Source: Candidatus Thorarchaeota archaeon
Lineage (GTDB): Archaea > Asgardarchaeota > Thorarchaeia > Thorarchaeales > Thorarchaeaceae
Assembly (NCBI GenBank): GCA_048884925.1
Contig: JBHLQK010000001.1
Coordinates: 1-46,868, forward strand
Reading direction: 5' to 3'
Length of the DNA stretch: 46,868 nucleotides
Numbering within the stretch: the stretch's first letter is position 1; each line of letters starts with the position of its first letter. Positions 1 through 46,868 of this stretch are shown in pieces. The notes beneath the pieces are model-generated. The model saw only the letters and a list, made by a program, of their open reading frames with translations, was not told where the DNA came from and made no database searches. The translations under genes were made by a program, and so were the position numbers.

Positions 1-347
1 ACATGAATTCCCAACACACTAGCCCCAATTGGGATTGCAAGAAGCCACCCAGGAAATCTGGTTATACGTTCCAGAGCCAATCTTAGGTTTGACGAGAGCC
101 CACAGACAATAGTCCTACTGACTTCGTAGTTATGCTTCTCTTCCTCCCAAACTGCGATAAGTTCACTTTCGGACGTAAAATCACGCCAAAACACAAGCTT
201 GTGATGATGGGGGCATAGCATTGCGAGACTTTCAGTAATGTCATCCACAAGCTCAACATCTAGACCAGTGACCAAGATTGGAAGACGGTTCATAACAGAA
301 TTCAGCAGAAGTGGAAAATCGTTCCCCATTAGCTCGATCATTCGCAT
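1..347 (-). CDS. hypothetical protein, 3' end cut by the window edge (about 115 N-terminal codons visible)
   Basis: Absent from the ORF track because it runs off the window. Reading the minus strand from the ATG at 347-345 gives MRMIELMGNDFPLLLNSVMNRLPILVTGLDVELVDD... with no stop down to position 1. It starts 11 nt after the stop of the Roadblock gene on the same strand. Confidence 0.4.
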   Translation of the reverse strand, partial: MRMIELMGNDFPLLLNSVMNRLPILVTGLDVELVDDITESLAMLCPHHHKLVFWRDFTSESELIAVWEEEKHNYEVSRTIVCGLSSNLRLALERITRFPGWLLAIPIGASVLGIH

Positions 348-358
348 GATAGAATAAG

Positions 359-1306
359 TCATGGCTCTCGCCTCGCTAAAACAACCCCATTGTCAGCCCC
401 TCCAGACAAAAGCAGCTCCCTCAAATCATCTGGGACTGAGGGTCGCATTGCTTCGACAGTATCAAGTACTCTCTTGATTTCCTCAATATAGTGCTTGAGT
501 AGAAGCCGCATGAGGCCAAGTTTCTGACCACCACGATTTACCCATAGACTGAACACCCCATTAGGAACTGCATAGATGAAGTGTCTAGTTAATCCAGTTT
601 CACAGAGTACAGTCTGAAGAGAGCTATTTCGTAGCGTTCGGACCACGCGTTCTGAAGCATCATGAAGAGCGAATGACATTGCAGCAAGTCTGTCATTAGT
701 GAACCCCTCAAGAGAAACACGAACACCACCGCTAAGGGAAAGAAAGACCGAATCAATGTCAGGGATGCTGTCATGGACCTGTCGTAGTAATGCTCTCAAT
801 GTGAGGGCTTGAGATCGACCAAGTGAGATGATTGACCTTGATGTTGTATAAGATGTGTCTTGTCCTTCGGCTACTGCAAATCCACTAAGAACACGGTGCG
901 TTTCATCGCTGCTGTAGGAACGCAGTGGAGGAAGCCGGCCATCCATATGTTGTCGCAATAGGAACGAAACACGGGATAGACTGTCTTTCATCTCTATGAA
1001 TAACGCCGCAAGATTCACCCTAGGTGCTGTTGTGACCGTCAAAAAGTAGTCGGGGTCATTTGGAAGTGACGCAAGAAAGACCTTGGAGGTTTCAGACTCC
1101 ATTAGGAGGTATTTGAATTCTCCATGGATAAGCCGTGCAACTCCATATATCGCACATGTTGATGATGCGACTGCAAATACTTCTTCTTTGCTGAACCAGA
1201 CACCTGCACTTGCAACAGGGAGCCCATCCTTCTGAATCAGGACTACATTCTCAACGCCGGTGATCATTTTGATGCTTTGCAGCGTTTCATTTAGCTCGTC
1301 AGTCAA
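359..1306 (-). CDS. tandem Roadblock/LC7 (MglB-like) domain protein
   Basis: 315-aa ORF with a TTG start. The N-terminal half (ITGVENVVLIQKDGLPVASAG...FLTVTT) and the C-terminal half (IDSVFLSLSGGVRVSLEG...HFIYAVPNGVFSLWV) each look like a Roadblock/LC7 fold. Confidence 0.75.
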   Translation of the reverse strand: MTDELNETLQSIKMITGVENVVLIQKDGLPVASAGVWFSKEEVFAVASSTCAIYGVARLIHGEFKYLLMESETSKVFLASLPNDPDYFLTVTTAPRVNLAALFIEMKDSLSRVSFLLRQHMDGRLPPLRSYSSDETHRVLSGFAVAEGQDTSYTTSRSIISLGRSQALTLRALLRQVHDSIPDIDSVFLSLSGGVRVSLEGFTNDRLAAMSFALHDASERVVRTLRNSSLQTVLCETGLTRHFIYAVPNGVFSLWVNRGGQKLGLMRLLLKHYIEEIKRVLDTVEAMRPSVPDDLRELLLSGGADNGVVLARREP

Positions 1307-1422
1307 TCACTCAGCTCCGGACCTAGAAGATGGTCCAATGTAGAATCTCTGAAGTCACTATATAACCACCACACAGATTGCTTTCCACATGATGCTGTGT
1401 TGAGCTAGACTTTGGTCCATAA

Positions 1423-2718
1423 TTACATGTGAATTAAAGCGGCATCTGGAACCTCTTGGAAAACTTCACGTGCAGCTTGACCAACCTTTCTACGATTATG
1501 ATCAAATGTATACACGCGGATGACATCAAGGTACACCTTCATCATCTCTGCAATGTTTGAATATTCTGAAAGATTGTGGGAAACTTTCTTGCCATCAACT
1601 GTCTCGAAGATTTTTATCTCCATGGGATTTAGCTGATGTGGATTATAGGGAACTGACGGAAGTGTAGGTACATCTACTATCACTTCTTCAGATGGCACAC
1701 CCGCTAATGCTGCAATCTCATCTTGAATGCTCTCTCTAACCCTTCGTTTCGTAAGAATCTTAGAAACAAAGCGGTCTTCGGTATGTAAGACCTTTTCGAA
1801 TACTGACTTGTACAAAACACGCGAGTCTAGCATGTTCACTATACTGAATGCATCCTTGGCATCATCAGACTCAGATGGGTCAATCTTCCTAATTCTTGAG
1901 ATCAGTGACATATCATCCAGTTTCAGAAACTCCTCAGGAGTTGAAAAGCTTGTCAGCCCCAAAACACTGTCTGCAGCACTCATCAGTTTGACCAACATTA
2001 CTTCAACACTGCGAACGGTCTTGTGATAATAGACATTAAGAAACATCTCATATCGTGCAACAAGGAATGCTTCCAGTGCACCTCGAGCCGCGATGTCAAA
2101 CTCTAGTGATAGATCATCAGACACTTCTAGACTGTTGATGAGTCGATGAATATCAACAAGACCATAATTCACGCCACAATAGAAAGAATCTCTAATGAGA
2201 TAGTCCATTTTATCGGCATCGACCTGACCTGCAACAATTGAACTGACAATCGAATCAGTCTTGGTTTCGCGTCTTCCCCGAACTAGGTTGGCTATCCGAT
2301 TCTTGGAAATTCCACCATCCTCAAGCAGATCTCCAACTTCGCTCTCGCGAATAATCCATTCAGTGACGTCTTCATGATTCCATCCCCTTCGTTCGATCAA
2401 TGCTTCTTCAAAGACGTGACTGAAAGGACCATGGCCCATGTCATGAAGAAGACCTGCGATTCGGACCTCTTGAAGAGTTTTCTCACCGAGATTCATTGGC
2501 CCAAGGAGTTTCTTTCCAGTCAGACCCGCCAGAAACATGGCGCCAATGCAGTGCCCAAAACGTGTATGCTCAGCAGCGGGGTATACGAAATGACCGCCAG
2601 AAAGTTGCTTTATCCGTCTGAGCCTTTGGTAAGGCTTGGAGTTAATGACTTTTGACTCAAGTTCTGTAAGCCCAATAAATCCATGAATGGGATCATTCAG
2701 TTCCATTATGAAATCCAT
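1423..2718 (-). CDS. HD-domain phosphohydrolase, SAMHD1/dGTPase-like (COG1078 type)
   Basis: 431 aa. Shows NDPIHGFI...YQRLRRIKQL...EHTRFGHCIG...LLHDMGHGPFSH...DADKMDYLIRD, the classical HD-domain dNTP triphosphohydrolase-like signature. Confidence 0.8.
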   Translation of the reverse strand: MDFIMELNDPIHGFIGLTELESKVINSKPYQRLRRIKQLSGGHFVYPAAEHTRFGHCIGAMFLAGLTGKKLLGPMNLGEKTLQEVRIAGLLHDMGHGPFSHVFEEALIERRGWNHEDVTEWIIRESEVGDLLEDGGISKNRIANLVRGRRETKTDSIVSSIVAGQVDADKMDYLIRDSFYCGVNYGLVDIHRLINSLEVSDDLSLEFDIAARGALEAFLVARYEMFLNVYYHKTVRSVEVMLVKLMSAADSVLGLTSFSTPEEFLKLDDMSLISRIRKIDPSESDDAKDAFSIVNMLDSRVLYKSVFEKVLHTEDRFVSKILTKRRVRESIQDEIAALAGVPSEEVIVDVPTLPSVPYNPHQLNPMEIKIFETVDGKKVSHNLSEYSNIAEMMKVYLDVIRVYTFDHNRRKVGQAAREVFQEVPDAALIHM

Positions 2719-2735
2719 GAGAATTCCTCAATTGT

Positions 2736-3476
2736 CTACATCTGTGGGTTAAATGACCTCAATTCCCGGACCAATTCTTCACAGGTCAAATCAGAAACGC
2801 AAAGAGGTAGGTGGATACTATCTGCAATTTTGACAGCAAGTGGATCAAGCTCCTTAACTCCTTGTAATATCACTACTGCTGGTTTGACCGCTGCAGAAGT
2901 ACCAATCTGACTCGCTTTTATTGCAACCATTGGGGAGCGCCCAGTAGAAACATTTGTGAGAATCGCAGCTCTTTGTGTAGTTCCCCCATAGAGTCGAAGA
3001 AGCTGTTGCGGTGTCAAACTGACAATAGCTTTTACACTATCTAGTGCTGTGTAACCATAGATATCACGGTCCAGAAGGTTACCATGTGTGAGTATTTTGG
3101 ATTCCAGTCTATCAACGAGAAGACGAGCTGGCACAGGCAACCCAAACTCCCTGCTGTCAAGTATTGCATCTGATGCTATCTCTGGAGCTATGAGTTTCTC
3201 AAGTGCCATTGCGACCCTACCACCATTTACGGCGTCCATCTCGATTAGACCCTCAACGAATCGTCTTATGGTTTCAACTCGAGGTGATTTCCTTCTGCCG
3301 CTTTCATAATCACTGATTACTGATGGTGATACACCAAGATGTTTTGCTAGGTATTTCTGCGAAATCTGAAAACGCTCACGCCAGCGTTTCATCACAGCTC
3401 CAGGATCATTTTCTGCGAGGCATATCTCTCCTGCCATGGCCTCTGCTAGCCTATGGAGTGCCTCACTTCCTTCCAT
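2736..3476 (-). CDS. XRE-type HTH transcriptional regulator with C-terminal domain (archaeal COG1709-like)
   Basis: 246 aa. HTH segment ISQKYLAKHLGVSPSVISDYESGRRKSP, followed by about 150 aa of a conserved-looking globular domain. Confidence 0.7.
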   Translation of the reverse strand: MEGSEALHRLAEAMAGEICLAENDPGAVMKRWRERFQISQKYLAKHLGVSPSVISDYESGRRKSPRVETIRRFVEGLIEMDAVNGGRVAMALEKLIAPEIASDAILDSREFGLPVPARLLVDRLESKILTHGNLLDRDIYGYTALDSVKAIVSLTPQQLLRLYGGTTQRAAILTNVSTGRSPMVAIKASQIGTSAAVKPAVVILQGVKELDPLAVKIADSIHLPLCVSDLTCEELVRELRSFNPQM

Positions 3477-3597
3477 AGCAAGACTCCAGAAGGACTTTTC
3501 TGATAAAGATTTGCGAAGTTGTTTATAACCACTGTATCTTATTCGGCACCGAAGGACTCAAAGAGAGCTCGATGCTCAGAGTAGATTGGTTGAAGCT

Positions 3598-4362
3598 ATG
3601 TTCTTCATATTCTTGGTTGGTACTGCTGGGTCAGGAAAATCGCTTCTCACTTCATCCCTTGAGAAATGGCTGGTTGAAGCCGGGGTAAGTGTAACAGTTG
3701 TAAATCTTGACCCTGGGGTTGATGACCCACCCTACACAAGCGACGTGGACGTTCGTGAATATGTGAACTATGGCGAAATAATGCAACAGTTTGGACTTGG
3801 TCCAAATGGAGCACTTGTCGCTTCACTGGATATGGCCATAGGTCACGTGGGCGACCTAAGAGATGAGATATTCGAACTTGATCGTGATTATGTCCTAGTC
3901 GACTGTCCAGGGCAGATGGAGCTTTTCGCCTATCGAAACTCTGGGCCTCTAATGGTGTCAAGCCTTATGGGTCAGGATCCTGCTGTATCACTCTACTTGC
4001 TTGATTCGAATATTGCTCGTACACCAGTTGGATATCTCTCTTCAATGCTCCTTGGCATCTCGATAAGCATCCGTTTTGGCCTTCCACAGATCGGGATTCT
4101 AAGCAAATCTGATATCCTTATGGAGGAGCAAATAGAAGAAATTCTATCATGGTCATCTGATACTTACCTTTTAGAGGAGGCACTTGACGGCAGTTCTAGT
4201 GGTCTTATTCGGGAATATTCTGGTGCAATACTTCGTATGCTTGATGACATTGGTGGGGGCAGTGCTGTGGTACCAGTATCAGCAAAGGTCATGACAGGAA
4301 TCGATATTCTATATGGAGAGCTTCAACGTGCATTTCTAGGTGGAGACAATCTAATAGTCTGA
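3598..4362 (+). CDS. GPN-loop GTPase
   Basis: P-loop GTAGSGKS, the diagnostic GPNGA motif (LGPNGALVAS), DCPGQ(M)E switch and SKSD. I prefer the ATG at 3598 over the TTG at 3586 given by the track. Confidence 0.85.
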   Translation: MFFIFLVGTAGSGKSLLTSSLEKWLVEAGVSVTVVNLDPGVDDPPYTSDVDVREYVNYGEIMQQFGLGPNGALVASLDMAIGHVGDLRDEIFELDRDYVLVDCPGQMELFAYRNSGPLMVSSLMGQDPAVSLYLLDSNIARTPVGYLSSMLLGISISIRFGLPQIGILSKSDILMEEQIEEILSWSSDTYLLEEALDGSSSGLIREYSGAILRMLDDIGGGSAVVPVSAKVMTGIDILYGELQRAFLGGDNLIV

Positions 4363-4375
4363 GCAGGGGGTTAAA

Positions 4376-5407
4376 TTGCGGGCCTTCTTTGCGATTATCT
4401 CAGGGAATGACGTCAACCTCGCCAAGGCTGAAGTTGATTCATTGATTGGTCTAACAGGAGCTGATGCTAGAGTTTCGTGGTTTGGACAGTTGGCCCAGAT
4501 TGAGTCAACCCATGATGTGGCACACTTTCTGTTGGAAAGGGCTGCTATGACAAAAGAGGCGGGTAGTATAATTGGTCATGGGCCAATTTCTGATACGTCC
4601 ATGGAATGGCTTTCAGATGATGTGTTGATGACCTGTGTGAAACCAACAGATACCTTCTCAGTGAGAACCAAATCTCTCACAGCAGAAAGACATGTGGAAC
4701 AGAGAGAAAGATTGAGTGCATTGCTTGGTGCACGTATCAAGAACCTGACAAATGCAAGAGTTTCATTAGACGAACCAGACGTGAAAGTGCTTGCTATAAT
4801 AATTCCAGATAGAATTTTAGTATGCATCTCGAAAGAGTCTAGGTTGAGGCTAGAATTAAGACTTAGAGAACCGGGACGAAAGCCCTTCTTTCACCCTTCA
4901 ATGATGAATTCGCAATTAGCACGAGTGATGTGTAATCTTGCGGGAGTGAAACCCAAAGCAGTTGTACTCGATCCATTCTGTGGGGGTGGTGGCATCTTAG
5001 GAGAAGCTGCTAGCATAGGTGCTAGAGTGGTTGGATTGGAGCTCGACTGGCGTTTGATTATTGGTGCACTGAAGAATCTTGCAGGGTCACTAGAGAGAGA
5101 AACATCTTTGGTTCAGGCAGATTCAAGATTGTTGCCCTTGCAGATAGGACGATTTGATTGCATAGCTACAGATCCACCATATGGTAGAGCGAGTTCAACT
5201 CGGGGGGCAAAGGCCAAAAGGCTAGTTCTGACTCTCTTGGAAAATGCGCCTGAGATTGTTAGAGATGGGGGACGTCTATGCATCTGTGGTAGCCATGATA
5301 TGGGTATCAGGGGAATGATACAGGACTTAGGTTTCATTATCAAGTATCATATTCCTGTACCAGTTCATAGTGGTCTCACTCGCGAAATAACAGTGGTAGA
5401 GTTCTAG
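4376..5407 (+). CDS. THUMP-type tRNA (guanine-N2)-methyltransferase, Trm11/Trm-G10-like
   Basis: SAM motif I DPFCGGGGILGEA and catalytic motif IV DPPYG (ATDPPYGRAS), with an N-terminal THUMP-like half. TTG start preceded by GCAGGGGG. Confidence 0.7.
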   Translation: MRAFFAIISGNDVNLAKAEVDSLIGLTGADARVSWFGQLAQIESTHDVAHFLLERAAMTKEAGSIIGHGPISDTSMEWLSDDVLMTCVKPTDTFSVRTKSLTAERHVEQRERLSALLGARIKNLTNARVSLDEPDVKVLAIIIPDRILVCISKESRLRLELRLREPGRKPFFHPSMMNSQLARVMCNLAGVKPKAVVLDPFCGGGGILGEAASIGARVVGLELDWRLIIGALKNLAGSLERETSLVQADSRLLPLQIGRFDCIATDPPYGRASSTRGAKAKRLVLTLLENAPEIVRDGGRLCICGSHDMGIRGMIQDLGFIIKYHIPVPVHSGLTREITVVEF

Positions 5408-5823
5408 CCAACAATGACTCGTCCGTCCTTTGTAGGGGGTGCAAACCAAGCAAGAAATCCGTTGAAATCAGTTTCATCCTCAAAGGTAATGTCTAGCTCG
5501 ATACATCCCAAGGGAGGCTCTTCTTCGGTTTCATCGACAATTCTTAGCTTCCCATAGTATGCTGCCTGCTTATCAAAAAAGATAGATGTCTTGGTCCCAT
5601 CCCAGTTTGAAAAGACTCGTTTGCGGACCACATCAATAATCCGTTGAGTATGAGTATACTGCCGAATTAGGTCAAGCGAGCTTCTCTTGTTTGACCTGAG
5701 CATTAGATGACCGTCCTCAGTTTCGTGGCAGGAACTGTCCGAAACAAAAAGGTGGGTGAGTGCGGAACAGACTCGTTCTATATCCTCTGTGGGATAGATT
5801 GGACATCTAAAAATGACGTCCAT
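5404..5823 (-). CDS. UPF0201/COG1931-type predicted RNA-binding protein
   Basis: 139 aa. N-terminus VIFRCPIYPTEDIERVCSALTHLF is typical of this archaeal family. It lies directly downstream of a UPF0200-like kinase, which is the usual pairing. Confidence 0.6.
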   Translation of the reverse strand: MDVIFRCPIYPTEDIERVCSALTHLFVSDSSCHETEDGHLMLRSNKRSSLDLIRQYTHTQRIIDVVRKRVFSNWDGTKTSIFFDKQAAYYGKLRIVDETEEEPPLGCIELDITFEDETDFNGFLAWFAPPTKDGRVIVG

Positions 5824-6363
5824 TTACGTGAACCTCTGAACAAGTGTCCTAGACTCATTCCGGAGCTCTTCTATGGTTCTTTCATTAACCACAACAATAT
5901 CACTTAGAGCGATTACTGCTCCAAGACCAACGGATATCTCGCGAAGATCACGTTCTCTGAACGTAACCCAGTCCTGCGGATCGTCTTTTCGACCACGTTG
6001 CTTTAGACGCAAGAAACGTGCTTTTGGAGAAGAATGAACGCAGACTATGCATACTTCGTCTGCACAATCATCAAACACATCGACCTCGGCAAGGCTCCTG
6101 CATCCCTCAATCACAACTATCTCGGAGTCTGCGTTTCTTAGACTTTCCACACACTGTATGGCGACCGCACCTGGACCATCCCGCTCGCGAAGCTCCAGCA
6201 TGACTAGTTTGTTGTTCTCAGGATTGACATCCATACCACGTCGTTCCACTTCTTCGCGAATGATATCACCCATGACAATGACTGGAACCCCGGCGCTTTG
6301 AAAGGCATTTGCAACTTCACTTTTGCCAGCCCCAGGCATCCCTGTTAGAATTATGAGCTTCAT
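5824..6363 (-). CDS. P-loop nucleotide kinase-like protein (UPF0200 / dephospho-CoA-kinase-related)
   Basis: MKLIILTGMPGAGKS Walker A at the N-terminus. I prefer the ATG at 6363 over the GTG at 6393. Confidence 0.7.
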   Translation of the reverse strand: MKLIILTGMPGAGKSEVANAFQSAGVPVIVMGDIIREEVERRGMDVNPENNKLVMLELRERDGPGAVAIQCVESLRNADSEIVVIEGCRSLAEVDVFDDCADEVCIVCVHSSPKARFLRLKQRGRKDDPQDWVTFRERDLREISVGLGAVIALSDIVVVNERTIEELRNESRTLVQRFT

Positions 6364-6467
6364 GGTCAGGTTCCCTTGGATGCAAACTGGCACTCCACTT
6401 TACCCTTGCGGTCGTCAGTCTAATATGACACTATGTTTCCTGGGTTATAGTCAGTCAGCGAGGTGTA

Positions 6468-7034
6468 ATGATGTCTTCTATGAGTAGAATATTTCTAAGC
6501 ATTGACATTGAAGATGACACGCTTCTCTCAAGAATTGCGAATATTCAGTCAGAGCTAGATAGGCAATCAGCGAAAATTAAACTAGTTGAGAGAGAGGATA
6601 TCCATTTCACGTTGAGATTTCTTGGGGACACATCACATACGAAGATCGAGATGATTAGAGAGGAGCTTTCATTGATCCGATTCAGACCCTTTATAATTCG
6701 GATTGATGGCGTTGGTGCTTTCCCAAGTACTAGTCGTCCAAGAGTAATATGGGTAGGGGTAACTGAGAATGCAGACAGGCTCACCAACTTGAAATTGGAA
6801 ATAGATGACCTCCTTGGCAATTTAAGCTATCCGCGAGATAAGAAGTTTCATGCGCATGCCACAATTGCACGGGTCAGGACGGTACGAGATCGTAATCAGA
6901 CAATGAAAAACATCGAGAGTCTGGAAAGGGCACCAGTAGGAACAATGTCGGTTGAGTGTTTCAGGATGACGAAAAGTACCTTGACCTCATCAGGACCAGT
7001 CTATGAAACTCTGTGGGAAGTACCATCTTCATGA
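6468..7034 (+). CDS. thpR: RNA 2',3'-cyclic phosphodiesterase (2H phosphoesterase, LigT/ThpR)
   Basis: Two H-x-T/S motifs (HFTLRFLG and HATIARV) with the spacing expected for the 2H family. GAGGTG lies upstream of the ATG. Confidence 0.85.
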   Translation: MMSSMSRIFLSIDIEDDTLLSRIANIQSELDRQSAKIKLVEREDIHFTLRFLGDTSHTKIEMIREELSLIRFRPFIIRIDGVGAFPSTSRPRVIWVGVTENADRLTNLKLEIDDLLGNLSYPRDKKFHAHATIARVRTVRDRNQTMKNIESLERAPVGTMSVECFRMTKSTLTSSGPVYETLWEVPSS

Positions 7035-7040
7035 AGAGAG

Positions 7041-7149
7041 TGGTGGGCCGGGGGCGACTTGAACGCCCGATCTCTTGCATTCTGTGACTTGAGGCCCTAG
7101 GTCCTTAGCCGCCCCAAGCAAGAATCATACCAAGCTAGACTACCGACCC
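7041..7149 (-). tRNA. tRNA-Pro (anticodon GGG) with a canonical 37/38 intron of about 32 nt, CCA encoded
   Basis: Minus strand reads GGGTCGG TA GTCT..GAT T CTTGC TTGGGG[intron]T GCAAG AGATC GGGCG TTCAAGT CGCCC CCGGCCC A CCA. All four stems pair. The 109-nt gene minus the 77-nt mature length gives a 32-nt intron. Confidence 0.85.
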
Positions 7150-7176
7150 TTGCAGTCGTTGTCGTGAACTGATGTC

Positions 7177-7184
7177 AAGATAAA
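7177..7184 (-). promoter_or_regulatory. TATA-like box (TTTATCTT on the minus strand) for tRNA-Pro
   Basis: Lies about 27-35 nt upstream of the tRNA 5' end and 21 nt from the palindrome at 7206-7217. Confidence 0.3.
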
Positions 7185-7205
7185 CGTTATTGCAAAGCAC
7201 TACTG

Positions 7206-7217
7206 GAACACGTGTTC
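7206..7217. promoter_or_regulatory. perfect 12-bp palindrome GAACACGTGTTC, copy 1
   Basis: Exact match read from the sequence. Sits in the divergent tRNA-Pro / deacetylase intergenic region. Confidence 0.7.
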
Positions 7218-7295
7218 GAATAGATGACGACTCATTGGTTTCGGGGTCTACACTTATCTACGGGAAATGAATCAAGCAGACAAAGGGGTGTAGTA

Positions 7296-8351
7296 ATGAC
7301 CACGGATCTCCTCTATCATGAAATATTCACTAAGCACGTGATGTCACCAAGTCATCCGGAAAGTCCTGAAAGATTGTTGTCGGCTATGAAACACATCCGA
7401 GAAACTGGCCTTCTTGAGGAATCCAAAGTCAATGTGGTCGAGGGCATCCCTGCCAATCTAGATTTGATTCATTCTATTCATGGAAAGCAGTACATAGATA
7501 TGGTCAAATCCAAGTCTGAGAGCGGGGGTGGGTATTTTACACTGGACACTGCTGTCAACAAATACACCTATGATGCCGCAATGATGGCTGCTGGCGCTGG
7601 CACATTGGCTATGGACAGAATCATGGAGGGCACCTCTAATAATGCATACGTGTTGTGTCGCCCACCAGGACATCATGCAGAATATGATAGAGCCTTCGGT
7701 TTCTGTTTCATCAATAATGTGGCTGTTGCAGCGAAACATCTCATTCAACAACACGGAGTACAGAGAGTGCTGATTGTGGACTATGATGCCCATCATGGAA
7801 ACGGAACCCAGAATGCATTCTACACGAGCAATCAGGTCCTCTATATAGGGCTTCATCAGGATGGGCGAACCCTCTTCCCAGGCTCGGGATTTCCGGATGA
7901 GATTGGAACCGGAGAAGGAAAGGGCTACAATGTCAATCTTGCAATGTATCCGGGAGCTGGCGATAGGTCCTATGACATTGCATTTTCGGAAATCGTGGAA
8001 AAGATCAGCGAGTCATATAACCCCGAGTTTGTGCTTGTTTCATGCGGTTTTGATGGACACTTCAGTGATCCGTTGACTGTATTGGGTTTGACCACCTCTG
8101 GAATGGCAATGATGAACTCTAGACTAAATTTAATGGCAAAGAGTTTCTGTGGGGGAAAATTGGCATTCTTCCTTGAGGGGGGCTATGATCTTGATATTGT
8201 AGGAAAGTGTTCACGTAATATTATAGAAGAGCTCAGTGGTACCGAAGTAACATCATATCCCGATACACATGATGAGAGTGAGAATTGTACACAATACACA
8301 AGAGAGCTCATTAATAGGTTAAGAAAAAGTCTGAGTGGTATTCACTTCTAG
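7296..8351 (+). CDS. histone deacetylase-family protein (HDAC / acetoin utilisation / acetylpolyamine amidohydrolase type)
   Basis: RPPGHHA, FCFINNVA, DYDAHHGNGTQ and GGY motifs. I prefer the ATG at 7296 (AAGGGGTG upstream) over the start at 7224. Confidence 0.85.
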   Translation: MTTDLLYHEIFTKHVMSPSHPESPERLLSAMKHIRETGLLEESKVNVVEGIPANLDLIHSIHGKQYIDMVKSKSESGGGYFTLDTAVNKYTYDAAMMAAGAGTLAMDRIMEGTSNNAYVLCRPPGHHAEYDRAFGFCFINNVAVAAKHLIQQHGVQRVLIVDYDAHHGNGTQNAFYTSNQVLYIGLHQDGRTLFPGSGFPDEIGTGEGKGYNVNLAMYPGAGDRSYDIAFSEIVEKISESYNPEFVLVSCGFDGHFSDPLTVLGLTTSGMAMMNSRLNLMAKSFCGGKLAFFLEGGYDLDIVGKCSRNIIEELSGTEVTSYPDTHDESENCTQYTRELINRLRKSLSGIHF

Positions 8352-10603
8352 TCATTCTCGATTTCAAAGTCCTCAAGAAGAGTCTGAATTGAAAAAGAGT
8401 CTTGGTCGTCTTCAGACTCAATAAGAATAGCTTCGTTTTCCGTAACGGGTAAGTCTACTCCAAGCTGCCGCTTTATTGATCTAGCTAAGGAAGTACCTAT
8501 TGTTGGTATACGGGCGATTTTTTCAAGCGATGCATGATAGAGATCAGACTGATTCTTCAAACCATTGGCGTATAACATCCTACCCCTTATACGACCGATT
8601 CCTCTGAGGCGGACGAGGTCCAACAGCTCTTTTTGTACGCCATATTTGAGACGAAACCGAAGGTTGTAGAGCAATGCAATGTGTTGGGTAGCATTGATTA
8701 CTTTTGCAATCTCTGATGCTGAATAAACTAACCACTCTGCAGTCTGGACATACCTGTGAACATCACCCATACCAACACTAAATCCTTCAGTAATCTCACG
8801 TTCCGAACTCTCAGAAATCCACTCTTCCAGCAGTCGTGCTGTCTTCACTTCTGCAAGATACTGTCCATAGTCCTCCATCTCATCTATTGGTGGTTCAATC
8901 ATGAAATCATTACTGTGTTCTTCGACAAAGTAGTCATACTCGTCAAATTCAGATCTTGTCAGGTAGGTAATTTGCTGGTCAGGAGTGTGGCATATGAGAT
9001 GAAGGGCACCAATGGTAGTTACTTCTTTGGCTTCAGCGAGAACATCACGAAGCAGTATGGCGGTATAGGGATCAATGTATAGTCTAGATGCCCTCTTGCC
9101 CAAAGGAGTGGCGGAATATACACCAGATTCTGTACAATCAATCAATCGGCCATCTTGAAGGAAAATCAGTGCAGACGAAACATGGTGTTGGATTTCAAGC
9201 GGGTCGAATTGGTATGAGAAGAATGTGCCTTTGATTAATGAGTCAACTTCCTCTCTGTTCCGTGTCATCTCAGTAGCAATAGATGCCAGCAGATGAGAAC
9301 GTAGAGCAGACGGTGACGCGAGCTTTGATGTGATTCTCTCTGGCTCAGCTAACACGTACTCATCTGTAAGCGAGTCACGCTCTTGCTCGGATTTCGCAAT
9401 GAGTATTGCCTCTCCATAGCTATCATATTTTGGCCGTCCGGCTCTTCCTGCCATCTGTTTGTACTCAAGGACAGGAATAGTATAGCTACCTCTACCTTGT
9501 TCAAAGCGGCGATAGTCACGAATGATAACACGTCTGGCTGGCAGATTTACACCAGCAGCGAGTGTAGGAGTTGCTATAACGACCTTCAACATGTCATCTT
9601 TAAAGAAGTCTTCAACAAGGGTCCTTTCACTGTTGTCGAGTCCAGCATGGTGAAAGGCCACTCCTGAAGCAATAACCCGAGCAAGCGTCTTTGTTGCTTC
9701 TGGAGCTGAGGGTCTTGCAGACAACTTCTTAGCTGCTTTTGTCAGCTGTTTTAGTGCATCTACATTGAGGTAAGGACGAACCGACGAAGCGATCTTCTTG
9801 GCGACGGCAACAGTCGATCGTCTACTTGATACAAAAACAAGGGCCTGACCCTTTTCTTCCAGAATATCACAGACCACATCACCAACTATCTCAGGTCGTC
9901 TTCTCGGAATGGACTTGGAGCTGCCATCAAGAATAAATGATATCTTGTTATCAAAATATACCCCTTCTCTCAAAGGCACCGGTCTCCATGTACTTGTGAC
10001 AAGTTCCGCATTCAACCACTCAGCAATTCTATCTGAATTGGAAATTGTAGCGCTTAATGCCACAATTTGTACATCTGGAAGGCCCTGCATCATTTTGGCG
10101 ATAAGCATTTCCAAAGTGGGACCGCGATTTGAGTCATTAACCAAATGGACCTCATCTACAATAATGATTCCTGCTTCTTCAAGCCATTGAGTCTTATGAC
10201 GCACTAATGAGTCAGCTCTTTCTGTGGTTAGTACAACTATGTCAGCGTCTTTGAGACGTGTACCTGGAGAGTCATAGTCCCCTATGGACATCGATATAGT
10301 AATTCCTAGTGATTCGTATTTCTTGAATTCAGAGTACTTCTCTCGTGCAAGTGACCGCAATGGAACAAGATACAGTGCTTTGCCACGACCTTCCAGAATG
10401 CTCTTGAGCATGCATATCTCAGCTACTAACGTCTTTCCAGCACTTGTGGGAACAGCCAGAACAAGGTTCCTGCCTTCCAATACTCCCGTATTAAATGCAG
10501 ACATTTGAGGTGGAAAGAGTGTAGATATTCCATTGTCTTGAAGCAGTTTGATGACCTTCTTGTTTATCGATAAGCTCTCAAGTTGCGTTTCGGTCATCTC
10601 CAT
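8348..10603 (-). CDS. hel308: Ski2-like DNA helicase Hel308/Hjm
   Basis: 751 aa. AVPTSAGKT (motif I), DEVH (II), SAT (III), HHAGL, QMAGRAGR (VI), then the winged-helix/ratchet/HhH C-terminal region typical of Hel308. Confidence 0.85.
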   Translation of the reverse strand: MEMTETQLESLSINKKVIKLLQDNGISTLFPPQMSAFNTGVLEGRNLVLAVPTSAGKTLVAEICMLKSILEGRGKALYLVPLRSLAREKYSEFKKYESLGITISMSIGDYDSPGTRLKDADIVVLTTERADSLVRHKTQWLEEAGIIIVDEVHLVNDSNRGPTLEMLIAKMMQGLPDVQIVALSATISNSDRIAEWLNAELVTSTWRPVPLREGVYFDNKISFILDGSSKSIPRRRPEIVGDVVCDILEEKGQALVFVSSRRSTVAVAKKIASSVRPYLNVDALKQLTKAAKKLSARPSAPEATKTLARVIASGVAFHHAGLDNSERTLVEDFFKDDMLKVVIATPTLAAGVNLPARRVIIRDYRRFEQGRGSYTIPVLEYKQMAGRAGRPKYDSYGEAILIAKSEQERDSLTDEYVLAEPERITSKLASPSALRSHLLASIATEMTRNREEVDSLIKGTFFSYQFDPLEIQHHVSSALIFLQDGRLIDCTESGVYSATPLGKRASRLYIDPYTAILLRDVLAEAKEVTTIGALHLICHTPDQQITYLTRSEFDEYDYFVEEHSNDFMIEPPIDEMEDYGQYLAEVKTARLLEEWISESSEREITEGFSVGMGDVHRYVQTAEWLVYSASEIAKVINATQHIALLYNLRFRLKYGVQKELLDLVRLRGIGRIRGRMLYANGLKNQSDLYHASLEKIARIPTIGTSLARSIKRQLGVDLPVTENEAILIESEDDQDSFSIQTLLEDFEIEND

Positions 10604-10620
10604 TGCAAAGCCTAATTCTA

Positions 10621-12693
10621 CTAGCTTTTGGGTGGCAGTCGTATAGTGCCCTCGCCTTTGGGTCTATATACCGCACCCTCCTCTACGAGTCGTGCTATTA
10701 TTGTTTCAGCTCTCTCTCTGGGTAAGCCCTTGACCTCTAATCTCTGCAGTAACTCGACCTCACTTTCCGAACCATCAGATTCCATTTCCTTGAGAGTATT
10801 GATAATAGTAGCTCTAGCGCTTCTTTGTGAGGCACTTTCCTGTGAAACTAGACGATCAATGTCAAGCTCGCCAGTTTCAACATCAAAAGCTACTCCTTGT
10901 AATGACGCAGTCATAAGGGCTACAGCTGCTTGGCCGTCCTCTTTAGTGACGTTCTTTCTCAAAGCCATTTTTGCTCGAGCTTCTGCAAGGCGCACTAAGG
11001 ACTCCAGCTGCCGAGCAGTAATTGGTACAGGTGCAGCCCCTCCTTCGGCCCTCTTTCGGAGACCCACGTAGAAATCCTCAATTGCCTCAGCGGCCTCTGG
11101 AGACAGTTGAGGAATAACGTTACGGTTAGCATATCCAATATACTTCTTTAAGAGAGCTGGAGGTATTGGAGCTGTTTCGTCTGTTGTTTTCTTTGGCTTC
11201 CCCTGATGCAGATCCAGAATGAATCTTGCCAGCTCCTTATCACGCTCTTCGTTTGGGGTGTCAATCATGACCCAGACCAGGTCAAATCTGGACAATATTG
11301 TGAAGGGTAGTTTGATATTTTCCTGAGGGGTCCATGATGTTTCATATCGACCAAGTGTTGGATTTGCCGCAGCTAGGATTGAAGTGCGTGCATTCAATGT
11401 AGCAACAATACCTGCCTTTGCTATGCTTACAGTATGTTGTTCCATTGCTTCATGTATTGCTGTTCTATCATTTGGGTCCATTTTATCAAACTCATCGATG
11501 CATGCAATCCCTTGATCTGCCAAGACCAATGCTCCAGCTTCAAGTGTCATAGCTCCACTATCAGTATCATGGATAACGGCTGCCGTCAGGCCCGCAGCAG
11601 TGGTACCCTTTCCAGATGTGTACAAGGCTCTGGAAGCAAGACCTGAAACGAATTTTAGAATCTGGCTTTTTCCTGTACCGGGATCACCAACCATCAGAAT
11701 GTTCGACCGCCCTCTCAATCGAGTTCCATCTGGCAGTATCTTATCGACCCCGCCAAATAGAAGGAGTGAGATGGATTGTTTTATTTCGTCATGGCCTTGT
11801 ATTGCAGGAGCGATTGATCTGTAAATCTTCTCATGGATGTACGGATTTTTAGACAATTCGTTTATTGCTTTCTCATCCTCTTCGGAAATTTCGAGTTGCT
11901 CGTATTCCTTCTCGGCAATTTCTACACCATTTGCCTCGATGAACACATTGAAGGTGGCTAGCTTCCCACCCCTCCTAGAGAAGTCAGGGGTAGTCTGTAG
12001 CAGCCCAGTCACCTTGACCATGTCACCAGGTCTTGAGATATCTACAATGTCCCCTTTTAGTACCACGTCAACTGATCGAGGCATCTGGCCCGGAGGAAGC
12101 TCCTCAGGAGATTCCTGTATTCGAACCTTTTGCCAGTCTATGAACCGCGACTTCGCAAGCAATAGTTTCATTGGGGTCTTCTTCCCACAGGTAGAACACA
12201 ATGGAGGTTCGGTGTATCGACCTTCTTCTTGTTCTTGAGGAATTTCAGCCATGCATACTCTACATTGGAATGTAGCATTGACCAATAGTGGCTTGACCTC
12301 ACTTGCACGCATCATGATGCCGCTTATGCGAATAAGCTTCCCAATATGTCGTGATCTTATGTGTCTAAGAGGAACATTCTCGCTGTAGTTTATGATACGA
12401 ACTTGCAGCCCGTCATGCCCAATTGTACCTACATACTCAGGGTCTTCAATTCTGAGAAGAGAAACTAAAGCGTTATGAGCCATCCTAAGAAATGTCTGAG
12501 GGTCTTCTGTGGCAAATGCCATGAACACATTATCAAATCCAATAAGATCCTGGAAATCTACAACCAATGAAGATACGTCATCGATGGACATCTGTTGAAC
12601 TCTAGACCAGTAGACTGTACTCCCCTGTTCATCCTTGAAAGTGCGGATGAACTCTTCAAATCTCTCCTGTTCAGTTTCCATTTCTAATGTCAT
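10621..12693 (-). CDS. mcm: MCM replicative helicase
   Basis: N-terminal OB/zinc motif (CRVC...CSTCG), Walker A GDPGTGKS, Walker B CIDEFDKM, arginine finger SRFDL, and a C-terminal winged helix. I prefer the ATG at 12693 over the GTG at 12708. Confidence 0.95.
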   Translation of the reverse strand: MTLEMETEQERFEEFIRTFKDEQGSTVYWSRVQQMSIDDVSSLVVDFQDLIGFDNVFMAFATEDPQTFLRMAHNALVSLLRIEDPEYVGTIGHDGLQVRIINYSENVPLRHIRSRHIGKLIRISGIMMRASEVKPLLVNATFQCRVCMAEIPQEQEEGRYTEPPLCSTCGKKTPMKLLLAKSRFIDWQKVRIQESPEELPPGQMPRSVDVVLKGDIVDISRPGDMVKVTGLLQTTPDFSRRGGKLATFNVFIEANGVEIAEKEYEQLEISEEDEKAINELSKNPYIHEKIYRSIAPAIQGHDEIKQSISLLLFGGVDKILPDGTRLRGRSNILMVGDPGTGKSQILKFVSGLASRALYTSGKGTTAAGLTAAVIHDTDSGAMTLEAGALVLADQGIACIDEFDKMDPNDRTAIHEAMEQHTVSIAKAGIVATLNARTSILAAANPTLGRYETSWTPQENIKLPFTILSRFDLVWVMIDTPNEERDKELARFILDLHQGKPKKTTDETAPIPPALLKKYIGYANRNVIPQLSPEAAEAIEDFYVGLRKRAEGGAAPVPITARQLESLVRLAEARAKMALRKNVTKEDGQAAVALMTASLQGVAFDVETGELDIDRLVSQESASQRSARATIINTLKEMESDGSESEVELLQRLEVKGLPRERAETIIARLVEEGAVYRPKGEGTIRLPPKS

Positions 12694-12856
12694 GATTATT
12701 CCGAACACTCCGGATTTGGTCCTAGTGATGTCACACGACTCTCACACTATGTCTGTGGGGTCAGATATTAAAACCCGCTCTCGTTAGTTGTGAGTGGTCC
12801 TTTTTAACTCTGCCAGAGCTGTGTAGGATTTGTCCGAGTTGTAATTTATGAGGATT

Positions 12857-13417
12857 CTATTCCGTCACCATTTCGCGCCAAGTAGAGAGGAGAATACCAA
12901 GCTCGTCGACAAGCCACCTTTCTTCCAGTGCCATCTGTTTACGCCTATCCTGATTTGCGCCGGACTTGGCAACGCGCATTATCTTGGATAAACGATTTTC
13001 GACCAGAATTCGAAGCATCCTTCGTATCTTCTCAATCTCGTCATGAAGTCGAGGGTCTATTGAGGTTTTATCACTCTGAAGTTGAGTCATCTTTCTGATA
13101 AGTGCGGAATAGAGCAATGGAGGAAATACCTGCAATTTGTGGGGCTGCTTTTCCTCAGCATTATACAGGTTCTGAAATCGTCTAAGTGATTCATATGCCT
13201 CTGTGGCATCCAATTCAACAAGATTATGTGCAACAAGCCTTTCAATCACCCAATTCTGAAGTTGTGTCGTCGTTCCAGCCTTGAACGGGCCAAGTTTTTC
13301 TCCACCAATTCTGATTTCAGGTACATCCTCTCGAAAAGTGCATGTGCGTGTTTCGTTCAGAAACTGTATTACAAAACGCTCCTTTACTGTTTTGATATCG
13401 CGTTGGAAAGTCATCAT
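12857..13417 (-). CDS. GINS-family subunit (B-domain then A-domain order, Gins23-like), tentative
   Basis: About 186 aa. N-terminal beta-rich segment (IRIGGEKLGPFKAGTTTQLQNWVIERLVAHNLVEL) followed by a helical domain (RLSKIMRVA). It sits immediately upstream of mcm, which is the known GINS-MCM linkage. Confidence 0.5.
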   Translation of the reverse strand: MMTFQRDIKTVKERFVIQFLNETRTCTFREDVPEIRIGGEKLGPFKAGTTTQLQNWVIERLVAHNLVELDATEAYESLRRFQNLYNAEEKQPHKLQVFPPLLYSALIRKMTQLQSDKTSIDPRLHDEIEKIRRMLRILVENRLSKIMRVAKSGANQDRRKQMALEERWLVDELGILLSTWREMVTE

Positions 13418-13611
13418 GTACACACTTATCGATTGAGTGGCATACCATAAAGAGCTTGTTCTAGAATACGGAAATATAGTGCTCCTTTTAGTCCAGTAAG
13501 AGTGTTCTATGGTAGAGTAAGGTTATAGCTTCAAGTGAATCGATGCTTCCGGAGAAGCTTTTAAGAGCACTAGAAGATTGTCACCGCAGTCTACGACGGG
13601 ATGGGAATCGA

Positions 13612-14568
13612 ATGGATTTAGACCTCTGGACAGAGAAATATCGCCCTCCCACACTAGGAGGAATTATTGGGCAAGAATCAATCATTGAGAGTCTGACAAA
13701 GTTTGTACAGAATAGGAATGTGCCGCATTGTCTGTTCACTGGACCTCCAGGCACAAGCAAGACCACAGCTGCCATGGCGATGGCAAGAGATCTCTTTGGA
13801 GATACTTTCGACCGCAACTTTATGGAATTAAACGCGAGTGATGAGAGGGGTATTGATGTCGTTAGGAACCAAATAAAGAACTTTGCCAGAATCATGCCAT
13901 CTGGTGATGCTCCATTTAAGATTCTGGTCTTGGATGAAGCAGACCATCTCACTGCCGACGCTCAACATGCCTTGAGACGGACAATGGAATCGTATGCGGG
14001 CTCATGCAGAATGGTGTTGATTTGCAACTACTCCAGTAGGATAATTCCACCGATTCAGTCTAGGTGTGCGATATTCAGATTCGCACGTTTAAGCGATAGC
14101 TCAATTACTGAAAGACTGAATTATATAGCAAAGAAAGAGAAGATTTCTGCCAATGCCGCCGGAATTCAGGCAATACTATACCTTGCCGAAGGAGACATGC
14201 GAGCTGCCATCAATCTCCTTCAGGCCTCTGCATCTGCGGGGGAGAAAGTTGATGATAGAGTAGTCTTTGCAATTGCAGGTAGAGCAAATCCAAATGCGAT
14301 TAAGGAAATGTTGGATTCCGCAGGTGAAAACTACGAGAACTCTCTAGAAAAGCTAAGAGCGCTTATCTATCAGCAAGGAGTTTCACCCGTAGATTTGGCG
14401 AGACAACTACATAGAGAGGTACTGAAACTGGACATTTCCGAAAATCGAAAGATGGCAATTCTTGAGAGAACTGCAGAAGCCGAGTTCAGGATAGGAGAGG
14501 GAGCAAGTGGGGAGGTTCAGCTGAGTGCACTATTGGCTCACATAGGACTGGAACGGGGTGAATCATGA
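13612..14568 (+). CDS. rfcS: replication factor C small subunit
   Basis: WTEKYRP box, GPPGTSKT Walker A, LDEADHLT, SRC motif (QSRCAIFRF). I prefer the ATG at 13612 over 13543. Confidence 0.9.
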   Translation: MDLDLWTEKYRPPTLGGIIGQESIIESLTKFVQNRNVPHCLFTGPPGTSKTTAAMAMARDLFGDTFDRNFMELNASDERGIDVVRNQIKNFARIMPSGDAPFKILVLDEADHLTADAQHALRRTMESYAGSCRMVLICNYSSRIIPPIQSRCAIFRFARLSDSSITERLNYIAKKEKISANAAGIQAILYLAEGDMRAAINLLQASASAGEKVDDRVVFAIAGRANPNAIKEMLDSAGENYENSLEKLRALIYQQGVSPVDLARQLHREVLKLDISENRKMAILERTAEAEFRIGEGASGEVQLSALLAHIGLERGES

Positions 14569-15785
14569 ATCACAAGAACCTACCGTGGCCAGAGCTTCAT
14601 CGACCTACAAGCCTCACACAGCTCGCTGGAAATGCCGATACGATAAGAGAACTGGAGGAATGGATTCAGGCTTGGATTAATGGAGCATCTAGCAGAAGAG
14701 CTGCGTTGTTGATTGGTCCTCCAGGAGTAGGAAAGACTGCATCTGTGGGAGCACTTTCTCATGATTACGACTTGGAACTTGTGGAGTTCAATTCCAGTGA
14801 TAAACGGAATAAGGGAAGTATCGAAAATCAGGTCTGGAAAGCGGCAACACAGCAGACGTTGGATGGTAGACTTCGTCTTCTTCTCTTGGACGAGGTGGAT
14901 GGACTTTCCGGAACCAGTGATCGGGGAGGAGTCGGTGCAATCCTGAAAATCATCGAGGATGCTGTACATCCCATCATAATGACTGCAAATGATCCAAACA
15001 GTCCACGACTCAAGGATTTGCTGAAAATCTGCAAGGTGTTTAGATTCGAACCAATTGAACCAAATGAAATGGTACCTGTCATTAGAGGGATTGCATCAGC
15101 ACATGATTCCTTATTTTCCGATGAGGTATTAGAGGGAATTGTAGATAAGGCTGGAGGCGACCTTCGGGCTGCAATATCCGATCTTGAAACACTCTCTGTA
15201 AGCGGTCGTACAACAGATGAGGGGTTGCCGTCTCGTGACGTACGTCGTGAGGTTAGTGAAGCTTTTGCACGATTGTTTATGACTACAGACCCAGAAGCAG
15301 CCAAACGCGTTATTTCGGAACTAGATATAGACTACAATCAACTGCTTCTGTGGCTTGAAGAAAATGCCCATCTTCATCTCACAACTCCAGAAGAGCTTGA
15401 TCAAGGATTTGAGTATCTATCACTTGCTGACTTATCACTTGGAAGAATTTGGAAACGTCAGAACTGGAAGTTACTGGCCTATGTATATGACTTTCTTGCG
15501 ATTGGGATGTCAACAAGCAGAAGAGTAACACCTTATAGAATAGTTAAATATTCTCAGCCATCCTGGCCAATGCTAATTTGGCGTGGGAATAGAGTGCGTG
15601 ACAAGGAATCAGACTTCCTTCTCCAAATTACTAGAATCACATCGGTTTCAAAGAGTAGAGCCGCACGTGCCTACAAAGATGCGATACTTGACATAGTCAA
15701 ACAAAATCCCAGATTGAAGGACGTCTTTTCGAACTGGCTTGAGATTAAGAAGGGCTTCTTTGATGAAAGAAGTAGTCGTCGCTGA
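14565..15785 (+). CDS. rfcL: replication factor C large subunit
   Basis: GPPGVGKT, NSSDKR (NASD-like), LLLDEVDG, TANDP. Its start overlaps the rfcS stop (ATGA). Confidence 0.8.
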   Translation: MNHKNLPWPELHRPTSLTQLAGNADTIRELEEWIQAWINGASSRRAALLIGPPGVGKTASVGALSHDYDLELVEFNSSDKRNKGSIENQVWKAATQQTLDGRLRLLLLDEVDGLSGTSDRGGVGAILKIIEDAVHPIIMTANDPNSPRLKDLLKICKVFRFEPIEPNEMVPVIRGIASAHDSLFSDEVLEGIVDKAGGDLRAAISDLETLSVSGRTTDEGLPSRDVRREVSEAFARLFMTTDPEAAKRVISELDIDYNQLLLWLEENAHLHLTTPEELDQGFEYLSLADLSLGRIWKRQNWKLLAYVYDFLAIGMSTSRRVTPYRIVKYSQPSWPMLIWRGNRVRDKESDFLLQITRITSVSKSRAARAYKDAILDIVKQNPRLKDVFSNWLEIKKGFFDERSSRR

Positions 15786-16584
15786 TGGCATTTACGACGC
15801 GTGTGGACCTCCTGAGATGATTCAGATGGACACTCAATTGCTTTCGAATCCTTGAAAGAGCATACTTGCTAGTAGTCATTCGGATAGGAACTGCAGTTTC
15901 CACTAGTACTAGACATTCTGGTGGAGCTGGTTCAATCCCTCCTGGAATTATGCCAGGGCCATTGAGATGATTTGAGAACGTTTGCATATCCATTTCACCG
16001 ATGCCGATCTGTATGAGCATAGATACCGTCTTTCTGATTAGCTTCCAGAGGAAATTTGTACCAAAGATGTCCATTGTAAGACCAGTATCTGATTCAAGAA
16101 GACATGCATTGAGAATGGTAGTTGTGGTTGGCCTATCTCCATCTGGTTTGGAAAACAGGGAAAAATCGCGGGTTCCTGATAAGAGCTGTACTGCGTTTCT
16201 CATTGATTGTAGATATACCTCCCTTGAATCTAAATCGAAGTAGTATCTATAATGTCTCATAAGTACATCATATCGTGGATTAAAGTTGGCTGGCACTACT
16301 GCAGATGCCCATAAAGCAATATCAGACGGGAGATATCGATTTACTTTGTCAATGTTGAGTTTCCTTTCTGTTTTTATCGATACAATTTGACCTATACTAT
16401 GTACGCCACGGTCAGTACGACCCGATAATTGGACTGTCTGAGTAGAGTAATCGGTTTCACTCTGTATGTCCCATTGGTTTAGCGCGTCAATGAGTTCGCC
16501 CTGTACTGTGAGGAGGTTAGGTTGAAATTGAGACCCATAGTAACGATCTCCAAGATAGAAAAGACGTGCAATATAAGAGTTCAA
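15745..16584 (-). CDS. truA: tRNA pseudouridine(38-40) synthase TruA/Pus1-like
   Basis: YLGDRYYGSQ.Q and the catalytic GRTDRGVHSIGQ motif. TTG start. Its 3' end overlaps the rfcL 3' end by 41 nt (convergent). Confidence 0.85.
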   Translation of the reverse strand: MNSYIARLFYLGDRYYGSQFQPNLLTVQGELIDALNQWDIQSETDYSTQTVQLSGRTDRGVHSIGQIVSIKTERKLNIDKVNRYLPSDIALWASAVVPANFNPRYDVLMRHYRYYFDLDSREVYLQSMRNAVQLLSGTRDFSLFSKPDGDRPTTTTILNACLLESDTGLTMDIFGTNFLWKLIRKTVSMLIQIGIGEMDMQTFSNHLNGPGIIPGGIEPAPPECLVLVETAVPIRMTTSKYALSRIRKQLSVHLNHLRRSTRVVNAISDDYFFHQRSPS

Positions 16585-16600
16585 CTGATGGCCCTCTTAG

Positions 16601-16906
16601 TTATGACTGCCATAGTCCAAACAGATTTCGCAAGGCTCGCGCCCTGTGGTCCTCTATTCGATAGCGGTAGATTTTGATCCGCCCGAACATCTTCTCCTCG
16701 ACTAGACCGGATTCGATAAGCACTTCGAGATGTGATTTGGTCGAGCTATGATTCAAAGAAACTCTCCTGCAGAGTTCGGATATATTCAGCTCGCTGGAAG
16801 TAGCCAGCTCTTTTAGTATCTTGATTCTCCCTCTCGAAGAGAATAGCTCCTCGATTGGCACTCGAAACCTATCATCAGCGTTATTCAAAATCATGAAAAC
16901 CCCCAT
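16601..16906 (-). CDS. small winged-helix (ArsR-like) DNA-binding protein
   Basis: About 101 aa. RGRIKILKEL...LNISELCRRVSLNHSSTKSHLEVLIESGLV is an ArsR/SmtB-type wHTH. Its ATG overlaps the cdc6 stop (TGATG). Confidence 0.7.
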   Translation of the reverse strand: MGVFMILNNADDRFRVPIEELFSSRGRIKILKELATSSELNISELCRRVSLNHSSTKSHLEVLIESGLVEEKMFGRIKIYRYRIEDHRARALRNLFGLWQS

Positions 16907-18099
16907 CAAGTAAGCAAGTCGAGTAGATGCTGTTCTAACATTTCAGCTGGTACATCAGAGAGTCCTATCAGAGTTGTCTGGCCTCTCTGTCCAACACCAG
17001 AACGTTTTGTATCTAGAAGTCCATGAGCATTTAGATCTTGGACCCACTCCCAGACCTGGGTATGAGCCCTTGGCTCTTCGTTGTACTCCTCACATATCGG
17101 ATGATACATCTCTTCGAGCTCGCCCATTGTGATATAGGCACCCCGATTCTCCTTGAGTTGTCTTGCGGCTGCTAGAAGTAGAAGCATGTTCTGTCGTGGA
17201 AGAGCCGCAAACAGCTCCTTCCTCAATTCAGGATGTGTGTCGGCCTTAGCCTTACGGGCATAATCAGGAATCACTTTTCTGGAATTTTCACTGTCAGCCT
17301 GCTTCCCTGCACGCCATAGAAGTTCGATTGCATAACGAGCATCTCCACGTTCTGATGCAATGTCACAGATGAGTTGTAGTGTTTCATCCATGACTACATC
17401 GTGGTCGAATGCAATGTCAGCTCGCCCCTTTAGAATGTCATATAGAGCGTCAGAGGTGTATTGGTCAAACCGGAGAACGTTTCGCTGAAGTGTACTTAAT
17501 GTGCTTTGGTCCAGTATACTCTCATCGAGAGGTATCTTTCTTCCCACTCCTATCACGGAAAGACGCTGAGGCGCATTCAATCGATCATCCATTAGTCGGG
17601 TCAAGTCGTAGAGAATGTCGGCACCTCTCTGTTTAATGAAATAGTCGAGTTCGTCAAGTATTAGTAGAAGATACTTGTCTTCTTCATCAAGTACCTCAAC
17701 AACCATTTGGAGGATTTCTTCCGGTGAGTGACCTCGCCGAGGAAATCTTGGTTTAAACTCCCTCAGCATCCGCAGATACACAAGATAGGTGCTCTTGTTC
17801 ACTCGGCAATTTATGTGCAGATTGTGCAGATTTATGCCCCGTCGGGTTGCTGCTTTTACCATTTGATCCGCGAAACGCTTAGTCACAGCTGTTTTTCCAG
17901 TTCCTACTGGACCTTCAATGATGAACTTCTGACTTGTATGGCCTGGAGAGGCGATTAGTGTCTTGAAACTTTGAGCAAGTGTTCTTAACTCAGGCTCCCG
18001 ATGTGGAAGGGTCTCAGGAACATAATCGATGGAAAGCAATTGCTCCGATTTGAATACACTCTGTCGACTCAGTTCGTCTTCCACATAGTCATGCGTCAT
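16906..18099 (-). CDS. cdc6: Orc1/Cdc6 replication initiator
   Basis: 397 aa. LPHREPEL, Walker A GPVGTGKT, Walker B LILDELD, and a C-terminal winged helix (GRGGQTTLIGL-like RSGVGQRGQTTLIGL). Confidence 0.9.
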   Translation of the reverse strand: MTHDYVEDELSRQSVFKSEQLLSIDYVPETLPHREPELRTLAQSFKTLIASPGHTSQKFIIEGPVGTGKTAVTKRFADQMVKAATRRGINLHNLHINCRVNKSTYLVYLRMLREFKPRFPRRGHSPEEILQMVVEVLDEEDKYLLLILDELDYFIKQRGADILYDLTRLMDDRLNAPQRLSVIGVGRKIPLDESILDQSTLSTLQRNVLRFDQYTSDALYDILKGRADIAFDHDVVMDETLQLICDIASERGDARYAIELLWRAGKQADSENSRKVIPDYARKAKADTHPELRKELFAALPRQNMLLLLAAARQLKENRGAYITMGELEEMYHPICEEYNEEPRAHTQVWEWVQDLNAHGLLDTKRSGVGQRGQTTLIGLSDVPAEMLEQHLLDLLT

Positions 18100-18321
18100 G
18101 AGTCATCCCAATCTAATATAGAAACGATCTTGCAACTTAAAAGAGTTGTGAGAATTGTCCGATTAAACGTATACGAAGAGTGGGGTTAACCGAAAGTAAT
18201 AGTGGCGAGCTCGTTACTCAAGATCCATATCATCGTCACTTTGGACTCATTGGGGTCATGGCAGTCATCACTCGCCACACTCATTTAGGTCCAGTTGTCC
18301 TTAAGTCTGACGAAAAGAATG

Positions 18322-18425
18322 TGCGGCCGCCGGGATTATCTCGACAGCCGATAGTCGTCTGCCGATTCGAACCCGGGTTGGAGGCTTGGGAGGCCTCCGT
18401 CCTAACCAAGCTAGACTACGGCCGC
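18322..18425 (-). tRNA. tRNA-Gly (anticodon CCC) with a roughly 30-nt non-canonical intron in or next to the T-loop; CCA not encoded
   Basis: Minus strand reads GCGGCCG TA GTCT AGCTTGGTTA GGAC G GAGGC CTCCCAA GCCTC CAAC CCGGG TTCGAAT [about 30 nt] CCCGG CGGCCGC A. All stems pair once the insertion is removed. Confidence 0.8.
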
Positions 18426-18536
18426 TGAAGGGGTCATCCTTACGGTGCTTGATAAAAGACTATCGGCAAACCGAAATGCTCCAAGTCAATGCTTATCAAG
18501 GACTTATGGAAAAGCCGGCCCTGAGGATTATACTTC

Positions 18537-19673
18537 ATGCCCGGTAATGATTTATCAGTCAATTTCTGGCAGGGGAATCAGGCATGTGCAGAAGCTGCAA
18601 TCGCAGCAGGTTGCAGTTTTTTTGCTGGCTATCCAATTACTCCAGCTTCTGAGATTGCAGAAATAATGGCAGAGAATCTTCCAAGGGTCGGAGGAACGTA
18701 TCTCCAAATGGAGGATGAGATAGGTGCAATCTCGGCAGTGATTGGGGCCTCATGGGGAGGCGCTCTGTCAATGACTGCTACATCGGGTCCTGGTTTCAGT
18801 CTCATGCAAGAGAATATTGGATATGCCATCATGACTGAAACACCATGTGTTATTGTGAATGTCCAACGTGCAGGACCAAGTACGGGACAGGCAACAAAAG
18901 CTGCACAAGGCGATTTTATGCAATCAAGGTGGGGTACGCATGGTGATGTTGAAAGTATAGTATTGTCCCCAAACTCAGCACAGGAAACATTCGAGCTCAC
19001 CTTGCGTGCCTTTCATCTGTCTGAGAAACTTAGACACCCCGTAATCCTTCTTTCGGACGAGGTTGTGGGACACTCTCGGGAGAAAGTAGTTGTGGACACG
19101 TTAGAAGATTTCAAGGTTCGAAGAAGATATGCAAAAGTGGGAATTCCTCCTTTTGGAGGAATCGATGATAGTGGTTGGGTCCAGATGCCAAGATTCGGTA
19201 ATGGCCATAATCTACTAGTCACTGGATCAACACACGACGAATTTGGCTATCGACGAACAGTAGATCCTGTTGTTCATGACAAGCTTGTTCGTAGAATATC
19301 GGCAAAGGTTCAAAATGAACGTGCTATACTTGCAGATGTAGTCGTGTCAGGTGAGGAATCTGCGAAATGGGGCGTCATATCATATGGCTGTACATCAAGG
19401 TCTGTAGAGGAATTGATTGCAAGAAACTCGGGTAACCTCCCGTTGAGATCGTTGCGATTGAGAACTGTATGGCCATTTCCGGATTCTGAGGTAAGAGAAT
19501 TTGCTGAATCGGTTGAACGATTACTAGTACCTGAACTTAGTCTGGGACAACTCTCCAGAGAAGTATCAAGAGTTGTTGGTGATTCCGTAAACGTGGTTTC
19601 ACTCACCAAAATCGGTGGAGGACTTATGATTGAACCGGATGAACTCCTGGAGAAAATCAAATCAGAATCGTAG
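18537..19673 (+). CDS. korA: 2-oxoacid:ferredoxin oxidoreductase alpha subunit (KorA-type)
   Basis: GNQACAEAAIAAGCSFFAGYPITPASEI...MEDEIGA...TSGPGFSLMQENIGYA...VQRAGPSTGQ. The 378-aa length is normal for KorA. Confidence 0.85.
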   Translation: MPGNDLSVNFWQGNQACAEAAIAAGCSFFAGYPITPASEIAEIMAENLPRVGGTYLQMEDEIGAISAVIGASWGGALSMTATSGPGFSLMQENIGYAIMTETPCVIVNVQRAGPSTGQATKAAQGDFMQSRWGTHGDVESIVLSPNSAQETFELTLRAFHLSEKLRHPVILLSDEVVGHSREKVVVDTLEDFKVRRRYAKVGIPPFGGIDDSGWVQMPRFGNGHNLLVTGSTHDEFGYRRTVDPVVHDKLVRRISAKVQNERAILADVVVSGEESAKWGVISYGCTSRSVEELIARNSGNLPLRSLRLRTVWPFPDSEVREFAESVERLLVPELSLGQLSREVSRVVGDSVNVVSLTKIGGGLMIEPDELLEKIKSES

Positions 19674-21409
19674 CCTGTTGAAGAGATTCCTAACGAAGAT
19701 ATAGGACTTGGTGGATTTGGGTTTCCAACAATTATCACTATGCTAGTTCTCATCCAGATGACTATAGGTTTTGAAATGCTAGTTTCTTCGCACCAAGGGC
19801 TGCTTACATACAGATACAGACTGTGTAATCCTGGATGAATGGAGAGGGGGAAAAGGACTTGTATTGAGAAGGTGATATTTACATTGCTGATTGTGACGAA
19901 CGGGGTAGCTGCTGCATCAGCGTAGATTCTCACATCAACGGTTCTGACCCTTTGTCCGCTATCATCTGTTACATTAAAAGCAATCTCAGCCGTTTCTCCA
20001 TAATAGACCAAATCAAATCCTACAGTGACGCTGATGGCCCCATACACAATAATTTCTAGTTCAAGAGGTCCTTGAGCAATGAACGAGCTATCCCTTATTT
20101 CAATGGCTATTGTATGAGGACCCAGTGAAGTATTGTCAGCAATTGGGAAGCTAAGTTCCGTTAGGCTGTTTGCTATAACCGACGTGTTGGCTCCAATCTC
20201 ACCAATGGAGTCTGTGATTGCTATTGGAATCACCTGGCTCTGTAGGAGGGTCGAATTGATACTGATATTCAATGTGTTATTGCTGCCACGTATGGCTGAC
20301 CAAGAAAAATTCGTTGATGAAAGCTGAACAACATAAGGCATCACATCAACTGTGACTAATTCAGTTTCGTTCCGATATAATGGATTAACAGATGTCAGGT
20401 TCACGTTGTAAAGTCCTGGTTCGACATTGAAAGAAATTGACACGCCATAGTGTCCGATGCCGAGGAAGTTCATTATACCGGAAGAAAAGGAAGTTTCCCA
20501 CTGAATTATGCTATCGGATATAGGTTGGCCTCCCCAGGTTGTTTGCTCTACCAGTATGTCTACAGATTCTATTTGACTGCCATCTGGAGTCTGGCAATGA
20601 ACTGAAGATGGTGAAGATAGAACGGTTAGATTTGAGGCAGCCCTTGTTACTTCGATGGGAAAGGATTCGGAAAAAGGAAGAAAATCTTCGGTCCCATTAC
20701 CTTCTACTACAACTGTATAGTCTCCTGGAGGCCCAGTAGTGTCAGTCCAGTTCATCTGAACTTTTCCGCTTGAGGATGTAATCGTATCTGATTGCATTAT
20801 TGAGTCAAGTGTAGAATTGAGGAGAGTAACTGTCACAGGGCGGTTCCCGTATGGAATAGATTGGTTATGCATACTTACGACTTTGAACTCGATCGTAGTA
20901 TTTGTATTGAATTCAATATTCAATGGTGATAATGGCACGACACTGAGGTGGCCTCTTGTTATATTCACGACTATCGTGTCACCCCCACCCTGTGAATAGG
21001 AATCGTAGATTTCAACATTGAAGATGACAAAGGCCTGTGAGCTAATTGGTCCGGGCGAGGTGTCTTCTGGCATGATAGTGTAGGATGAATTGAAATAACG
21101 CACATCATTTGAGGATGAGATAAAATAGCTATTTGAAAATGTAGGACCTTGGTCGGTCACTACTGCAAATGATACATAACACCATCCATCTTCGCCGAAG
21201 TCCGCGATCAACTTAGCCATCATGTTTATTGTTTCACCTACTTCATACACTAGCTTGTCAGTTTCGAAGTAATGAAATTCAAAATAGAAAGCAGAAACGG
21301 GTGTAACCAGACAAAGTGCAATACATGTGCAGACAATAACAGCTACTAGTGTCCTTTGGCTCAAATGACCCACCAAAACTCGGTTCGTATGTTGCCTAAA
21401 AAACAGCAC
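19310..21409 (-). CDS. secreted repeat-rich (Ig-like/Big-like) surface glycoprotein; C-terminal boundary doubtful
   Basis: GTG start and an N-terminal signal/anchor (LVAVIVCTCIALCLVTPVSA). Long beta-rich repeats with about 18-20 N-x-S/T sequons by eye. The last roughly 120 codons are antisense to korA and S/T-rich. Confidence 0.6.
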   Translation of the reverse strand: MLFFRQHTNRVLVGHLSQRTLVAVIVCTCIALCLVTPVSAFYFEFHYFETDKLVYEVGETINMMAKLIADFGEDGWCYVSFAVVTDQGPTFSNSYFISSSNDVRYFNSSYTIMPEDTSPGPISSQAFVIFNVEIYDSYSQGGGDTIVVNITRGHLSVVPLSPLNIEFNTNTTIEFKVVSMHNQSIPYGNRPVTVTLLNSTLDSIMQSDTITSSSGKVQMNWTDTTGPPGDYTVVVEGNGTEDFLPFSESFPIEVTRAASNLTVLSSPSSVHCQTPDGSQIESVDILVEQTTWGGQPISDSIIQWETSFSSGIMNFLGIGHYGVSISFNVEPGLYNVNLTSVNPLYRNETELVTVDVMPYVVQLSSTNFSWSAIRGSNNTLNISINSTLLQSQVIPIAITDSIGEIGANTSVIANSLTELSFPIADNTSLGPHTIAIEIRDSSFIAQGPLELEIIVYGAISVTVGFDLVYYGETAEIAFNVTDDSGQRVRTVDVRIYADAAATPFVTISNVNITFSIQVLFPLSIHPGLHSLYLYVSSPWCEETSISKPIVIWMRTSIVIIVGNPNPPSPISSLGISSTGYDSDLIFSRSSSGSIISPPPILVSETTFTESPTTLDTSLESCPRLSSGTSNRSTDSANSLTSESGNGHTVLNRNDLNGRLPEFLAINSSTDLDVQPYDMTPHFADSSPDTTTSASIARSF

Positions 21410-21481
21410 ACGAATAGAACGACAACTTTAATTCAAGACTTACTGCCAACCAAGCGCCGAAGAGAAGGAGTGTCCTGATTT

Positions 21482-21847
21482 ATGGTAGTCCGACTAAAGA
21501 GTGCTACAGTTGAATCTATTGAAGATACTGAAACAAAGAGGCTGAAAGTTGTCAAGCTAAATGCCAAGGAGGAGGGGGCTCGGATTTCATTGGAACTTCC
21601 GGAGGTCCTATGCGCTACAATGAATCAAAGTAACAAAGTCACTGTTATAATCGATACTAAACCAATCACACGAGGAGACAGTGCCAGACTCTATGCAGAG
21701 GGTAAGGTTTTTCGAATAAGGGATGATGATGGAGTTGAGGTAACTGGTACGGTGGGTGGACTGAGAATGACTCTTGATATTAGTAATCCTACTGCTGCTC
21801 AAAGAAAGACCTTTGATTCCGACAGATTCTTAATAGCCATTATTTGA
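21482..21847 (+). CDS. rpo8: RNA polymerase subunit Rpo8 (RpoG, Rpb8 homologue)
   Basis: 121 aa. YAEGKVFRI...VGGLRMTL...FDSDRFLIAI parallels eukaryotic Rpb8 YGKVYRI...YGGLLMRL...FEVDSRVYLLMK, as recalled from the yeast and human protein. Confidence 0.65.
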   Translation: MVVRLKSATVESIEDTETKRLKVVKLNAKEEGARISLELPEVLCATMNQSNKVTVIIDTKPITRGDSARLYAEGKVFRIRDDDGVEVTGTVGGLRMTLDISNPTAAQRKTFDSDRFLIAII

Positions 21848-22019
21848 AAGGGTGTTTCAATATTCGACCAGAATAGTTTCGGATATCTCTTTCTCAGTCC
21901 AGACCGTTAGTACTCATTGCAAGGAATTAGTAATCTGCTCTATAGAACAACATGCCCTGAAGAACGTACTGAAACCCTCCTGAAATCTAGTTAGGACTGC
22001 AGACCTATGTCTAGTTTGG

Positions 22020-23057
22020 GTGTGGTCTTTGATTGATGAAACATTCGAGGCTATTCAAAACGAGTCTTGGTCCTGTCCTGACTGTTCAGGTCTATTGACA
22101 GCGAACCAGGGCTATATAGTATGTGTAGAATGTGGTTTGGTGATTTCTAGAGAATACGTGTCACCTACCTATCAAATGGGTGAAAAGGTATCTGACAATG
22201 CACCTGAAGCAAGCGTATACGTTTCTCTTGGCAATCGTATGCATATTGTTGATGGACTGGGGAGCTATATTGGCTTTCATAAGGATAGATACTTTCAGGA
22301 TGCACATGGTCAGACTCTCACAGCACGGTCTCAGAAGAAATTCAAGCGGCTTAAGATGATTTACAGCATGCGAATACGGATTGGCAGAAACGAAGCAAAA
22401 TATAGAGCTCTCAGAACACTCAATCATGTTTCAAAGCTGCTTATGTTAAACGAACAAGTCCGTGATCGCACAGCCTATCTCTACAAGAAAATATCCTCTG
22501 AGTCTTCAGAGAAGATTAACAATAACATCCTGCTTGTAGCTGTATGTCTTCTAATGGCTGTGAGAGAGTTCAAGGATGGAGCGCCAATAACCTTGGACGA
22601 GATAGCTAATACCTTCGAAAAATGTGGACATCGTGTGAACGTCAGGGCTATTGTAAGAGAAGCGCTGAAACTCAAATCACTAACAGGTGTTGCTCCTGAG
22701 ATTCGTCGTCCAGAAGACTATGTACCAAGAGTTCTGTCTATGTTGATGAACAGTGAAAAGGTGCTCAAGAAGGTGACAGCTCGTGGATGGAATCTGAAGA
22801 TGTATGAGAATGCTCTCAGAGACAAAATCCTTGAGGTTCTTGATATGATACCGACCTCTAGAAGAGGAGGACGGAATCCATACATATTCACTGTTTCTGC
22901 AGCTTACGCAAGCGACCGTCTAATTGCAGATGATTATGGAAAACGGTCCGTGCTTACTCAGAAGCTCACTTCAGAAGCTACTGAAGTCGCCGAATACAGC
23001 ATTCGAGATCACTTTGGAATGATGAAGAAAGTGATTGCTTTGGCTTCTCCAACATAG
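22020..23057 (+). CDS. divergent transcription factor B (TFIIB-like) paralogue
   Basis: N-terminal zinc ribbon CPDCSG...VCVECG, then two cyclin-like repeats (ALRTLNHVSKLL...AVCLLMAVRE...ITLDEIANTF). GTG start. The B-reader region does not look canonical. Confidence 0.75.
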   Translation: MWSLIDETFEAIQNESWSCPDCSGLLTANQGYIVCVECGLVISREYVSPTYQMGEKVSDNAPEASVYVSLGNRMHIVDGLGSYIGFHKDRYFQDAHGQTLTARSQKKFKRLKMIYSMRIRIGRNEAKYRALRTLNHVSKLLMLNEQVRDRTAYLYKKISSESSEKINNNILLVAVCLLMAVREFKDGAPITLDEIANTFEKCGHRVNVRAIVREALKLKSLTGVAPEIRRPEDYVPRVLSMLMNSEKVLKKVTARGWNLKMYENALRDKILEVLDMIPTSRRGGRNPYIFTVSAAYASDRLIADDYGKRSVLTQKLTSEATEVAEYSIRDHFGMMKKVIALASPT

Positions 23058-23113
23058 AAAAGCAATGTGACAAATTTGGCTTCGATCATACTCCTGAAGG
23101 TGATGATTAGGAA

Positions 23114-24796
23114 ATGCAGGAAGATAGGCTAAGAGTGATTAGATGTCCGGACACAAGGTGCGTGGAGTGTTCTGAACTGGCTGCTCAAGATTGCTCGAAA
23201 CTCTCCTTACAACCAAGAAAGGGGACAAAGGCGAAGGTAATTATTTTGGAATCTTCCAGAAGCTTTCTTCATCTTGGAGGATTGTCAGGTTGCACCCCAA
23301 CTAGACCGCCATGGAAAGGAGAAGGGTGGGAATCGGTTTATATTGGCAATCAAGAAGAGTTCCCGGATAAGAATTGGTGTCCTGTAGATATCTACTTGGT
23401 TGGACCGTATCTTTCGCTTTACTTCTCAATGGCGAGTGGTAATGAAATCTTTCACAGGTCGTATCCACTAGTGAGAACTTCGCTCGAGTATGGATTGCTG
23501 CAGAAACTAAGTGAATCAATTGAGAGTGAACTTCAGAAAAAGCTAGGAATAAGGACAAGTATTTCTGAACGACTTCAGCAGATATCGGACAGTATTTGCA
23601 AGGACATCTTGAGGTCGTTACCCGAGATAAATGAAGTGACGCGTGAAAGAATATCTAGACTCGTGGCAAACAGAACAACTGTTCTAGATCCAATTCTTCC
23701 AATTCTGCTAGATGATGATGTGGAAGAGGTATATGTAGACCGTCCAAGAAAGCCCGTCTATTTTGACCACTGTAGGTTAGGAAGATGCATTTCAGAATAC
23801 GAGCTTCGACAGGATGAGGTTCCTCGTTTCACAACACTCCTTCGGGCAGAGAGTAACCTTCATCTCGATAGGAAGAATCCTTCTCTCAAAACTGACTTGA
23901 AACTATTTGATATGAACCTACGAATTTCAGCCAGCTTGCCACCGCTCAGTCCGGATGGTTTGCACTTGGAGATTCGACGGGCTCGGAAGAAACCATTTAC
24001 AATTCTCGACTTAATATGCAATGATACATTAACAACTGAAGCTGCAGCTGCACTTCTTCTAGCATTGGGTTTTAGGTTCAACATAACGGTAACAGGAGGA
24101 CCTGGAACCGGTAAAACTACTTTGTTGAATGCACTTGACTTGGATAGTCCTAAAACTTGGAGAAAAATCTACATCGAAGATGCAGTAGAAAGCAGAGATC
24201 TTAAGAATCATCATCAAGTTCGCTTCAAGGTCGATCCTTTTGATGAGATAGAAAGCCACTTTGACAAATCCGCAGAGATTGTTAAGACTCTCCATAGATC
24301 ACCGGATTATCTTATTCTTGGTGAGATTCAAACTGCGGAACATAGTCAAGCACTTTTCCAAGCTATTGCCGCTGGACTTCGTGCGATGCAGACTTGTCAT
24401 AGCTATTCTGCAGCTAGTCTTGTTTCTCGTTGGACCACAGGACATGGAATTGATAAATCAAGTATGGCAATGATGGACTTGATTGTGACAATGGTGCGCC
24501 CGGTACCTGGAGAATCTACTAGGCGTGTCAGTGAGATTGTTGAAGTGCGGCGCACTGTTTCGGAAGGGGTTCTGAGGTTTACTGGACTTAATACAGTCTA
24601 CGACTATCATTCCTCTCAGAATTTGAAATGGGCACCTGATGGCGCGTATCTCTCGTACGCAAGAGAAATTGGACATGAGAATCATTTCCAAGCTTATAAT
24701 GCATTAGTTGATTTCTTGACTCATAAATTAGAAACTTCAGTGGAAACTGGCCATGATTTGGGAAGGGAAATTTGGTCGCAGGTATATCCGTTGTGA
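23114..24796 (+). CDS. type II/IV secretion-family ATPase (archaeal PilB/FlaI/TadA/VirB11 clade)
   Basis: Walker A GGPGTGKTT, Asp box IYIEDAVE, Walker B PDYLILGEIQTAE, His box TCHS. It carries about 250 aa of N-terminal extension with a Cys cluster (CPDTRCVEC). Confidence 0.8.
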   Translation: MQEDRLRVIRCPDTRCVECSELAAQDCSKLSLQPRKGTKAKVIILESSRSFLHLGGLSGCTPTRPPWKGEGWESVYIGNQEEFPDKNWCPVDIYLVGPYLSLYFSMASGNEIFHRSYPLVRTSLEYGLLQKLSESIESELQKKLGIRTSISERLQQISDSICKDILRSLPEINEVTRERISRLVANRTTVLDPILPILLDDDVEEVYVDRPRKPVYFDHCRLGRCISEYELRQDEVPRFTTLLRAESNLHLDRKNPSLKTDLKLFDMNLRISASLPPLSPDGLHLEIRRARKKPFTILDLICNDTLTTEAAAALLLALGFRFNITVTGGPGTGKTTLLNALDLDSPKTWRKIYIEDAVESRDLKNHHQVRFKVDPFDEIESHFDKSAEIVKTLHRSPDYLILGEIQTAEHSQALFQAIAAGLRAMQTCHSYSAASLVSRWTTGHGIDKSSMAMMDLIVTMVRPVPGESTRRVSEIVEVRRTVSEGVLRFTGLNTVYDYHSSQNLKWAPDGAYLSYAREIGHENHFQAYNALVDFLTHKLETSVETGHDLGREIWSQVYPL

Positions 24797-24887
24797 TTTG
24801 CAGGAGCTTGGATTTTTGCCTGACTTTTCACTCAATTTGAGGGCAGTTAAAATACCATACTATAGACAGGTAATCAGGTGGAAATTC

Positions 24888-25082
24888 ATGCATGACCCGA
24901 TAAGGGATGAACAGGGTGGCCCATTAGTTGAAGAGAGTCTCTTACTTGGCATTGCTGTGGTTACTGTGTCAATAGTCATTGCTGTTATACTGCAGGCAAC
25001 AGGTTGGGCACAGGATGTAGTAGCTGGGCTTTTTCAGATCCTTGAAGACAGTTGGAGCAGCTTAACGAGTTTGTTTCCATAA
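24888..25082 (+). CDS. Flp-like type IV pilin precursor (class III signal peptide), 64 aa
   Basis: MHDPIRDEQGG/PLVEESLLLGIAVVTVSIVIAVIL resembles the Flp motif (K/R)DE.G / ATAIEYGLI, with Glu at +5 after the predicted cleavage. AGGTGG lies 7 nt upstream of the ATG at 24888. The upstream part of track ORF 24753 overlaps the ATPase and was discarded. Confidence 0.55.
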   Translation: MHDPIRDEQGGPLVEESLLLGIAVVTVSIVIAVILQATGWAQDVVAGLFQILEDSWSSLTSLFP

Positions 25083-25178
25083 TGATTTAGTGACATTGGC
25101 AGGTTTTAAACCAAGAATTGGGGAAACCCTTATTTGCAGTCTGGAATGAGCACAACCGCTCCGGACTGGTGCGCCCTA

Positions 25179-25285
25179 GCTCCGGTAGATGCCTCATGAA
25201 ACCATGATGCAACCGTATGTAGTCCGGCCCAGCATGAGGGACTCTCGATCCCTCGACCCGGGTTCAAATCCCGGCCGGAGCACCA
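25179..25285 (+). tRNA. tRNA-Glu (anticodon CTC) with a roughly 29-nt non-canonical intron in the D-arm region, CCA encoded
   Basis: GCTCCGG TA G[about 29 nt]TGT AGTCCGGCCCA GCAT G AGGGA CTCTCGA TCCCT CGAC CCGGG TTCAAAT CCCGG CCGGAGC A CCA. The inserted segment folds as TGC-C-TCATG AAAC CATGA-T-GCA. The exact splice points are ambiguous by 1-2 nt. Confidence 0.8.
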
Positions 25286-25295
25286 AATTCTATTG

Positions 25296-27260
25296 TCATC
25301 CTACCAAACGTCTTCTCAATAGGATTGGTACGCTAGCAAGAGAAACTGACACTCCTAGGCTGAGTACAATAATCGGGATTCCCACTCCTTGAGAGGCCAT
25401 TGCTTCTGTTTTGGTGATGATGATAGTGTGATACCCAGTAGAAGAATGTATGAATGTGGATTCTTCTGTTTCATAATAGAGGCTATACACACCTGATGCT
25501 AGGGGAATGCGAAGTCCCAATTCGACAATGCCAAACTCTTGACTGATTGCAAAGCTTCTGTAATTTAGCCATTCATAGTGTAGCTTCACACTTTCTAGGG
25601 GAGTACCATTTAATGCTATGATAGACAATCGAACTGCAATTTCTTGGATGGCTGTAGAAACGGAATAGCTAACAAGTTTCACACTCACTGGTATTATCCT
25701 GCTAACAATAATTTCATATTCTAAACATATTGGCAACTCGTATTCCAATATGCTGCCGTTGTAGCTTATGATCAATAAGTAAGAGCCCTCCATTGATGGA
25801 AGTCCGAATGTTTCCTCTGCAACACCATTGTTGTTTGTTACCGAACTAGTCACTAGATAATCTCCAATTTGCCATTCAATTAGTCGGTCTGGCATCTGAA
25901 TTCCACTTGCATTGAGCTGAATTTGGAATGTCACATCTTGGGAAGGCGAGGCATATCCAAGTATGCTCTTATAAAGCATGAAAAGATGTGGTTTGCACCA
26001 AACTGTCACTAAGATTGTTCTTGTTGTGTTTGTCAGAAAAGAGTTCTCTGAAGCCATAATCCGCAGATTTCTGGGTCCAAGAGAACCAGTGAAGGTCATA
26101 TGAGAGATGGCAGTAGTCTGTCCAAGAGAAAAGGAGATTAAATGTGACTCTTGAGTTAGTTCATCGAGTATTGTAATGACAGCATTTGGAATCGGTCTCT
26201 GGAAGAGATCATGGAGTACTACATGTACTTCCGTTTCAACTCCTGTTTGAACAGAATCAGGAAACGCGACATGAATTAATGCAGGACTTATCACGGCTAG
26301 CTCAAGTTCAAGGTATGAAGATGCATAGCGAAAGGATCCTGCATAGTCTATCTTTAGAGTGTGCGTCCCGAGTACATACCGGGAGTCAATTTCTAGAATC
26401 AGATTAACTAGACCATTTCCGTCACTCACAGGTGCATCTATCAGGCTTTCATCAATGAATACGAGAAGTGATGCATTAGAATGATTTTCACCCTCGGCTT
26501 GAATTATAATCTGCATGGAGAAGGAATCATTCAAATGAACTTCGGAGTCGTAGGAGCCCAGAATTTCAAGAGATGTTGTAATGCGATGAACATTGACTGC
26601 TATAAAACTCGCTGAACTGTTAAGAAAGCGTCCCAAGTCTTGGTCAAATGTCACTCTTAATGTGTTTTCACCAATTGTACACCACGAAATATTACAGTTT
26701 ATGATAAAAGTTGCATAGCCGCTGGCATTAGTTGAACCAACTGATAGAAGAGTGCTATCACTATAAACAGCTATTGAAGCACCAACAATGGAAACATTAT
26801 GATCATCTACAATCTTAGCTGTTAGAGTAATCTCATCATCTGGATGAATTGCGTACTCATCAACTTGGACCTCAATAGATGTTCGAGAAACAACGATAAC
26901 AGATAACCATTGATAAGAAGGGGATAAAGAAAGAGAGATATTACCTTCGAAAGTCACATTTAGTAAGGATATACCTAAGGGATGATTAATCGAAACATTC
27001 CATTGCACCATTGCATAGCCGTTAGAGTCTGTAATTGCAGACCCTATGAAAGCATCCTGAGTCTGATCATAGAAAAGAAGAGGCTGGTTCAGTACCGGAT
27101 CTCCAAAGGTGCCGTTCTGAAGGAGCCTTGCAGTGATAGGTATCAATTCTCCTCGTATTACGACAGGAATTTCCTCAGCAGATGCAAAGTCTGTAGTTGT
27201 GCTAGATATGAAGAACAGTGCCATGAACATTATGACTAATCCGGTGCAGACTCGCTTCAA
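25296..27260 (-). CDS. surface glycoprotein with Ig-like/Big-like repeats, signal peptide and C-terminal TM anchor
   Basis: TTG start. Signal peptide MKRVCTGLVIMFMALFFISSTTTDFASA. Repeats of the form P(I/L).NA.(I/V)...TDSNGYA. About 15 N-x-S/T sequons by eye. C-terminal GVGIPIIVLSLGVSVSLASVPILLRRRLVG. Confidence 0.7.
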   Translation of the reverse strand: MKRVCTGLVIMFMALFFISSTTTDFASAEEIPVVIRGELIPITARLLQNGTFGDPVLNQPLLFYDQTQDAFIGSAITDSNGYAMVQWNVSINHPLGISLLNVTFEGNISLSLSPSYQWLSVIVVSRTSIEVQVDEYAIHPDDEITLTAKIVDDHNVSIVGASIAVYSDSTLLSVGSTNASGYATFIINCNISWCTIGENTLRVTFDQDLGRFLNSSASFIAVNVHRITTSLEILGSYDSEVHLNDSFSMQIIIQAEGENHSNASLLVFIDESLIDAPVSDGNGLVNLILEIDSRYVLGTHTLKIDYAGSFRYASSYLELELAVISPALIHVAFPDSVQTGVETEVHVVLHDLFQRPIPNAVITILDELTQESHLISFSLGQTTAISHMTFTGSLGPRNLRIMASENSFLTNTTRTILVTVWCKPHLFMLYKSILGYASPSQDVTFQIQLNASGIQMPDRLIEWQIGDYLVTSSVTNNNGVAEETFGLPSMEGSYLLIISYNGSILEYELPICLEYEIIVSRIIPVSVKLVSYSVSTAIQEIAVRLSIIALNGTPLESVKLHYEWLNYRSFAISQEFGIVELGLRIPLASGVYSLYYETEESTFIHSSTGYHTIIITKTEAMASQGVGIPIIVLSLGVSVSLASVPILLRRRLVG

Positions 27261-27489
27261 ATACAGTCACCTCATGATGTAGCATTGGGACTATTCTCTG
27301 TAATGATTATACAGAAACGTCATGCATAATCAATTCTGAGTTCTCTCATGAGTCTGCATTCTTGTTTTTAATCTCCTATCGAATAGCCAGATTCTGGGGG
27401 AGTTCATATGCAATTGTAAATCATCAAGGGTGGACTGTGGTGTCATTAGAGGCATTCACAGAGTTCTGACTCCAAACGGGTGATGATGC

Positions 27490-30400
27490 ATGTCCAGCCA
27501 TGTATTGAGCGAGAGAGGCCGATTTAGAGTACCACCCAGAAAGAACAATCTGAGGTTATGGAAATGGATTGAGTTGGGGTGGCTGTTTGGTATTGCTGTC
27601 ATGTTGATTTACTTTGTAGTAGTCTACCTACTTCCACTATTAGGACTAATTGGTCCAGTTTCAATTCCTTCCAAGCTAATCATCGAAATAGTAATTTCAA
27701 TATACCCGGTCTTGATGAGCGGGCTCGTGGCTCGGGGGAAGCTTACTTCCGATGAGGTGTTGAAAGCTGTCCTAGATGATGACTTAGTATCAATACGTAT
27801 AGGAGATTATGTAGTTGCAACATGCTGTCTTGAAATCATCTCTGCTCCTGGATCAGTGCTCGTTGCTAGAAACGACCGACCAGAGTATGCAACTGCATTC
27901 CTTCTTGCTCTTCGTGCAGGAATGGGTGAAAGAGTCAGTATGGCATACGAAGTGGGTGTATTTGGTGGTGAAGCGTTTCTACGGATTTTTATAACTGGGT
28001 CAGGTAGGAATATGGAAGAGGTAGGAGGCACTCTTAGGCGTGAAGCAACCCGAACTGAGGCTATTCTGCTTTCCTCTCTAAATAACGTGGAACTCCATCA
28101 GCTAACAGGGGAAAATTTGAGAGATGCTGTTTCTGGGATTCTCTCAATTGACTTGGAAGGTGGTTCAAAACAATCGTCTGAAGAAATGCATACTGGATTA
28201 TTACTGATTACTGGAGAACCGCGTGTAGAGCCTAGTCTGGAGAGTTCTCAAATTGGGACGTTCATCTCTACTTCGCTTCGCCAGGGATACAATGTGAGTT
28301 TCACATGTGTATTTTCAAAGTCAAAGCCTGGACGTGAACAGAGAAGATTGGAGGGCCAATGGAAAACAATACGCGAGAAGGAAAAGAAGAATGAAGACTC
28401 CTTGGCAGACCAATCAGAAAAAAAGAAGCTGCTGCGTGATTATGAGGAGATACAGGGAAATATCGGCTGGTTTGATTCCTCAGTTTCTCTTGCCATAAGA
28501 GCAGACAGTCGTGGTCAGCTCTCAAGCATTCAAGAAGGTGTATCTGGGATTGTTCATTCAATATGGGGAGGAGAAGGCAATCTCACCTTGAAAAAGAAAG
28601 ATATTGGAAGGAGTGTGATCTACAAACTCCTTCTTAGACGCCACATTGTATCACGGAAAATTCATGTCAGTAGATTGGTAGCTTTCTTGAATACACCAGT
28701 TCAGCAGTTACCAGTTATTGCTGCACCGCCTGTGCCTACGTTTTCCATACCATCAAGAGAAATTGTGAATAACGAGCTCATAATCGGAAAGGCTGTCTTT
28801 GGAGGCAGCCGTCTGAATGATGTTGGTCTCAGACCTGAATGGCTCCGAGAACATATTGCAGTGTTGGGAGCCACCGGTACAGGCAAGACTACTCTTGTGA
28901 AGCATCTCATTGCCGAACTGAGTATAAAGTCAAATGTTCCATGGTGGATATTTGATGTAAAGGGATCTGAATACCATGAATTGGTGAACCTATGTGATGA
29001 GGTTCTTCTGCTGAGGCCTGGGGTGGACCAATCGTTCATAATTGATTTTATGGACCCAGAGATTGATTCTGGCGAAAGGCATGCACATTCAACCTTTAAA
29101 ATCCTGAAAGAACTGCTTAACGAAAGAGGGGTATCTTCAGAGCTTTCACCTGCCATGGAAAAGCTTCTTCGTGAGGCGGTTTCAGAGGTCGCACGTACTT
29201 CAGACAGGGGCAATTCAATTCAAGCACTTATTCATGCAGTATCAGAACTTGCAGGAAAAGACCGTACTGGTATTATGACCAAGGATGCGCTCCTTAATCG
29301 TCTGGAGATACTTTCACAAGAACCGCTTGGGACTATTCTGAGTGGTGGTCAAGAAGCCATAAGGATTTCAAATCTTATGGACAGACGAGTCATTCTGGAT
29401 TTGCAGTATGTTGCTAGAACAGGAGGAATGGAAGCAGCTCGTTTACTCTATAATCTCATTGCAAAACGTATCTTTGATTGTGCACTGAACCGAGGTATAA
29501 AACTCGGGCTTCATCATCTAGTGGTACTCGAGGAGGCTAGTAATCTTGTACCTGAGAGTTATACTAGGCACACAGCTGCAGATGTCACAACCGGAGAATC
29601 TATGGTGATGCTCCAAAGAGCCACTGGACAAGGTGTTATCGTAATATCAACTCGACCGAATGTGTCTTCAAACATTTTGGCAAACACTGCTACGAAGATT
29701 ACTTTCCGTCTTCCCTATGATAGCCCAATCGGGGCGAAATTCATGTCCCTTGACGAAAAACAAGAGCGTTATTTGAAGACACTAAAACGTGGAAGAGCGC
29801 TAATTGTTTTGCCCGGGACGGAACCGTTCGAGATTGCCACTTGGCCATTTGAGATAGCATCCATCTCAAAGATGCCAATTGAAGCTGTAACTCATGATAA
29901 GACTGCGATTGAAGCTGAATTGGAAGAAAGTCGAGAAGTTTCTCTTGAATATGATGTAGCTGTTCGGTCGGAAAGTAATAAGTCATCCAAGCCAGTAGGA
30001 GCAATGTATGACAGGCTAGGAGAGCTAGGATCGCATATTGTGGCCTTTCTTGCCACTAGGAGTATGGGAACTCAAGCTGAAATCCAAGGGATTTTGACAT
30101 CAATCGATCCTAGGATAGAAAGTGATGACATAAGTGAGGTAATTCGAGACTTGGTTTCCTTGGGAACGATTGAAAGAGAGGCACTGTCACTTGTGCCGGG
30201 TGATTTCATATTTACTCTGCCTGGTAGAGGACTTGATGCGGTAAGAACGGCAATTACTGACTATATTATCGAGAAGCTAGGACTGCTTGATATCACGTGG
30301 GAACGTAATTTAGATGGAGGACCTGATATAATTCTTGATGATAGAGCCCTTTTGATACTCCCTCAGCATCTCAAAGCATCATCAATGAAAACAACTCTAG

Positions 30401-31281
30401 CTAAAATTAGGAATTACATGGGCAAATTAGGAAATAATGTAATCGAGCTGATTGTGATTGTCAGAGGAAGTGTTGCAGCAGCTAAGCTTAGAGAAGTCAT
30501 GGATGAAACAAACGAGTTTGATGCAGTTAGCATAGTTTCAGCATTTCCAAGTTCACTGAATACAATGATTGAGAGCTTAGCAACGGGCACATCAACAAAT
30601 GTGGACTTGACAACTGACGATGATATGAATAGAGATGAAGAACAAGGAATCAAGCTCATTGGTGCCATGCACGACGTTGGGACTGCAACTAACCGTGCTA
30701 TACAGATGCGACTATGGTTTCAGCTGATTCAGGATTTCGTGGATTTATCCAATGGTAGAATCGAATGGAATGTCTTGCTAGAGTTCATCGAAACGACGGC
30801 TCTACAGTCACTCAAGGGTAAAACTACTCCAATGAGTGCTGAAGAGGGGAAACGTGCATTGACAGAACTTCTAGCTGATGAAGTCCTGATGGCACTTCGT
30901 GTTGGGAATGATTTTGATTTCATCGATTTGAACGAAGGACTCTGGATTGTGAACTCAGGCGAACTGGGAAAACTAAAGGATTCGGCTGTTGATGCTCTGG
31001 AGAAAGAGCTACGAAAGCAACAGAGTCCGGTTTCCCGCAATCATGGTTATTATGACCTTTGCACAAATGGTGTTTCGTATGTTGTATTTCCAAATCAGCA
31101 GCAGCTAAATACGTTACTCCATCTTCAGAATGAAATTGCATGCAGAACATGTAAGTCAGGACGGGTTGTCTGTGTGTTGACAGCGGCCGAGTATCTTGAG
31201 GATAGTGTAATCATGCCGGAAAACATCCTTCTTTATGACTTCTCAGAGTATGTTTCTGTGGCTAGTACAGCAGGACATTAA
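27490..31281 (+). CDS. 1263-aa membrane-anchored FtsK-HerA-superfamily ATPase (HerA/VirB4-like core) with winged-helix-containing C-terminal extension
   Basis: Two to three N-terminal TM helices (residues about 25-80). Walker A VLGATGTGKTT (DNA about 28861-28893), Walker B HHLVVLEEASNLVPE (about 29515-29560), and an STRP...ITFRL arginine-finger region as in HerA/DUF87. The C-terminal roughly 470 aa includes IVAFLATRSMGTQAEIQGIL...LVSLGTIERE (wH-like). Confidence 0.75.
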   Translation: MSSHVLSERGRFRVPPRKNNLRLWKWIELGWLFGIAVMLIYFVVVYLLPLLGLIGPVSIPSKLIIEIVISIYPVLMSGLVARGKLTSDEVLKAVLDDDLVSIRIGDYVVATCCLEIISAPGSVLVARNDRPEYATAFLLALRAGMGERVSMAYEVGVFGGEAFLRIFITGSGRNMEEVGGTLRREATRTEAILLSSLNNVELHQLTGENLRDAVSGILSIDLEGGSKQSSEEMHTGLLLITGEPRVEPSLESSQIGTFISTSLRQGYNVSFTCVFSKSKPGREQRRLEGQWKTIREKEKKNEDSLADQSEKKKLLRDYEEIQGNIGWFDSSVSLAIRADSRGQLSSIQEGVSGIVHSIWGGEGNLTLKKKDIGRSVIYKLLLRRHIVSRKIHVSRLVAFLNTPVQQLPVIAAPPVPTFSIPSREIVNNELIIGKAVFGGSRLNDVGLRPEWLREHIAVLGATGTGKTTLVKHLIAELSIKSNVPWWIFDVKGSEYHELVNLCDEVLLLRPGVDQSFIIDFMDPEIDSGERHAHSTFKILKELLNERGVSSELSPAMEKLLREAVSEVARTSDRGNSIQALIHAVSELAGKDRTGIMTKDALLNRLEILSQEPLGTILSGGQEAIRISNLMDRRVILDLQYVARTGGMEAARLLYNLIAKRIFDCALNRGIKLGLHHLVVLEEASNLVPESYTRHTAADVTTGESMVMLQRATGQGVIVISTRPNVSSNILANTATKITFRLPYDSPIGAKFMSLDEKQERYLKTLKRGRALIVLPGTEPFEIATWPFEIASISKMPIEAVTHDKTAIEAELEESREVSLEYDVAVRSESNKSSKPVGAMYDRLGELGSHIVAFLATRSMGTQAEIQGILTSIDPRIESDDISEVIRDLVSLGTIEREALSLVPGDFIFTLPGRGLDAVRTAITDYIIEKLGLLDITWERNLDGGPDIILDDRALLILPQHLKASSMKTTLAKIRNYMGKLGNNVIELIVIVRGSVAAAKLREVMDETNEFDAVSIVSAFPSSLNTMIESLATGTSTNVDLTTDDDMNRDEEQGIKLIGAMHDVGTATNRAIQMRLWFQLIQDFVDLSNGRIEWNVLLEFIETTALQSLKGKTTPMSAEEGKRALTELLADEVLMALRVGNDFDFIDLNEGLWIVNSGELGKLKDSAVDALEKELRKQQSPVSRNHGYYDLCTNGVSYVVFPNQQQLNTLLHLQNEIACRTCKSGRVVCVLTAAEYLEDSVIMPENILLYDFSEYVSVASTAGH

Positions 31282-31290
31282 ACACTCAAT

Positions 31291-32094
31291 TTAGAAGCGG
31301 ATTATTGTGCATGGTGGAGTTTTTCCTGAAAGCAATGCAGAAAGTCGGCCGGGCACCCCAAGATTGAAGATTGCTATATCGATGTCAAGATTTGCTAACG
31401 TGAAGATATCTGCAAGCTTCTTTTCCATCCCGCCCGTAACATCGGTAGCAGATGATGGTCCTGCTTTGCTGAGAACAGAATCAATGTTTGAAGTATCGAT
31501 TATCTCAATATGAACAGCCTTAGGATTGGTTTTGGGATCTTCCTCAAAAATTCCGTCCACATCTGTTCCAATGTAGAGAGAAGCGGCATTCATTACCTTT
31601 GCAAGATAGACAGCGATTGTATCACCGCTGAGAATTGATGCACCAAGGGATTCATCAAAACAGACGTCTCCATGTGTGATAACAGTGAAACCAGATTGAA
31701 TTGTCTGCTGGATGGTTGATGTTTGAAAGCTGACAATCTTTTTGTTATTCAGATTCACCATAAGAAAAGGTGATAATACTACTCCATGAACCCCCGCTTC
31801 GTTCAAGGCTTCTTCTACAGCAAGTGAGAGGACAGACATATTGTGACGTATTGAAGGAACTCCTCGGACTAATTGGTCAGTTGGAGTTGAAAGAGTACCA
31901 AAGCCATATTTATGAGCCGCTTGATGTCCATATGCCCCACCCCCTAGGATTACTATAAGCGATTCTCTTGAGGCCTTCAGTTCTTGGGCTATACGAAGTA
32001 GATTCTCTTGATTGACCGTGGGTGGGGACGAACCTTTATGGGTTATCACAGATCCTCCCAGTTTCACAATTGTGAGCCTCTTCACATCCAACAC
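31291..32094 (-). CDS. isopentenyl phosphate kinase (amino-acid-kinase fold)
   Basis: [12 protein letters not shown] and [16 protein letters not shown] motifs typical of archaeal IPK. GTG start. Confidence 0.8.
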
Positions 32095-32147
32095 TCATCT
32101 CGTTTGGACGGGTTCACACTTATGGACATTGTTATCTTAGATTGCAG

Positions 32148-32159
32148 GAACACGTGTTC
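32148..32159. promoter_or_regulatory. perfect palindrome GAACACGTGTTC, copy 2 (14 bp with its G/C flanks, 32147-32160)
   Basis: Exact match, in the divergent IPK / S10 intergenic region. Confidence 0.7.
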
Positions 32160-32181
32160 CAAGTCACTCCACAAGACAACC

Positions 32182-32189
32182 TTTTTATC
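32182..32189 (+). promoter_or_regulatory. TATA-like box (TTTTTATC) for rps10
   Basis: 22 nt downstream of the palindrome and about 52 nt upstream of the S10 ATG. Confidence 0.3.
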
Positions 32190-32240
32190 CGAATGAAATT
32201 CCGTTGCGTCATCCACCTCGTAGACGAGGCTGAACCTATA

Positions 32241-32552
32241 ATGACCCAGAAAGCACGAATTCGACTGTCAAGTACGAGTACGGAACACTTGGACGGTGTC
32301 TGTAATCAAATTAGACGAATAACTCGTAAGACAGGAGTCCGTATGTCTGGTCCAATTCCGTTGCCAACCCGAAGAATGGTCATTCCTACACGAAAGACTC
32401 CATGTGGGCAAGGATCTGAATCATGGGACAAGTGGGAAATGAGGGTTCATAAACGGCTGATCGATATTGATGCAGATGAGCGTGCGATTCGTCAAATAAT
32501 GCGAGTGCGTATTCCTGACTCTGTCTATATAGAGATTGAACTCACAGGCTAG
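32241..32552 (+). CDS. rps10: 30S ribosomal protein S10 (uS10)
   Basis: [11 protein letters not shown]...[40 protein letters not shown] is a clear uS10 sequence. I prefer the ATG at 32241 over the start at 32142. Confidence 0.9.
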
Positions 32553-32632
32553 ACCGCTTATTGTCATCTACACAACCCTTTTTGGTGGATAGTGATTGTT
32601 GTTTATCCATAGTGAGCACGAGGACCTTGTAG

Positions 32633-34456
32633 ATGTGTGGTATAATTGGTGTCGTTCAGAAACGTGGTCAAGTAGCCCCATTTCTACACCAGGCATTGAA
32701 ACGTCTTGAATATCGAGGATACGACTCTGTAGGCGTAACAACTATCGCGAACGATATGTTGTACATGAAAAAAGACAAGGGCAAGATTGAGGAGGTCCAT
32801 ATGAAACTCAATCTTGATGAGATGCCTGGTTCTATTGGAATTGGACATACCCGATGGGCAACTCATGGAATACCATCAATGTACAACTCACATCCACACT
32901 TTGACTGCAACAACAAGATTGCAGTGGTCCATAATGGCGTAATTGACAACTTCCTCGAACTTAGAAAAGAGCTTGCTGCGAAAGGACACAAGTTTGGCTC
33001 TGAAACTGACACAGAAGTCATTCCTCATATGATTGAAGATTACATGGCTGATGGCATGAATCTTACCGAAGCTGTCACAGAGATTACCAAGAAGATTGAA
33101 GGTACGTATGCAATAGTTGCCATGACAACAAAAGAATATGGTAAGATTGTCTGTACACGAGATGGGAACCCTTTGGTGCTTGGAAGAAAAGAAGACACCA
33201 CCTATGTGTCATCAGATATCCCTGCGTTCTTACCAATGACTAATGATATGATTCTGCTTCTTGATGGTGAAGTTGCAACACTTACGACTGACGGTGTTGA
33301 AATTCGAAAGCTTTTGGATGACACTGTTGTGGAGAGAGAAACCATTGAGATTAGTTGGACTGCAGACCAAGCACAGAAGGGTGGATTCCCTCATTTCATG
33401 TTGAAAGAAATACATGAACAACCAGATGCAATTAGAAATACTCTTCATTTGAGACCAGAGGTGTTGCAGAAAGCTGCTCAATTGATTCATGAGAGTAGGA
33501 ACGTCTACTTCCTAGCAATGGGTACATCTGGTCATGCGGCTATAGCTGGAAGACATATGTTTGCTTCACTAGGCGGGATTTTGCCTAGATTTGAGCTTGC
33601 CAGCGAATTTCCTGATACTGTATACAATGCCCTGTCTGAGAATGACTGTATTGTAGCCATCACTCAATCGGGCGAAACAACGGATACTATAATGGCTGTC
33701 AAATATGCTAAAGGCTTTCGTACCAAAGTGATAGCCATCACGAATGTTGTAGGAAGCTCAATAACACGTTTCGCTGATCACACAATAATTACCCAAGCAG
33801 GTCCTGAGATTGGAGTTGCAGCCACTAAGACGTTCATGGTTCAGCTTACATCATTAGCCCAAATTGCCTTGGCGCTCGGTGAACTGACTGGCAGCTCAAA
33901 TCAAAAAGACCTGAAGAAGAAACGAGAAAAACTTGAAGAACTTCCAGAAATTATCTCAGAAGTCATCTCGAGAAATGAAGAACAGGCTAGACGCCTTGCC
34001 GGTTTCTTCTATAATAGTCCAAGTCTTCTATTCTTGGGAAGGGGTATCTCTCAGGCTACAGCGGAGGAAGGAGCACTCAAACTCAAGGAAATATCCTACA
34101 ACCATGCTGAAGCCTATTCAGCTGGACAGTCGAAGCATGGACCTATAGCACTGGTTCATGATGGATACCCTGTGATTTTTGTTGCTCCAAGAGATGAAAC
34201 CCGAAACCGAATTATTGGGAATATTATGGAAATGAAAGCAAGAGGGGCTTCAATAATATCAGTTATTGAAAAGGGAGACAAGGAATTGGAGGAACTATCT
34301 GACCACTTGTTCATTATTCCCAAAGGAATTGAATCAGAATTCTCGGTTATGCCATATGTTGTGCCACTCCAGCTCTTCAGTTATTACATGGCTCGAAGAA
34401 AGGGATATGATCCTGACAAGCCTCGAAATCTAGCTAAATCAGTCACAGTTCTCTGA
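32633..34456 (+). CDS. glmS: glutamine--fructose-6-phosphate aminotransferase (isomerising)
   Basis: MCGIIG N-terminal nucleophile, two SIS domains, and a C-terminal KPRNLAKSVTV(L/E) tail. Confidence 0.95.
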   Translation: MCGIIGVVQKRGQVAPFLHQALKRLEYRGYDSVGVTTIANDMLYMKKDKGKIEEVHMKLNLDEMPGSIGIGHTRWATHGIPSMYNSHPHFDCNNKIAVVHNGVIDNFLELRKELAAKGHKFGSETDTEVIPHMIEDYMADGMNLTEAVTEITKKIEGTYAIVAMTTKEYGKIVCTRDGNPLVLGRKEDTTYVSSDIPAFLPMTNDMILLLDGEVATLTTDGVEIRKLLDDTVVERETIEISWTADQAQKGGFPHFMLKEIHEQPDAIRNTLHLRPEVLQKAAQLIHESRNVYFLAMGTSGHAAIAGRHMFASLGGILPRFELASEFPDTVYNALSENDCIVAITQSGETTDTIMAVKYAKGFRTKVIAITNVVGSSITRFADHTIITQAGPEIGVAATKTFMVQLTSLAQIALALGELTGSSNQKDLKKKREKLEELPEIISEVISRNEEQARRLAGFFYNSPSLLFLGRGISQATAEEGALKLKEISYNHAEAYSAGQSKHGPIALVHDGYPVIFVAPRDETRNRIIGNIMEMKARGASIISVIEKGDKELEELSDHLFIIPKGIESEFSVMPYVVPLQLFSYYMARRKGYDPDKPRNLAKSVTVL

Positions 34457-34501
34457 GGACCTTAAATCCCTATTAATGAGAATATTTAATGTGTGAAATC
34501 A

Positions 34502-34750
34502 ATGCCAGCAGTTCTACTTAGTCCGTTGGCTGACTTTGCCAGCCTGATAGCCGGGTATTTTGTGGAAATATGGGACTTTCTGATTTTCATAGGTGGAGTT
34601 TCAGCAGTGATTGTCGTCCTTGCGGGAGCAATTCTATGGTTCACAGAGATAAACTCGAAACGTGGTAAGGGTCTAGTGATGAGTGGAATACTTCTTGCAA
34701 TAATCGTACAATATTTTGTCACCTATCCTCCTGTCTTCGGAATTGGTTAG
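34502..34750 (+). CDS. small two-helix membrane protein (VirB2/TrbC-like hairpin topology, speculative)
   Basis: 82 aa. Two long hydrophobic helices (FLIFIGGVSAVIVVLAGAILWF and LVMSGILLAIIVQYFV) joined by the basic loop SKRGKG. The antisense track ORF 34486-34722 was rejected. Confidence 0.5.
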   Translation: MPAVLLSPLADFASLIAGYFVEIWDFLIFIGGVSAVIVVLAGAILWFTEINSKRGKGLVMSGILLAIIVQYFVTYPPVFGIG

Positions 34751-34764
34751 AGCTTGATGGGCAA

Positions 34765-35979
34765 TCATAGGAGTTCCTTGATAATCATCCTAAGTGACTC
34801 AGCCAGTCGATCAATGTCCTCTATCGTATTGTATGCATGTAGTGATATCTGAACAAGTCCCTCCTCCGAGAACGGTTTGATTAATGGGTGGGCACATACC
34901 AAACCGCTTCTGACCGCAATATTAGACTCATCCAGGAACAGGGCAACCTCATGACAGTTGATTCCGTTTCCGTTTCCTATGTTGAATCCAAAAATGGTGT
35001 TTTTCTTGGTAGGATTACCGTAGAGAGTGATTCCCTCTATATCGTTTAGAGTGTCAAACGTGTGGGCTGCGAGTGCATCCATATGCTTGAGCTGGCCCTG
35101 ATTTCTGATTTCTCGAAGATAATCAAGTGAAGCGCCAAGACCTGCTATTGCGGGAAGATTTAGGATACCTGATTCGAATTTATCTGGTTGAAGAGCAATC
35201 TCAAATGATTCAGGTTCAACATTAGCCACTGCAGAACCACCGAGTATACCAGGCTGATGGATATCTCCGAGATTCTTTTGAATCCATTGAAGTGCTAGAC
35301 CTGGAGGAGCCATCAAGCCGATATTAGCTGAACAGATTGCTATGTCGGCCTGTAGGGATGAAAGAGTAGCATCTGTTACCCCCACAGATCTTGTTGCATC
35401 AGTTATGAACACAGCCTCGTGCTCTTGGCAGATTTGGGCCACTTCTTGAAGTGGATTTCTCACACCAGCCCCTACAGTTACATGACTGACCGCAACAATT
35501 CCTGTTTTAGCATCTATAGCTTGGTCAAGACCTGATAAGTCCAAGATACCATCTGGGGATATTGGGATTGTTTCAACTTCAAGATTAAGTATCTGAGCAA
35601 CTCTTAGGAGTGTGACAAGAATTGAATGTTCTTCACTCTGGGCAATTACAATCTTCTTCCGATTAGTCCCTTTCCAGTCAAACCCGTATGCAAAAGATGC
35701 AACTGCAGTTGGGATGGATTTCTGGAAAGAAATCTGTGAGTTTTCAGTGCTGATAAAGTCTGCTAGAGACTTGCGAACGTCTTCAGTCATTGAGCTGGCA
35801 TCCACAGCCAGTCTGTAAGCACCTCTTCTTGCGGATGATACTGTTGAATTGAGAAAAATCTGTGTTGCATCAACAGCAACCTTAGGAACCAAGGTAGTAC
35901 TTGCTGAATCGAGATACACAAGTTCTGGTTCCATATCATAAACGCCAAAATCTGATTTGATGTCCATCGTTGCTGTCAT
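34765..35979 (-). CDS. class V aminotransferase-fold protein, cysteine desulfurase (SufS/NifS)-like
   Basis: YLDSASTT, SHVT, ITDAT, and the Cys loop RSGLVCAHP. The expected S-x-H-K PLP-lysine motif reads S-A-N-I (DNA 35320-35331). The start is uncertain (ATG at 35979 or GTG at 35994). Confidence 0.75.
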   Translation of the reverse strand: MTATMDIKSDFGVYDMEPELVYLDSASTTLVPKVAVDATQIFLNSTVSSARRGAYRLAVDASSMTEDVRKSLADFISTENSQISFQKSIPTAVASFAYGFDWKGTNRKKIVIAQSEEHSILVTLLRVAQILNLEVETIPISPDGILDLSGLDQAIDAKTGIVAVSHVTVGAGVRNPLQEVAQICQEHEAVFITDATRSVGVTDATLSSLQADIAICSANIGLMAPPGLALQWIQKNLGDIHQPGILGGSAVANVEPESFEIALQPDKFESGILNLPAIAGLGASLDYLREIRNQGQLKHMDALAAHTFDTLNDIEGITLYGNPTKKNTIFGFNIGNGNGINCHEVALFLDESNIAVRSGLVCAHPLIKPFSEEGLVQISLHAYNTIEDIDRLAESLRMIIKELL

Positions 35980-36033
35980 AATCAGTTTGTACACGGAGGT
36001 CTCTTTAATTGTTGGCTTTGTGTTCAGAACTTG

Positions 36034-37059
36034 ATGAATTCTTTGAGTACTGTACCTATTGAAGGTTATTTCATTATGACCAATGATGGTCTTTTATTCG
36101 AGGTTAAAGGCGTCATCCATCCCAAAAACAGGATTATCGCATATCTAAGATACATCCAAGATGAAGAGGGAGACCGCCAGTCAGAAAGGGGTGTTAAATT
36201 CAGAAAAGTGTACAACCTGAGTGATCGAAACGAGATCCTCCGCACAAAATATCAACAGTATCTCTGGTTCGATGAGAAACGTGGACAACAATTTCAAGCA
36301 GTCCCGATAGAACGTATCTCATTTGTTTTGAATCCAACAGACGGCCTGCGACAGCTTCTCGATATGGGATCACATGTCACAGATTTACAGAGGGCTTCTT
36401 GCAGTCTTGCTGAACTCCTTGTAGATAAGGCTGATTTGGATTGGTCAGACATTGGAATCACAGGGTCTCAACTTGTTGGACTTCCAAGTAAAAAGTCTGA
36501 CATAGACCTCGTCGTTTTCGGGTCAAAACCTGCAAGAAAGATTCACAGTTTACTTAAGGCCAAATTGGATTCATTCCTAGAAATAGAACAGTACCATGGC
36601 GACCGATTAAAACGCCATGTGAAATTCAGATGGGAAAAACACGAACAATGGATGAAACTATTACAGATGATTGAAAGCCAGAAAGTCTTCCAAGGATTGT
36701 TCAGGTCATATGACTTTTTCATCAGAGCAGTCAAGCTTCCTGAAGAGATAGATTACAATTATGAAGATCTGGTGATTCGAGATGAAGGCATTCAAACAGT
36801 AAGCTGTGTCGTTGTGGATGACTCTGATTCGATATTCACTCCGTGCATTTATACTGTAGAATCTGACGATATGACCGAACTACAGAATCTGATTAGCTTT
36901 CGTGGGAGGTTCACAGAACATGTTTTCGCAGGTGAAACAGTTGAAGCACGAGGAAAGCTAGAAGTGGTGACCAATTCGAACACAAATGAATCGTTCACTC
37001 AGTTGGTCCTTGGAGAGGATCCATTGGACTATCTGATGCCAATTAAGGACATTCACTAA
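36034..37059 (+). CDS. pol-beta-superfamily nucleotidyltransferase with OB-like C-terminal domain (archaeal COG1665-like, tentative)
   Basis: GITGSQLVGLPSKKSDIDLVVFG is the G[SG]-x(9-13)-D-x-D NTase signature. The C-terminus has GETVEARGKLEVV beta-rich sequence. Confidence 0.55.
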   Translation: MNSLSTVPIEGYFIMTNDGLLFEVKGVIHPKNRIIAYLRYIQDEEGDRQSERGVKFRKVYNLSDRNEILRTKYQQYLWFDEKRGQQFQAVPIERISFVLNPTDGLRQLLDMGSHVTDLQRASCSLAELLVDKADLDWSDIGITGSQLVGLPSKKSDIDLVVFGSKPARKIHSLLKAKLDSFLEIEQYHGDRLKRHVKFRWEKHEQWMKLLQMIESQKVFQGLFRSYDFFIRAVKLPEEIDYNYEDLVIRDEGIQTVSCVVVDDSDSIFTPCIYTVESDDMTELQNLISFRGRFTEHVFAGETVEARGKLEVVTNSNTNESFTQLVLGEDPLDYLMPIKDIH

Positions 37060-37502
37060 AGATAACGCATTCACTTCATTAACAAGTTTTCACAGTGATT
37101 ATGTGTGAATGGCGCCCTTTTTGTGAACAGCTTTAGCGAAAGAGTGTTCAAAGGGTCTTAAACGGTGCAAGAAGAAATCATAACCCTCCTTAGGTGTGTG
37201 AATGAAGCCACCCCTTGACTTCCAGTGGAACTGGACAAGAAGAGATATGAAATGCCTATCACCTCATTCACAAAGCACATATTCTAGTGAATAGGAGATG
37301 GTTTGAACAATACCCTCCTTTTTGAAAAATAAGAGCTCATAACGCTTCTTTTCTCATTTATTGACTGCACAAGCTGCCAGCACACAGATATCAATACGGA
37401 CGTGTTCTGAATACGTATAGGCGCATTATGTTGCCGTTATCTCAGTATTGCTAATTCACATACTCACACTTATTTGGTTGCAGTCTGTAGTTCGTTGTGA
37501 AT
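37051..37502. repeat. cluster of eight GTGAAT/ATTCAC hexamers (mostly TGTGAAT/ATTCACA)
   Basis: ATTCAC at 37051, 37069, 37266 and 37454. GTGAAT at 37105, 37198, 37287 and 37497. About 0.2 copies would be expected by chance in 450 bp. Confidence 0.6.
37209..37230 (-). other. origin-recognition-box (ORB)-like element, copy B
   Basis: Minus strand reads TTCCACTGGAAGTCAAGGGGTG, which is 19/22 identical to the copy at 41424-41445. It has the same TCCA-NN-GGAA / 4 nt / GGGGT layout as archaeal Orc1/Cdc6 ORBs. Confidence 0.55.
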
Positions 37503-38170
37503 ATTATAGTGGGTATGAATGCCCGAAGGTCTTGGTGGAATACTTGAAGTCTGAAGATCGTACAAATTACGTCTATCGATTCACATACAATTCGGGACCA
37601 GGACTGAGAGAGGTATTCCAGTGTAAGTATGTCAAGCCTGATGAGGCATTGACCAGATTCCAGAGAATTCTGTCCTTGACCGATGAACCCTTTGATTTCA
37701 AAATTGTAGTGATTGATGAATCAAAAAGAGAGGAGTCTAGTTTTGAAGTAGAGGGTGGTAGTGTAAAGGAAATGATTGAGAAGTTTAGAGTTTTCTTGGA
37801 AGCAAGTACGGGCATCTTGTTTGTAGAAGAAAAGGAAGATGTCGAGGTTGAGTTTGAGGAAATTAACTTCGAATCGATGAGTAGCTTTGAAAAAATGCAC
37901 ATAGTAATTTATGCATCATTCAAACATGGAAAATTCTCCTCACTTGACGTTGCTGAGATATATGAAGCAACATTCAATGAAGATTTGCCAAAGAGTACCG
38001 CATCTACATACCTGGCTAGAATGTGGAATGATGATAAGGGGCATCTTGAAAGATACGGCAATCGTTCCGGCTATACATACAGACTCAAGACAGAAATTTC
38101 AGAGGTTCAGAAAGAAACTGAAAGAGCCGAAGATATTCTTGCTTCGATTCAGATGCATGTTGGTAAATAG
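37448..38170 (+). CDS. hypothetical protein with C-terminal winged-helix domain
   Basis: 240-aa ORF with no in-frame ATG near the 5' end (TTG at 37448 or 37475). An acidic linker (EEKEDVEVEFEE) is followed by LDVAEIYEAT...STASTYLARMW..GHLERYG..GYTYRLK, which is wHTH-like. Confidence 0.5.
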   Translation: MLIHILTLIWLQSVVRCEYYSGYECPKVLVEYLKSEDRTNYVYRFTYNSGPGLREVFQCKYVKPDEALTRFQRILSLTDEPFDFKIVVIDESKREESSFEVEGGSVKEMIEKFRVFLEASTGILFVEEKEDVEVEFEEINFESMSSFEKMHIVIYASFKHGKFSSLDVAEIYEATFNEDLPKSTASTYLARMWNDDKGHLERYGNRSGYTYRLKTEISEVQKETERAEDILASIQMHVGK

Positions 38171-38192
38171 TATGGCTCTCTTTGAGTGATTT

Positions 38193-39512
38193 CTATAGCT
38201 TGACAGTATGTTCTTCTAATCTGATATCCAGCGCTTCTAATTCCTTTAGAATTGGCTCATAGACCTCTGACATCACTGGTCGATGCACTCCAATCAAATC
38301 TATAGACCCTTCAAGAATCATCCTACTAGCGATTGCCACGGGAAGAGCAACCGTTCTAGACATGGAAGAATCACCGTTAGGTATGCCGTAGTCAATCATT
38401 GTAGACGTGATTTTCTCTTTTCGATCTTGATATTCCGCAATGAACTCGTGGTGCATGACAATCATGTCACGTTCACCAGGAGCATACTTCAGTTTCTGCT
38501 CAAACAGATTGCATACTGAATCGAGGTATGTTGTGACGTTAGAAGGAATCTCTTGGTTATCGAATAAACCTAGCCAGTCAAGACGCTGGATTATGGGGTC
38601 ATCGTTCTTGAGACCGATCATCCTCGCGGTAGCATCTACTGGAGATTCAGAACTATCCGCCTTGGTCAGCTCACTCATCATCTCAGCATAGGTCATTCCA
38701 GTGAAACTTCGTTCTTCAATGGATAGGAGACCAAGGTCCGCCACTTTCTTGAGCGTACTACACCAGCCAAGGTTTCTGAAAGTACCCCTTTGCATGGTCT
38801 TGGTTTCTTCGATACCGTAATAGTCAATGAAAGGCAGACTGTCACGATTGGGGTAACCCTCGAATTTTCCCATCCTAGGCACTTCCATTATTTTGTAATG
38901 ATCAAAGAGTTCAGGACCTGGGATATTGATTATTTCCCCATCATGCAAAAACTGAGCATCGTTACGACCAGCAAGAAGAACCCCTCGTGGACTCCATGAG
39001 AGCTTGTATCCGAATGGATTATCATTGGCATCCGGAGCCGGAAGACCTCCCGTGAAGGATGTCAAACTGACAATCTTCCCGCCTTGATTGTGGATATGAT
39101 CGATAATTTGCATAGCACTCATGTGATCAATGCCCGGGTCTACTCCACATTCATTTAGAATGAGGATTCCTGCGGCTCTGGCTTCTGCATCCAATTCTTT
39201 CATCTCATCAGAGATATAGGAGGTAGTGCAGAATGGTTTTTGATACTTGATAGCAACTCTGGCTGCTTTCACATGGTAAATATAGGGTAGAAGAGAACAA
39301 ACCAAATCAGCTTTCGAGGTCAGTTCATCAAGAAGATCGTCATCTGTCATTATGTTGAAAGTTACAACTTCAGCATTCTTGCACCCTTCAATGAGTAGTT
39401 CAGCTTTGCTTTTGGTTCTACTAGCGACCACAACATGAAAGCCATGATCGCTCATATACTGGACGTAAGGACGAGCCACAAGGCCTGCTCCCAGACAAAG
39501 GACTTTCTTCAT
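38193..39512 (-). CDS. saccharopine dehydrogenase/reductase (SDH half of AASS-type enzymes)
   Basis: KKVLCLGAGLVARP Rossmann motif, GVDPGIDHM, SFTGGLPAPD and YKLSWSPRGVLL. These match the SDH domain of animal/plant LKR-SDH as I recall it. Confidence 0.85.
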   Translation of the reverse strand: MKKVLCLGAGLVARPYVQYMSDHGFHVVVASRTKSKAELLIEGCKNAEVVTFNIMTDDDLLDELTSKADLVCSLLPYIYHVKAARVAIKYQKPFCTTSYISDEMKELDAEARAAGILILNECGVDPGIDHMSAMQIIDHIHNQGGKIVSLTSFTGGLPAPDANDNPFGYKLSWSPRGVLLAGRNDAQFLHDGEIINIPGPELFDHYKIMEVPRMGKFEGYPNRDSLPFIDYYGIEETKTMQRGTFRNLGWCSTLKKVADLGLLSIEERSFTGMTYAEMMSELTKADSSESPVDATARMIGLKNDDPIIQRLDWLGLFDNQEIPSNVTTYLDSVCNLFEQKLKYAPGERDMIVMHHEFIAEYQDRKEKITSTMIDYGIPNGDSSMSRTVALPVAIASRMILEGSIDLIGVHRPVMSEVYEPILKELEALDIRLEEHTVKL

Positions 39513-39514
39513 AG

Positions 39515-40831
39515 CTAGTTCTCCTCTCGTGATAGATATTCTTTCAGATACTCGTATTCTTTGGTTAAGTTTCCTTGGTATACAATCACAGCATCTTTGA
39601 GCTCTGGGGGTAGTTCGAGCTTATCAAATGGAACCGCGAAATCTGCCTTTGCCAGCGCAGGGATGTAGTCCAAAAGGGTTTCGCTAAACGAGGTTGAAGA
39701 CTCTAGTGGTAGTTCAGTGGGAAGATTATCAACAGCCATAACTACTGGTCCCTCTCCTTCCACACCAGATTCTGCTCTATTCTCTTCTACTAAGTAAGTA
39801 AAAGCAGGGCTTCCAGGATTAGTTGTTCTAACTGTGAACTCAATTGCGCCATCGACATCACAGGATATATCACCAATGACCTCGAGTCGTCGATTCTTGT
39901 CCTTCCAGTGATTTCGAATGAATTCAATTGTTATGAGGCGGGGATACTTCTCAGTCCAATAGATACAGTTCATAACAACTGCCATATATGGAACATAATC
40001 GTGAAAAACTCCCTGATACTTTGTGGCACCATATGTATAGTAGTCTTGAAGGTCAAATTCTACCCCCTGTTCTTTTGGTTTGACCATATGTTCTTCCTTG
40101 AATACACATTTGTATAGAATATTCGATTTTCGACTGGATATCTTGAATAGTTGACTTGGTTCCACCTTTTCGTAGGGTAAGATATCAAAAATTTTTTGTG
40201 CACCGCGTGAAACGTTTCCGTATCCAGCAAAGCCGACTACAAACGGAATCATGGTTTCTGGCAAGCCTACTTCTGTTATTCTTTCTCCAAGGAGTTTGAA
40301 TTGTTCCTTAAGCTCCGCAAGGTCCTTGCATTCAAGAGTAGGCTTCAAATCAGCAAAAGGATTTGGAGTAATACCCTTGAACTCTAACCGTCTTCCTAGA
40401 ACCCTAAATGTGTCAGATATCCCGGCCATTCCTGCCCAGTTACCAAAGAAAATCAGACGCCTCCCATTCTCATCAATTACACGCTCATAGTCTATGAGTG
40501 TAGCACCCACATCAATGATTTGTTGGAGCATGTCCATGTTACTTTCTTGCCCCTTGACTGTATGACTGAAAAATATGTACACTTTATCTTTCTCGAAGAA
40601 ATTGACAGGCATCTCTTTGATTCCAAGAACCACAGTAACTTCACTTCCTTTTAGGGGCTGAATCTCTGCACCTACTTTGGTGAAGTCATCAGTGGTGTAG
40701 GAACGTTGATCACTAGGTTCCACGACAAATCGAATATTGTGCTTACCTACAAGATCAGCAATATGTTTGGGTACAAGAGGTACTCTTGACTCGAACGGTT
40801 TCTCTTCACTGCGTAGTCCGATAGTGTTCAT
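39515..40831 (-). CDS. lysine-ketoglutarate reductase-like (LKR half of AASS; AlaDH/PNT fold)
   Basis: IGLRSEEKPFESRVPLVPKHI, FFSHTVKGQESNMDML, LIDYERV, FGNWAGMAG, GYGNVSRGAQ, NCIYW, ISCDVDGAIEF and VDNLPTELP parallel the human AASS LKR domain. I prefer the ATG at 40831 (AGGTAGGAG upstream). Confidence 0.8.
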   Translation of the reverse strand: MNTIGLRSEEKPFESRVPLVPKHIADLVGKHNIRFVVEPSDQRSYTTDDFTKVGAEIQPLKGSEVTVVLGIKEMPVNFFEKDKVYIFFSHTVKGQESNMDMLQQIIDVGATLIDYERVIDENGRRLIFFGNWAGMAGISDTFRVLGRRLEFKGITPNPFADLKPTLECKDLAELKEQFKLLGERITEVGLPETMIPFVVGFAGYGNVSRGAQKIFDILPYEKVEPSQLFKISSRKSNILYKCVFKEEHMVKPKEQGVEFDLQDYYTYGATKYQGVFHDYVPYMAVVMNCIYWTEKYPRLITIEFIRNHWKDKNRRLEVIGDISCDVDGAIEFTVRTTNPGSPAFTYLVEENRAESGVEGEGPVVMAVDNLPTELPLESSTSFSETLLDYIPALAKADFAVPFDKLELPPELKDAVIVYQGNLTKEYEYLKEYLSREEN

Positions 40832-40937
40832 CTGGGAGCTCCTACCTGATTGGAGAGGGTATTCCGCGTGGAACACTTCATCTGGATTAACCTTTCCATC
40901 TTAGAATCGACTATTGTATTACTAAGTCTGAAAATGC

Positions 40938-40949
40938 GAACATGTGTTC
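40938..40949. promoter_or_regulatory. near-perfect palindrome GAACATGTGTTC (one mismatch), copy 5
   Basis: Read from the sequence. It shares the 3' flank TAAT with copy 4 and lies about 107 nt upstream of the LKR start on the other strand. Confidence 0.5.
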
Positions 40950-41254
40950 TAATACTCATGCCATCTAGCTTCCTTTACATCTATGATTGTAGACGTGCAC
41001 GTGAAACCAATGCGCGGCGTGTTTCATTCACAAAGGAACTCTATGGGTATATCTATACCTGGAAAACGAAAACCGGAATTAAGCAAAGAAAAAAGGCTGG
41101 TCTCATTGATACGTCGGAAGGGGCATATGCAGTGGCAGACTCTGCAATATTGGTACCTGCTGAATACAGATCTCTGTTCGATTCCTTATTTGCATCATAC
41201 TCAGACATATTGAGAGCTAGAATATTTGAGGTGATAGGAGAAGCTCAACCATTG

Positions 41255-41266
41255 GAACACGTGTTC
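41255..41266. promoter_or_regulatory. perfect palindrome GAACACGTGTTC, copy 3
   Basis: Exact match, 12 nt to the left of ORB-like copy C. Confidence 0.7.
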
Positions 41267-41278
41267 TAGTATCCCACA

Positions 41279-41300
41279 TACCCCTTGGTTTCCATTAGAA
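41279..41300 (-). other. ORB-like element, copy C (more degenerate)
   Basis: Minus strand reads TTCTAATGGAAACCAAGGGGTA, which is 17/22 identical to copy A. It is inverted relative to copy A. Confidence 0.45.
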
Positions 41301-41368
41301 ACTTTTGAAAGTATCGATACGTTTCGAAAAAGGCAAGTATAAATAGTGGTTTGCGTAGCCCGCATTCA

Positions 41369-41423
41369 TCTCCATTTTATCATATCATATTTTCACCGCC
41401 CGGGGATCTCTCCATTTTATCAT
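41369..41423 (+). repeat. 15-bp direct repeat TCTCCATTTTATCAT x2 (41369-41383 and 41409-41423)
   Basis: Exact repeat read from the sequence. The second copy abuts ORB-like copy A. Confidence 0.8.
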
Positions 41424-41445
41424 TTCCAGTGGAAATGAAGGGGTG
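41424..41445 (+). other. ORB-like element, copy A
   Basis: TTCCAGTGGAAATGAAGGGGTG has a TCCAGTGGAAA dyad core, a 4-nt spacer and a GGGGT G-string. This is the same architecture as the Aeropyrum/Sulfolobus/Pyrococcus ORBs. Confidence 0.6.
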
Positions 41446-41497
41446 CCAGTGCATAATATCTGGGTATAGGGTACACCAATATATGCTAATATTCCTA

Positions 41498-41509
41498 GAA
41501 CACGTGTTC
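41498..41509. promoter_or_regulatory. perfect palindrome GAACACGTGTTC, copy 4 (16 bp with its TA flanks, 41496-41511)
   Basis: Exact match, 20 nt upstream of a TATA-like box and 123 nt upstream of iorA. Confidence 0.7.
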
Positions 41510-41529
41510 TAATGTAGTACATGTATTAC

Positions 41530-41539
41530 AAATATATAT
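41530..41539 (+). promoter_or_regulatory. TATA-like box (AAATATATAT) for iorAB
   Basis: AT-only decamer about 93 nt upstream of the iorA TTG start. Confidence 0.35.
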
Positions 41540-41631
41540 CTGGAGAACACTTCCAATACCACAAGGTTGATAGACCATATTACCTCCGGACGACCCGTCC
41601 CAGTTAGTTAAGGAGATCGGAGGCTAGGTGC

Positions 41632-43524
41632 TTGACCAAACCCAAAGAACTGCTAGAAGACAAAGTGGGAAAGAAATCTCTTCTTCTCGCCAATGAGGCT
41701 ATTGCACGAGGTGTTCTTGAGGCCGGGGTACGACTTGTTGCACTCTATCCTGGTACACCAAGTAGTGAGATTGGGAACAATCTAACATTCATGGCACCCC
41801 ACATACCAAACTTCTACTTCGAGTTCAGTGCCAATGAGAAAGTCGCCTTAGAAGTTGCTGGCGCTGCCGCGGTTGCAGGCGTACGATCAATGATGGTCTG
41901 TAAAGGACCAGGTCTCAATGTAGCAGCTGATCCTTTCTTTTCACTTGCATATGTAGGTGTACGTGGTGGGATGGTTATCGTGGTCGCAGATGATCCCAGT
42001 ATGTGGAGCTCTCAGAACGAGAATGACAGTAGATACTATGCGCTTATGGCTAATATGCCAATGGTTGAACCAGCTGATCCTGCCGAGGCAAAGTCGATGC
42101 TCATTGAGGCCTACGAGATATCAGAGAAGCTAGAACTTCCAGTACTACTCAGGACCACCACTCGTGTCAACCATACTAGAGCTCCGGTAGAGTTTGGTGA
42201 GATTCGAGAACGTCCTGCCACTGTGGAGTTCGAGAAGGACCCATTTCGATTTGTTCCAATCCCATCAGTTGCGAGAGAACGTCATCCGATATTACTTGAG
42301 GCCATGAAGAAAGCAATGGAAGTTTCTGAGTCAACATCCCTTAACTTCACACACGATGAGGGGGACCTTGGAATAATCACTAGTGGTGTATCATACAACT
42401 ATGTCCTTGAAGCACTCGTATCAATGGAACTCTCAGCGGAAGTTCTCAAACTTGGCATGACTCATCCAGTACCTGAAGGAAAAATCGAGGAATTCCTCAA
42501 ACGTCACAATAGGGTCGTGATTGTTGAGGAGTTAGAACCCTTCTTGGAAACCCATGCAAGAAGGATCGCTCAAATCAATAAGATATCTGTAGAGATTCTT
42601 GGAAAAGAGCAGGGTTACTTTTCCCGTGCTTTCGAGTATAGTCCAAGAATCGTAATAACCGCCTTATCTAGAATTATTAATCGTAATACAAGTATTAATT
42701 GGGAAGAGATAGACAGGAAGACTGAGGAGCTCCCTGAATTACCACCGAGACCGCCTCTTCTCTGTGCTGGATGTCCTCACAGAGCGACTTACTACGCTAT
42801 TCGGACTGCCACACGAGCAAAAGCAATCTATCCTTCAGACATAGGATGTTACACACTTAGTATAGCACCACCCCTTGAAACTGCTGATATTCTGTTTGAC
42901 ATGGGATCCTCAATCACCACAGCCTGTGGAATCGCCCGTGTCACAGGTCAGGACGTTGTGGCCACAATTGGTGACAGCACTTTCTTTGCCTCCGGACTGC
43001 CCGGGATTGCCAATGCAGTCTACAATAGTCATCCCATTAGTCTAGTAGTTCTTGATAATCGAACTACAGCAATGACCGGGCACCAACCACATCCTGGCAC
43101 TGGGTTGACTGGGATGCAAGAAAAGGTTCCACCTCTGGATATTGCAAAGATATGCAAGGGGCTGGGTGTAAATTATGTCAAGACCATTCAACCATTCGAT
43201 TCAATGGCAACCCTTGTTGCAGAAGTCAGGAAAATGGTGACATGGGTTAAAGAAAACAAGGCACCAGCAGTGATGGTGTCAATAGAACCATGTGCTCTTC
43301 TTACAGCTGCTGAACGGCGAAAAAGCGGTGAGTATCCTTCGCAATATTATGTGGATGAAGAAACATGTACGGCATGTAAACGCTGCTTGAACCGCCTGTC
43401 CTGTCCAGCGATGTATCTTGATCCTGAAACCGAAAAGGCAGTGATTGACGAAACATTGTGTAATTTATGCGGCACCTGCGTTTCAGTCTGCCCTCAAGGT
43501 GCAATTAAGCAGGAGGAGGCATAG
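41632..43524 (+). CDS. iorA: indolepyruvate:ferredoxin oxidoreductase alpha subunit
   Basis: LLANEAIARGVLEAGV...YPGTPSSEI, TPP-binding GDSTFF...LDN, and a C-terminal 2x[4Fe-4S] region (CTACKRC...CP; CNLCGTCVSVCP). TTG start after GGAG repeats. Confidence 0.9.
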   Translation: MTKPKELLEDKVGKKSLLLANEAIARGVLEAGVRLVALYPGTPSSEIGNNLTFMAPHIPNFYFEFSANEKVALEVAGAAAVAGVRSMMVCKGPGLNVAADPFFSLAYVGVRGGMVIVVADDPSMWSSQNENDSRYYALMANMPMVEPADPAEAKSMLIEAYEISEKLELPVLLRTTTRVNHTRAPVEFGEIRERPATVEFEKDPFRFVPIPSVARERHPILLEAMKKAMEVSESTSLNFTHDEGDLGIITSGVSYNYVLEALVSMELSAEVLKLGMTHPVPEGKIEEFLKRHNRVVIVEELEPFLETHARRIAQINKISVEILGKEQGYFSRAFEYSPRIVITALSRIINRNTSINWEEIDRKTEELPELPPRPPLLCAGCPHRATYYAIRTATRAKAIYPSDIGCYTLSIAPPLETADILFDMGSSITTACGIARVTGQDVVATIGDSTFFASGLPGIANAVYNSHPISLVVLDNRTTAMTGHQPHPGTGLTGMQEKVPPLDIAKICKGLGVNYVKTIQPFDSMATLVAEVRKMVTWVKENKAPAVMVSIEPCALLTAAERRKSGEYPSQYYVDEETCTACKRCLNRLSCPAMYLDPETEKAVIDETLCNLCGTCVSVCPQGAIKQEEA

Positions 43525-43526
43525 AA

Positions 43527-44141
43527 ATGACTCGTAATATCAGTAATACAATAAATGTTGCAATCACTGGTGTTGGAGGCCAGGGTGTCCTTACTCTTGC
43601 TGAAATTCTTGCAAGAGCTGCACTTGCGGATTCATTAAATGTTCGTGTTGGTGAGATTCATGGAATGGCTCAACGTGGAGGTCATGTCATCTGTACTGTT
43701 CGGATTGGAGATGGTGCAAAGGGACCAATAATTGATCCTGGTACTGCAAATTTACTAGTAGGTTTTGAGCCAATTGAAACTCTGAGGGAAATTCGGACCA
43801 TCGCAGAGCATGGGTACGTATTACTAAGCTCCCATATCCAGTATCCTGTGGCAGTATCGATGGGAAAAGCCAATTATCCAGAACATGAAGAAATTATCAG
43901 TAGTATAAGGAAGTTCACCACTCGTATTCTTGAGATAGATGCAATGGCCCTAGCCCAAAAGGCTGGGAGTTCCATGTCATTGAATATGGTGATGCTAGGT
44001 GGAATTCTAGGGACCGGAATCACAACAATACGTGAGAAGACAGCAATTGAAATTGTACGGACAACGTTGCCAAAGAAGTACGAAACTATCAATTTACAGG
44101 CTCTTGAGCTTGGAATGGAAGCCATCAAGTCCTTGCTCTGA
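43527..44141 (+). CDS. iorB: indolepyruvate:ferredoxin oxidoreductase beta subunit
   Basis: ITGVGGQGVLT...GEIHGMAQRGG is typical of the gamma/IorB domain. It starts 2 nt after iorA. Confidence 0.9.
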   Translation: MTRNISNTINVAITGVGGQGVLTLAEILARAALADSLNVRVGEIHGMAQRGGHVICTVRIGDGAKGPIIDPGTANLLVGFEPIETLREIRTIAEHGYVLLSSHIQYPVAVSMGKANYPEHEEIISSIRKFTTRILEIDAMALAQKAGSSMSLNMVMLGGILGTGITTIREKTAIEIVRTTLPKKYETINLQALELGMEAIKSLL

Positions 44142-44153
44142 TAATGATAATGC

Positions 44154-46496
44154 CTACTCAGATTCTATTCGAGCCGCCGCAACAGCGACCTGTCCTGCTG
44201 ATATGCCACCATCACCAGGCGGCACATTCTTGTGAATGAGAGGTTTCTTTCCTTTTGAGTGAATCATATCCACAATTGCACCAGTGATAATCCGGTTCAA
44301 AGCAACACCACCTGAGAATCCTATGTGATTAATGCCCTCGTCATCAGCAACTCTACATGCCATTTCTGCAAGGGCTTGGCCAATATGTCTCTGAGCAGCA
44401 TATGCAATCTTATGAGTTGAATTTCCCTTTCCTTTCATTTCTAAAATCTGACTAATGGAATCTATTGGATTCAACTCAATTATATCATTACTTGAAACAA
44501 AGGTTGAAGCAATATTCAATTCGGATTCAATAGCATGAGCCTCGAGTTTCATAGGACACTCCGCGTCATACGAATTTTCAGAACAAATGCCCAATGCTAC
44601 TGTGACAGCATCAAGAAACCTACCAACGCTAGTACTCCGAAGAACATTGATGCGTTGGGCCATTGATTGCAAAAGGACTGACAATGTTTCCTGATCTAAA
44701 CTTGTTCCTAATGCGATAGGCTGTTCTGATACGATTGGAAAGAAGCTCTCTGATTCAAGTCTATTGCCTATGATCCCAACTAGAGATCGTGCAGCATATC
44801 TCGCAGAGAGATCTCCCCCAGGGAATGGACTAGGCTGCAATCCACCTTTTCTGATATATTCTGCCGCATTCCCAACTAGAATATCACCACCCCAACCTTC
44901 ACCACTAGGAGAATAGCCATACCCATCAGTTGTAATACAAACAATACGTGTATCAAGGTCCATATTATGGTCCGCAAGTAGTCCTGCGAGGTGTGCATGG
45001 TGGTGTTGTACACGAAACAATGGAATATTCATCTCGGAAGAGAGCTTTTCGGCAAACTCTGTGCTTAGAAACTCTGGGTGTAAGTCACATGTGATTCCAT
45101 CAATCTCAGTTACGCCAAGCAATGACCTCATATGATGAATCGCATCTCTTAGGAAGTCCATGGACTCAACACGGTCTGTGTCACCAATATGCTGAGTCAT
45201 GTATATCTTCTTGGACTTGAGAACTGCACCAGTCGATTTCTCTTCGGGTCCAACTGCAATAATTTTCAGTGAAGGATGAATATAGTCGACAGTCAAAGGT
45301 TCGGGTACATAACCTCTGGCACGTCGAATGAACACGGGATTGTCACTACCAACAAACTTGATCACTGAATCATCTGATCTCTGATGAATCCGGCGATTGT
45401 GCATCAAGAAGTAGTCTGCCACTCCGTTCAACTCAGAAGTAATCACTGATGGCTCAATATACATTGGCACACCTATAGGATTCGCACTTGTCATCACCAA
45501 AGCTTCTTCGTCGAGCTTATTGAATAAAAGATGATGAAGAGGTGCATACGGCAACATAACACCCAAGGTGTCTAATCCTGGAGATATTTCCTCAAGCGAG
45601 TCTTGAGGAATGGTCGAATCAATACGTTTCTTGACTAAGACAATAGGCTTTCGCCAAGTCTTCATAAGCTGTATTTCGTTTTCAGTAGGAACACTGAAGC
45701 GAAATATTGCATCAGTGTTCTTAGTCATGATAGCGAAGGGGCGTTGAAATCTATTCTTTCTCTCTCTTAGAATCCTGATTGGCCTACAGTCAGAGGTCTT
45801 TGTAACAAGATGCGTTCCACCTATACCATGAAGTGCTAGAACAGCATTCTGTTCTAGTAGATCTACAGTATGGGAAATACAATCAATTTCCTGGAAAAGC
45901 TCTCCATTCGCATCGTATAATCGATATCTTGGTCCACAGCTTTCACATGCTGTTGTCTGAGCATGATATCTCCGATCCACGGGACTTGTATAACCTGTAT
46001 TACAAACATTACATAGCGGAAAGTCTACCATTGTAGTATTGGGACGGTCATAGGGAAGACTGGTGATGGTCGAGTATCTAGGGCCACAGGCAGCACATGA
46101 AGTGAATGGATATTGATACCATCGTGAGTCAGGACTTTTCAGGTCCCGAACACAATCATCACAAATGGCAATATCTGGAGGTATCTCAGGTGCAGATTCG
46201 TCGCTTATCTCTGTCAATGAGCTTCTTATTGAAAATGAGTCGAAAGATTCGGTTGTTGACCGCCATTCAACACTGACCGATTCAATACGAGATATTGACG
46301 GAGGACTTGAACGAAGCTGCCTAATCAATTCCTCAATTCTAGTACGATTTCCTTCGACGACTATTTCCACACCCGCATCTCCCAGATTGAGCACATAACC
46401 TACCAATGACAGCTTGTTCGCAACTCGATAAACAAAGGGCCTGAATCCAACACCCTGGACAATACCGGTTACATGGATCTCAGCTCTATGTTTCAA
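44154..46496 (-). CDS. hypF: [NiFe]-hydrogenase maturation carbamoyltransferase HypF
   Basis: Acylphosphatase domain (VTGIVQGVGFRPFVYR), two CxxC...CxxC zinc fingers (CDDC...CAACGPRY; CNVC...CESCGPRY), a YrdC-like domain and a Kae1-like domain. TTG start. Confidence 0.95.
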   Translation of the reverse strand: MKHRAEIHVTGIVQGVGFRPFVYRVANKLSLVGYVLNLGDAGVEIVVEGNRTRIEELIRQLRSSPPSISRIESVSVEWRSTTESFDSFSIRSSLTEISDESAPEIPPDIAICDDCVRDLKSPDSRWYQYPFTSCAACGPRYSTITSLPYDRPNTTMVDFPLCNVCNTGYTSPVDRRYHAQTTACESCGPRYRLYDANGELFQEIDCISHTVDLLEQNAVLALHGIGGTHLVTKTSDCRPIRILRERKNRFQRPFAIMTKNTDAIFRFSVPTENEIQLMKTWRKPIVLVKKRIDSTIPQDSLEEISPGLDTLGVMLPYAPLHHLLFNKLDEEALVMTSANPIGVPMYIEPSVITSELNGVADYFLMHNRRIHQRSDDSVIKFVGSDNPVFIRRARGYVPEPLTVDYIHPSLKIIAVGPEEKSTGAVLKSKKIYMTQHIGDTDRVESMDFLRDAIHHMRSLLGVTEIDGITCDLHPEFLSTEFAEKLSSEMNIPLFRVQHHHAHLAGLLADHNMDLDTRIVCITTDGYGYSPSGEGWGGDILVGNAAEYIRKGGLQPSPFPGGDLSARYAARSLVGIIGNRLESESFFPIVSEQPIALGTSLDQETLSVLLQSMAQRINVLRSTSVGRFLDAVTVALGICSENSYDAECPMKLEAHAIESELNIASTFVSSNDIIELNPIDSISQILEMKGKGNSTHKIAYAAQRHIGQALAEMACRVADDEGINHIGFSGGVALNRIITGAIVDMIHSKGKKPLIHKNVPPGDGGISAGQVAVAAARIESE

Positions 46497-46523
46497 CCCA
46501 AGCAGTCCTCACTATGTGGACCT

Positions 46524-46868
46524 CTACCAGTCTGAGATATTAATCCAATGAAGTAGCATGTTTGATGTACCATGATACATTATAGGACCTCTTAAGGATT
46601 CAATCGCCATAGAATCCTGAATTGACGTGCGCGCTTCAGGTGATAATACTCGACCTCTGCTGTTCGACCCCAAAACTACCCCTTCCATTTTAGCGACTAT
46701 TCCGTCCTGCTTCAGGAGTATTCTCTTAGAAACCGTAGAGAAGTTGAAGAAGCAGCAGAAATCCATCTTAATCTCTAGCAATAGTCTTGCTAATAGATTC
46801 ATCCTTGAGAGATGGGGAATTCGACCATCGCAGAGGAAACGATATCGGAACCTGTTTACACAAATACG
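46524..46868 (-). CDS. possible hypothetical protein, 5' end possibly outside the window
   Basis: The reading frame stays open from the window edge to the stop at 46524, and the track gives 92 aa from an internal ATG. I recognise no motif and the composition is unremarkable. Confidence 0.25.
   Translation of the reverse strand, partial: RICVNRFRYRFLCDGRIPHLSRMNLLARLLLEIKMDFCCFFNFSTVSKRILLKQDGIVAKMEGVVLGSNSRGRVLSPEARTSIQDSMAIESLRGPIMYHGTSNMLLHWINISDW

Follow-up and report, generated by a model that had tools for sequence, protein, structure and literature searches.

Can one short palindrome that recurs beside genes as heterogeneous as those for tRNA-Pro, a deacetylase, ribosomal protein S10, LKR/SDH and IorAB be a single regulatory site, and what do its copies mark? 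In the 46,868-nt stretch of DNA from a Candidatus Thorarchaeota archaeon analysed here (the window), an earlier note had proposed one operator or upstream activator site (UAS) common to these promoters. We recovered four exact copies of the 12-mer GAACACGTGTTC and one single-mismatch copy, GAACATGTGTTC, where they had been reported (Table 1). These make five matches at no more than one mismatch, compared to 0.07 expected by chance, a number that 0 of 100 shuffles reached. The identities of the deacetylase, S10, LKR/SDH and IorAB genes held in Pfam searches.

Table 1. Coordinates of the palindrome copies, origin elements and genes in the window
Feature	Position	Strand	Basis
Intron-containing tRNA-Pro(GGG)	7041..7149	-	Read from sequence; 5' end and TATA box conserved in alignment
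Palindrome copy between divergent tRNA-Pro and deacetylase promoters	7203..7220 (core 7206-7217)	.	Window scan
Histone-deacetylase-family gene	7296..8351	+	Pfam Hist_deacetyl, 5.9e-92; probable start ATG 7296
ArsR-type wHTH gene following orc1	16601-16909		Pfam
orc1/cdc6 initiator gene	16906..18099	-	Pfam
Palindrome copy upstream of rps10, single-clade	32145..32162 (core 32148-32159)	.	Window scan
Lone third origin recognition box (ORB)	37210..37229	-	ORB scan; inside conserved non-coding block
Origin-linked family, winged-helix-like C-terminus, rival binder	37538..38170 (ORF from 37448)	+	Homology to origin-side genes
PAL1, one-mismatch copy	40935..40952 (core 40938-40949)	.	Window scan
Conserved small gene	40958..41269	+	92 homologues, alignment
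PAL2, 3' end of small gene	41252..41269 (core 41255-41266)	.	Window scan
Left ORB ACCCCTTGGTTTCCATTAGA, inverted	41280..41299	-	ORB scan, relatives
AT-rich inter-ORB region, candidate duplex-unwinding element	41300..41424	.	GC content
Right ORB TCCAGTGGAAATGAAGGGGT	41425..41444	+	ORB scan
PAL3	41495..41512 (core 41498-41509)	.	Window scan
iorA-iorB, indolepyruvate:ferredoxin oxidoreductase, downstream of PAL3	41632..44141	+	Pfam

The palindrome as an 18-bp dyad

A site profile built from 255 unique copies extends the 12-mer to an 18-bp dyad, TTRGAACACGTGTTCYAA, with information confined to positions -3 to +14. Beyond 3 nt on either side the flanks of these copies are random and carry no information, and nearly all variation among copies is held by the central CG. 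The extension GTGTTCTA(A/G)T was seen, as reported, at copies 40938, 41255 and 41498. The half-sites proposed alongside the full copies did not rise above chance: the window has 20 GAACAC and 16 GTGTTC, compared to about 11 each estimated from base composition, and about five of each belong to full palindrome copies. As in a transcription-factor operator, the dyad is short and its conservation is limited to the site itself; its perfect symmetry and unconserved flanks support the view that it behaves like a site recognised by a protein.

A perfect palindrome would also be expected of an RNA hairpin or terminator, or of a dispersed mobile repeat such as the end of a MITE, and one copy does stand at a gene's 3' end. 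The results contradict this explanation, which we consider highly improbable. The earlier note had named a dispersed repeat, or copies equally frequent inside genes, as the outcome that would speak against regulation. Neither is the case. The copies lack conserved flanks, and dozens of species keep them at orthologous positions in non-coding DNA (66 species at the locus described below); a MITE or dispersed repeat is rejected on these grounds. With regard to a hairpin, the predicted RNA structures have little stability (-3 to -7.6 kcal/mol, z between -1 and -2), the sequence shows no covariation, being invariant, and Rfam gave no match. The deacetylase copy lies between two TATA boxes and is therefore probably in untranscribed DNA.

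Archaeal palindromic operators include those of NrpR (GGAA-N6-TTCC), the TrmB family (TGM) and SurR, and a bacterial counterpart is the Cheo/LexA box (CGAAC-N4-GTTCG); such operators are 12-18-bp dyads that lie over the transcription start for repression or upstream of BRE/TATA for activation. The Cheo box contains the core of our palindrome, GAAC-N4-GTTC, at its centre. However, the base flanking it at position -1 is A in 51% and G in 40% of copies and C in only 6%, and archaea to our knowledge lack LexA, so that this assignment was rejected. Approximately 40% of copies read GGAA-N6-TTCC as in the NrpR operator, although the invariant inner CACGTG of the palindrome is not in the NrpR consensus and its target genes have no relation to nitrogen or sugar regulons.

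A small gene and a predicted replication origin

Three of the copies had been assigned to LKR-SDH and IorAB. They actually surround a conserved gene of about 95 aa that had been missed, and an inverted pair of ORBs. The gene product is 103 aa long in the window and about 95 aa in its homologues; its C-terminal tail is unconserved, and the homologues have the palindrome just past the stop codon. In the window, copy 41255-41266 itself encodes the last residues (..LEHVF*) of the ORF, and the statement that all five copies are intergenic was wrong for this one. At the other end of the gene, PAL1 lies 8 nt before the ATG and about 21 nt after a conserved TATA-like GTATTAC. It is predicted from this spacing to overlap the transcription start, in the position of an operator rather than a UAS. 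A copy at this place (at most two mismatches) is found in 63/66 Thorarchaeota loci and missing in 3, and no other gene has the palindrome over the start predicted for it.

The ORB pair is present in all 66 loci with a start-to-start spacing of 140-152 bp. In the window, TTCCAGTGGAAATGAA of the right ORB is identical over 16/16 nt to the Pyrococcus ORB1 core (PMC1904270). The region between the boxes carries a direct repeat, TCTCCATTTTATCAT, at 41369 and 41409, and its mean GC content is 29.8% compared to a locus mean of 43.1%, being lower in 67/67 loci (37.6% vs 43.9% in the window itself). Sulfolobus oriC1 likewise has a 130-bp ORB3-DUE-ORB2 region that is AT-rich between its ORBs (PMC12141716). 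Inverted ORBs that match the consensus and an AT-rich region between them are thus both found here, and the DNA between copies 41255 and 41498 has the layout of an archaeal oriC1, making it a predicted chromosomal replication origin. Cumulative GC skew flattens or peaks near 38-41 kb rather than forming a trough, in a 47-kb window that is too short for this measure and where gene orientation confounds it.

The inverted ORBs, with their TTCCAGTGGAAATGAA core and G-run around an AT-rich region of about 125 bp, resemble the oriC1-type origins of Pyrococcus and Sulfolobus. Unlike these, the Thorarchaeota pair lies 23 kb from orc1/cdc6 (beside which no ORB is found in the window), abuts the 95-aa gene and is bracketed by the additional 18-bp dyad, which the archaeal-origin papers that we found and read do not mention. 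A homologous module, made up of this small gene, the ORBs and the palindrome (GAACA[CT][GA]TGTTC), lies 0.2-1.6 kb from orc1/cdc6 and PolD-DP1 in Jordarchaeales and in three further Asgard lineages, the ORB pair adjoining orc1/cdc6 and dp1 as it does in Pyrococcus; Jordarchaeales have no palindrome copy at the small-gene promoter.

A short conserved origin element other than the ORB is known from Sulfolobus, where ucm lies inside the DUE and at more than 300 genomic sites; it is bound by UBP, a small basic protein of 111 aa that binds ucm as a monomer, has binding sites in other parts of the genome too and influences how the origins function (PMC12141716). The palindrome is likewise a short conserved non-ORB element at a predicted origin, although it is a perfect dyad, lies outside the ORBs and is rare, with 5 copies outside the module in 1.13 Mb of loci compared to 215 inside. 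UBP was also absent from the top 50 Foldseek matches of the small protein in the PDB and from an HMM search of PDB sequences, and membership of the ucm/UBP system was rejected.

The palindrome surrounds the small gene and ORB pair in 66/66 loci from Thorarchaeota species, loci that are phylogenetically related, so that the counts given here are not independent. Each origin module carries 3-5 copies. In 65/70 loci they flank the ORB pair left and right, and in 55/70 a copy stands at a distance of 10-15 bp from an ORB end, the distances peaking sharply at 13 bp. In the window, 13 bp separate PAL2 from the left ORB at its G-rich end, and PAL3 is 53 bp outside the right one; PAL2 keeps exactly 13 bp in 32/67 loci, and the mirror arrangement on the right side is seen in 15/67. 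Clades with a 13-bp copy often have a second copy closer to the promoter or stop codon. The gap is not fixed, distances of 13, 24, 42, 56 and 62 bp all being seen.

It could be argued that closeness to the ORBs is incidental, because the regulated promoters happen to flank the origin. The palindrome would then be purely a transcription-factor operator for the small gene, iorAB, LKR-SDH, deacetylase/tRNA-Pro and, in one clade, rps10. This view, which we find rather unlikely, is consistent with the variable gaps, with the deacetylase site that has no ORB nearby, with the distant lineage L113, where the ORB pair lacks flanking palindromes, and with the regular TATA distances described below; the copies flanking the origin could just serve the two promoters there. 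It does not readily explain why PAL2, in a place without an evident promoter at the 3' end of the small gene, is so often found at exactly 13 bp from an ORB, nor why a second copy nearer the promoter or stop codon often accompanies it. The association of ORBs and palindrome also persists in Asgard lineages with different flanking genes. In Thorarchaeota, iorA-iorB synteny is kept in 61-62/66 loci.

Alternatively, the copies could be centromere-like (parS-like) sites for chromosome organisation near the origin, loaded by a small adaptor protein and serving segregation. Bacterial parS is a 16-bp palindrome with a CACGTG centre, and the likeness extends to the few copies near an origin: here 3-5 stand beside a small conserved gene, and every copy in the window is within 35 kb of the ORB pair. 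However, the arms of the palindrome are unlike those of parS, its exact positioning with respect to TATA boxes and the small-gene start speaks for a transcriptional role, and no ParA/SegA-type ATPase, ParB-like or SegAB gene was found among the Pfam-annotated neighbours of the module in the window and related loci. We therefore judge a segregation role to be improbable.

The deacetylase/tRNA-Pro and rps10 promoters

The distances reported between palindrome and TATA-like boxes were confirmed from the sequence: 20 nt to AAGATAAAC of tRNA-Pro (7177-7185, minus strand), 22 nt to TTTTTATCC of rps10 (32182-32190) and 20 nt from PAL3 to AAATATATAT of iorA (41530-41539). At the first of these promoters, the copy is followed after 36 nt by a TATA-like CTTATCT of the deacetylase gene (7253-7259), and an alignment of related loci places it upstream of both divergent TATA boxes, mostly 19-24 nt from that of the tRNA. 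This fits the UAS position proposed earlier for this copy, in contrast to copy 40938 (PAL1) with its operator-type position. ARAGORN and Rfam both miss the tRNA at 7041-7149 in the window; in a relative (L093), ARAGORN does find a tRNA-Pro(GGG) there, immediately preceding the deacetylase gene.

The idea of one operator common to heterogeneous promoters was borne out in part. The palindrome is kept at the deacetylase promoter, as the sole copy, in 34/41 related metagenome loci and down to approximately 60% protein identity, and orthologous promoter positions are thereby occupied here as at the small gene. The rps10 copy is restricted to the close clade of the window (L004-L006), being present in only 3/50 loci that bear S10.

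Candidate binding proteins

On balance, we favour the explanation that a dimeric DNA-binding protein binds the palindrome and controls these promoters, probably with a coupling to the origin. We postulate that a homodimeric, sequence-specific protein would recognise TTRGAACACGTGTTCYAA at two homes. At the predicted origin, the copy over the predicted start of the 95-aa gene would be in the position of a repressing operator, and further copies bracket the two inverted Orc1-type ORBs and the AT-rich unwinding region that they enclose, typically lying 13 bp beyond an ORB's G-rich end and about 20 nt before the TATA box of iorA. At the divergent deacetylase/tRNA-Pro promoter, the position upstream of both TATA boxes would suit an activator or an architectural role. 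One factor may thus set transcription of the flanked genes and modulate or insulate use of the origin beside ORB-bound Orc1. Bacterial transcription factors such as CtrA, Spo0A, MtrA and AdpA, and also Fis/IHF, bind both promoters and oriC, coupling initiation to physiology or the cell cycle. By analogy, a single factor with sites in promoters and at an origin may make such a link here, although the bacterial proteins belong to another domain of life and to other families, and their sites usually lie among DnaA boxes rather than outside the initiator sites.

The adjacent 95-aa protein is the most likely binder, and it is probably autoregulated. It is basic (pI 9.1), has invariant N/R/K/W residues in the homologue alignment and gives a confident AF2 model (pLDDT 89.7). 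It has no match in Pfam, NCBIfam or the PDB and belongs to no known family; Foldseek against the PDB recovered no recognised DNA-binding fold, its matches being weak (E at least 0.03) and limited to ferredoxin-like, Cas2 and Lrp-RAM structures. More tentatively, the 18-bp dyad and this protein may constitute an Asgard-specific origin-control system, so far undescribed, in which the small protein, as a dimer, would sit 13 bp behind ORB-bound Orc1 at each flank of the origin, repress the gene that encodes it and also take part in regulating a histone-deacetylase-type enzyme. If so, relatives of the eukaryotic ancestor would have origin licensing or firing tied to the acetylation of chromatin.

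The small gene may instead be a target only, the site being bound by a winged-helix regulator, either of the 37538-38170 family or an ArsR/TrmB-type protein of about 100 aa such as that encoded at 16601-16909. We regard this as possible, if less probable than not. Dyads of 16-18 bp are classic targets of dimeric wHTH proteins, and the small protein is without a known DNA-binding fold. Moreover, the 37538-38170 protein, which is among the three HTH candidates of the earlier note and belongs to an origin-linked family (AF2 model of low confidence, pLDDT 55), is homologous to genes of 151-167 aa adjoining the small gene in L108, L111, L113 and L115. Its family and the small gene are conserved together in each of the five lineages examined. 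TrmB/HTH_20-like genes adjoin the small gene in L113 and L115, and in the window an ArsR-like gene comes after orc1. Arguing for the small protein is that the palindrome lies over a predicted own start nowhere else, and the ArsR-like protein of the window has no detectable similarity to the wHTH proteins of L113 and L115. In addition, the conserved repeats found upstream of the 37538-38170 family are of another motif, TGTGAA/TTCACA (Thorarchaeota and L111), suggesting that this family recognises that motif instead. In the window these boxes lie in a highly conserved block (about 37089-37275) upstream of the winged-helix-like gene, the same block that holds the lone third ORB.

Palindrome copies around a small gene

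The exact 12-mer GAACACGTGTTC is present at 7206, 32148, 41255 and 41498 and its one-mismatch form GAACATGTGTTC at 40938, just where the earlier note had placed them; these five matches (at most one mismatch) compare with 0.07 expected in the window, and none of 100 dinucleotide shuffles gave five. The common extension GTGTTCTA(A/G)T and the 20-22 nt spacings to TATA-like boxes had likewise been read correctly from the sequence, and Pfam upholds the identities of the neighbouring genes (histone-deacetylase family, S10, LKR/SDH and IorA/IorB). The copies are not all intergenic, as had been claimed: that at 41255 encodes the last residues of a small gene overlooked at the time. The suggested half-sites occur at chance level, with 20 GAACAC and 16 GTGTTC in the window against ~11 each by a composition estimate, ~5 of each coming from the full copies.

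The product of the small gene has 92 homologues of ~95 aa, 52-91% identical and with 23 invariant residues common to all; where their source is named, it is Thorarchaeota or another Asgard name (Promethearchaeota). On these matches, the window belongs to a Thorarchaeota (Asgard) genome near SMTZ-45. The homologues end ~7 residues earlier than the window protein, which normally leaves the palindrome immediately 3' of the stop codon. An exhaustive profile search yielded just 16 clusters at 50% identity; three long multi-repeat matches (P0105, P0106 and P0108) were treated as spurious, since the only Pfam domains in them are unrelated ones (fibronectin type III, M23 peptidase, extensin-like). The gene, which has more distant relatives in Jordarchaeales and other Asgard MAGs, always lies near origin recognition boxes (ORBs) and/or orc1-dp1.

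Scanning one genome per species gave 66 Thorarchaeota loci, all of which have the palindrome (at most one mismatch) repeated around the small gene: one copy ~30 bp 5' of the gene (usually as GAACATGTGTTC), one directly past its stop and one another 210-300 bp downstream, with an additional copy in some loci. Within 1.13 Mb of loci, 215 copies fall inside the module made up of the small gene, an ORB pair and the flanking palindromes, and 5 outside it. Gene order is unusually rigid across ~50-60 Thorarchaeota species (L001-L066 against window 32241-46496), reading S10-glmS-aminotransferase-nucleotidyltransferase-wHTH-like-SDH-LKR-small gene-origin-iorA-iorB-hypF.

The 255 unique copies define an 18-bp dyad, TTRGAACACGTGTTCYAA, beyond which there is no information; variation within it is nearly all C-to-T or G-to-A at the central CG. 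Because the flanks carry no information and the copies recur around the small gene, at the same orthologous positions across species, a MITE-like repeat, the outcome that the earlier note had set against its own regulatory reading, is ruled out. We give next to no credence to a mobile repeat or RNA hairpin of any kind: beside the random flanks and orthologous positions, the predicted RNA hairpin energies are weak, covariation is absent, and an Rfam search came up empty both at every palindrome and across the origin region.

Copies at promoters

The copy at 40938 lies 8 nt 5' of the small-gene ATG and ~21 nt 3' of a conserved TATA-like GTATTAC, and so should overlap the predicted transcription start, a repressor-type position. 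GTATTAC/GTAATAC heptamers, often paired (e.g. GTAGTACATGTATTAC), are conserved ~21 bp upstream of this copy and just downstream of the one at 41498 (window 40916-40922 and 41513-41529; downstream in L012, L014, L022, L041, L045 and others). They represent either a lineage-typical TATA/BRE variant or the site of another factor; across the window GTATTAC is not enriched (6 copies versus 3.9 expected).

A metagenome scan with the deacetylase as query returned 41 loci, in 34 of which the palindrome is the sole copy, down to ~60% protein identity. Its position is always between two TATA boxes, that of tRNA-Pro (AAGATAAAC on the plus strand, mostly at 19-24 nt) and that of the deacetylase (TTATC, mostly at 25-40 nt), so that it is upstream of both promoters and probably untranscribed, and must then act as DNA. 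As far as the literature was searched, the palindrome is the first phylogenetically footprinted regulatory motif found for the phylum, with the deacetylase gene as one conserved target. The rps10 copy is confined to L004-L006 among 50 loci carrying S10 and is thus, on this distribution, apparently a recent acquisition. The tRNA detectors ARAGORN and Rfam differ in what they call in the window (see table).

A predicted replication origin between the palindromes

Two inverted ORBs lie 145 bp apart in the window, within the 230 bp that separate the copies at 41255 and 41498. The ORB sequence TTCCAGTGGAAATGAA agrees over 16 nt, without mismatch, with Pyrococcus ORB1, to which Cdc6/Orc1 binds (PMC1904270). 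All 66 Thorarchaeota loci have the inverted pair, with the two starts 140-152 bp apart, and the stretch that the boxes enclose is AT-rich without exception (67 of 67; 29.8% GC versus 43.1%). This ORB-DUE-ORB layout, with an AT-rich duplex-unwinding element (DUE) between the boxes, is the same as in archaeal oriC1, the ORB3-DUE-ORB2 region of Sulfolobus oriC1 being ~130 bp (PMC12141716). We predict that 41280-41444 is a chromosomal replication origin, a strongly conserved candidate oriC in Thorarchaeota and other Asgard lineages; our literature search on Asgard archaea found no published experimental mapping of an origin. The window also encodes Hel308, MCM, GINS, both RFC subunits and orc1/cdc6, and has no ORB beside orc1. 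Its cumulative GC skew, rising from ~12 kb to ~38 kb and then flat or falling, is uninformative, as gene orientation confounds it; the turning point (~38000-41000) is near the predicted origin, with a sign opposite to the bacterial convention.

Features of the window discussed in the text
Feature	Position	Strand	Description
Small gene	40958-41269	+	basic 95-aa protein family
Left ORB	41280-41299		inverted; ACCCCTTGGTTTCCATTAGA
Right ORB	41425-41444		TCCAGTGGAAATGAAGGGGT
15-bp direct repeat	41369-41383, 41409-41423		exact, TCTCCATTTTATCAT; inside the inter-ORB region, second copy abutting the right ORB
wHTH-like family gene	37448/37538-38170	+	~210 aa in Thorarchaeota, 151-167 aa elsewhere; uncharacterised
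Conserved non-coding block	~37089-37275		TTCACA-N9-TGTGAATGGCGCC-N5/6-TGTGAA, ~70 bp, TGTGAAT-N6-(lone ORB, 37210-37229)-N37-TTCACA
orc1/cdc6	16906-18099		23 kb from the ORB pair
Replication-gene cluster	8348-18099		Hel308-like helicase, MCM, GINS, RFC small and large subunits, then pseudouridine synthase and ArsR-type wHTH gene
tRNA-Pro(GGG)	7041-7149	-	intron-containing; missed by both ARAGORN and Rfam
tRNA-Gly(CCC)	18352-18426	-	ARAGORN call only
tRNA	25209-25282	+	Rfam call only

Jordarchaeales and three further Asgard lineages, one labelled Promethearchaeota, have distant homologues of the small gene. Each of the four shows the classical neighbourhood of an archaeal origin, with the gene 0.2-1.6 kb from orc1/cdc6 and the PolD small subunit, and both ORBs and the palindrome are found with it (GAACATGTGTTC or GAACACGTGTTC in Jordarchaeales, GAACATATGTTC in the others). 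One lineage (L111) has the arrangement PAL-15 bp-ORB...ORB-10 bp-PAL, where PAL is the palindrome. In Thorarchaeota, orc1 thus seems to have become detached from a module that is otherwise ancient. The Jordarchaeales locus (L108) also has two tandem palindromes (6288 and 6307) directly 3' of the small-gene stop, and a ~400-bp AT-rich stretch (5560-5960) between the wHTH-like and small genes that is studded with GTTAAC palindromes and contains an extra ORB-like box at 5817.

The palindrome flanks the ORB pair on both sides, at up to 150 bp, in 65 of 70 loci, and in 55 of the 70 at least one side has a copy placed 10-15 bp beyond the G-rich end of its ORB; 13 bp is the sharp mode of these distances (45 gaps). 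As the loci are related by descent, the events counted are not independent. Some clades have the 13-bp arrangement on the left and others its mirror image on the right; in such clades a second palindrome is often present, closer either to the stop codon or to the promoter of iorA, which argues for coupling to the ORB and not to a promoter alone. The promoter positions at the deacetylase and small genes are also what a purely transcriptional operator would occupy, its origin neighbourhood being incidental; given the ORB geometry, we consider this unlikely. It is far less probable that the copies are centromere-like sites, since they come without a ParA/SegA partner and are placed relative to promoters.

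Candidate binding proteins and a proposed mechanism

The small gene is the only one with the palindrome over its own predicted start, and its protein (pI 9.1) is co-conserved with the palindrome across Asgard classes. The predicted fold is beta-alpha-beta-beta-beta-beta-alpha-beta (AF2 model, pLDDT 89.7). Pfam, NCBIfam and an HMM search of PDB sequences gave no credible match, and Foldseek of the model against the PDB only weak ferredoxin-like ones (Cas2, Lrp-RAM, CutA and S6; E ≥ 0.03, TM ≤ 0.46).

A second origin-linked family is represented by the protein of 37538-38170, homologous to the genes adjoining the small gene in 4/4 distant lineages. Its C-terminus looks like a winged helix from sequence pattern and secondary structure, the AF2 model being poor (pLDDT 55); an HMM of the family matched no PDB sequence, and a weak CopY/TcrY match (E = 0.047) is a lead only. 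Its upstream region carries very strongly conserved TGTGAA/TTCACA boxes around a lone third ORB, in a block that ~53 of 55 Thorarchaeota loci have and that may serve as another regulatory or origin element; in L111, too, the homologue is preceded by TGTGAAT boxes (5090-5500). The simplest assignment would have this protein read the TGTGAA boxes and the 95-aa protein the palindrome. That one of the wHTH proteins binds the palindrome instead is a less favoured but credible possibility, compatible with the model below.

We postulate that the 18-bp dyad is bound by a homodimer. At the small-gene promoter, this dimer would keep RNA polymerase from being recruited, and should the small protein itself be the binder, its gene would be autoregulated; in the deacetylase/tRNA-Pro and iorA promoters, as well as the rps10 promoter of one clade, its place of action would be upstream of BRE/TATA. 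In the origin region, the factor would sit directly behind ORB-bound Orc1, where it could stabilise or restrain the initiator, or alternatively shield the origin from transcription leaving the small gene. For such a factor, bacterial transcription factors that also bind oriC are one of the two closest functional analogies. The other is the Sulfolobus ucm/UBP pair (PMC12141716), although the palindrome lies outside the ORBs (ucm inside the DUE), is dyad-symmetric and rare (ucm has >300 sites), and homology is undetectable.

Palindromic operators are a known kind, as are accessory elements at ORB-type origins; what seems to be undescribed is this palindrome, the way it is fixed relative to the ORBs, and the two protein families that go with it. 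Full-text searches on the 12-mer, Asgard origins and Thorarchaeota regulatory motifs brought up no relevant description, the 12-mer string occurring in three unrelated papers (primers and an S. aureus SOS review). Asgard archaea matter for how eukaryotic replication control arose, and our analysis adds to a candidate oriC an accessory element that is new and conserved, together with two origin-linked families of uncharacterised proteins, with directly testable reagents in the 18-bp site (site DNA TTGGAACACGTGTTCCAA), the 95-aa protein and the winged-helix-like protein.

Near orc1 or the small gene there are also small wHTH genes of the ArsR/TrmB type; similarity between the ArsR-type protein of the window and those of two distant lineages (L113 and L115) is undetectable. 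In the window, the start of the ArsR-type gene overlaps the end of orc1/cdc6 (16906-16909).

Follow-up and report, generated by a model that had tools for sequence, protein, structure and literature searches.

In the Sulfolobales, the Ups locus comprises UpsX (a multi-Ig protein), an ATPase, a platform protein and pilins (bioRxiv 10.64898/2026.04.22.720090), the Ced system consists of a VirB4-like ATPase and small two-TM proteins, and both systems are under joint control of TFB3 (PMC9905601; PMC11868833). A 2026 census reports that in Asgard archaea type IV filament (TFF) systems are for the most part absent or escape detection (bioRxiv 10.64898/2026.04.22.720090). The Asgard gene set described here, belonging to a lineage other than the Thermoproteota, has the same parts list as Ups, Ced and TFB3 and is likewise chromosomal and not mobile; by analogy, it may be the Asgard counterpart of the Sulfolobus DNA-exchange system. 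Its pilus module recalls Ups (T2SSE-family ATPase, platform, small pilins, multi-Ig protein), its TM-anchored VirB4/HerA-like ATPase and two-TM small protein recall CedB/CedD and CedA1/CedA2, respectively, and it contains a TFB paralogue, as one controls both modules in the Sulfolobales. Ted of the Thermoproteales (TedA/TedB/TedC), a domesticated chromosomal derivative of a type IV secretion system (T4SS), similarly combines a VirB4-like ATPase with a small VirB2-like helical pilin.

The window is the whole 46,868-nt contig of a Thorarchaeota MAG. All genes listed in the original prediction are present, at or very near the positions it gave.

19310-21409, minus strand: Ig-like sequon-rich secreted protein, 699 aa (Ig-like Pfam matches, sequon count)
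21482-21847, plus strand: Rpo8/RpoG-like RNA polymerase subunit (Pfam RNA_pol_RpbG)
22020-23057, plus strand: divergent TFB paralogue, 345 aa, Zn ribbon and cyclin repeat (Pfam, NCBIfam, orthologues)
23114-24796, plus strand: T2SSE-family ATPase of the CpaF/TadA/archaeal GspE type, 560 aa, Cys-rich N-terminus (Pfam, NCBIfam, PDB)
24888-25082, plus strand: Flp-like, class-III-signal-like small protein, 64 aa, one TM helix (conserved motif and TM)
25179-25285, plus strand: tRNA-Glu(CUC) with encoded CCA and a 28-nt non-canonical intron in the D-arm region (Rfam, ARAGORN)
25296-27260, minus strand: Ig654, Ig-repeat sequon-rich surface protein, 654 aa, signal peptide and C-terminal TM anchor (Big_3_5/Big_1)
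27490-31281, plus strand: VirB4-like P-loop ATPase, 1263 aa, membrane-anchored (Pfam DUF87, TM helices, AF2/Foldseek)
34502-34750, plus strand: pep85, two-helix membrane hairpin protein, 82 aa (AF2 model, homologues, gene pairing)

The large ATPase (Pfam DUF87, 57 bits) begins with two TM helices (residues ~35-53 and ~63-81), after which come a VirB4-type N-domain and, at ~430-790, the DUF87/FtsK-HerA ATPase domain. Its C-terminal extension of ~480 aa is specific to Thorarchaeota; it is missing in more distant relatives and has no equivalent in Ced. In this extension the secondary-structure pattern of the model, the sole basis for assigning wH domains, suggests the order wH, small alpha/beta, wH and Cys cluster. 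The best Foldseek match of the AF2 model (pLDDT 70, pTM 0.37) was full-length TrwK/VirB4 (E 1e-17, ~840 columns, N- and C-domains), which outscored TrwB as well as HerA (4d2i; E 8.5e-10). The TM-score was 0.68 against the VirB4 C-terminal domain (4ag6) and low against full-length VirB4 (0.24-0.35), because the relative placement of the domains in the model is uncertain. All curated VirB4, CedB, CedD and HerA sequence models placed the protein far below their cut-offs: the best NCBIfam match of the ATPase domain was CedD (E 2.7e-12; 46-60 bits versus 600), and there were weak matches to HerA_antiphage (29-42 bits), CedB (19 versus 700) and TIGR00929 VirB4 (17-20 versus 643). By its structural match and its TM helices, the protein is a VirB4-like, membrane-bound ATPase, bearing out the HerA/VirB4-like membrane-anchored protein originally proposed. 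A HerA-NurA repair helicase was rejected as its identity, since the VirB4 match is better and N-terminal TM helices are present; membership of the same FtsK-HerA P-loop superfamily is shared, but the ATPase lacks a NurA partner, and an ordinary, separate HerA-NurA pair lies 4 kb from a family member in an “Asgardarchaeia” MAG (L022). The Walker A and B motifs do not vary among 43 homologues. Full-length orthologues (52-94% identical) come from Thorarchaeota/Promethearchaeota wherever the source is named, and all relatives with a source name are Asgard (Thor, Sif, Hel, Loki, Hod, Ran, Njord, Odin, Baldr and Atabey).

The two-helix peptide 3.2 kb downstream had been called VirB2-like. It is a real protein, with 628 homologues and 66-93% identity across Thorarchaeota, and its AF2 model is a confident hairpin (helices 2-47 and 52-74, pLDDT 86.6); no significant match to VirB2, TraA, CedA1 or TedC, or to any other entry, was found among PDB structures and profiles, and no signal peptide was detectable, both points of difference from Ted. 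In Odinarchaeota (L013), Baldrarchaeota (L014, L015, L016-L020) and L012, the pep85 orthologue sits immediately 5' of the ATPase gene and in the same orientation, ~50-70 bp away; it was looked for and not found in the Helarchaeota loci. We regard pep85 as a candidate small partner of the ATPase, with a VirB2/CedA1-like or VirB3-like topology. Its distance from the main block in Thorarchaeota agrees with the expectation that components can be split between loci, as they at times are in Ted.

The pilus-type ATPase belongs to the T2SSE family (Pfam, 66 bits; NCBIfam TadA-family, E 3e-26, and FlaI, 1e-22). A PilB/TadA/VirB11-family motor had been predicted; the family holds, but the nearest solved structures are afGspE (3.5e-23) and CpaF (5e-19), ahead of FlaI (2e-12) and VirB11 (5e-5). 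Orthologues (207-213 bits) lie <8 kb from the ATPase homologue in the Helarchaeota loci L004 and L007. The Flp-like protein, whose start is most likely at 24888, matched no Pfam or NCBIfam family; its motif GGPLVEESLLLG (G-(G/S)-P-x-x-E-E-x-L-L-x-G), of the G/xxxxE type, and the single TM helix that follows are kept in Thor, Sif and Hel (L004, L010) orthologues, and in Helarchaeota the gene lies at most 2.3 kb from the ATPase. Domain and TM searches found no platform protein or prepilin peptidase in the Thorarchaeota contig, a difference from Tad/Flp and archaeal type IV filaments, although other Asgard loci supply both: a seven-helix platform-like protein is encoded near ATPase homologues in Helarchaeota, Odinarchaeota and Baldrarchaeota, starting 4 bp after the T2SSE gene in L007, and in L022 a Peptidase_A24 (prepilin peptidase) gene precedes the ATPase homologue by 89 bp. 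The pilin-like and platform-like proteins remain under Pfam thresholds.

Both surface proteins are enriched in N-x-S/T sequons (20 observed versus 9.5±2.6 in shuffles for the 699-aa protein; 15 versus 5.4±2.0 for Ig654) and have sub-threshold Ig-like Pfam matches (MG2/Big_1/Big_3_5), in line with the sequon-rich Ig-repeat pair first described; they are paralogous, as proposed, only in a weak sense (BLASTP E 0.002 across 76 aa). The Ig654 and VirB4-like genes are transcribed divergently on either side of a 229-bp spacer, and the Ig654 family occurs by or near the ATPase in Thor, Sif, Hel (L004, L007, L009 and L010, adjoining it in L010) and Odin (L013). Whether the 699-aa family belongs to the system is uncertain, as it was seen in the syntenic block of Thor and Sif and not by the ATPase elsewhere. 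At its 3' end this ORF shares 363 bp with the 3' end of korA; the orthologue in Sifarchaeia terminates ~145 codons sooner.

The TFB paralogue matches Pfam TFIIB (23.7 bits) and Zn_Ribbon_TF, and NCBIfam TFB with E 4.9e-16 (58.7 bits versus a cut-off of 384). Orthologues (247-256 bits) are encoded immediately 5' of the VirB4-like gene in L004 and L007, two loci that are rearranged relative to each other, and in L001 the TFB and T2SSE genes share 8 bp. It is likely the dedicated transcription factor of the cluster; it differs from TFB3 in being full-length and encoded within the cluster.

The block had been described as accessory-looking, which proved wrong. Together with housekeeping genes it makes up part of a long core region whose synteny is conserved: from korA to past GlmS, another Thorarchaeote and a Sifarchaeon have the same gene order, with the block at the same position and in the same order at ~55-60% protein identity. 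GC, GC3 and codon usage, for which a comparison with the flanks had been proposed, do not differ between the two. Domain searches of the window found no integrase or transposase, and repeat searches found no att-like repeats, the direct repeats being three short imperfect two-copy matches; the original prediction, too, had seen no integrase, transposase or repeat boundaries. The block is core chromosomal and non-mobile. Co-conservation in relatives, a check suggested at the outset, was found: the genes are co-located again in four further Asgard lineages (Helarchaeota, Odinarchaeota, Baldrarchaeota and the “Asgardarchaeia” MAG), where TFB, CpaF/GspE-like, Flp-like, Ig654-type, platform-like and prepilin peptidase genes lie beside or at most 10 kb from ATPase homologues in differing housekeeping contexts. 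Since the flanking genes vary by lineage, the set recurs as more than a single block of frozen synteny. The core idea that a pilus-type ATPase, pilin-like proteins, surface proteins and a membrane VirB4/HerA-type ATPase go together stands; their co-localization across classes, their folds or families and the membrane anchoring are established. Asgard lineages do share some deep housekeeping synteny (GPN, UPF0020 methyltransferase and PF01877 are found again in L022, Cdc6/RFC in Lokiarchaeota L021), so co-localization could partly be inherited order and not selection. Housekeeping genes separate the ATPase from the Ig-like and platform genes, 6-10 kb away, in Odinarchaeota and Baldrarchaeota.

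Compared with the bacterial T4SS inner-membrane complex, of which TrwK is the closest structural match, the Asgard loci also share a small two-helix membrane protein just 5' of the ATPase, as in virB2/virB3-virB4, and a nearby T2SSE-family “traffic” ATPase in the manner of VirB11. The N-terminal two-TM segment of the ATPase is analogous to VirB3-VirB4 fusions. The cluster differs in lacking VirB6/8/9/10 and VirD4, and in its location off any mobile element; from Ted it also differs in that neither TedA nor ParA/VirC1, Rad50 or HerA neighbors were found in the window. We give about even credence to an Asgard envelope machine, inherited vertically and fixed in the chromosome, in which type-IV-pilus-like and VirB4-like modules are coupled and joined by a regulator. 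One module, T4SS-derived or related, would consist of the VirB4-like ATPase and pep85; the other, type-IV-pilus/Tad-like, would consist of the CpaF/GspE-like ATPase, the Flp-like pilin and the Ig-repeat glycoprotein, with the platform-like protein (Hel, Odin, Baldr) and prepilin peptidase (one “Asgardarchaeia” MAG) as additions. By analogy with Ups, Ced and TFB3, the TFB paralogue would turn the genes on, and the pilus and glycoprotein module would make cell-cell or cell-surface contact. The ATPase, presumably hexameric and held in the membrane by its own two helices, would drive pep85 assembly into a conduit or filament and then drive a macromolecule, most plausibly DNA, through it; in Thorarchaeota, the DNA might be handled by the wH/Cys-cluster tail. 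Physical interaction of the parts, filament formation, the substrate and DNA transfer are what we infer.

It is possible, if rather doubtful, that both modules are real but serve solely to build a surface filament or adhesin, or to export protein, moving no DNA. The ATPase might then extract pep85 for a conjugative-type pilus or help display the Ig-repeat glycoproteins, for attachment to syntrophic partners or surfaces. Bacterial VirB4 is an ATPase for pilin extraction and pilus assembly. T4SS secrete proteins too (PMC12857230). Consistent with such a role, the tightest links of the ATPase gene are to surface proteins, and no relaxase, nuclease, coupling protein or VirB6/CedA-like multi-pass channel was found in the window or beside homologues. 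The conserved Thorarchaeota C-terminal extension, whose modeled two-wH and Cys-cluster pattern hints at nucleic-acid binding, speaks against it, as do Ced and Ted, the sole characterized archaeal chromosomal VirB4-like systems, both of which move DNA.

An FtsK-like chromosome pump for division or segregation, with neighbors that are present only through retained gene order and no pilus/VirB4 system, appears unlikely. TM helices, an FtsK-HerA motor and C-terminal wH-like units mimic the TM/motor/gamma layout of FtsK, and the gene occupies the same position of conserved housekeeping synteny in Thor and Sif loci, within a housekeeping region and 9-19 kb from Orc1/Cdc6, RFC, GINS and MCM (7 kb from Cdc6 and RFC for the homologue in Lokiarchaeota L021); some housekeeping synteny is common to different Asgard lineages. 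However, no FtsK structure was among the Foldseek top 50, where VirB4 ranked first with its N-domain included, Pfam FtsK_SpoIIIE reached 17.7 bits against a cut-off of 24, and the wH-bearing region is confined to Thorarchaeota. The presence of at least two ATPase paralogues per Helarchaeota genome, the operon-like pep85-ATPase pair, and the recurrence of the A24 peptidase, TFB paralogue and Ig-like genes in rearranged contexts likewise speak against it. We hold it very improbable that the ATPase is an anti-virus HerA-type defense component or the block a decayed integrated conjugative or viral element: the HerA_antiphage scores, PHROG matches to an unknown-function family and terminase, the match of the TFB-like protein to phrog_20431 (E 1e-17) and two tRNA genes in or near the block would fit, but Sir2, DUF4297, a nuclease partner, an integrase and att-like repeats are lacking, composition equals that of the flanks, position and order are kept in both relatives, and the ATPase is membrane-anchored.

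The block also contains the predicted Rpo8 and tRNA-Glu genes, Rpo8 as a weak match (RNA_pol_RpbG, E 1.5e-4, under the Pfam cut-off). Both are bystanders: beyond Thorarchaeota and Sifarchaeia, neither gene was seen again near the ATPase, and the Rpo8-like gene is conserved only in L001 and L002. Asgard archaea generally have Rpo8 (PMC13257274). The predicted tRNA-Glu intron was confirmed at ~25189-25216 (Rfam, 35.6 bits), and ARAGORN calls tRNA-Glu(ctc) only once this intron is removed in silico.

ORF listing and family scans of the window, which is a complete 46,868-bp contig of a Candidatus Thorarchaeota MAG, confirmed the gene content that had been predicted for 19310-31281:

19310-21409, minus strand: Ig-like, sequon-rich protein of 699 aa (Ig699)
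21482-21847, plus strand: Rpo8/RpoG, weak match
22020-23057, plus strand: divergent TFB
23114-24796, plus strand: T2SSE ATPase
24888-25082, plus strand: small one-TM protein, 64 aa from its likely start codon (Flp-like protein)
25296-27260, minus strand: second Ig-like protein, 654 aa, with signal peptide and C-terminal anchor (Ig654)
27490-31281, plus strand: DUF87 ATPase, 1263 aa (large ATPase)

The two Ig-like proteins were described as sequon-rich paralogues. The first part holds, as both carry about two to three times as many N-x-S/T sequons as shuffles of their own sequences, while their similarity to each other is marginal (E 0.002). The Ig699 ORF and the 3' end of the convergent korA overlap by 363 bp (19310-19673), and the Sifarchaeia orthologue of Ig699 is shorter at this end by about 145 codons. 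L001, a thorarchaeotal contig, has the S/T/P-rich extension as well, yet this stretch is antisense to the conserved korA and so may not be real. Ig699 has no C-terminal TM anchor, whereas the 654-aa protein has one.

The predicted intron-containing tRNA-Glu is real. ARAGORN misses the gene with the intron in place and calls tRNA-Glu(CUC) once 28 nt have been taken out; this intron lies at a non-canonical position in the D-arm region, and its boundaries are ambiguous by ~4 nt owing to a short repeat. The Rfam match (25209-25282, 35.6 bits) has a mispaired acceptor stem and a wrong 5' end, the true one being at 25179 (gene 25179-25285). Neither this tRNA nor Rpo8 recurs near the ATPase in the loci of other lineages, so both are bystanders and not parts of a system.

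The block had also been called accessory-looking, a description that does not survive inspection of gene order, GC, GC3, codon usage and repeats, none of which shows anything island-like. Two long contigs, from a Thorarchaeote (L001) and a Sifarchaeon (L002), share with the window the order korA, Ig699, Rpo8, TFB-like, T2SSE, Flp-like, Ig654, large ATPase, IPK, S10, GlmS, pep85 (an 82-aa two-helix peptide encoded at 34502-34750, plus strand), aminotransferase, and onward. Both the large ATPase and the T2SSE ATPase have full-length orthologues, 50 to 94% identical and spread in each case over more than 100 clusters; wherever a source is named, it is Thorarchaeota, Promethearchaeota or Sifarchaeia. 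Comparison of the block with its flanks revealed no deviation, since the GC profile, per-gene GC3 and codon-usage distances of the block genes all lie within the flanking range. Family scans of the window detected no integrase or transposase domains, and a direct-repeat search for flanking repeats returned merely three short imperfect two-copy matches of the kind expected by chance. Taken with the kept gene order, these compositional and repeat analyses speak against a mobile island.

On the 5' side of the block, the window carries a replication-gene island (8348-18099) with Hel308, MCM, GINS, the small and large RFC subunits, TruA, a 102-aa wHTH protein (16601-16909) and Orc1/Cdc6, followed by tRNA-Gly(CCC) at 18352-18426. 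In a Lokiarchaeota locus (L021), Cdc6, an HTH_20 protein and RFC lie at most 7 kb from the ATPase homologue. The block may be close to a replication origin.

The large ATPase contains a P-loop domain of the FtsK-HerA superfamily (Pfam DUF87, 57 bits) preceded by two N-terminal TM helices (hydropathy scan), and its Walker A (GATGTGKT) and Walker B (LEE) motifs are unchanged in 43 of 43 aligned sequences. It falls below the cut-offs of all curated models of the likely families: FtsK_SpoIIIE PF01580 (17.7 bits versus 24), VirB4_CagE TIGR00929 (17.4 to 20.4 versus 643), CedB NF041017 (19.2 versus 700), HerA NF040937 (17 versus 800) and CedD NF053655 (46.1, and 60.3 for the homologue of the Baldr-type locus L012, versus 600). 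CedD is the best NCBIfam match at 46 bits, the CedB, VirB4 and HerA models giving 16 to 29 bits, and relatives from other lineages likewise fit no curated family model; NCBI labels the homologues “ATP-binding protein.” Searched against the PDB, the single sequence found no match, and a profile found only weak HerA-type matches around Walker A. The protein is not a cytosolic HerA-NurA repair helicase, given its two TM helices, the lack of NurA in the window and the failed HerA model; helicases of this type are encoded with NurA and often with Mre11 and Rad50 too. Consistently, an “Asgardarchaeia” MAG (L022) encodes an ordinary HerA (491 aa) together with NurA, separate from its VirB4-like family member and 4 kb away from it.

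Residues 64-1263 were modelled with AF2 using 43 sequences (pLDDT 70, pTM 0.37), and the model was compared with the PDB by Foldseek. TrwK/VirB4 of plasmid R388 ranks first (8rtd, 7o41-7o43; E 1e-17 to 1e-11), with alignments of ~800 to 850 columns to targets of 750 to 810 residues, which would have to include the VirB4 N-domain. These full-length fits are weak (TM-scores 0.24 to 0.35, rmsd 14 Å; Foldseek gives no residue ranges), and the best superposition is with an isolated VirB4 C-domain, 4ag6_B (TM 0.68, rmsd 4.9). HerA (8.5e-10) and then TrwB and Cag-beta (~1e-6) rank lower, and no FtsK entry appears among the top 50 matches.

The winged-helix domains originally proposed for this protein are visible as a pattern in DSSP of the model only, which predicts a C-terminal region of ~480 aa arranged as winged helix, small alpha-beta, winged helix and Cys cluster. 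This region is highly conserved and, in an exhaustive profile-free search, confined to a few Thorarchaeota-level clusters; relatives at 25 to 35% identity have only the N-domain and the ATPase domain in common. All source-named distant relatives are Asgard archaea (Hel-, Hod-, Ran-, Njord-, Loki-, Baldr-, “Asgard”- and Promethearchaeota). Directly after the ATPase gene, convergent and partly overlapping with it, Baldr-type loci encode a conserved winged-helix protein of ~330 aa that is MarR/HTH_45-like (L016, 13577-14575; also L018-L020, L012, L014 and L015). Homology of the thorarchaeotal C-terminal extension to the 332-aa MarR-like protein of Baldrarchaeota was rejected, as BLASTP gave no match.

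To place these genes in other lineages, species-representative genomes were scanned with a 7-sequence ATPase alignment, which yielded 12 loci from Helarchaeota, Atabeyarchaeum, Odinarchaeota and Baldrarchaeota; 8 further loci came from contig look-ups, and the ORFs of all loci were searched and clustered against the window proteins. In other lineages, varying subsets of the relatives of pep85, the TFB paralogue, the T2SSE protein and Ig654 recur beside or near the ATPase homologue, in differing housekeeping contexts. The intervening genes are korA, IPK, S10 and GlmS in Thorarchaeota; radical SAM, EF-2 and ribosomal L2 in Helarchaeota; NrdD/G, V-ATPase B and AroM in Odinarchaeota and Baldrarchaeota; and L16, GPN and HerA-NurA in L022. 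Two Helarchaeota loci (L004 and L007) also hold a T2SSE orthologue and an Ig654-family gene, the former with a Flp-like gene in addition, and the Ig654 family adjoins or lies near the ATPase in two more (L009 and L010). Some housekeeping synteny runs deep among Asgard archaea (GPN, UPF0020 and PF01877 in L022; Cdc6 and RFC in the Lokiarchaeota locus) and could inflate the apparent linkage.

pep85, annotated by NCBI as “hypothetical protein,” is 66 to 93% identical across Thorarchaeota and ~30 to 37% identical to an Odinarchaeota/Baldrarchaeota group, in which the gene of its homologue immediately precedes the ATPase gene in the same orientation, at a distance of ~50 to 70 bp (Odinarchaeota L013, Baldrarchaeota L014 and L015, and the Baldr-type L012 and L016-L020). 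Its AF2 model is a confident two-helix hairpin, and the protein has no signal peptide. The term “VirB2-like” applied to it earlier is apt for topology and gene position only, because neither structural nor profile searches matched it significantly to pilins: a PDB profile search for similarity to VirB2, TraA, CedA1 or TedC gave one chance match (E 3.2), and Foldseek gave generic helical hairpins (E of at least 2) with no significant conjugative or Ced/Ted pilin among them. A VirB3-like role is equally possible. Two candidate counterparts in Helarchaeota were discarded: a three-TM protein of 77 to 89 aa whose gene is flanked by the Ig-like gene and the T2SSE gene (hhalign probability 2%), and fusion of pep85 into the longer N-termini (4 to 5 TM) of the Helarchaeota ATPases (nothing by hmmsearch --max).

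The T2SSE ATPase scores 66.2 bits on PF00437 (cut-off 24.9). Within the PilB/TadA/VirB11 assignment made previously, it is nearest to archaeal GspE (afGspE) and CpaF, then FlaI, and far from VirB11. Its N-terminus is Cys-rich (C-x5-C-x2-C ... C; 23114-23220), as in the Helarchaeota orthologues, and precomputed annotation gives thorarchaeotal T2SSE proteins the extra Pfam family PF27713 (UCP018868). The Flp-like protein has no Pfam or NCBIfam match; in Thorarchaeota, Sifarchaeia and Helarchaeota it conserves the motif G-(G/S)-P-x-x-E-E-x-L-L-x-G ahead of a TM helix, a possible class III signal peptide of a pilin. Neither a T2SSF platform (family and TM scans) nor an A24 prepilin peptidase (family scans) was found in the thorarchaeotal window. 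In the Helarchaeota locus L007, the T2SSE gene is followed after 4 bp by the gene of a protein of 503 aa and about seven TM helices, and members of this platform-like family (~490 to 503 aa) also follow the Ig-like gene in Odinarchaeota and Baldrarchaeota; its match to T2SSF is weak (16.9 bits, under the cut-off of 25.2). A Peptidase_A24 protein (31.2 bits versus 26.5) is encoded 89 bp upstream of the ATPase homologue in L022 only. Just before the A24 gene and the family member, on the opposite strand, this MAG encodes two small proteins, one of 87 aa with three or four predicted TM segments and one of 147 aa with a TM helix at its N-terminus; with the HerA-NurA pair, these features of L022 occupy 4215-6874 and 9412-12970.

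The product of 22020-23057 is, by its sequence, a divergent TFB paralogue other than the canonical TFB. It scores 22.1 bits on Zn_Ribbon_TF (cut-off 29), 23.7 on the TFIIB repeat (23.6) and 58.7 on the canonical TFB model PRK00423 (384). Specific orthologues (247 to 256 bits) lie directly upstream of the ATPase in the Helarchaeota loci L004 and L007, between which the surrounding gene order is rearranged. A G-rich element with a TATA-like box, TGRGG-N3/4-TTAAAW, precedes three genes in the window, L001 and L002, at these window positions:

24840-24860: upstream of the Flp-like gene
27393-27410: upstream of the VirB4-like ATPase gene
34452-34468: upstream of pep85

No enrichment of this pattern was seen across the window (3 matches versus 1.4 expected; at least 3 in 19 of 100 shuffles), and GAGG..TATA elements also occur 5' of HD, korA, HypF and p342. 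A system-specific promoter motif was hence rejected; because similar elements precede several housekeeping genes, the shared element is probably a generic BRE/TATA.

In Sulfolobales, the Ups locus encodes UpsX, a protein of multiple Ig folds, the ATPase UpsE, the platform UpsF and pilins (bioRxiv 10.64898/2026.04.22.720090). The Ced system combines a TM-anchored, VirB4/HerA-like CedB/CedD with the two-TM proteins CedA1/A2 (PMC9905601, PMC11868833), and TFB3, a TFB paralogue, co-regulates Ups and Ced (PMC9905601). As far as its genes tell, the recurring Asgard set has the same composition as Ups plus Ced. pep85 has the two-TM topology of CedA1, without demonstrable similarity to it, but no CedA-like protein (6 to 7 TM, VirB6-like) was found. 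DNA import and induction by DNA damage are further hallmarks of Ced. In bacterial T4SSs, too, the VirB4 gene is accompanied by genes for a VirB6-like channel and a VirB2-like pilin, whereas the window encodes no multi-pass channel. Because the Asgard set is composed like Ups, Ced and TFB3, we favor, by analogy, a coupled contact-plus-translocation machine that would be vertically inherited in Asgard archaea. That its substrate would be DNA we infer from the Ced/Ted precedent and from the predicted winged-helix/Cys tail in Thorarchaeota.

The strongest rival is a machine for filament formation, adhesion or secretion that does not transport DNA; this would account for our finding no VirB6/CedA-like channel, nuclease or coupling protein in the window or beside the homologues. 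In the locus of a distant ATPase homologue (L023), a 237-aa protein with six TM helices and no significant family match is encoded 88 bp downstream (13253-13966) and might be a candidate channel partner of CedA/VirB6 size. Next in our confidence comes an FtsK-like segregation pump with coincidental neighbors. FtsK/SpoIIIE proteins join a gamma winged-helix domain to their motor domain. The deep housekeeping synteny could have inflated the linkage of such a pump to the pilus-type genes, but the sub-threshold PF01580 score and the absence of FtsK from the top 50 structural matches speak against it. A defence component or a decayed mobile element is unlikely; the latter is at odds with the lack of integrase and transposase, a composition equal to that of the flanks and the order kept in L001 and L002.

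The coupled machine would represent a variant of T4SS-derived and type IV pilus machinery not yet described, with a putative function. More tentatively, and with doubts that outweigh our confidence, one can envisage an Asgard-wide, hitherto undescribed chromosomal system for DNA exchange, a domesticated T4SS relative that would be the third besides Ced and Ted, in which Asgard-specific membrane VirB4-like ATPases and an 82-aa hairpin pilin or conduit would be coupled physically and regulatorily to an Ups-like type IV pilus/Ig-glycoprotein contact module under control of its own TFB paralogue. If so, pilus-mediated, mating-like DNA exchange, or another cell-cell transfer of macromolecules, would have been present in the archaeal lineage ancestral to eukaryotes. 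DNA transfer, once confirmed, would extend domesticated conjugation-like machinery from Thermoproteota to the sister lineage of eukaryotes and make this the second such system with a TFB paralogue of its own. An adhesion or filament machine only would still be an undescribed Asgard-specific surface structure.

Intimate contact between cells is a premise of eukaryogenesis models, and sex has been proposed to descend from genetic exchange; yet, to our knowledge, very little has been learned of the ways in which Asgard archaea make contact with other cells, recognise them or trade material with them. Our literature search found no work linking Asgard archaea to VirB4-, Ced- or Ted-like systems, and ordered searches have left type IV filament systems largely undetected in Asgard genomes (bioRxiv 10.64898/2026.04.22.720090, 2026). 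The VirB4-like ATPase, 82-aa hairpin protein, CpaF-like ATPase, Flp-like pilin, Ig glycoprotein and TFB paralogue form a defined, widely conserved set, whose members can be pursued directly by transcriptomics, cryo-ET and biochemistry in the few Asgard strains available in culture.

Further gene families were seen around these loci. A B12-binding radical SAM protein (513 to 515 aa), absent from the window, is encoded directly beside the ATPase homologue in the Helarchaeota loci L004 and L006; in the Lokiarchaeota locus L021 its gene precedes that of the homologue by ~1.5 kb. A Roadblock/LC7 protein (315 aa) and a partial member of a 302-aa family are encoded at the contig's left end (1-1306); in Helarchaeota, both families occur with a Ras/Arf-like GTPase inside the Ig-like/T2SSE cluster (L004, 9677-12225; L009, 3533-6010). 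This Roadblock/LC7 and GTPase set resembles the MglA/MglB polarity module, which steers bacterial type IV pili.

Follow-up and report, generated by a model that had tools for sequence, protein, structure and literature searches.

What does a giant membrane-anchored ATPase do in Thorarchaeota? The window, a 46,868-nucleotide stretch of a Thorarchaeota (Asgard) contig, contains a gene for one such protein, read as an open reading frame from its ATG to a stop codon (Table 1). The gene is real and not an assembly chimera of two genes because it is present at full length in 56 Thor-type loci, including the closed chromosome CP070658.1, and has more than 120 full-length homologues (52-94% identity). 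The gene is seen in every Thor-type locus examined, and the same architecture recurs across independent assemblies: a two-TM hairpin, followed by a ~310-aa N-domain, a P-loop core and a ~470-aa extension. Its position in the core chromosome is fixed, with Orc1/Cdc6 ~9 kb away and the MCM, GINS, RFC and Hel308 genes within ~19 kb.

Table 1. Features of the ATPase locus, in window coordinates
Feature	Coordinates	Strand	Evidence
RpoG/Rpb8-like protein, 121 aa	21482..21847	+	weak Pfam RNA_pol_RpbG match, E 1.5e-4
TFIIB/TFB paralogue, 345 aa, Zn ribbon and one detectable cyclin repeat	22020..23057	+	Pfam TFIIB, Zn_Ribbon_TF, weak
T2SSE-family secretion ATPase (TadA/FlaI/VirB11-like), 560 aa	23114..24796	+	Pfam T2SSE, E 3e-18
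Flp/type-IV-prepilin-like protein, ~64 aa	24888..25082	+	G/GPLVEE, then hydrophobic helix
Ig-repeat surface protein, 654 aa, N-terminal signal, C-terminal TM anchor	25296..27260	-	weak Big_3_5, Big_1 matches
Intergenic region between divergent genes, two conserved non-coding blocks	27261..27489		Thor locus comparison
Membrane-anchored CedD/VirB4-like (HerA-clade) ATPase, 1263 aa	27490..31281	+	ATG-to-stop ORF; Pfam, NCBIfam, Foldseek
ATPase: two-TM hairpin, predicted N-in, residues ~21-51 and 62-87	27550..27750	+	hydropathy, AF2
ATPase: N-domain, residues ~93-400, VirB4-NTD-like by fold	27766..28689	+	AF2 model, fold alignment
ATPase: FtsK-HerA superfamily P-loop core, residues ~430-783, helical insert 528-616	28777..29838	+	Pfam, NCBIfam, AF2, Foldseek, PDB profiles
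ATPase: C-terminal extension, wH1 838-930, alpha/beta 947-1033, wH2 1065-1155, Cys-rich beta module 1156-1262	30001..31278	+	AF2 model
85-aa protein, two to three hydrophobic segments	34493..34750	+	tblastn homology

At the N-terminus of the ATPase, hydropathy resolves two strong segments (~28-53 and 62-81, peaks of 2.66 and 2.20), and the AF2 model places helices at residues 21-51 and 62-87. Residues 1-24 are basic (6 K/R), and we therefore predict an N-in hairpin that leaves most of the protein on the cytoplasmic side. Of the two to three TM helices proposed in the initial annotation, two are borne out, as the model shows the possible third (residues 108-126) as a beta-strand belonging to the N-domain. 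Most relatives likewise have N-terminal TM segments (1-6). The N-domain, which is common to Odin, Baldr, Hel and other Asgard relatives at ~30% identity, is modeled as two alpha/beta subdomains plus a conserved K/E-rich helical hairpin (residues 282-322). The Lys/Glu-rich segment noted earlier is indeed present and is this hairpin (H282-299 and H305-322) rather than low complexity, with E283, E288, W291, E298, E302, K311 and Y318 invariant. No HAS-barrel family match was detected in the ATPase.

The FtsK-HerA-type core that had been read from the translation is confirmed by the Pfam DUF87/HerA central domain (57 bits versus a cutoff of 23.2). Walker A (GATGTGKT, residue 460), Walker B (VVLEEA, 678), STRPN (720) and FRLPYD (739) are all kept, even in relatives of ~30% identity, and the core is, judging from its sequence, catalytically intact. 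The best NCBIfam match is CedD (E 2.7e-12), which spans the whole ATPase domain (residues 429-776). Scores against this model form a gradient, from 46 bits for the window ATPase to 88 bits for tier-2 Asgard relatives and ~220 bits for TACK cluster ATPases, with no match at all in the Odin and Baldr relatives. Because 46 bits is far under the 600-bit equivalog cutoff, the window ATPase is a distant CedD relative and no orthologue by NCBI's criterion. Matches to PDB profiles are to the HerA clade only, the best being defence HerAs. FtsK_SpoIIIE scores 17.7, under its cutoff of 24, and the significant profile matches do not include FtsK; Pfam TrwB_AAD_bind is also under cutoff, and the VirB4 sequence profile gives no significant match (TIGR00929, 17 bits versus 643). 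At the profile level, the core belongs to the HerA clade, with CedD as its best family match.

Structural comparison extends the likeness beyond the core. The top Foldseek matches are full-length TrwK/VirB4 (E 3.8e-19, residues 1-800), with ~800-840 aligned columns versus 591 for HerA; below them rank HerA (2.6e-14), TrwB (TM-score to target 0.62-0.66) and the VirB4 CTD (0.72). By modeled fold, residues 1-800 are most like full-length T4SS VirB4. The earlier suggestion of an envelope translocase like CedB, TraB or VirB4 points in the right direction, as the CedD family match and the VirB4 fold favour it. The core does not cluster by sequence with FtsK, TraB or bacterial VirB4. CedD, a CedB paralogue, combines a TM segment, an N-domain and a HerA/VirB4-type ATPase and is essential for DNA import (PMC11868833, PMC11823120), but is not needed for aggregation or pili (PMC11823120). 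It is TFB3-dependent (PMC11868833, PMC11823120, PMC6101591), and in S. acidocaldarius, tfb3 (saci_0665) and cedD (saci_0667) lie two locus tags apart (PMC5817253, PMC11823120).

The C-terminal extension is modeled at medium confidence (pLDDT 73) as four modules: two wH-like, one alpha/beta and one beta-rich. Fold matches back the wH modules only (tau138 eWH and cullin WHB, TM-score to target 0.70; MarR; HxlR), and these are local, with E above 1e-3. Two winged helices are predicted where at least one had been suspected. No Pfam family matches the extension, and DNA-binding, nuclease and relaxase domains were likewise not identified. Nor was an FtsK gamma domain detected; the wH modules have no detected homology to FtsK gamma or TraB, and the analogy to these is structural only. 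While the alpha/beta module is common to the P0141/P0271 clade, wH1, wH2 and the Cys module are found in Thor-type proteins only. Cysteines had been noted here as a terminal pair; they are present, but four are conserved (C1191, C1218, C1221 and C1228), though not universally, being missing among the most divergent members such as P0127.

The decisive evidence was absent from the initial annotation and lies in the genomic context: a TFIIB paralogue, a T2SSE ATPase, a Flp-like pilin, an Ig-repeat protein and a small two-TM protein. At the Thermoprotei locus L073, a clear RpoG (E 4e-10) occupies the position equivalent to that of the RpoG-like gene. Of the cluster proteins, the TFB paralogue is the best conserved (64-93% identity within Thor), and it shares 41-43% identity with the gene immediately upstream of the Helarchaeota ATPase relative; TFB-like genes are found in TACK clusters too. 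The T2SSE ATPase has NCBIfam TadA, FlaI and VirB11 matches and an N-terminal Cys cluster (C11, C16, C19, C27), and its orthologues (32-42% identity) lie near ATPase relatives at loci L005, L089/L090, L067, L068, L073 and L079. The Flp-like motif [GA][GS]PL[VI]EE..L.GL is kept in Thor, tier-2 Asgard, Helarchaeota and five TACK loci. At two of the TACK loci (L068 and L079), the stop codon of the Flp-like gene and the start of the gene for the CedD-like ATPase overlap. This upstream block corresponds to archaeal "TFF subsystem 4D", itself uncharacterised, which unites a secretion ATPase carrying a Cys domain at its N-terminus with a TFIIB homologue and Rpb8 (PMC4858521), and for which Makarova et al. 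suspected a transcription-related role rather than a pilus.

The Ig-repeat gene is divergent from and adjacent to the ATPase gene in 46 of 47 Thor loci, and its product has TM segments at residues 1 and 621. A homologue (E 3e-22) is similarly placed beside a 30%-identity ATPase relative in another Asgard lineage, while that of Odin adjoins a T2SSF-like gene. Between the two genes lie the conserved blocks TTTTTAATCTCCTA (27365-27378) and GGGGAGTTCATATG (27397-27410), each unique within the window and both present in 48 of 50 Thor loci, in constant order at variable spacing. The ATG in the second opens merely a non-conserved uORF of 1-45 codons. The 85-aa protein shares 34-38% identity (tblastn ~1e-11) with the product of an 81-83-aa two-TM gene that lies directly upstream of the ATPase relative in Odin, Baldr and L062, abutting it in the first two, and is a candidate VirB2/CedA1- or VirB3-like partner.

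RpoG-like, T2SSE and Ig-protein genes are present in 37/37 Thor loci, TFB-like and Flp-like genes in 36/37 each, and the 85-aa TM gene in 34/37; in two Thor loci the TFB/T2SSE/Flp block is on the opposite side, still at <=10 kb. Within-Thor synteny alone is weak evidence, as the whole region, housekeeping genes included, is syntenic across Thorarchaeota. The linkage is kept in a 30%-identity Asgard lineage though the flanking housekeeping genes are wholly different. In Helarchaeota, a TFB-like gene is immediately upstream of the ATPase relative, with T2SSE, platform and Flp-like genes near, and the order in Methanomethylicota/Thermoproteota is TFB-like, pilin-like genes, T2SSE, membrane protein, Flp-like and CedD-like ATPase. 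The triad of TFB-like, T2SSE and CedD-like ATPase genes occurs in Helarchaeota, another Asgard lineage and several TACK lineages, and a platform protein gene lies within the cluster in TACK, Odin and Hel. Within 10 kb of the ATPase gene in Thor, we find no CedA/VirB6/TedA-like polytopic channel, CedB or platform protein. The conserved gene cluster is ancient.

A CedD-like ATPase in a conserved cluster with T2SSE, pilin-like and TFIIB genes suggests that Asgard archaea have a cell-envelope machine for translocating DNA (or a pilus). With evenly balanced confidence, we favour the reading that the ATPase is a CedD/VirB4-type motor and drives a pilus-associated machine that moves a substrate, probably DNA, across the envelope. 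The predicted two-TM N-in hairpin tethers the cytoplasmic VirB4-like N-domain and the HerA-clade P-loop domain to the membrane, and the latter would form a hexameric ring, as with all studied relatives. A short pilus or pseudopilus would be the product of the T2SSE ATPase and the Flp-type pilin-like protein, the 85-aa two-TM protein may be a VirB2- or VirB3-like part, and the surface-anchored Ig-repeat protein possibly acts as an adhesin. The TFIIB paralogue would be a dedicated regulator, the role of TFB3 for the ced and ups genes in Sulfolobus. DNA translocation we infer by analogy with CedD: the ring most probably pumps DNA through the cytoplasmic membrane where a pilus or cell contact is located. 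The lineage-specific C-terminal extension would bind the nucleic-acid substrate, pass it on or serve as a docking site for partner proteins, a task that elsewhere falls to a separate coupling protein or to the wH domains of FtsK gamma or TraB.

It is possible, if rather unlikely, that the ATPase handles no DNA and serves pilus or surface-structure biogenesis or protein export. Like VirB4 in T4SS pilus assembly, it would pull the Flp-like or 85-aa TM proteins from the membrane, or would help export or anchor the Ig-repeat adhesin, with the wH modules as protein-protein contacts, as wH domains such as cullin WHB often are. In favour of this, no partner is as tightly or as persistently linked as the Ig-repeat protein, translation of the Flp-like gene and of the CedD-like ATPase is coupled in TACK, and the whole fold is VirB4-like. 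Against this, CedD, the only characterised close family member, serves DNA import and not aggregation or pili (PMC11823120), the HerA-clade rings so far characterised work on DNA, and a T2SSE ATPase able to power pilus assembly is already there.

Less probable still is a housekeeping role, either as a membrane-anchored FtsK analogue in segregation or division or in a transcription pathway with the Rpb8-like, TFIIB-like and T2SSE proteins. Such a role would suit the fixed position near replication genes, the occurrence in every Thor-type locus, the order of TM, motor and C-terminal wH that recalls FtsK and TraB, and the Rpb8 and TFIIB adjacency known for subsystem 4D (PMC4858521). However, the FtsK profile and gamma-domain results above are negative, the association with pilin-like, platform and surface proteins points to the envelope, and the TFB paralogue is more simply a TFB3-like regulator.

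We consider it very improbable that the ATPase is an anti-virus defence or sensor module built on HerA, of the kind seen in SIR2-HerA, DUF4297-HerA or MADS. This alternative, raised in the initial annotation, draws on the defence HerAs among the PDB matches, on PADLOC mad8 (E 1e-15, residues 437-779) and on several further defence-HerA models, but these models align mainly to the Walker A region. No effector partner (SIR2, nuclease or methyltransferase) is found among the annotated neighbours, position and partners are invariant in all 56 Thor-type loci, unlike in defence islands, and a membrane anchor and VirB4-like N-domain stand where the HAS-barrel would be. A canonical HerA end-resection helicase, like the chimera, has only the DUF87 match and the odd length in its favour and is effectively refuted: as anticipated, this is not a soluble, NurA-paired HerA, given its two TM helices, HerA equivalog scores of 17 bits versus cutoffs of 800-970, and no NurA, Mre11 or Rad50 among the annotated neighbours ~8 kb upstream and ~6 kb downstream.

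When compared to known systems, canonical HerA (with its NurA partner) and the defence HerAs share the P-loop core of the same clade, whereas the window ATPase is membrane-anchored, 2.5 times longer and without a NurA or effector partner. TrwB/VirD4 and FtsK/TraB resemble it in the N-terminal TM anchor, the FtsK-HerA-superfamily motor, hexameric in them and presumably so here, and a helical insert in the NTPase domain, and FtsK gamma and TraB also in their C-terminal wH modules, but T4CPs and FtsK are without its large N-domain. VirB4/TrwK is the best structural match over ~800 residues, N-terminal domain included; membrane association recalls VirB3-VirB4 fusions, and the setting, with VirB11-family (T2SSE) ATPase and small TM protein genes near, is VirB4-like. 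In contrast to VirB4, the core is HerA-clade by sequence, VirB6, VirB8 and VirB10 genes are not present, and there is a C-terminal wH extension. The upstream block resembles TFF subclade 4D (Makarova et al. 2016; 2026 TFF preprint) in its secretion ATPase with a small N-terminal Cys-rich domain, its TFIIB homologue with one detectable cyclin domain, the adjoining Rpb8/RpoG and the lack of a classical pilin set. Subclade 4D, however, has been described in Pyrobaculum and Thermoproteus only, with a 4-5-TM membrane protein, which is not near the ATPase in Thor, and without a CedD-like ATPase partner, whereas the block in the window is Asgard, with a Flp-like mini-pilin, Ig-repeat protein and giant ATPase. 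Finally, CedD/TedD (Sulfolobales Ced, Thermoproteales Ted; NCBIfam NF053655) shares the succession of TM anchor, N-domain and HerA-clade/VirB4-like ATPase; a TFB paralogue is encoded close by in both, and it is TACK relatives in the same cluster type that reach the highest CedD scores. Unlike CedD (~527 aa), the window ATPase has a larger N-domain and the added C-terminal extension, and in place of CedA, CedA1 and CedB genes nearby, its partners are a T2SSE ATPase, a Flp-like pilin and an Ig-repeat protein.

The open reading frame of the giant ATPase lies in archaeal core chromosome, with a Pfam scan of the window identifying TFIIB, ribosomal S10/S20e, MCM, GINS, RFC, Orc1/Cdc6 and Hel308, and homologues assign the window to Thorarchaeota (Asgard). 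More than 120 non-redundant proteins align with its product almost end to end (~1260 aa) at 52-94% identity, and a scan of species-representative genomes recovers the gene from over 50 Thorarchaeota assemblies, the closed chromosome CP070658.1 among them. In total, we collected 56 Thor-type loci, that is, Thorarchaeota loci encoding the full-length protein with its C-terminal extension. The initial annotation had considered a possible assembly chimera of two genes; recurrence of the same architecture across these proteins, loci and the closed chromosome excludes this, and the architecture is therefore genuine.

Both hydropathy and an AlphaFold2 model (39-sequence alignment, pLDDT 75) place two transmembrane (TM) helices at the N-terminus (Table). 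Two to three had been read from the translation; the third hydrophobic stretch is modeled as a beta-strand of the N-domain. Since a basic N-terminus precedes the TM pair, the hairpin is predicted to be N-in, with the remainder of the protein cytoplasmic. The Lys/Glu-rich segment noticed within an unassigned N-terminal region is indeed present, and now appears as a conserved helical hairpin within an alpha/beta N-domain.

Table. Coordinates of features in the window, in the giant ATPase and in relatives' loci
Feature	Location	Strand	Size	Remarks
Window (nt)
Roadblock/LC7-domain protein	359-1306	-		eukaryote-signature
Orc1/Cdc6	16906-18099	-
Intergenic region	18100-18536
tRNA-Gly(ccc)	18352-18426	-
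POR alpha-like gene	18537-19673
Second Ig-like surface protein	19310-21409	-	699 aa	signal-anchor; weak MG2 and Big_1 matches
RpoG/Rpb8-like			121 aa	first in Thor order; RpoG-like match E 1.5e-4
TFIIB-like			345 aa	second; Zn ribbon and one repeat
T2SSE ATPase			560 aa	third; T2SSE E 3e-18; N-terminal C11, C16, C19, C27
Flp-like			~64 aa	fourth; type-IV-prepilin motif G↓GPLVEE, then hydrophobic helix
tRNA	25209-25282	+		between Flp-like gene and 3' end of Ig-repeat gene; Rfam 35.6 bits; ends in GGTTCAAATCCCGGCCGGAGCACCA, CCA encoded
Ig-repeat surface protein		-	654 aa	after tRNA; signal peptide and C-terminal anchor
Divergent promoter/leader	27261-27489			between Ig-repeat gene and giant ATPase
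First non-coding block	27365-27378			TTTTTAATCTCCTA
Second non-coding block	27397-27410			GGGG[AT]GTTC[AT]TATG
Giant ATPase	27490-31281	+	1263 aa	after Ig-repeat gene; then housekeeping genes (amino-acid kinase, S10, GlmS)
Multi-TM protein			85 aa	last in Thor order, beyond housekeeping genes
Giant ATPase (residues)
Strong TM segments	~28-53, 62-81			hydropathy
Modeled helices	21-51, 62-87			AlphaFold2
Third hydrophobic stretch	108-126			beta-strand; AlphaFold2
N-domain	~93-400			alpha/beta; AlphaFold2
Lys/Glu-rich helical hairpin	282-322			conserved
P-loop domain	~430-783
Helical insert	528-616			in P-loop domain
wH1	838-930			extension; AlphaFold2
Small alpha/beta module	947-1033			extension; AlphaFold2
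wH2	1065-1155			extension; AlphaFold2
Beta-rich module	C1191, C1218, C1221, C1228			last in extension; conserved Cys
Relatives' loci (nt)
Multi-wH protein, L064	12987-14090	-	367-380 aa	Baldrarchaeota
Multi-wH protein, L062	4925-6067	-	367-380 aa	archaeal MAG
Conserved small protein, L005	7556-7900	-	113-114 aa	tier-2 Asgard
Eukaryote-signature, L005	21205-21693	-
Eukaryote-signature, L007	18262-18750	-
Eukaryote-signature, L089	17565-18533, 19520-20083	+		Helarchaeota
Eukaryote-signature, L090	3851-4735	-		Helarchaeota
Six-TM protein and ATPase, L078	LRSL01000042.1 1-3481			SMTZ1-45

The FtsK-HerA-type P-loop core recognized in the initial annotation is borne out. DUF87/HerA-central is the sole recognized Pfam family (57 bits against a cutoff of 23.2), and the Walker A (GATGTGKT), Walker B (VVLEEA, hhhhEEA) and S/T-R-P arginine are found in all relatives, remaining invariant even at 30% identity. 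With these three motifs invariant, the enzyme should be active. Family-model scores served as a proxy for a reference phylogeny in placing the core against HerA, VirB4, FtsK and TraB. The best NCBIfam match is CedD (NF053655; residues 429-776, 46 bits, E 2.7e-12), which alone among the matching models spans the whole ATPase domain, with those of HerA, CedB and VirB4 covering little beyond the Walker A region. This score falls far short of the CedD equivalog threshold of at least 600 bits; TACK relatives from the gene cluster described below score ~220 bits. A single-protein sequence search of the PDB gives no significant match, and profile searches against PDB sequences retrieve HerA-clade proteins only (SIR2-HerA, T. 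kodakarensis HerA and DptH), with VirB4, FtsK and TrwB not significant (FtsK E ~0.8).

The ranking by fold differs from that by sequence. For the model of residues 1-800, the top Foldseek matches are to full-length R388 TrwK/VirB4 (E 3.8e-19, ~835 columns, N-terminal domain included), with Sulfolobus HerA second (2.6e-14, 591 columns). The best local superpositions are with the VirB4 CTD (TM-score to target 0.72) and TrwB (0.62-0.66), while the global TM-score to full-length TrwK/VirB4 is only 0.32 because domain orientation differs. The same pairing of a HerA-clade core with an N-domain and overall fold resembling VirB4 is described for CedB and CedD (PMC11868833). By computation, the giant ATPase is thus a HerA-clade/VirB4-fold enzyme that is tethered to the membrane and competent for catalysis.

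An exhaustive search of 1.84 billion representative sequences returned 1757 relatives, and the fusion noticed in the window recurs with its full architecture, extension included, in about nine 50%-identity clusters. Relatives at 25-35% identity (tier-2) align to the N-domain and ATPase only; they are 740-1440 aa long, mostly with 1-6 N-terminal TM segments, and genome matches place them in Odinarchaeota, Baldrarchaeota, Helarchaeota and other Asgard MAGs. A homologue search from the tier-2 protein alignment, limited by its word index, gave only 5 matches. ATPase-only matches reach Methanomethylicota, Thermoproteota, Nitrososphaeria, Archaeoglobus and some bacteria. Besides the giant ATPase, Thorarchaeota SMTZ1-45 encodes a separate gene pair: first a polytopic protein with six TM segments, then a three-TM ATPase of 907 aa that is 24-25% identical to the giant ATPase core. 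In appearance, this pair is a more classical module of the VirB6/VirB4 type, Ced-like or conjugative. Arf/Ras-family small GTPases occur in two tier-2 Asgard loci (L005, L007) and in both Helarchaeota loci, one of which (L089) also has a faint Roadblock/LC7 match.

The C-terminal extension of ~470 aa is modeled as four modules joined by disordered linkers (pLDDT 73). At least one winged-helix-like module had been anticipated here and two are modeled, with fold matches to the TFIIIC tau138 eWH and cullin WHB (TM-score to target 0.70) as well as MarR and HxlR; these are the only parts of the extension with fold-search support, and the medium confidence of the models is the weak point of the winged-helix assignment. 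What had been described as a terminal Cys pair proves to be part of a set of four conserved cysteines. Eight diverse members have no Pfam family in the extension at E up to 1, and Foldseek searches of the PDB and the viral structure library BFVD give nothing at E <1e-3, just local winged-helix matches and a weak YaeQ-like match, with nothing gained from BFVD. According to per-module HMMs, wH1, wH2 and the Cys module are confined to the Thor-type family, while the alpha/beta module also occurs in one clade of tier-2 (proteins P0141/P0271; module HMM E 8e-6, hhalign E 5e-5). hhalign detects no relation of the extension to the C-terminus of the Baldrarchaeota ATPase or to the separate multi-wH protein downstream of it. 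Such proteins, with several MarR/HTH_45-type domains, lie just downstream of the ATPase relative in L064 and L062 and are convergent; they may be functional analogues of the Thor extension, without detectable homology.

Genomic context is the decisive evidence for the giant ATPase. Among the 37 Thor loci with enough flank, each partner is present in 34-37, and all five occur together in 33. The Ig-repeat gene is divergent from and adjacent to the giant ATPase in 46/47 loci. Housekeeping neighbors are equally syntenic within Thor, so that distant lineages are the real test of linkage. In a tier-2 Asgard lineage at 30% identity, every housekeeping neighbor differs from Thor; a homologous ~650-aa surface protein (E 3e-22) is still divergently adjacent to the ATPase, and a trio of TFIIB-like, T2SSE (36% identity) and Flp-like genes lies 7 kb away. 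In Helarchaeota, the gene directly upstream of a 1393-aa relative is TFIIB-like (43% identity, E 2e-83), with Flp-like and T2SSE genes within ~8 kb, and a second contig has T2SSE followed by a platform-like protein. In three Methanomethylicota/Thermoproteota loci (L068, L073, L079), a TFB-like gene is followed by four small pilin-like genes with an N-terminal TM, then by T2SSE (36-42% identity), a polytopic membrane protein, a Flp-like gene and the ATPase, the last being a ~600-aa, two-TM protein matching the CedD model at E ~1e-65. The Flp-like stop codon overlaps the ATPase start in L068 and L079, and L073 has a bona fide RpoG ahead of the TFB-like gene. In Odin, Baldr and the archaeal MAG locus L062, an 81-83-aa two-TM gene homologous to the 85-aa gene of the window abuts the ATPase, and Odin further has an Ig-protein homologue followed by a T2SSF-like platform gene. 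Conserved partners of the giant ATPase are thus a secretion ATPase, two mini-proteins (one prepilin-like, the other two-TM), an Ig-repeat surface protein and a TFB paralogue.

Several further features accompany these loci. In tier-2 Asgard (L005, L007, L060), the ~650-aa surface-protein gene is directly followed by one for a conserved 113-114-aa protein with no Pfam match and no counterpart in the Thor window. In 36/37 Thor loci, and not in other lineages, a second Ig-like gene is found upstream of the RpoG-like gene; ~360 nt of its longest ORF coincide with the 3' end of the POR alpha-like gene, and its true start is therefore probably further downstream. Between the Ig-repeat and giant ATPase genes, two non-coding blocks are kept in 48/50 Thor loci. 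The second (GGGGAG-N5-ATG) resembles a ribosome-binding site with an ATG and may be a translational or transcriptional control element; as a micro-ORF it opens only a uORF of 1-45 codons with a non-conserved peptide, and in several loci a stop follows the ATG directly. Neither block recurs upstream of other cluster genes in the window, and there is thus no evidence of a shared regulatory motif. The tRNA preceding the Ig-repeat gene may contain an intron or be atypical because ARAGORN does not report it, while Rfam does. The intergenic region holding tRNA-Gly(ccc) adjoins Orc1/Cdc6 and has MCM, GINS, both RFC subunits (small and large) and Hel308 within 10 kb; it contains no ORB-like repeats, just short palindromes, and was rejected as a replication origin.

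The upstream block of the window matches subsystem 4D of the archaeal type-IV-filament (TFF) systems. In Pyrobaculum and Thermoproteus, TFF 4D is a T4P-like system comprising a secretion ATPase whose small N-terminal domain is Cys-rich, and a TFIIB homologue and Rpb8 in or beside the operon; its function is unknown (PMC4858521). A 2026 preprint considers it specific to Thermoproteales and possibly repurposed (10.64898/2026.04.22.720090), and neither source ties it to a HerA/VirB4-type ATPase or Asgard archaea. The window likewise has a Cys-cluster secretion ATPase, a single-repeat TFIIB homologue and an adjacent Rpb8-like gene, whereas the 4-5-TM (TadC-like) membrane protein of TFF 4D is absent within 10 kb in Thor but present in TACK, Odin and Hel relatives. 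In Sulfolobus, tfb3 is saci_0665 (PMC5817253, PMC6934391), saci_0666 encodes the thermosome beta subunit (PMC4569737), and cedD is saci_0667 (SiRe_1715; PMC11823120, PMC11868833, PMC6101591); a TFB paralogue and CedD are therefore near-neighbors there too. This fits an ancestral TFB-like/CedD-like linkage, and by analogy the cluster's TFIIB-like gene may be a dedicated activator comparable to TFB3.

We envisage that the giant ATPase would assemble as a hexameric ring on the membrane's inner face and work together with a module for a pilus or pseudopilus. Its substrate is probably DNA, as judged from CedD and the HerA clade, with the winged-helix and Cys extension perhaps serving in substrate binding or docking. 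A tentative and rather doubtful reading is that the cluster is an ancient TACK-Asgard machine for intercellular DNA exchange, of which the Sulfolobus tfb3-cedD pair is a remnant, and that the Thor motor fused VirB4-like, coupling-protein-like and DNA-recognition (winged-helix and Cys module) functions in one polypeptide. Weak points of the DNA-translocase interpretation are the low CedD score and the lack of a channel or platform gene within 10 kb in Thor, and its chief competitor is a role confined to pili, adhesin or protein export. A housekeeping role, FtsK-like or transcription-linked, is less likely: the FtsK/SpoIIIE model PF01580 scores 17.7 bits against 24, confined to the Walker A region, and Pfam scans of the whole protein or the extension alone find no Ftsk_gamma. 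Also less likely than the pilus and DNA readings is the HerA-based defense or sensor module that had been offered as an alternative (SIR2-HerA, DUF4297-HerA, MADS), as the PADLOC mad8 match (E 1e-15) is limited to the ATPase domain, no effector lies close by and the arrangement does not vary across the 56 loci.

Should the DNA-exchange reading be true, the archaea closest to eukaryotes would have conserved the exchange of chromosomal DNA under a dedicated TFB; Ced/Ted-type exchange is so far experimentally known only in Thermoproteota. None of the papers cited here on its parts presents the TACK-Asgard cluster as a single unit; type-IV-filament systems are reported to be mostly missing from Asgard archaea, and TFF 4D is regarded as an orphan oddity of Pyrobaculum and Thermoproteus. 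The cluster, which is conserved across TACK, Thor, Hel and other Asgard lineages, joins three things that these papers describe separately, namely CedD-type ATPases, the 4D secretion ATPase with TFIIB and Rpb8, and a Flp-like mini-pilin. It thereby offers a rationale for tfb3 beside cedD and a concrete gene set for testing Asgard DNA exchange or contact structures.

When compared with named systems, the protein is not a canonical soluble, NurA-paired HerA, as had been recognized: it has two TM helices, HerA_Thermprot scores 17 bits against 800, and there is no HAS-barrel Pfam match. NurA, Mre11 and Rad50 are absent from the Pfam-scanned neighbors ~8 kb upstream and 6 kb downstream, and from pre-computed Pfam annotation of homologous Thor loci. 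The proposed likeness to the envelope translocases CedB, TraB or VirB4 is partly supported, in that CedD is the best family and VirB4 the best fold; it does not extend to FtsK/SpoIIIE-TraB. The comparison with type IV coupling proteins (VirD4/TrwB) is mixed: the protein has a TM anchor and a helical insert and superposes on TrwB, and PF10412 at 17.6 bits is below its cutoff of 20.5. The two-domain VirB4 fold (VirB4 NTD and RecA-like CTD) is present, whereas TIGR00929 gives 17.4 bits against 643, and the window has no polytopic VirB6-like gene. CedD itself is a membrane-bound HerA/VirB4/VirD4-like ATPase required for DNA import and induced by DNA damage through TFB3 (PMC11823120, PMC11868833, PMC6101591), a link seen in the window solely as the adjacency of a TFB paralogue. 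No CedA/CedA1/CedB or TedA/B/C gene turns up in the window, nor does any lie within 10 kb in Thor loci. The 85-aa two-TM protein could be a candidate CedA1/TedC analogue; a search of PDB sequences with its family gives no match to CedA1, TedC or VirB2. The giant ATPase shares the CedD/TedD layout of N-terminal TM, N-domain and C-terminal HerA/VirB4-type ATPase (PMC11868833), to which the Thor form adds an extension without family assignment that is not part of CedD. It represents a much elaborated and so far undescribed form of CedD/VirB4-like membrane ATPase.

Follow-up and report, generated by a model that had tools for sequence, protein, structure and literature searches.

A probable ORB-type replication origin located away from cdc6 in Thorarchaeota

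Archaeal origins of replication are generally built from inverted origin recognition boxes (ORBs) that flank an AT-rich region (PMC4010727), an arrangement also found at oriC1 of Sulfolobus (PMC12141716). Typically, the origin lies next to the gene of its initiator (PMC4010727). The ORB1 sequence of Pyrococcus furiosus is bound by purified Cdc6/Orc1 in gel-shift assays, and in Pyrococcus a second ORB site, one that is conserved within the order, is also occupied by Cdc6 in vivo (PMC1904270). The factor UBP is restricted to Sulfolobales and Desulfurococcales, and those who studied it in Sulfolobus explicitly raised the question of whether factors of this kind occur elsewhere among archaea. In the literature searched, GC skew in a few closed genomes is the sole basis on which Asgard origins have been deduced. 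For Loki-, Heimdall-, and Odinarchaeia, skew is reported to be uninformative, and several Asgard classes are reported to lack it (PMC11291895).

A cassette at positions 41255-41509 of a 46,868-nucleotide stretch of Thorarchaeota DNA (the window) very probably forms the core of an oriC1-like origin (Orc1-1/ORB type) from which the chromosome is replicated in this Asgard lineage. This reading draws on the lineage-wide conservation of an ORB-spacer-ORB arrangement, the match of its boxes to ORBs with validated Orc1 binding, and the presence of a cdc6 gene of the Orc1-1 clade. It also draws on the finding that the ORB-pair pattern marks cdc6-adjacent loci in other archaea, and on a piece-by-piece relation to the origin region of Bathyarchaeia. 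A preliminary description had proposed an origin here from the letters of the window; the proposal withstood every test that could be run on the sequence, and the rival explanations tested (a structured RNA, an invertible switch, and a promoter motif) failed.

The inverted pair of origin recognition boxes

The two boxes of the pair have the sequences and positions first described for them. ORB-L (41279-41300, minus strand) reads TTCTAATGGAAACCAAGGGGTA, and its G-string points leftward, away from the spacer. ORB-R (41424-41445, plus strand) reads TTCCAGTGGAAATGAAGGGGTG, with its G-string directed rightward. The first 16 nt of ORB-R, TTCCAGTGGAAATGAA, match the reverse complement of the P. furiosus ORB1 oligonucleotide at 16 of 16 positions (PMC1904270). 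A third box, ORB3, which the preliminary description did not include, is found at 37209-37230 on the minus strand (TTCCACTGGAAGTCAAGGGGTG), 4.07 kb to the left of ORB-L. In all three boxes, a short linker separates the dyad TTCCA-N-TGGAA from the G-string. In the shuffled window, matches to the 22-mer at three or fewer mismatches are expected 0.00-0.02 times, and three ORBs in 47 kb thus compare with at most 0.02 by chance. Motif searches of the 47 kb found no ORB-like site other than those at 37.2 and 41.3-41.4 kb.

Related Thorarchaeota genomes were compared over about 20 kb each, or 1.13 Mb of Thorarchaeota DNA in total. The inverted pair is present in 66 of 66 species loci as well as in the window, and in 21 more metagenome contigs. 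ORB3 was found in 54 of 67 sequences, and in 52 its distance from ORB-L is 4.05-4.25 kb. Of the other 13 sequences, twelve extend for less than 4 kb beyond the ORB pair on the relevant side, and in L035 the box lies further off owing to a 1.5-kb insertion. All 66 related loci share the same dozen orthologous genes, and the cassette holds one fixed syntenic position among rpS10, glmS, LKR/SDH, iorAB, and hypF.

Across the 1.13 Mb, the ORB motif is found almost exclusively at two modules, A (around ORB3) and B (around the ORB pair). Within this DNA, the locus is conserved in the 66 species loci and essentially unique, with ORB matches almost absent elsewhere. An interpretation of the ORB as a promoter motif failed on this near-restriction to two modules. 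For Thorarchaeota genomes at large, the origin reading predicts that TTCYANTGGAARNNRRGGGGT would occur only at modules A and B and at any further origins.

The same distribution bears on whether the module could instead belong to an integrated plasmid or virus, as its origin, or be a MITE-like mobile element bounded by terminal inverted repeats. The cassette is compact, at about 255 bp, and its termini are inverted, each with a palindrome and an ORB. However, it occurs as a single copy per locus, at a fixed syntenic position among housekeeping genes in 66 of 66 species loci, and no extra copies were found in the 1.13 Mb of Thorarchaeota DNA. The genes scanned contain no integrase domain, and the two tRNA genes found are 16-23 kb away. 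A mobile origin of the module is extremely improbable.

The AT-rich spacer and the bounding palindromes

Between the boxes lies a spacer of 123 bp (41301-41423), presumed to be the zone of duplex unwinding and MCM loading. Its 47 G+C, as originally counted, amount to 38%, compared to 44% in the flanks. The AT-richness first ascribed to it holds in the sense that G+C is lower than in the flanks, but the bias is only mild in the window, whereas relatives average 30%. Spacer length stays within 118-130 bp in the 66 species loci and the window. Mean spacer G+C is 0.30 against 0.44 in the flanks, and is lower than in the flanks in every one of the 66 loci and in the window. The difference persists against the adjoining non-coding 120 nt (0.284 vs 0.387), where the spacer is lower in 44 of 44 full-length loci. 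The locus thus contains at least two inverted ORBs flanking an AT-rich, presumably unwinding, region.

The spacer contains a conserved promoter-like core that is absent from the preliminary description. A BRE/TATA-like element at 41330-41346 on the plus strand (AAGGCAAGTATAAATAG, with TATAAATA at 41338-41345) is nearly invariant in an oriented alignment of 53 modules; judging by the archaeal BRE/TATA consensus, it may act as a promoter. It is followed by a conserved block, ATT(C/T)ATCTCCATTTT, at 41364-41383 on the same strand, in which the A at 41368 stands 22 nt past the TATA-like box, a distance at which transcription would be expected to start. The block also carries the first copy of an exact 15-bp direct repeat that had been noticed earlier, TCTCCATTTTATCAT, at 41369-41383. 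The second copy (41409-41423, plus strand) adjoins ORB-R and takes the form ACTCCATTTT in the family consensus. A conserved AAAAGTATAAATA ... ATTTATCTCCATTTT block is present in the spacer of every oriented module. Among the 44 full-length loci, 31 of 39 exact matches to TCTCCATTTT fall inside the ORB-pair module; none was found in module A, where the consensus merely hints at the motif. Because a well-conserved promoter-like element lies in the spacer, roles related to transcription are conceivable for it. A 25-codon open reading frame running from an ATG inside ORB-R to the right palindrome was dismissed, as the ATG is not conserved in the oriented module alignment.

One such role would be that of a small non-coding RNA gene transcribed from the TATA-like box, with the ORB-like arms as part of the gene or as flanking repeats. 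The conserved promoter-like core, the conserved first 11 nt (ATCTCCATTTT) that follow it, and the specificity of this motif to the module are what such a gene would lead one to expect. Against it, what follows the putative start is a variable, AT-rich sequence, and RNAalifold, applied to the 53 oriented modules, pairs only ORB-L with ORB-R, with a covariation term of -0.19 kcal/mol. Two-sided change is seen in just 2 of the 10 pairs predicted by RNAalifold, in one or two sequences each, and the region has no Rfam match, either at gathering thresholds or at E<=1. An RNA gene in the spacer is highly improbable.

The cassette is bounded by two perfect copies of the palindrome GAACACGTGTTC, as described from the outset. 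The left copy, PAL-L (41255-41266), stands 12 nt outside ORB-L and overlaps the end of a small gene, including its stop codon; the right copy, PAL-R (41498-41509), stands 52 nt outside ORB-R. Rather than passive brackets, as they had been taken to be, the two are the left and right breakpoints of inversions. A variant, PAL-0 (GAACATGTGTTC, 40938-40949), not mentioned in the preliminary description, is situated 8 nt upstream of the ATG of the small gene. Two further perfect copies of the palindrome occur in the window, at 7206 and 32148. The 66 loci contain 210 matches to the palindrome, compared to 0.4 expected, and PAL-0 is one of three positions at which it is conserved.

The breakpoint at the palindromes was mapped by comparing loci L057 and L058. 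In the course of evolution the whole cassette has been inverted at least about seven times with the palindromes as breakpoints, while its internal order is strictly preserved in either orientation. It would therefore appear to work both ways round. Among 88 loci, 64 cassettes face iorA and 24 face the small gene. Orientation differs in 0 of 13 pairs of loci with at least 95% flank identity, in 1 of 27 at 90-95%, and in 0 of 81 at 85-90%. Since orientation is stable among close relatives, the inversions are rare evolutionary events and not phase variation.

These figures weigh on a further explanation, an inverton-like promoter switch: the cassette would drive iorAB in one orientation and antisense transcription across the small gene when flipped. 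There is indeed a BRE/TATA-like box, with the spacing of a start site, inside a segment bounded by inverted repeats, the breakpoints fall exactly at the flanking palindromes, and both orientations exist. Yet the frequent switching expected of such an element is not seen in the pairs above, and no recombinase domain was detected among the neighbouring genes scanned against Pfam. A switch also leaves unexplained the two canonical ORBs with their conserved spacing, as well as ORB3, and iorA has an AT-rich TATA-like stretch of its own downstream of PAL-R. This explanation is very unlikely.

The initiator, the third box, and the neighbouring genes

The preliminary description had placed a cdc6 gene some 23 kb from the ORB pair, and an orc1/cdc6 gene was indeed confirmed at 16906-18099 on the minus strand. 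Its product, the presumed cognate initiator, contains the Pfam domains Cdc6_lid and Cdc6_C and scores 365.7 bits against the NCBIfam ORC1-type equivalog (cutoff 311). Its best relatives in the PDB are 1FNN (1e-56), Sulfolobus Orc1-1 (2QBY_A, 3e-42), and Aeropyrum ORC1 (2V1U, 6e-37), all well ahead of Orc1-3 (2e-16). By these comparisons, the sole orc1/cdc6 gene of the window belongs to the Orc1-1 clade, and the genome thus encodes an initiator of that clade. Genes for MCM (10621-12708), GINS, and both RFC subunits are found nearby, at 10.6-15.8 kb. No ORB was found near the orc1/cdc6 gene in motif searches of the window, and the proposed origin, 23 kb off, does not directly adjoin its initiator gene. 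Very probably, this is an ORB-type origin that rearrangement has moved away from cdc6.

GC skew is uninformative either way. In the 47-kb window, cumulative skew peaks at about 38 kb, with the wrong sign by the bacterial rule and at a switch of coding strand; the inflection follows the change of coding strand, and 47 kb is too short for such an analysis. In the 66 related loci, which share one set of a dozen orthologues, a bias due to the genes themselves would be inseparable from one due to replication.

A mechanism for the cassette can be modelled on Sulfolobus oriC1, where the order is ORB3-DUE-ORB2. Orc1/Cdc6 monomers encoded at 16906-18099 would bind ORB-L and ORB-R with opposite polarity, and each bound monomer would bring one MCM hexamer onto the AT-rich spacer. 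The two helicases, arranged head to head, would then give rise to bidirectional replication. The mid-spacer core, comprising the TATA-like box and ATCTCCATTTT, could be the binding site of a lineage-specific factor. The palindromes would mark the bounds of the cassette, and the several evolutionary flips between them would be tolerated by an origin that fires in both directions. ORB3 is probably what remains, after displacement, of an ancestral origin with three ORBs, and it would give Orc1 an auxiliary site comparable to ORB1 of Sulfolobus or to the ORB cluster in dp1 of Pyrococcus.

ORB3 is embedded in module A, a conserved non-coding region at 37040-37480 that contains eight copies of the hexamer GTGAAY/RTTCAC, compared to 0.46 expected per 440 bp. 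An alignment of 54 sequences shows high-information blocks across the module, and 219 of 332 matches to TGTGAAT[AG] in 44 loci fall within it. The box stands 305 nt upstream of a winged-helix gene (37535-38170, plus strand) that encodes a protein of 211 amino acids with a PadR-like winged helix-turn-helix in its C-terminal half. Secondary structure and Foldseek comparison point to PadR/LmrR-type regulators, with weak E-values of about 1e-3. The protein has 302 homologues, those compared being at least 66% identical, and shorter relatives are found beside ORB clusters in Bathyarchaeia and in further lineages.

The proximity of ORB3 to the gene of a DNA-binding protein, an arrangement conserved into Bathyarchaeia, is compatible with the boxes being operators for an Orc1/Cdc6-family protein that regulates the neighbouring winged-helix gene, small gene, and iorAB with no initiation at this site, or with the locus being a dormant relic of an origin. 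Two further points speak for this rival: the cassette is 23 kb from cdc6, and Sulfolobus Orc1-2 is described as an Orc1 that does not initiate replication but regulates transcription globally (PMC9738581). However, the fixed, AT-rich spacing of the inverted pair throughout the lineage is the geometry of an origin, and retention of every element through repeated flips relative to both neighbouring genes is unexpected of a promoter-proximal operator. The recovery of cdc6-adjacent loci by the ORB-pair pattern in other lineages speaks against both alternatives, and lineage-wide conservation speaks against the decay of a relic. Together, an operator or a relic is considered unlikely.

The region around the cassette had been regarded as 800 bp of intergenic DNA. 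This has to be corrected, as it includes a conserved gene at 40958-41269 (plus strand), which lies between PAL-0 and PAL-L and adjoins the ORB pair. This small gene comprises 103 codons in the window, while relatives run to about 95. It has 92 homologues, and all those with a source name are labelled as Thorarchaeota or Promethearchaeota; the protein alignment contains 23 invariant columns. An AlphaFold2 model of the product (pLDDT 90) has a secondary-structure pattern of the beta-alpha-beta type. Searches returned no Pfam or NCBIfam family, no sequence relative in the PDB, and no significant Foldseek match against the PDB. The idea that the product is a UBP-like protein is unsupported, as neither the PDB profile search nor Foldseek gave a significant match.

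Under the origin reading, a more speculative proposal, put forward here only tentatively, is that the Thorarchaeota origin is a self-contained, orientation-free cassette whose firing needs more than Orc1, namely the core, the palindromes, and the winged-helix protein. The fixed place of the BRE/TATA box and start-site motif within the MCM-loading zone suggests that binding of TBP/TFB, or a short transcript, takes part in activation. The boundary palindromes GAACACGTGTTC may bind a further factor and mediate the rare flips of the whole cassette. The winged-helix protein, linked to origins from Bathyarchaeia to Asgard archaea, may bind the GTGAAT repeats beside ORB3. If so, it would be a factor of origins that has so far gone unrecognised, with a role like that of UBP or WhiP in Sulfolobus. 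The mid-spacer motif, the boundary palindromes, and the conserved winged-helix neighbour are thus offered as candidate accessory features.

With a sequence-defined and lineage-conserved candidate origin, three boxes, and a candidate initiator at hand, the initiation of replication in Asgard archaea becomes directly testable. The cassette would also provide a defined sequence for studying the start of replication in close archaeal relatives of eukaryotes.

Comparison with known archaeal origins

A pattern for the ORB pair, ACCCC-N4-TTTCCA-N120-150-TGGAAA-N4-GGGGT, matches at least 120 metagenome loci. In 12 of these, an orc1/cdc6 gene is found 0-485 bp away. Another 66 of the 120 adjoin a gene for a beta-CASP RNase, and the DNA read around them contains no cdc6. 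The separation from cdc6, initially described as unusual, does depart from the textbook layout (PMC4010727), but it is not unique given these 66 loci. One match, L149, is probably due to chance, since its flanking open reading frames have no archaeal context.

Like oriC1 of Sulfolobus and Saccharolobus, the Thorarchaeota cassette has two inverted ORBs around an AT-rich region of about 100-130 bp, a third ORB, and an initiator of the Orc1-1 clade. In both, the spacer also carries at its middle a short conserved motif distinct from the ORBs, known as ucm in Sulfolobus. The resemblance of the mid-spacer block to ucm is an analogy of position only; the Thorarchaeota motif looks like a BRE/TATA box followed by ATCTCCATTTT. 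The systems also differ in that the Sulfolobus origin abuts orc1-1, whereas in Thorarchaeota cdc6 is 23 kb and the third ORB 4.1 kb away. Flanking palindromes and inversions of the cassette are not mentioned in the portions of the Sulfolobus literature consulted.

In comparison with oriC of Pyrococcus and the Thermococcales, the core of the box is nearly identical, as seen in the 16 of 16 nucleotides shared with P. furiosus ORB1, and both have a second ORB site a few kb off across intervening genes, which in Pyrococcus is located in dp1. The Pyrococcus boxes, however, have a linker that is 5 nt longer and a longer G-string, and the Pyrococcus origin contains many mini-ORBs, with cdc6 between the clusters. 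Thorarchaeota have no arrays of mini-ORBs, and their cdc6 is distant. Haloarchaeal oriC1 likewise combines inverted ORBs, terminal G-strings, and an AT-rich region in a context conserved throughout the lineage (PMC4010727). It differs in its longer, halophile-specific G-strings and in being adjacent to cdc6.

A further comparison is with Bathyarchaeia, for which four cdc6-adjacent origin regions (L187, L189, L190, and L077) were compared. Three Bathyarchaeia genomes have the order cdc6 <- ORB(-), ORB(+), ORB(-) -> winged-helix gene. In both lineages, an ORB pair with outward G-strings is accompanied by a third ORB, which precedes a homologous winged-helix gene with matching relative orientation, and the layout of the Thorarchaeota locus is homologous to that of these origins. 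TTCAC-type repeats near the winged-helix gene are a further shared feature, and occur upstream of its homologues in L077, L156, and L171. In Bathyarchaeia, all three ORBs are located in a single intergenic region of 620-790 bp between divergent cdc6 and winged-helix genes; in Thorarchaeota, by contrast, three genes separate the winged-helix gene from the ORB pair downstream of it, and cdc6 is detached. From start to start, the two ORBs of the pair are 96-224 nt apart in Bathyarchaeia and 139-151 nt apart in Thorarchaeota.

Judging from this correspondence, the Thorarchaeota layout could be derived from a cdc6-adjacent three-ORB arrangement of the Bathyarchaeia kind. An origin would then be able to drift from its initiator gene and to be inverted as a cassette, and the classical ORB-DUE-ORB design would be older than the split between TACK and Asgard archaea.

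The ORB cassette and its neighbouring genes

The segment at 41255-41509 is very probably a replication origin of the Orc1-1/ORB type, the best-supported reading of its design. Two origin recognition boxes (ORBs), ORB-L (TTCTAATGGAAACCAAGGGGTA, 41279-41300, minus strand) and ORB-R (TTCCAGTGGAAATGAAGGGGTG, 41424-41445, plus strand), lie inverted around a 123-bp spacer containing the direct repeat TCTCCATTTTATCAT (41369-41383 and 41409-41423). The palindrome GAACACGTGTTC brackets them as PAL-L (41255-41266) and PAL-R (41498-41509). Direct reading of the sequence found all these elements where the preliminary description had placed them. The same motif search added a third box, ORB3 (TTCCACTGGAAGTCAAGGGGTG, 37209-37230, minus strand), and the same palindrome search a third palindrome, PAL-0 (GAACATGTGTTC, 40938-40949), neither of which had been listed; nor had perfect copies of GAACACGTGTTC at 7206-7217 and 32148-32159. 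In shuffles of the window, 0.00-0.02 matches to the 22-mer box are expected at up to three mismatches, and the palindrome gives 11 strand-hits against 0.48. The ATG of a gene with a histone-deacetylase domain (7224-8351) comes 6 nt after the copy at 7206-7217, and the copy at 32148-32159 precedes the rpS10 coding sequence. A DNA-binding protein with a small number of genomic targets may recognise the palindrome.

A domain scan of the window genes upheld the naming of the flanking genes as LKR/SDH (LKR, 39515-40876, and SDH, 38193-39512, both minus) and iorAB (iorA, 41632-43524, and iorB, 43527-44141, both plus); hypF follows at 44154-46496 (minus). The interval between them had been taken for 800 bp of intergenic DNA. 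A 103-codon ORF (40958-41269, plus) lies within it, so that the truly non-coding part amounts to some 360 bp (41270-41631). This ORF has 92 homologues with identities of 52 to 91%, and those with a named source are all labelled Thorarchaeota or Promethearchaeota, which places the window in the genome of a Thorarchaeota (Asgard) archaeon. The fold of its product is predicted with confidence (pLDDT 90); the secondary structure follows a beta-alpha-beta-type pattern, and a comparison with the PDB gave no match. The small gene lies between two copies of the palindrome GAACAYGTGTTC; the protein encoded in this genome carries 7 extra residues at its C-terminus, which reach into the palindrome.

Alignment of the modules, turned to a common orientation, yields a consensus that runs from TTAGAACACGTGTTCCAA (PAL-L) through ~12 nt to ORB-L, ~35 variable nt, AAAAGTATAAATA, GTTT..G.AGC, ATTTATCTCCATTTT, ~15 AT-rich variable nt, CCGCT, ~10 nt, ACTCCATTTT, ORB-R, 20-55 nt and finally TAGAACACGTGTTCC (PAL-R). 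By its sequence, AAAAGTATAAATA resembles a BRE/TATA element of archaea. In the window an A at 41368 lies 22 nt past the TATA-like box, the usual start-site spacing, and would be a putative start. The stretch TCTCCATTTT is specific to the cassette module, with 31 of its 39 exact matches in 44 loci falling there. A structured RNA is not indicated: RNAalifold on the aligned modules paired only the two ORBs with each other (covariation term -0.19 kcal/mol), and Rfam at E<=1 returned no match in the cassette region.

Conservation and inversion across Thorarchaeota

With the small ORF as anchor, 66 loci were fetched from the species collection, each on a separate genome contig. Every locus long enough to show gene order has the same one: rpS10, glmS, aminotransferase, nucleotidyltransferase, a 211-aa gene, SDH, LKR, the small gene, iorA, iorB and hypF. 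Directly past the small gene, all 66 loci and the window carry a minus-strand ORB and then a plus-strand ORB, 139-151 nt apart from start to start, with a spacer of 118-130 nt (most commonly 123-124). Mean G+C is 0.30 in the spacer and 0.44 in the flanks, the spacer being lower in each of these sequences. Against the 120 non-coding nt that come next, the spacer again has the lower G+C (0.284 vs 0.387), in 44 of 44 full-length loci. ORB3 is present in 54 of 67 sequences and lies 4.05-4.25 kb left of ORB-L in 52 of those. In twelve of the 13 sequences lacking it, the DNA left of the ORB pair runs to less than 4 kb. In one species (locus L035), ORB3 is more distant because of a ~1.5-kb insertion between the small gene and the cassette (10280-11855 of the locus). 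In another (L062, 1-6300), the block rpS10-glmS-aminotransferase-nucleotidyltransferase is inverted, with its breakpoint in the ORB3 intergenic module. Two separate contigs of one MAG (Thorarchaeota SMTZ1-45; L019 and L030) each carry a complete syntenic origin locus, which suggests that this bin is a mixture of two strains or species.

The box could instead be a promoter motif dispersed over the genome, a possibility for which the preliminary description had proposed a check. Across 1.13 Mb of Thorarchaeota DNA, matches fall almost solely in module A (37040-37480, around ORB3) and module B (the cassette), and this near-absence elsewhere rules the dispersed motif out.

In 24 of 88 Thorarchaeota loci, drawn from the species collection and the metagenome, the entire cassette faces the other way with respect to its neighbouring genes, and a neighbour-joining tree of LKR and the small protein requires at least seven orientation changes. 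The flanks of the sister pair L057/L058 are co-linear as far as both palindromes and the ~230 bp between these can be aligned only as the reverse complement, so the palindromes are the breakpoints. Orientation differs in none of 13 pairs at >=95% flank identity and in one of 27 at 90-95%. Such stability among close pairs rules out a phase-variation switch and makes the flips rare evolutionary events. Tolerance of inversion fits a bidirectional origin and argues against an element serving a single neighbouring gene.

The initiator gene and the ORB3 module

Family-profile matches confirmed the orc1/cdc6 gene at 16906-18099 (minus). It is the end of a replication-gene island (8348-18099), 23-33 kb from the ORB pair, which encodes a Hel308-like helicase (8348-10603), MCM (10621-12708), a GINS/Sld5-domain protein (12857-13423), the RFC small (13543-14568) and large (14565-15785) subunits, TruA, an ArsR-like regulator (16601-16909) and Orc1/Cdc6. 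The initiator is nearest to P. aerophilum Cdc6, Sulfolobus Orc1-1 and Aeropyrum ORC1 (1e-56 to 6e-37) and far more distant from Orc1-3 (2e-16). ORB-like sites occur in the window at 37.2 and 41.3-41.4 kb; none was found near cdc6 or anywhere else in it. If the cassette is an Orc1-1/ORB-type origin, Orc1 bound to the two inverted ORBs would load MCM on the spacer and the origin would fire; the TATA-like core, the palindromes and the winged-helix protein encoded at 37535-38170 may also have roles. Elsewhere, the window encodes a Roadblock/LC7-domain protein (359-1306) and a TFIIB/TFB-like protein with weak Pfam scores (22020-23057) that may be a TFB paralogue. The tRNA finders disagree, ARAGORN reporting only tRNA-Gly(CCC) at 18352-18426 (minus) and Rfam at its gathering threshold only a tRNA at 25209-25282 (plus).

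ORB3 sits inside a conserved 400-bp non-coding module, module A, which contains eight GTGAAY/RTTCAC hexamers against 0.46 expected. ORB3 lies 305 nt upstream of a winged-helix gene (37535-38170), which properly begins with the ATG at 37535. The 211-aa product has a mean column identity of 78% across Thorarchaeota, and its model is of moderate confidence (pLDDT 68). Predicted secondary structure and Foldseek matches suggest a PadR-like winged helix plus a C-terminal helix. A profile search with the protein found shorter relatives adjoining ORB clusters in five non-Thorarchaeota loci; the shorter homologues give faint Pfam WHD_MCM matches. One relative, from locus L077, has 1246 homologues, the named ones being Bathyarchaeia. 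The family may represent an unrecognised group of origin-associated DNA-binding proteins.

Relation to known archaeal origins

Three Bathyarchaeia genomes share a layout in which a minus-strand cdc6 gene is followed by ORB(-), ORB(+) and ORB(-) and then by a plus-strand winged-helix gene, with all three ORBs in one intergenic region of 620-790 bp. The third ORB lies ~195 nt upstream of the winged-helix gene and is oriented as ORB3 is in the window. Because of this likeness, the Thorarchaeota locus looks like a version of a three-ORB origin next to cdc6 whose parts have been rearranged; the third ORB would have been kept beside the winged-helix gene. The ORB pair is now 4 kb downstream of that gene, and cdc6 is 19 kb upstream of ORB3.

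The pattern ACCCC-N4-TTTCCA-N120-150-TGGAAA-N4-GGGGT matched at least 120 loci in a metagenome collection. Among the matches listed, 21 are loci of Thorarchaeota with the context described above, and in 12 an orc1/cdc6 gene lies at a distance of 0-485 bp, so the pattern does find cdc6-adjacent loci. Another 66 of those listed (L078, L085, L087, L099, L119 and 61 others within metagenome loci L067-L186) carry an inverted ORB pair with this geometry, followed after 0-50 bp by a beta-CASP ribonuclease gene; their contigs have a G+C of ~0.30-0.56, and many come from marine metagenomes. No cdc6 was found in the fetched DNA of these 66 loci, and separation from cdc6 is therefore not peculiar to Thorarchaeota. 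In those inspected, PcrB/GGGPS-like and FAD-protein genes occupy the other side of the pair, and every spacer class shows conserved inner motifs of its own. These loci may be the origin of another archaeal lineage.

The literature searched describes no ORB-defined origins in Asgard archaea; all it offers, for Odin-, Atabey- and Freyarchaeia, are guesses drawn from skew. The first 16 nt of ORB-R match the Pyrococcus furiosus ORB1 oligonucleotide, which purified Cdc6/Orc1 binds, when this is read as its reverse complement TTCCAGTGGAAATGAAACTCTGGGGGGT; after them the P. furiosus linker is 5 nt longer (PMC1904270). ORB3 has a precedent in a second ORB cluster inside dp1, a few kb from oriC, that is bound by Cdc6 in vivo and conserved in Thermococcales (PMC1904270). 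In Sulfolobus oriC1, inverted ORB2 and ORB3 surround an AT-rich DUE within 130 bp, and both ORBs and a mid-spacer motif, ucm, are essential (PMC12141716). The ucm is bound by a small nucleoid protein with more than 300 other genomic sites, a precedent for the conserved mid-spacer motif of the cassette (PMC12141716). The Thorarchaeota locus would add some unusual lineage-specific trimmings to this known type of origin.
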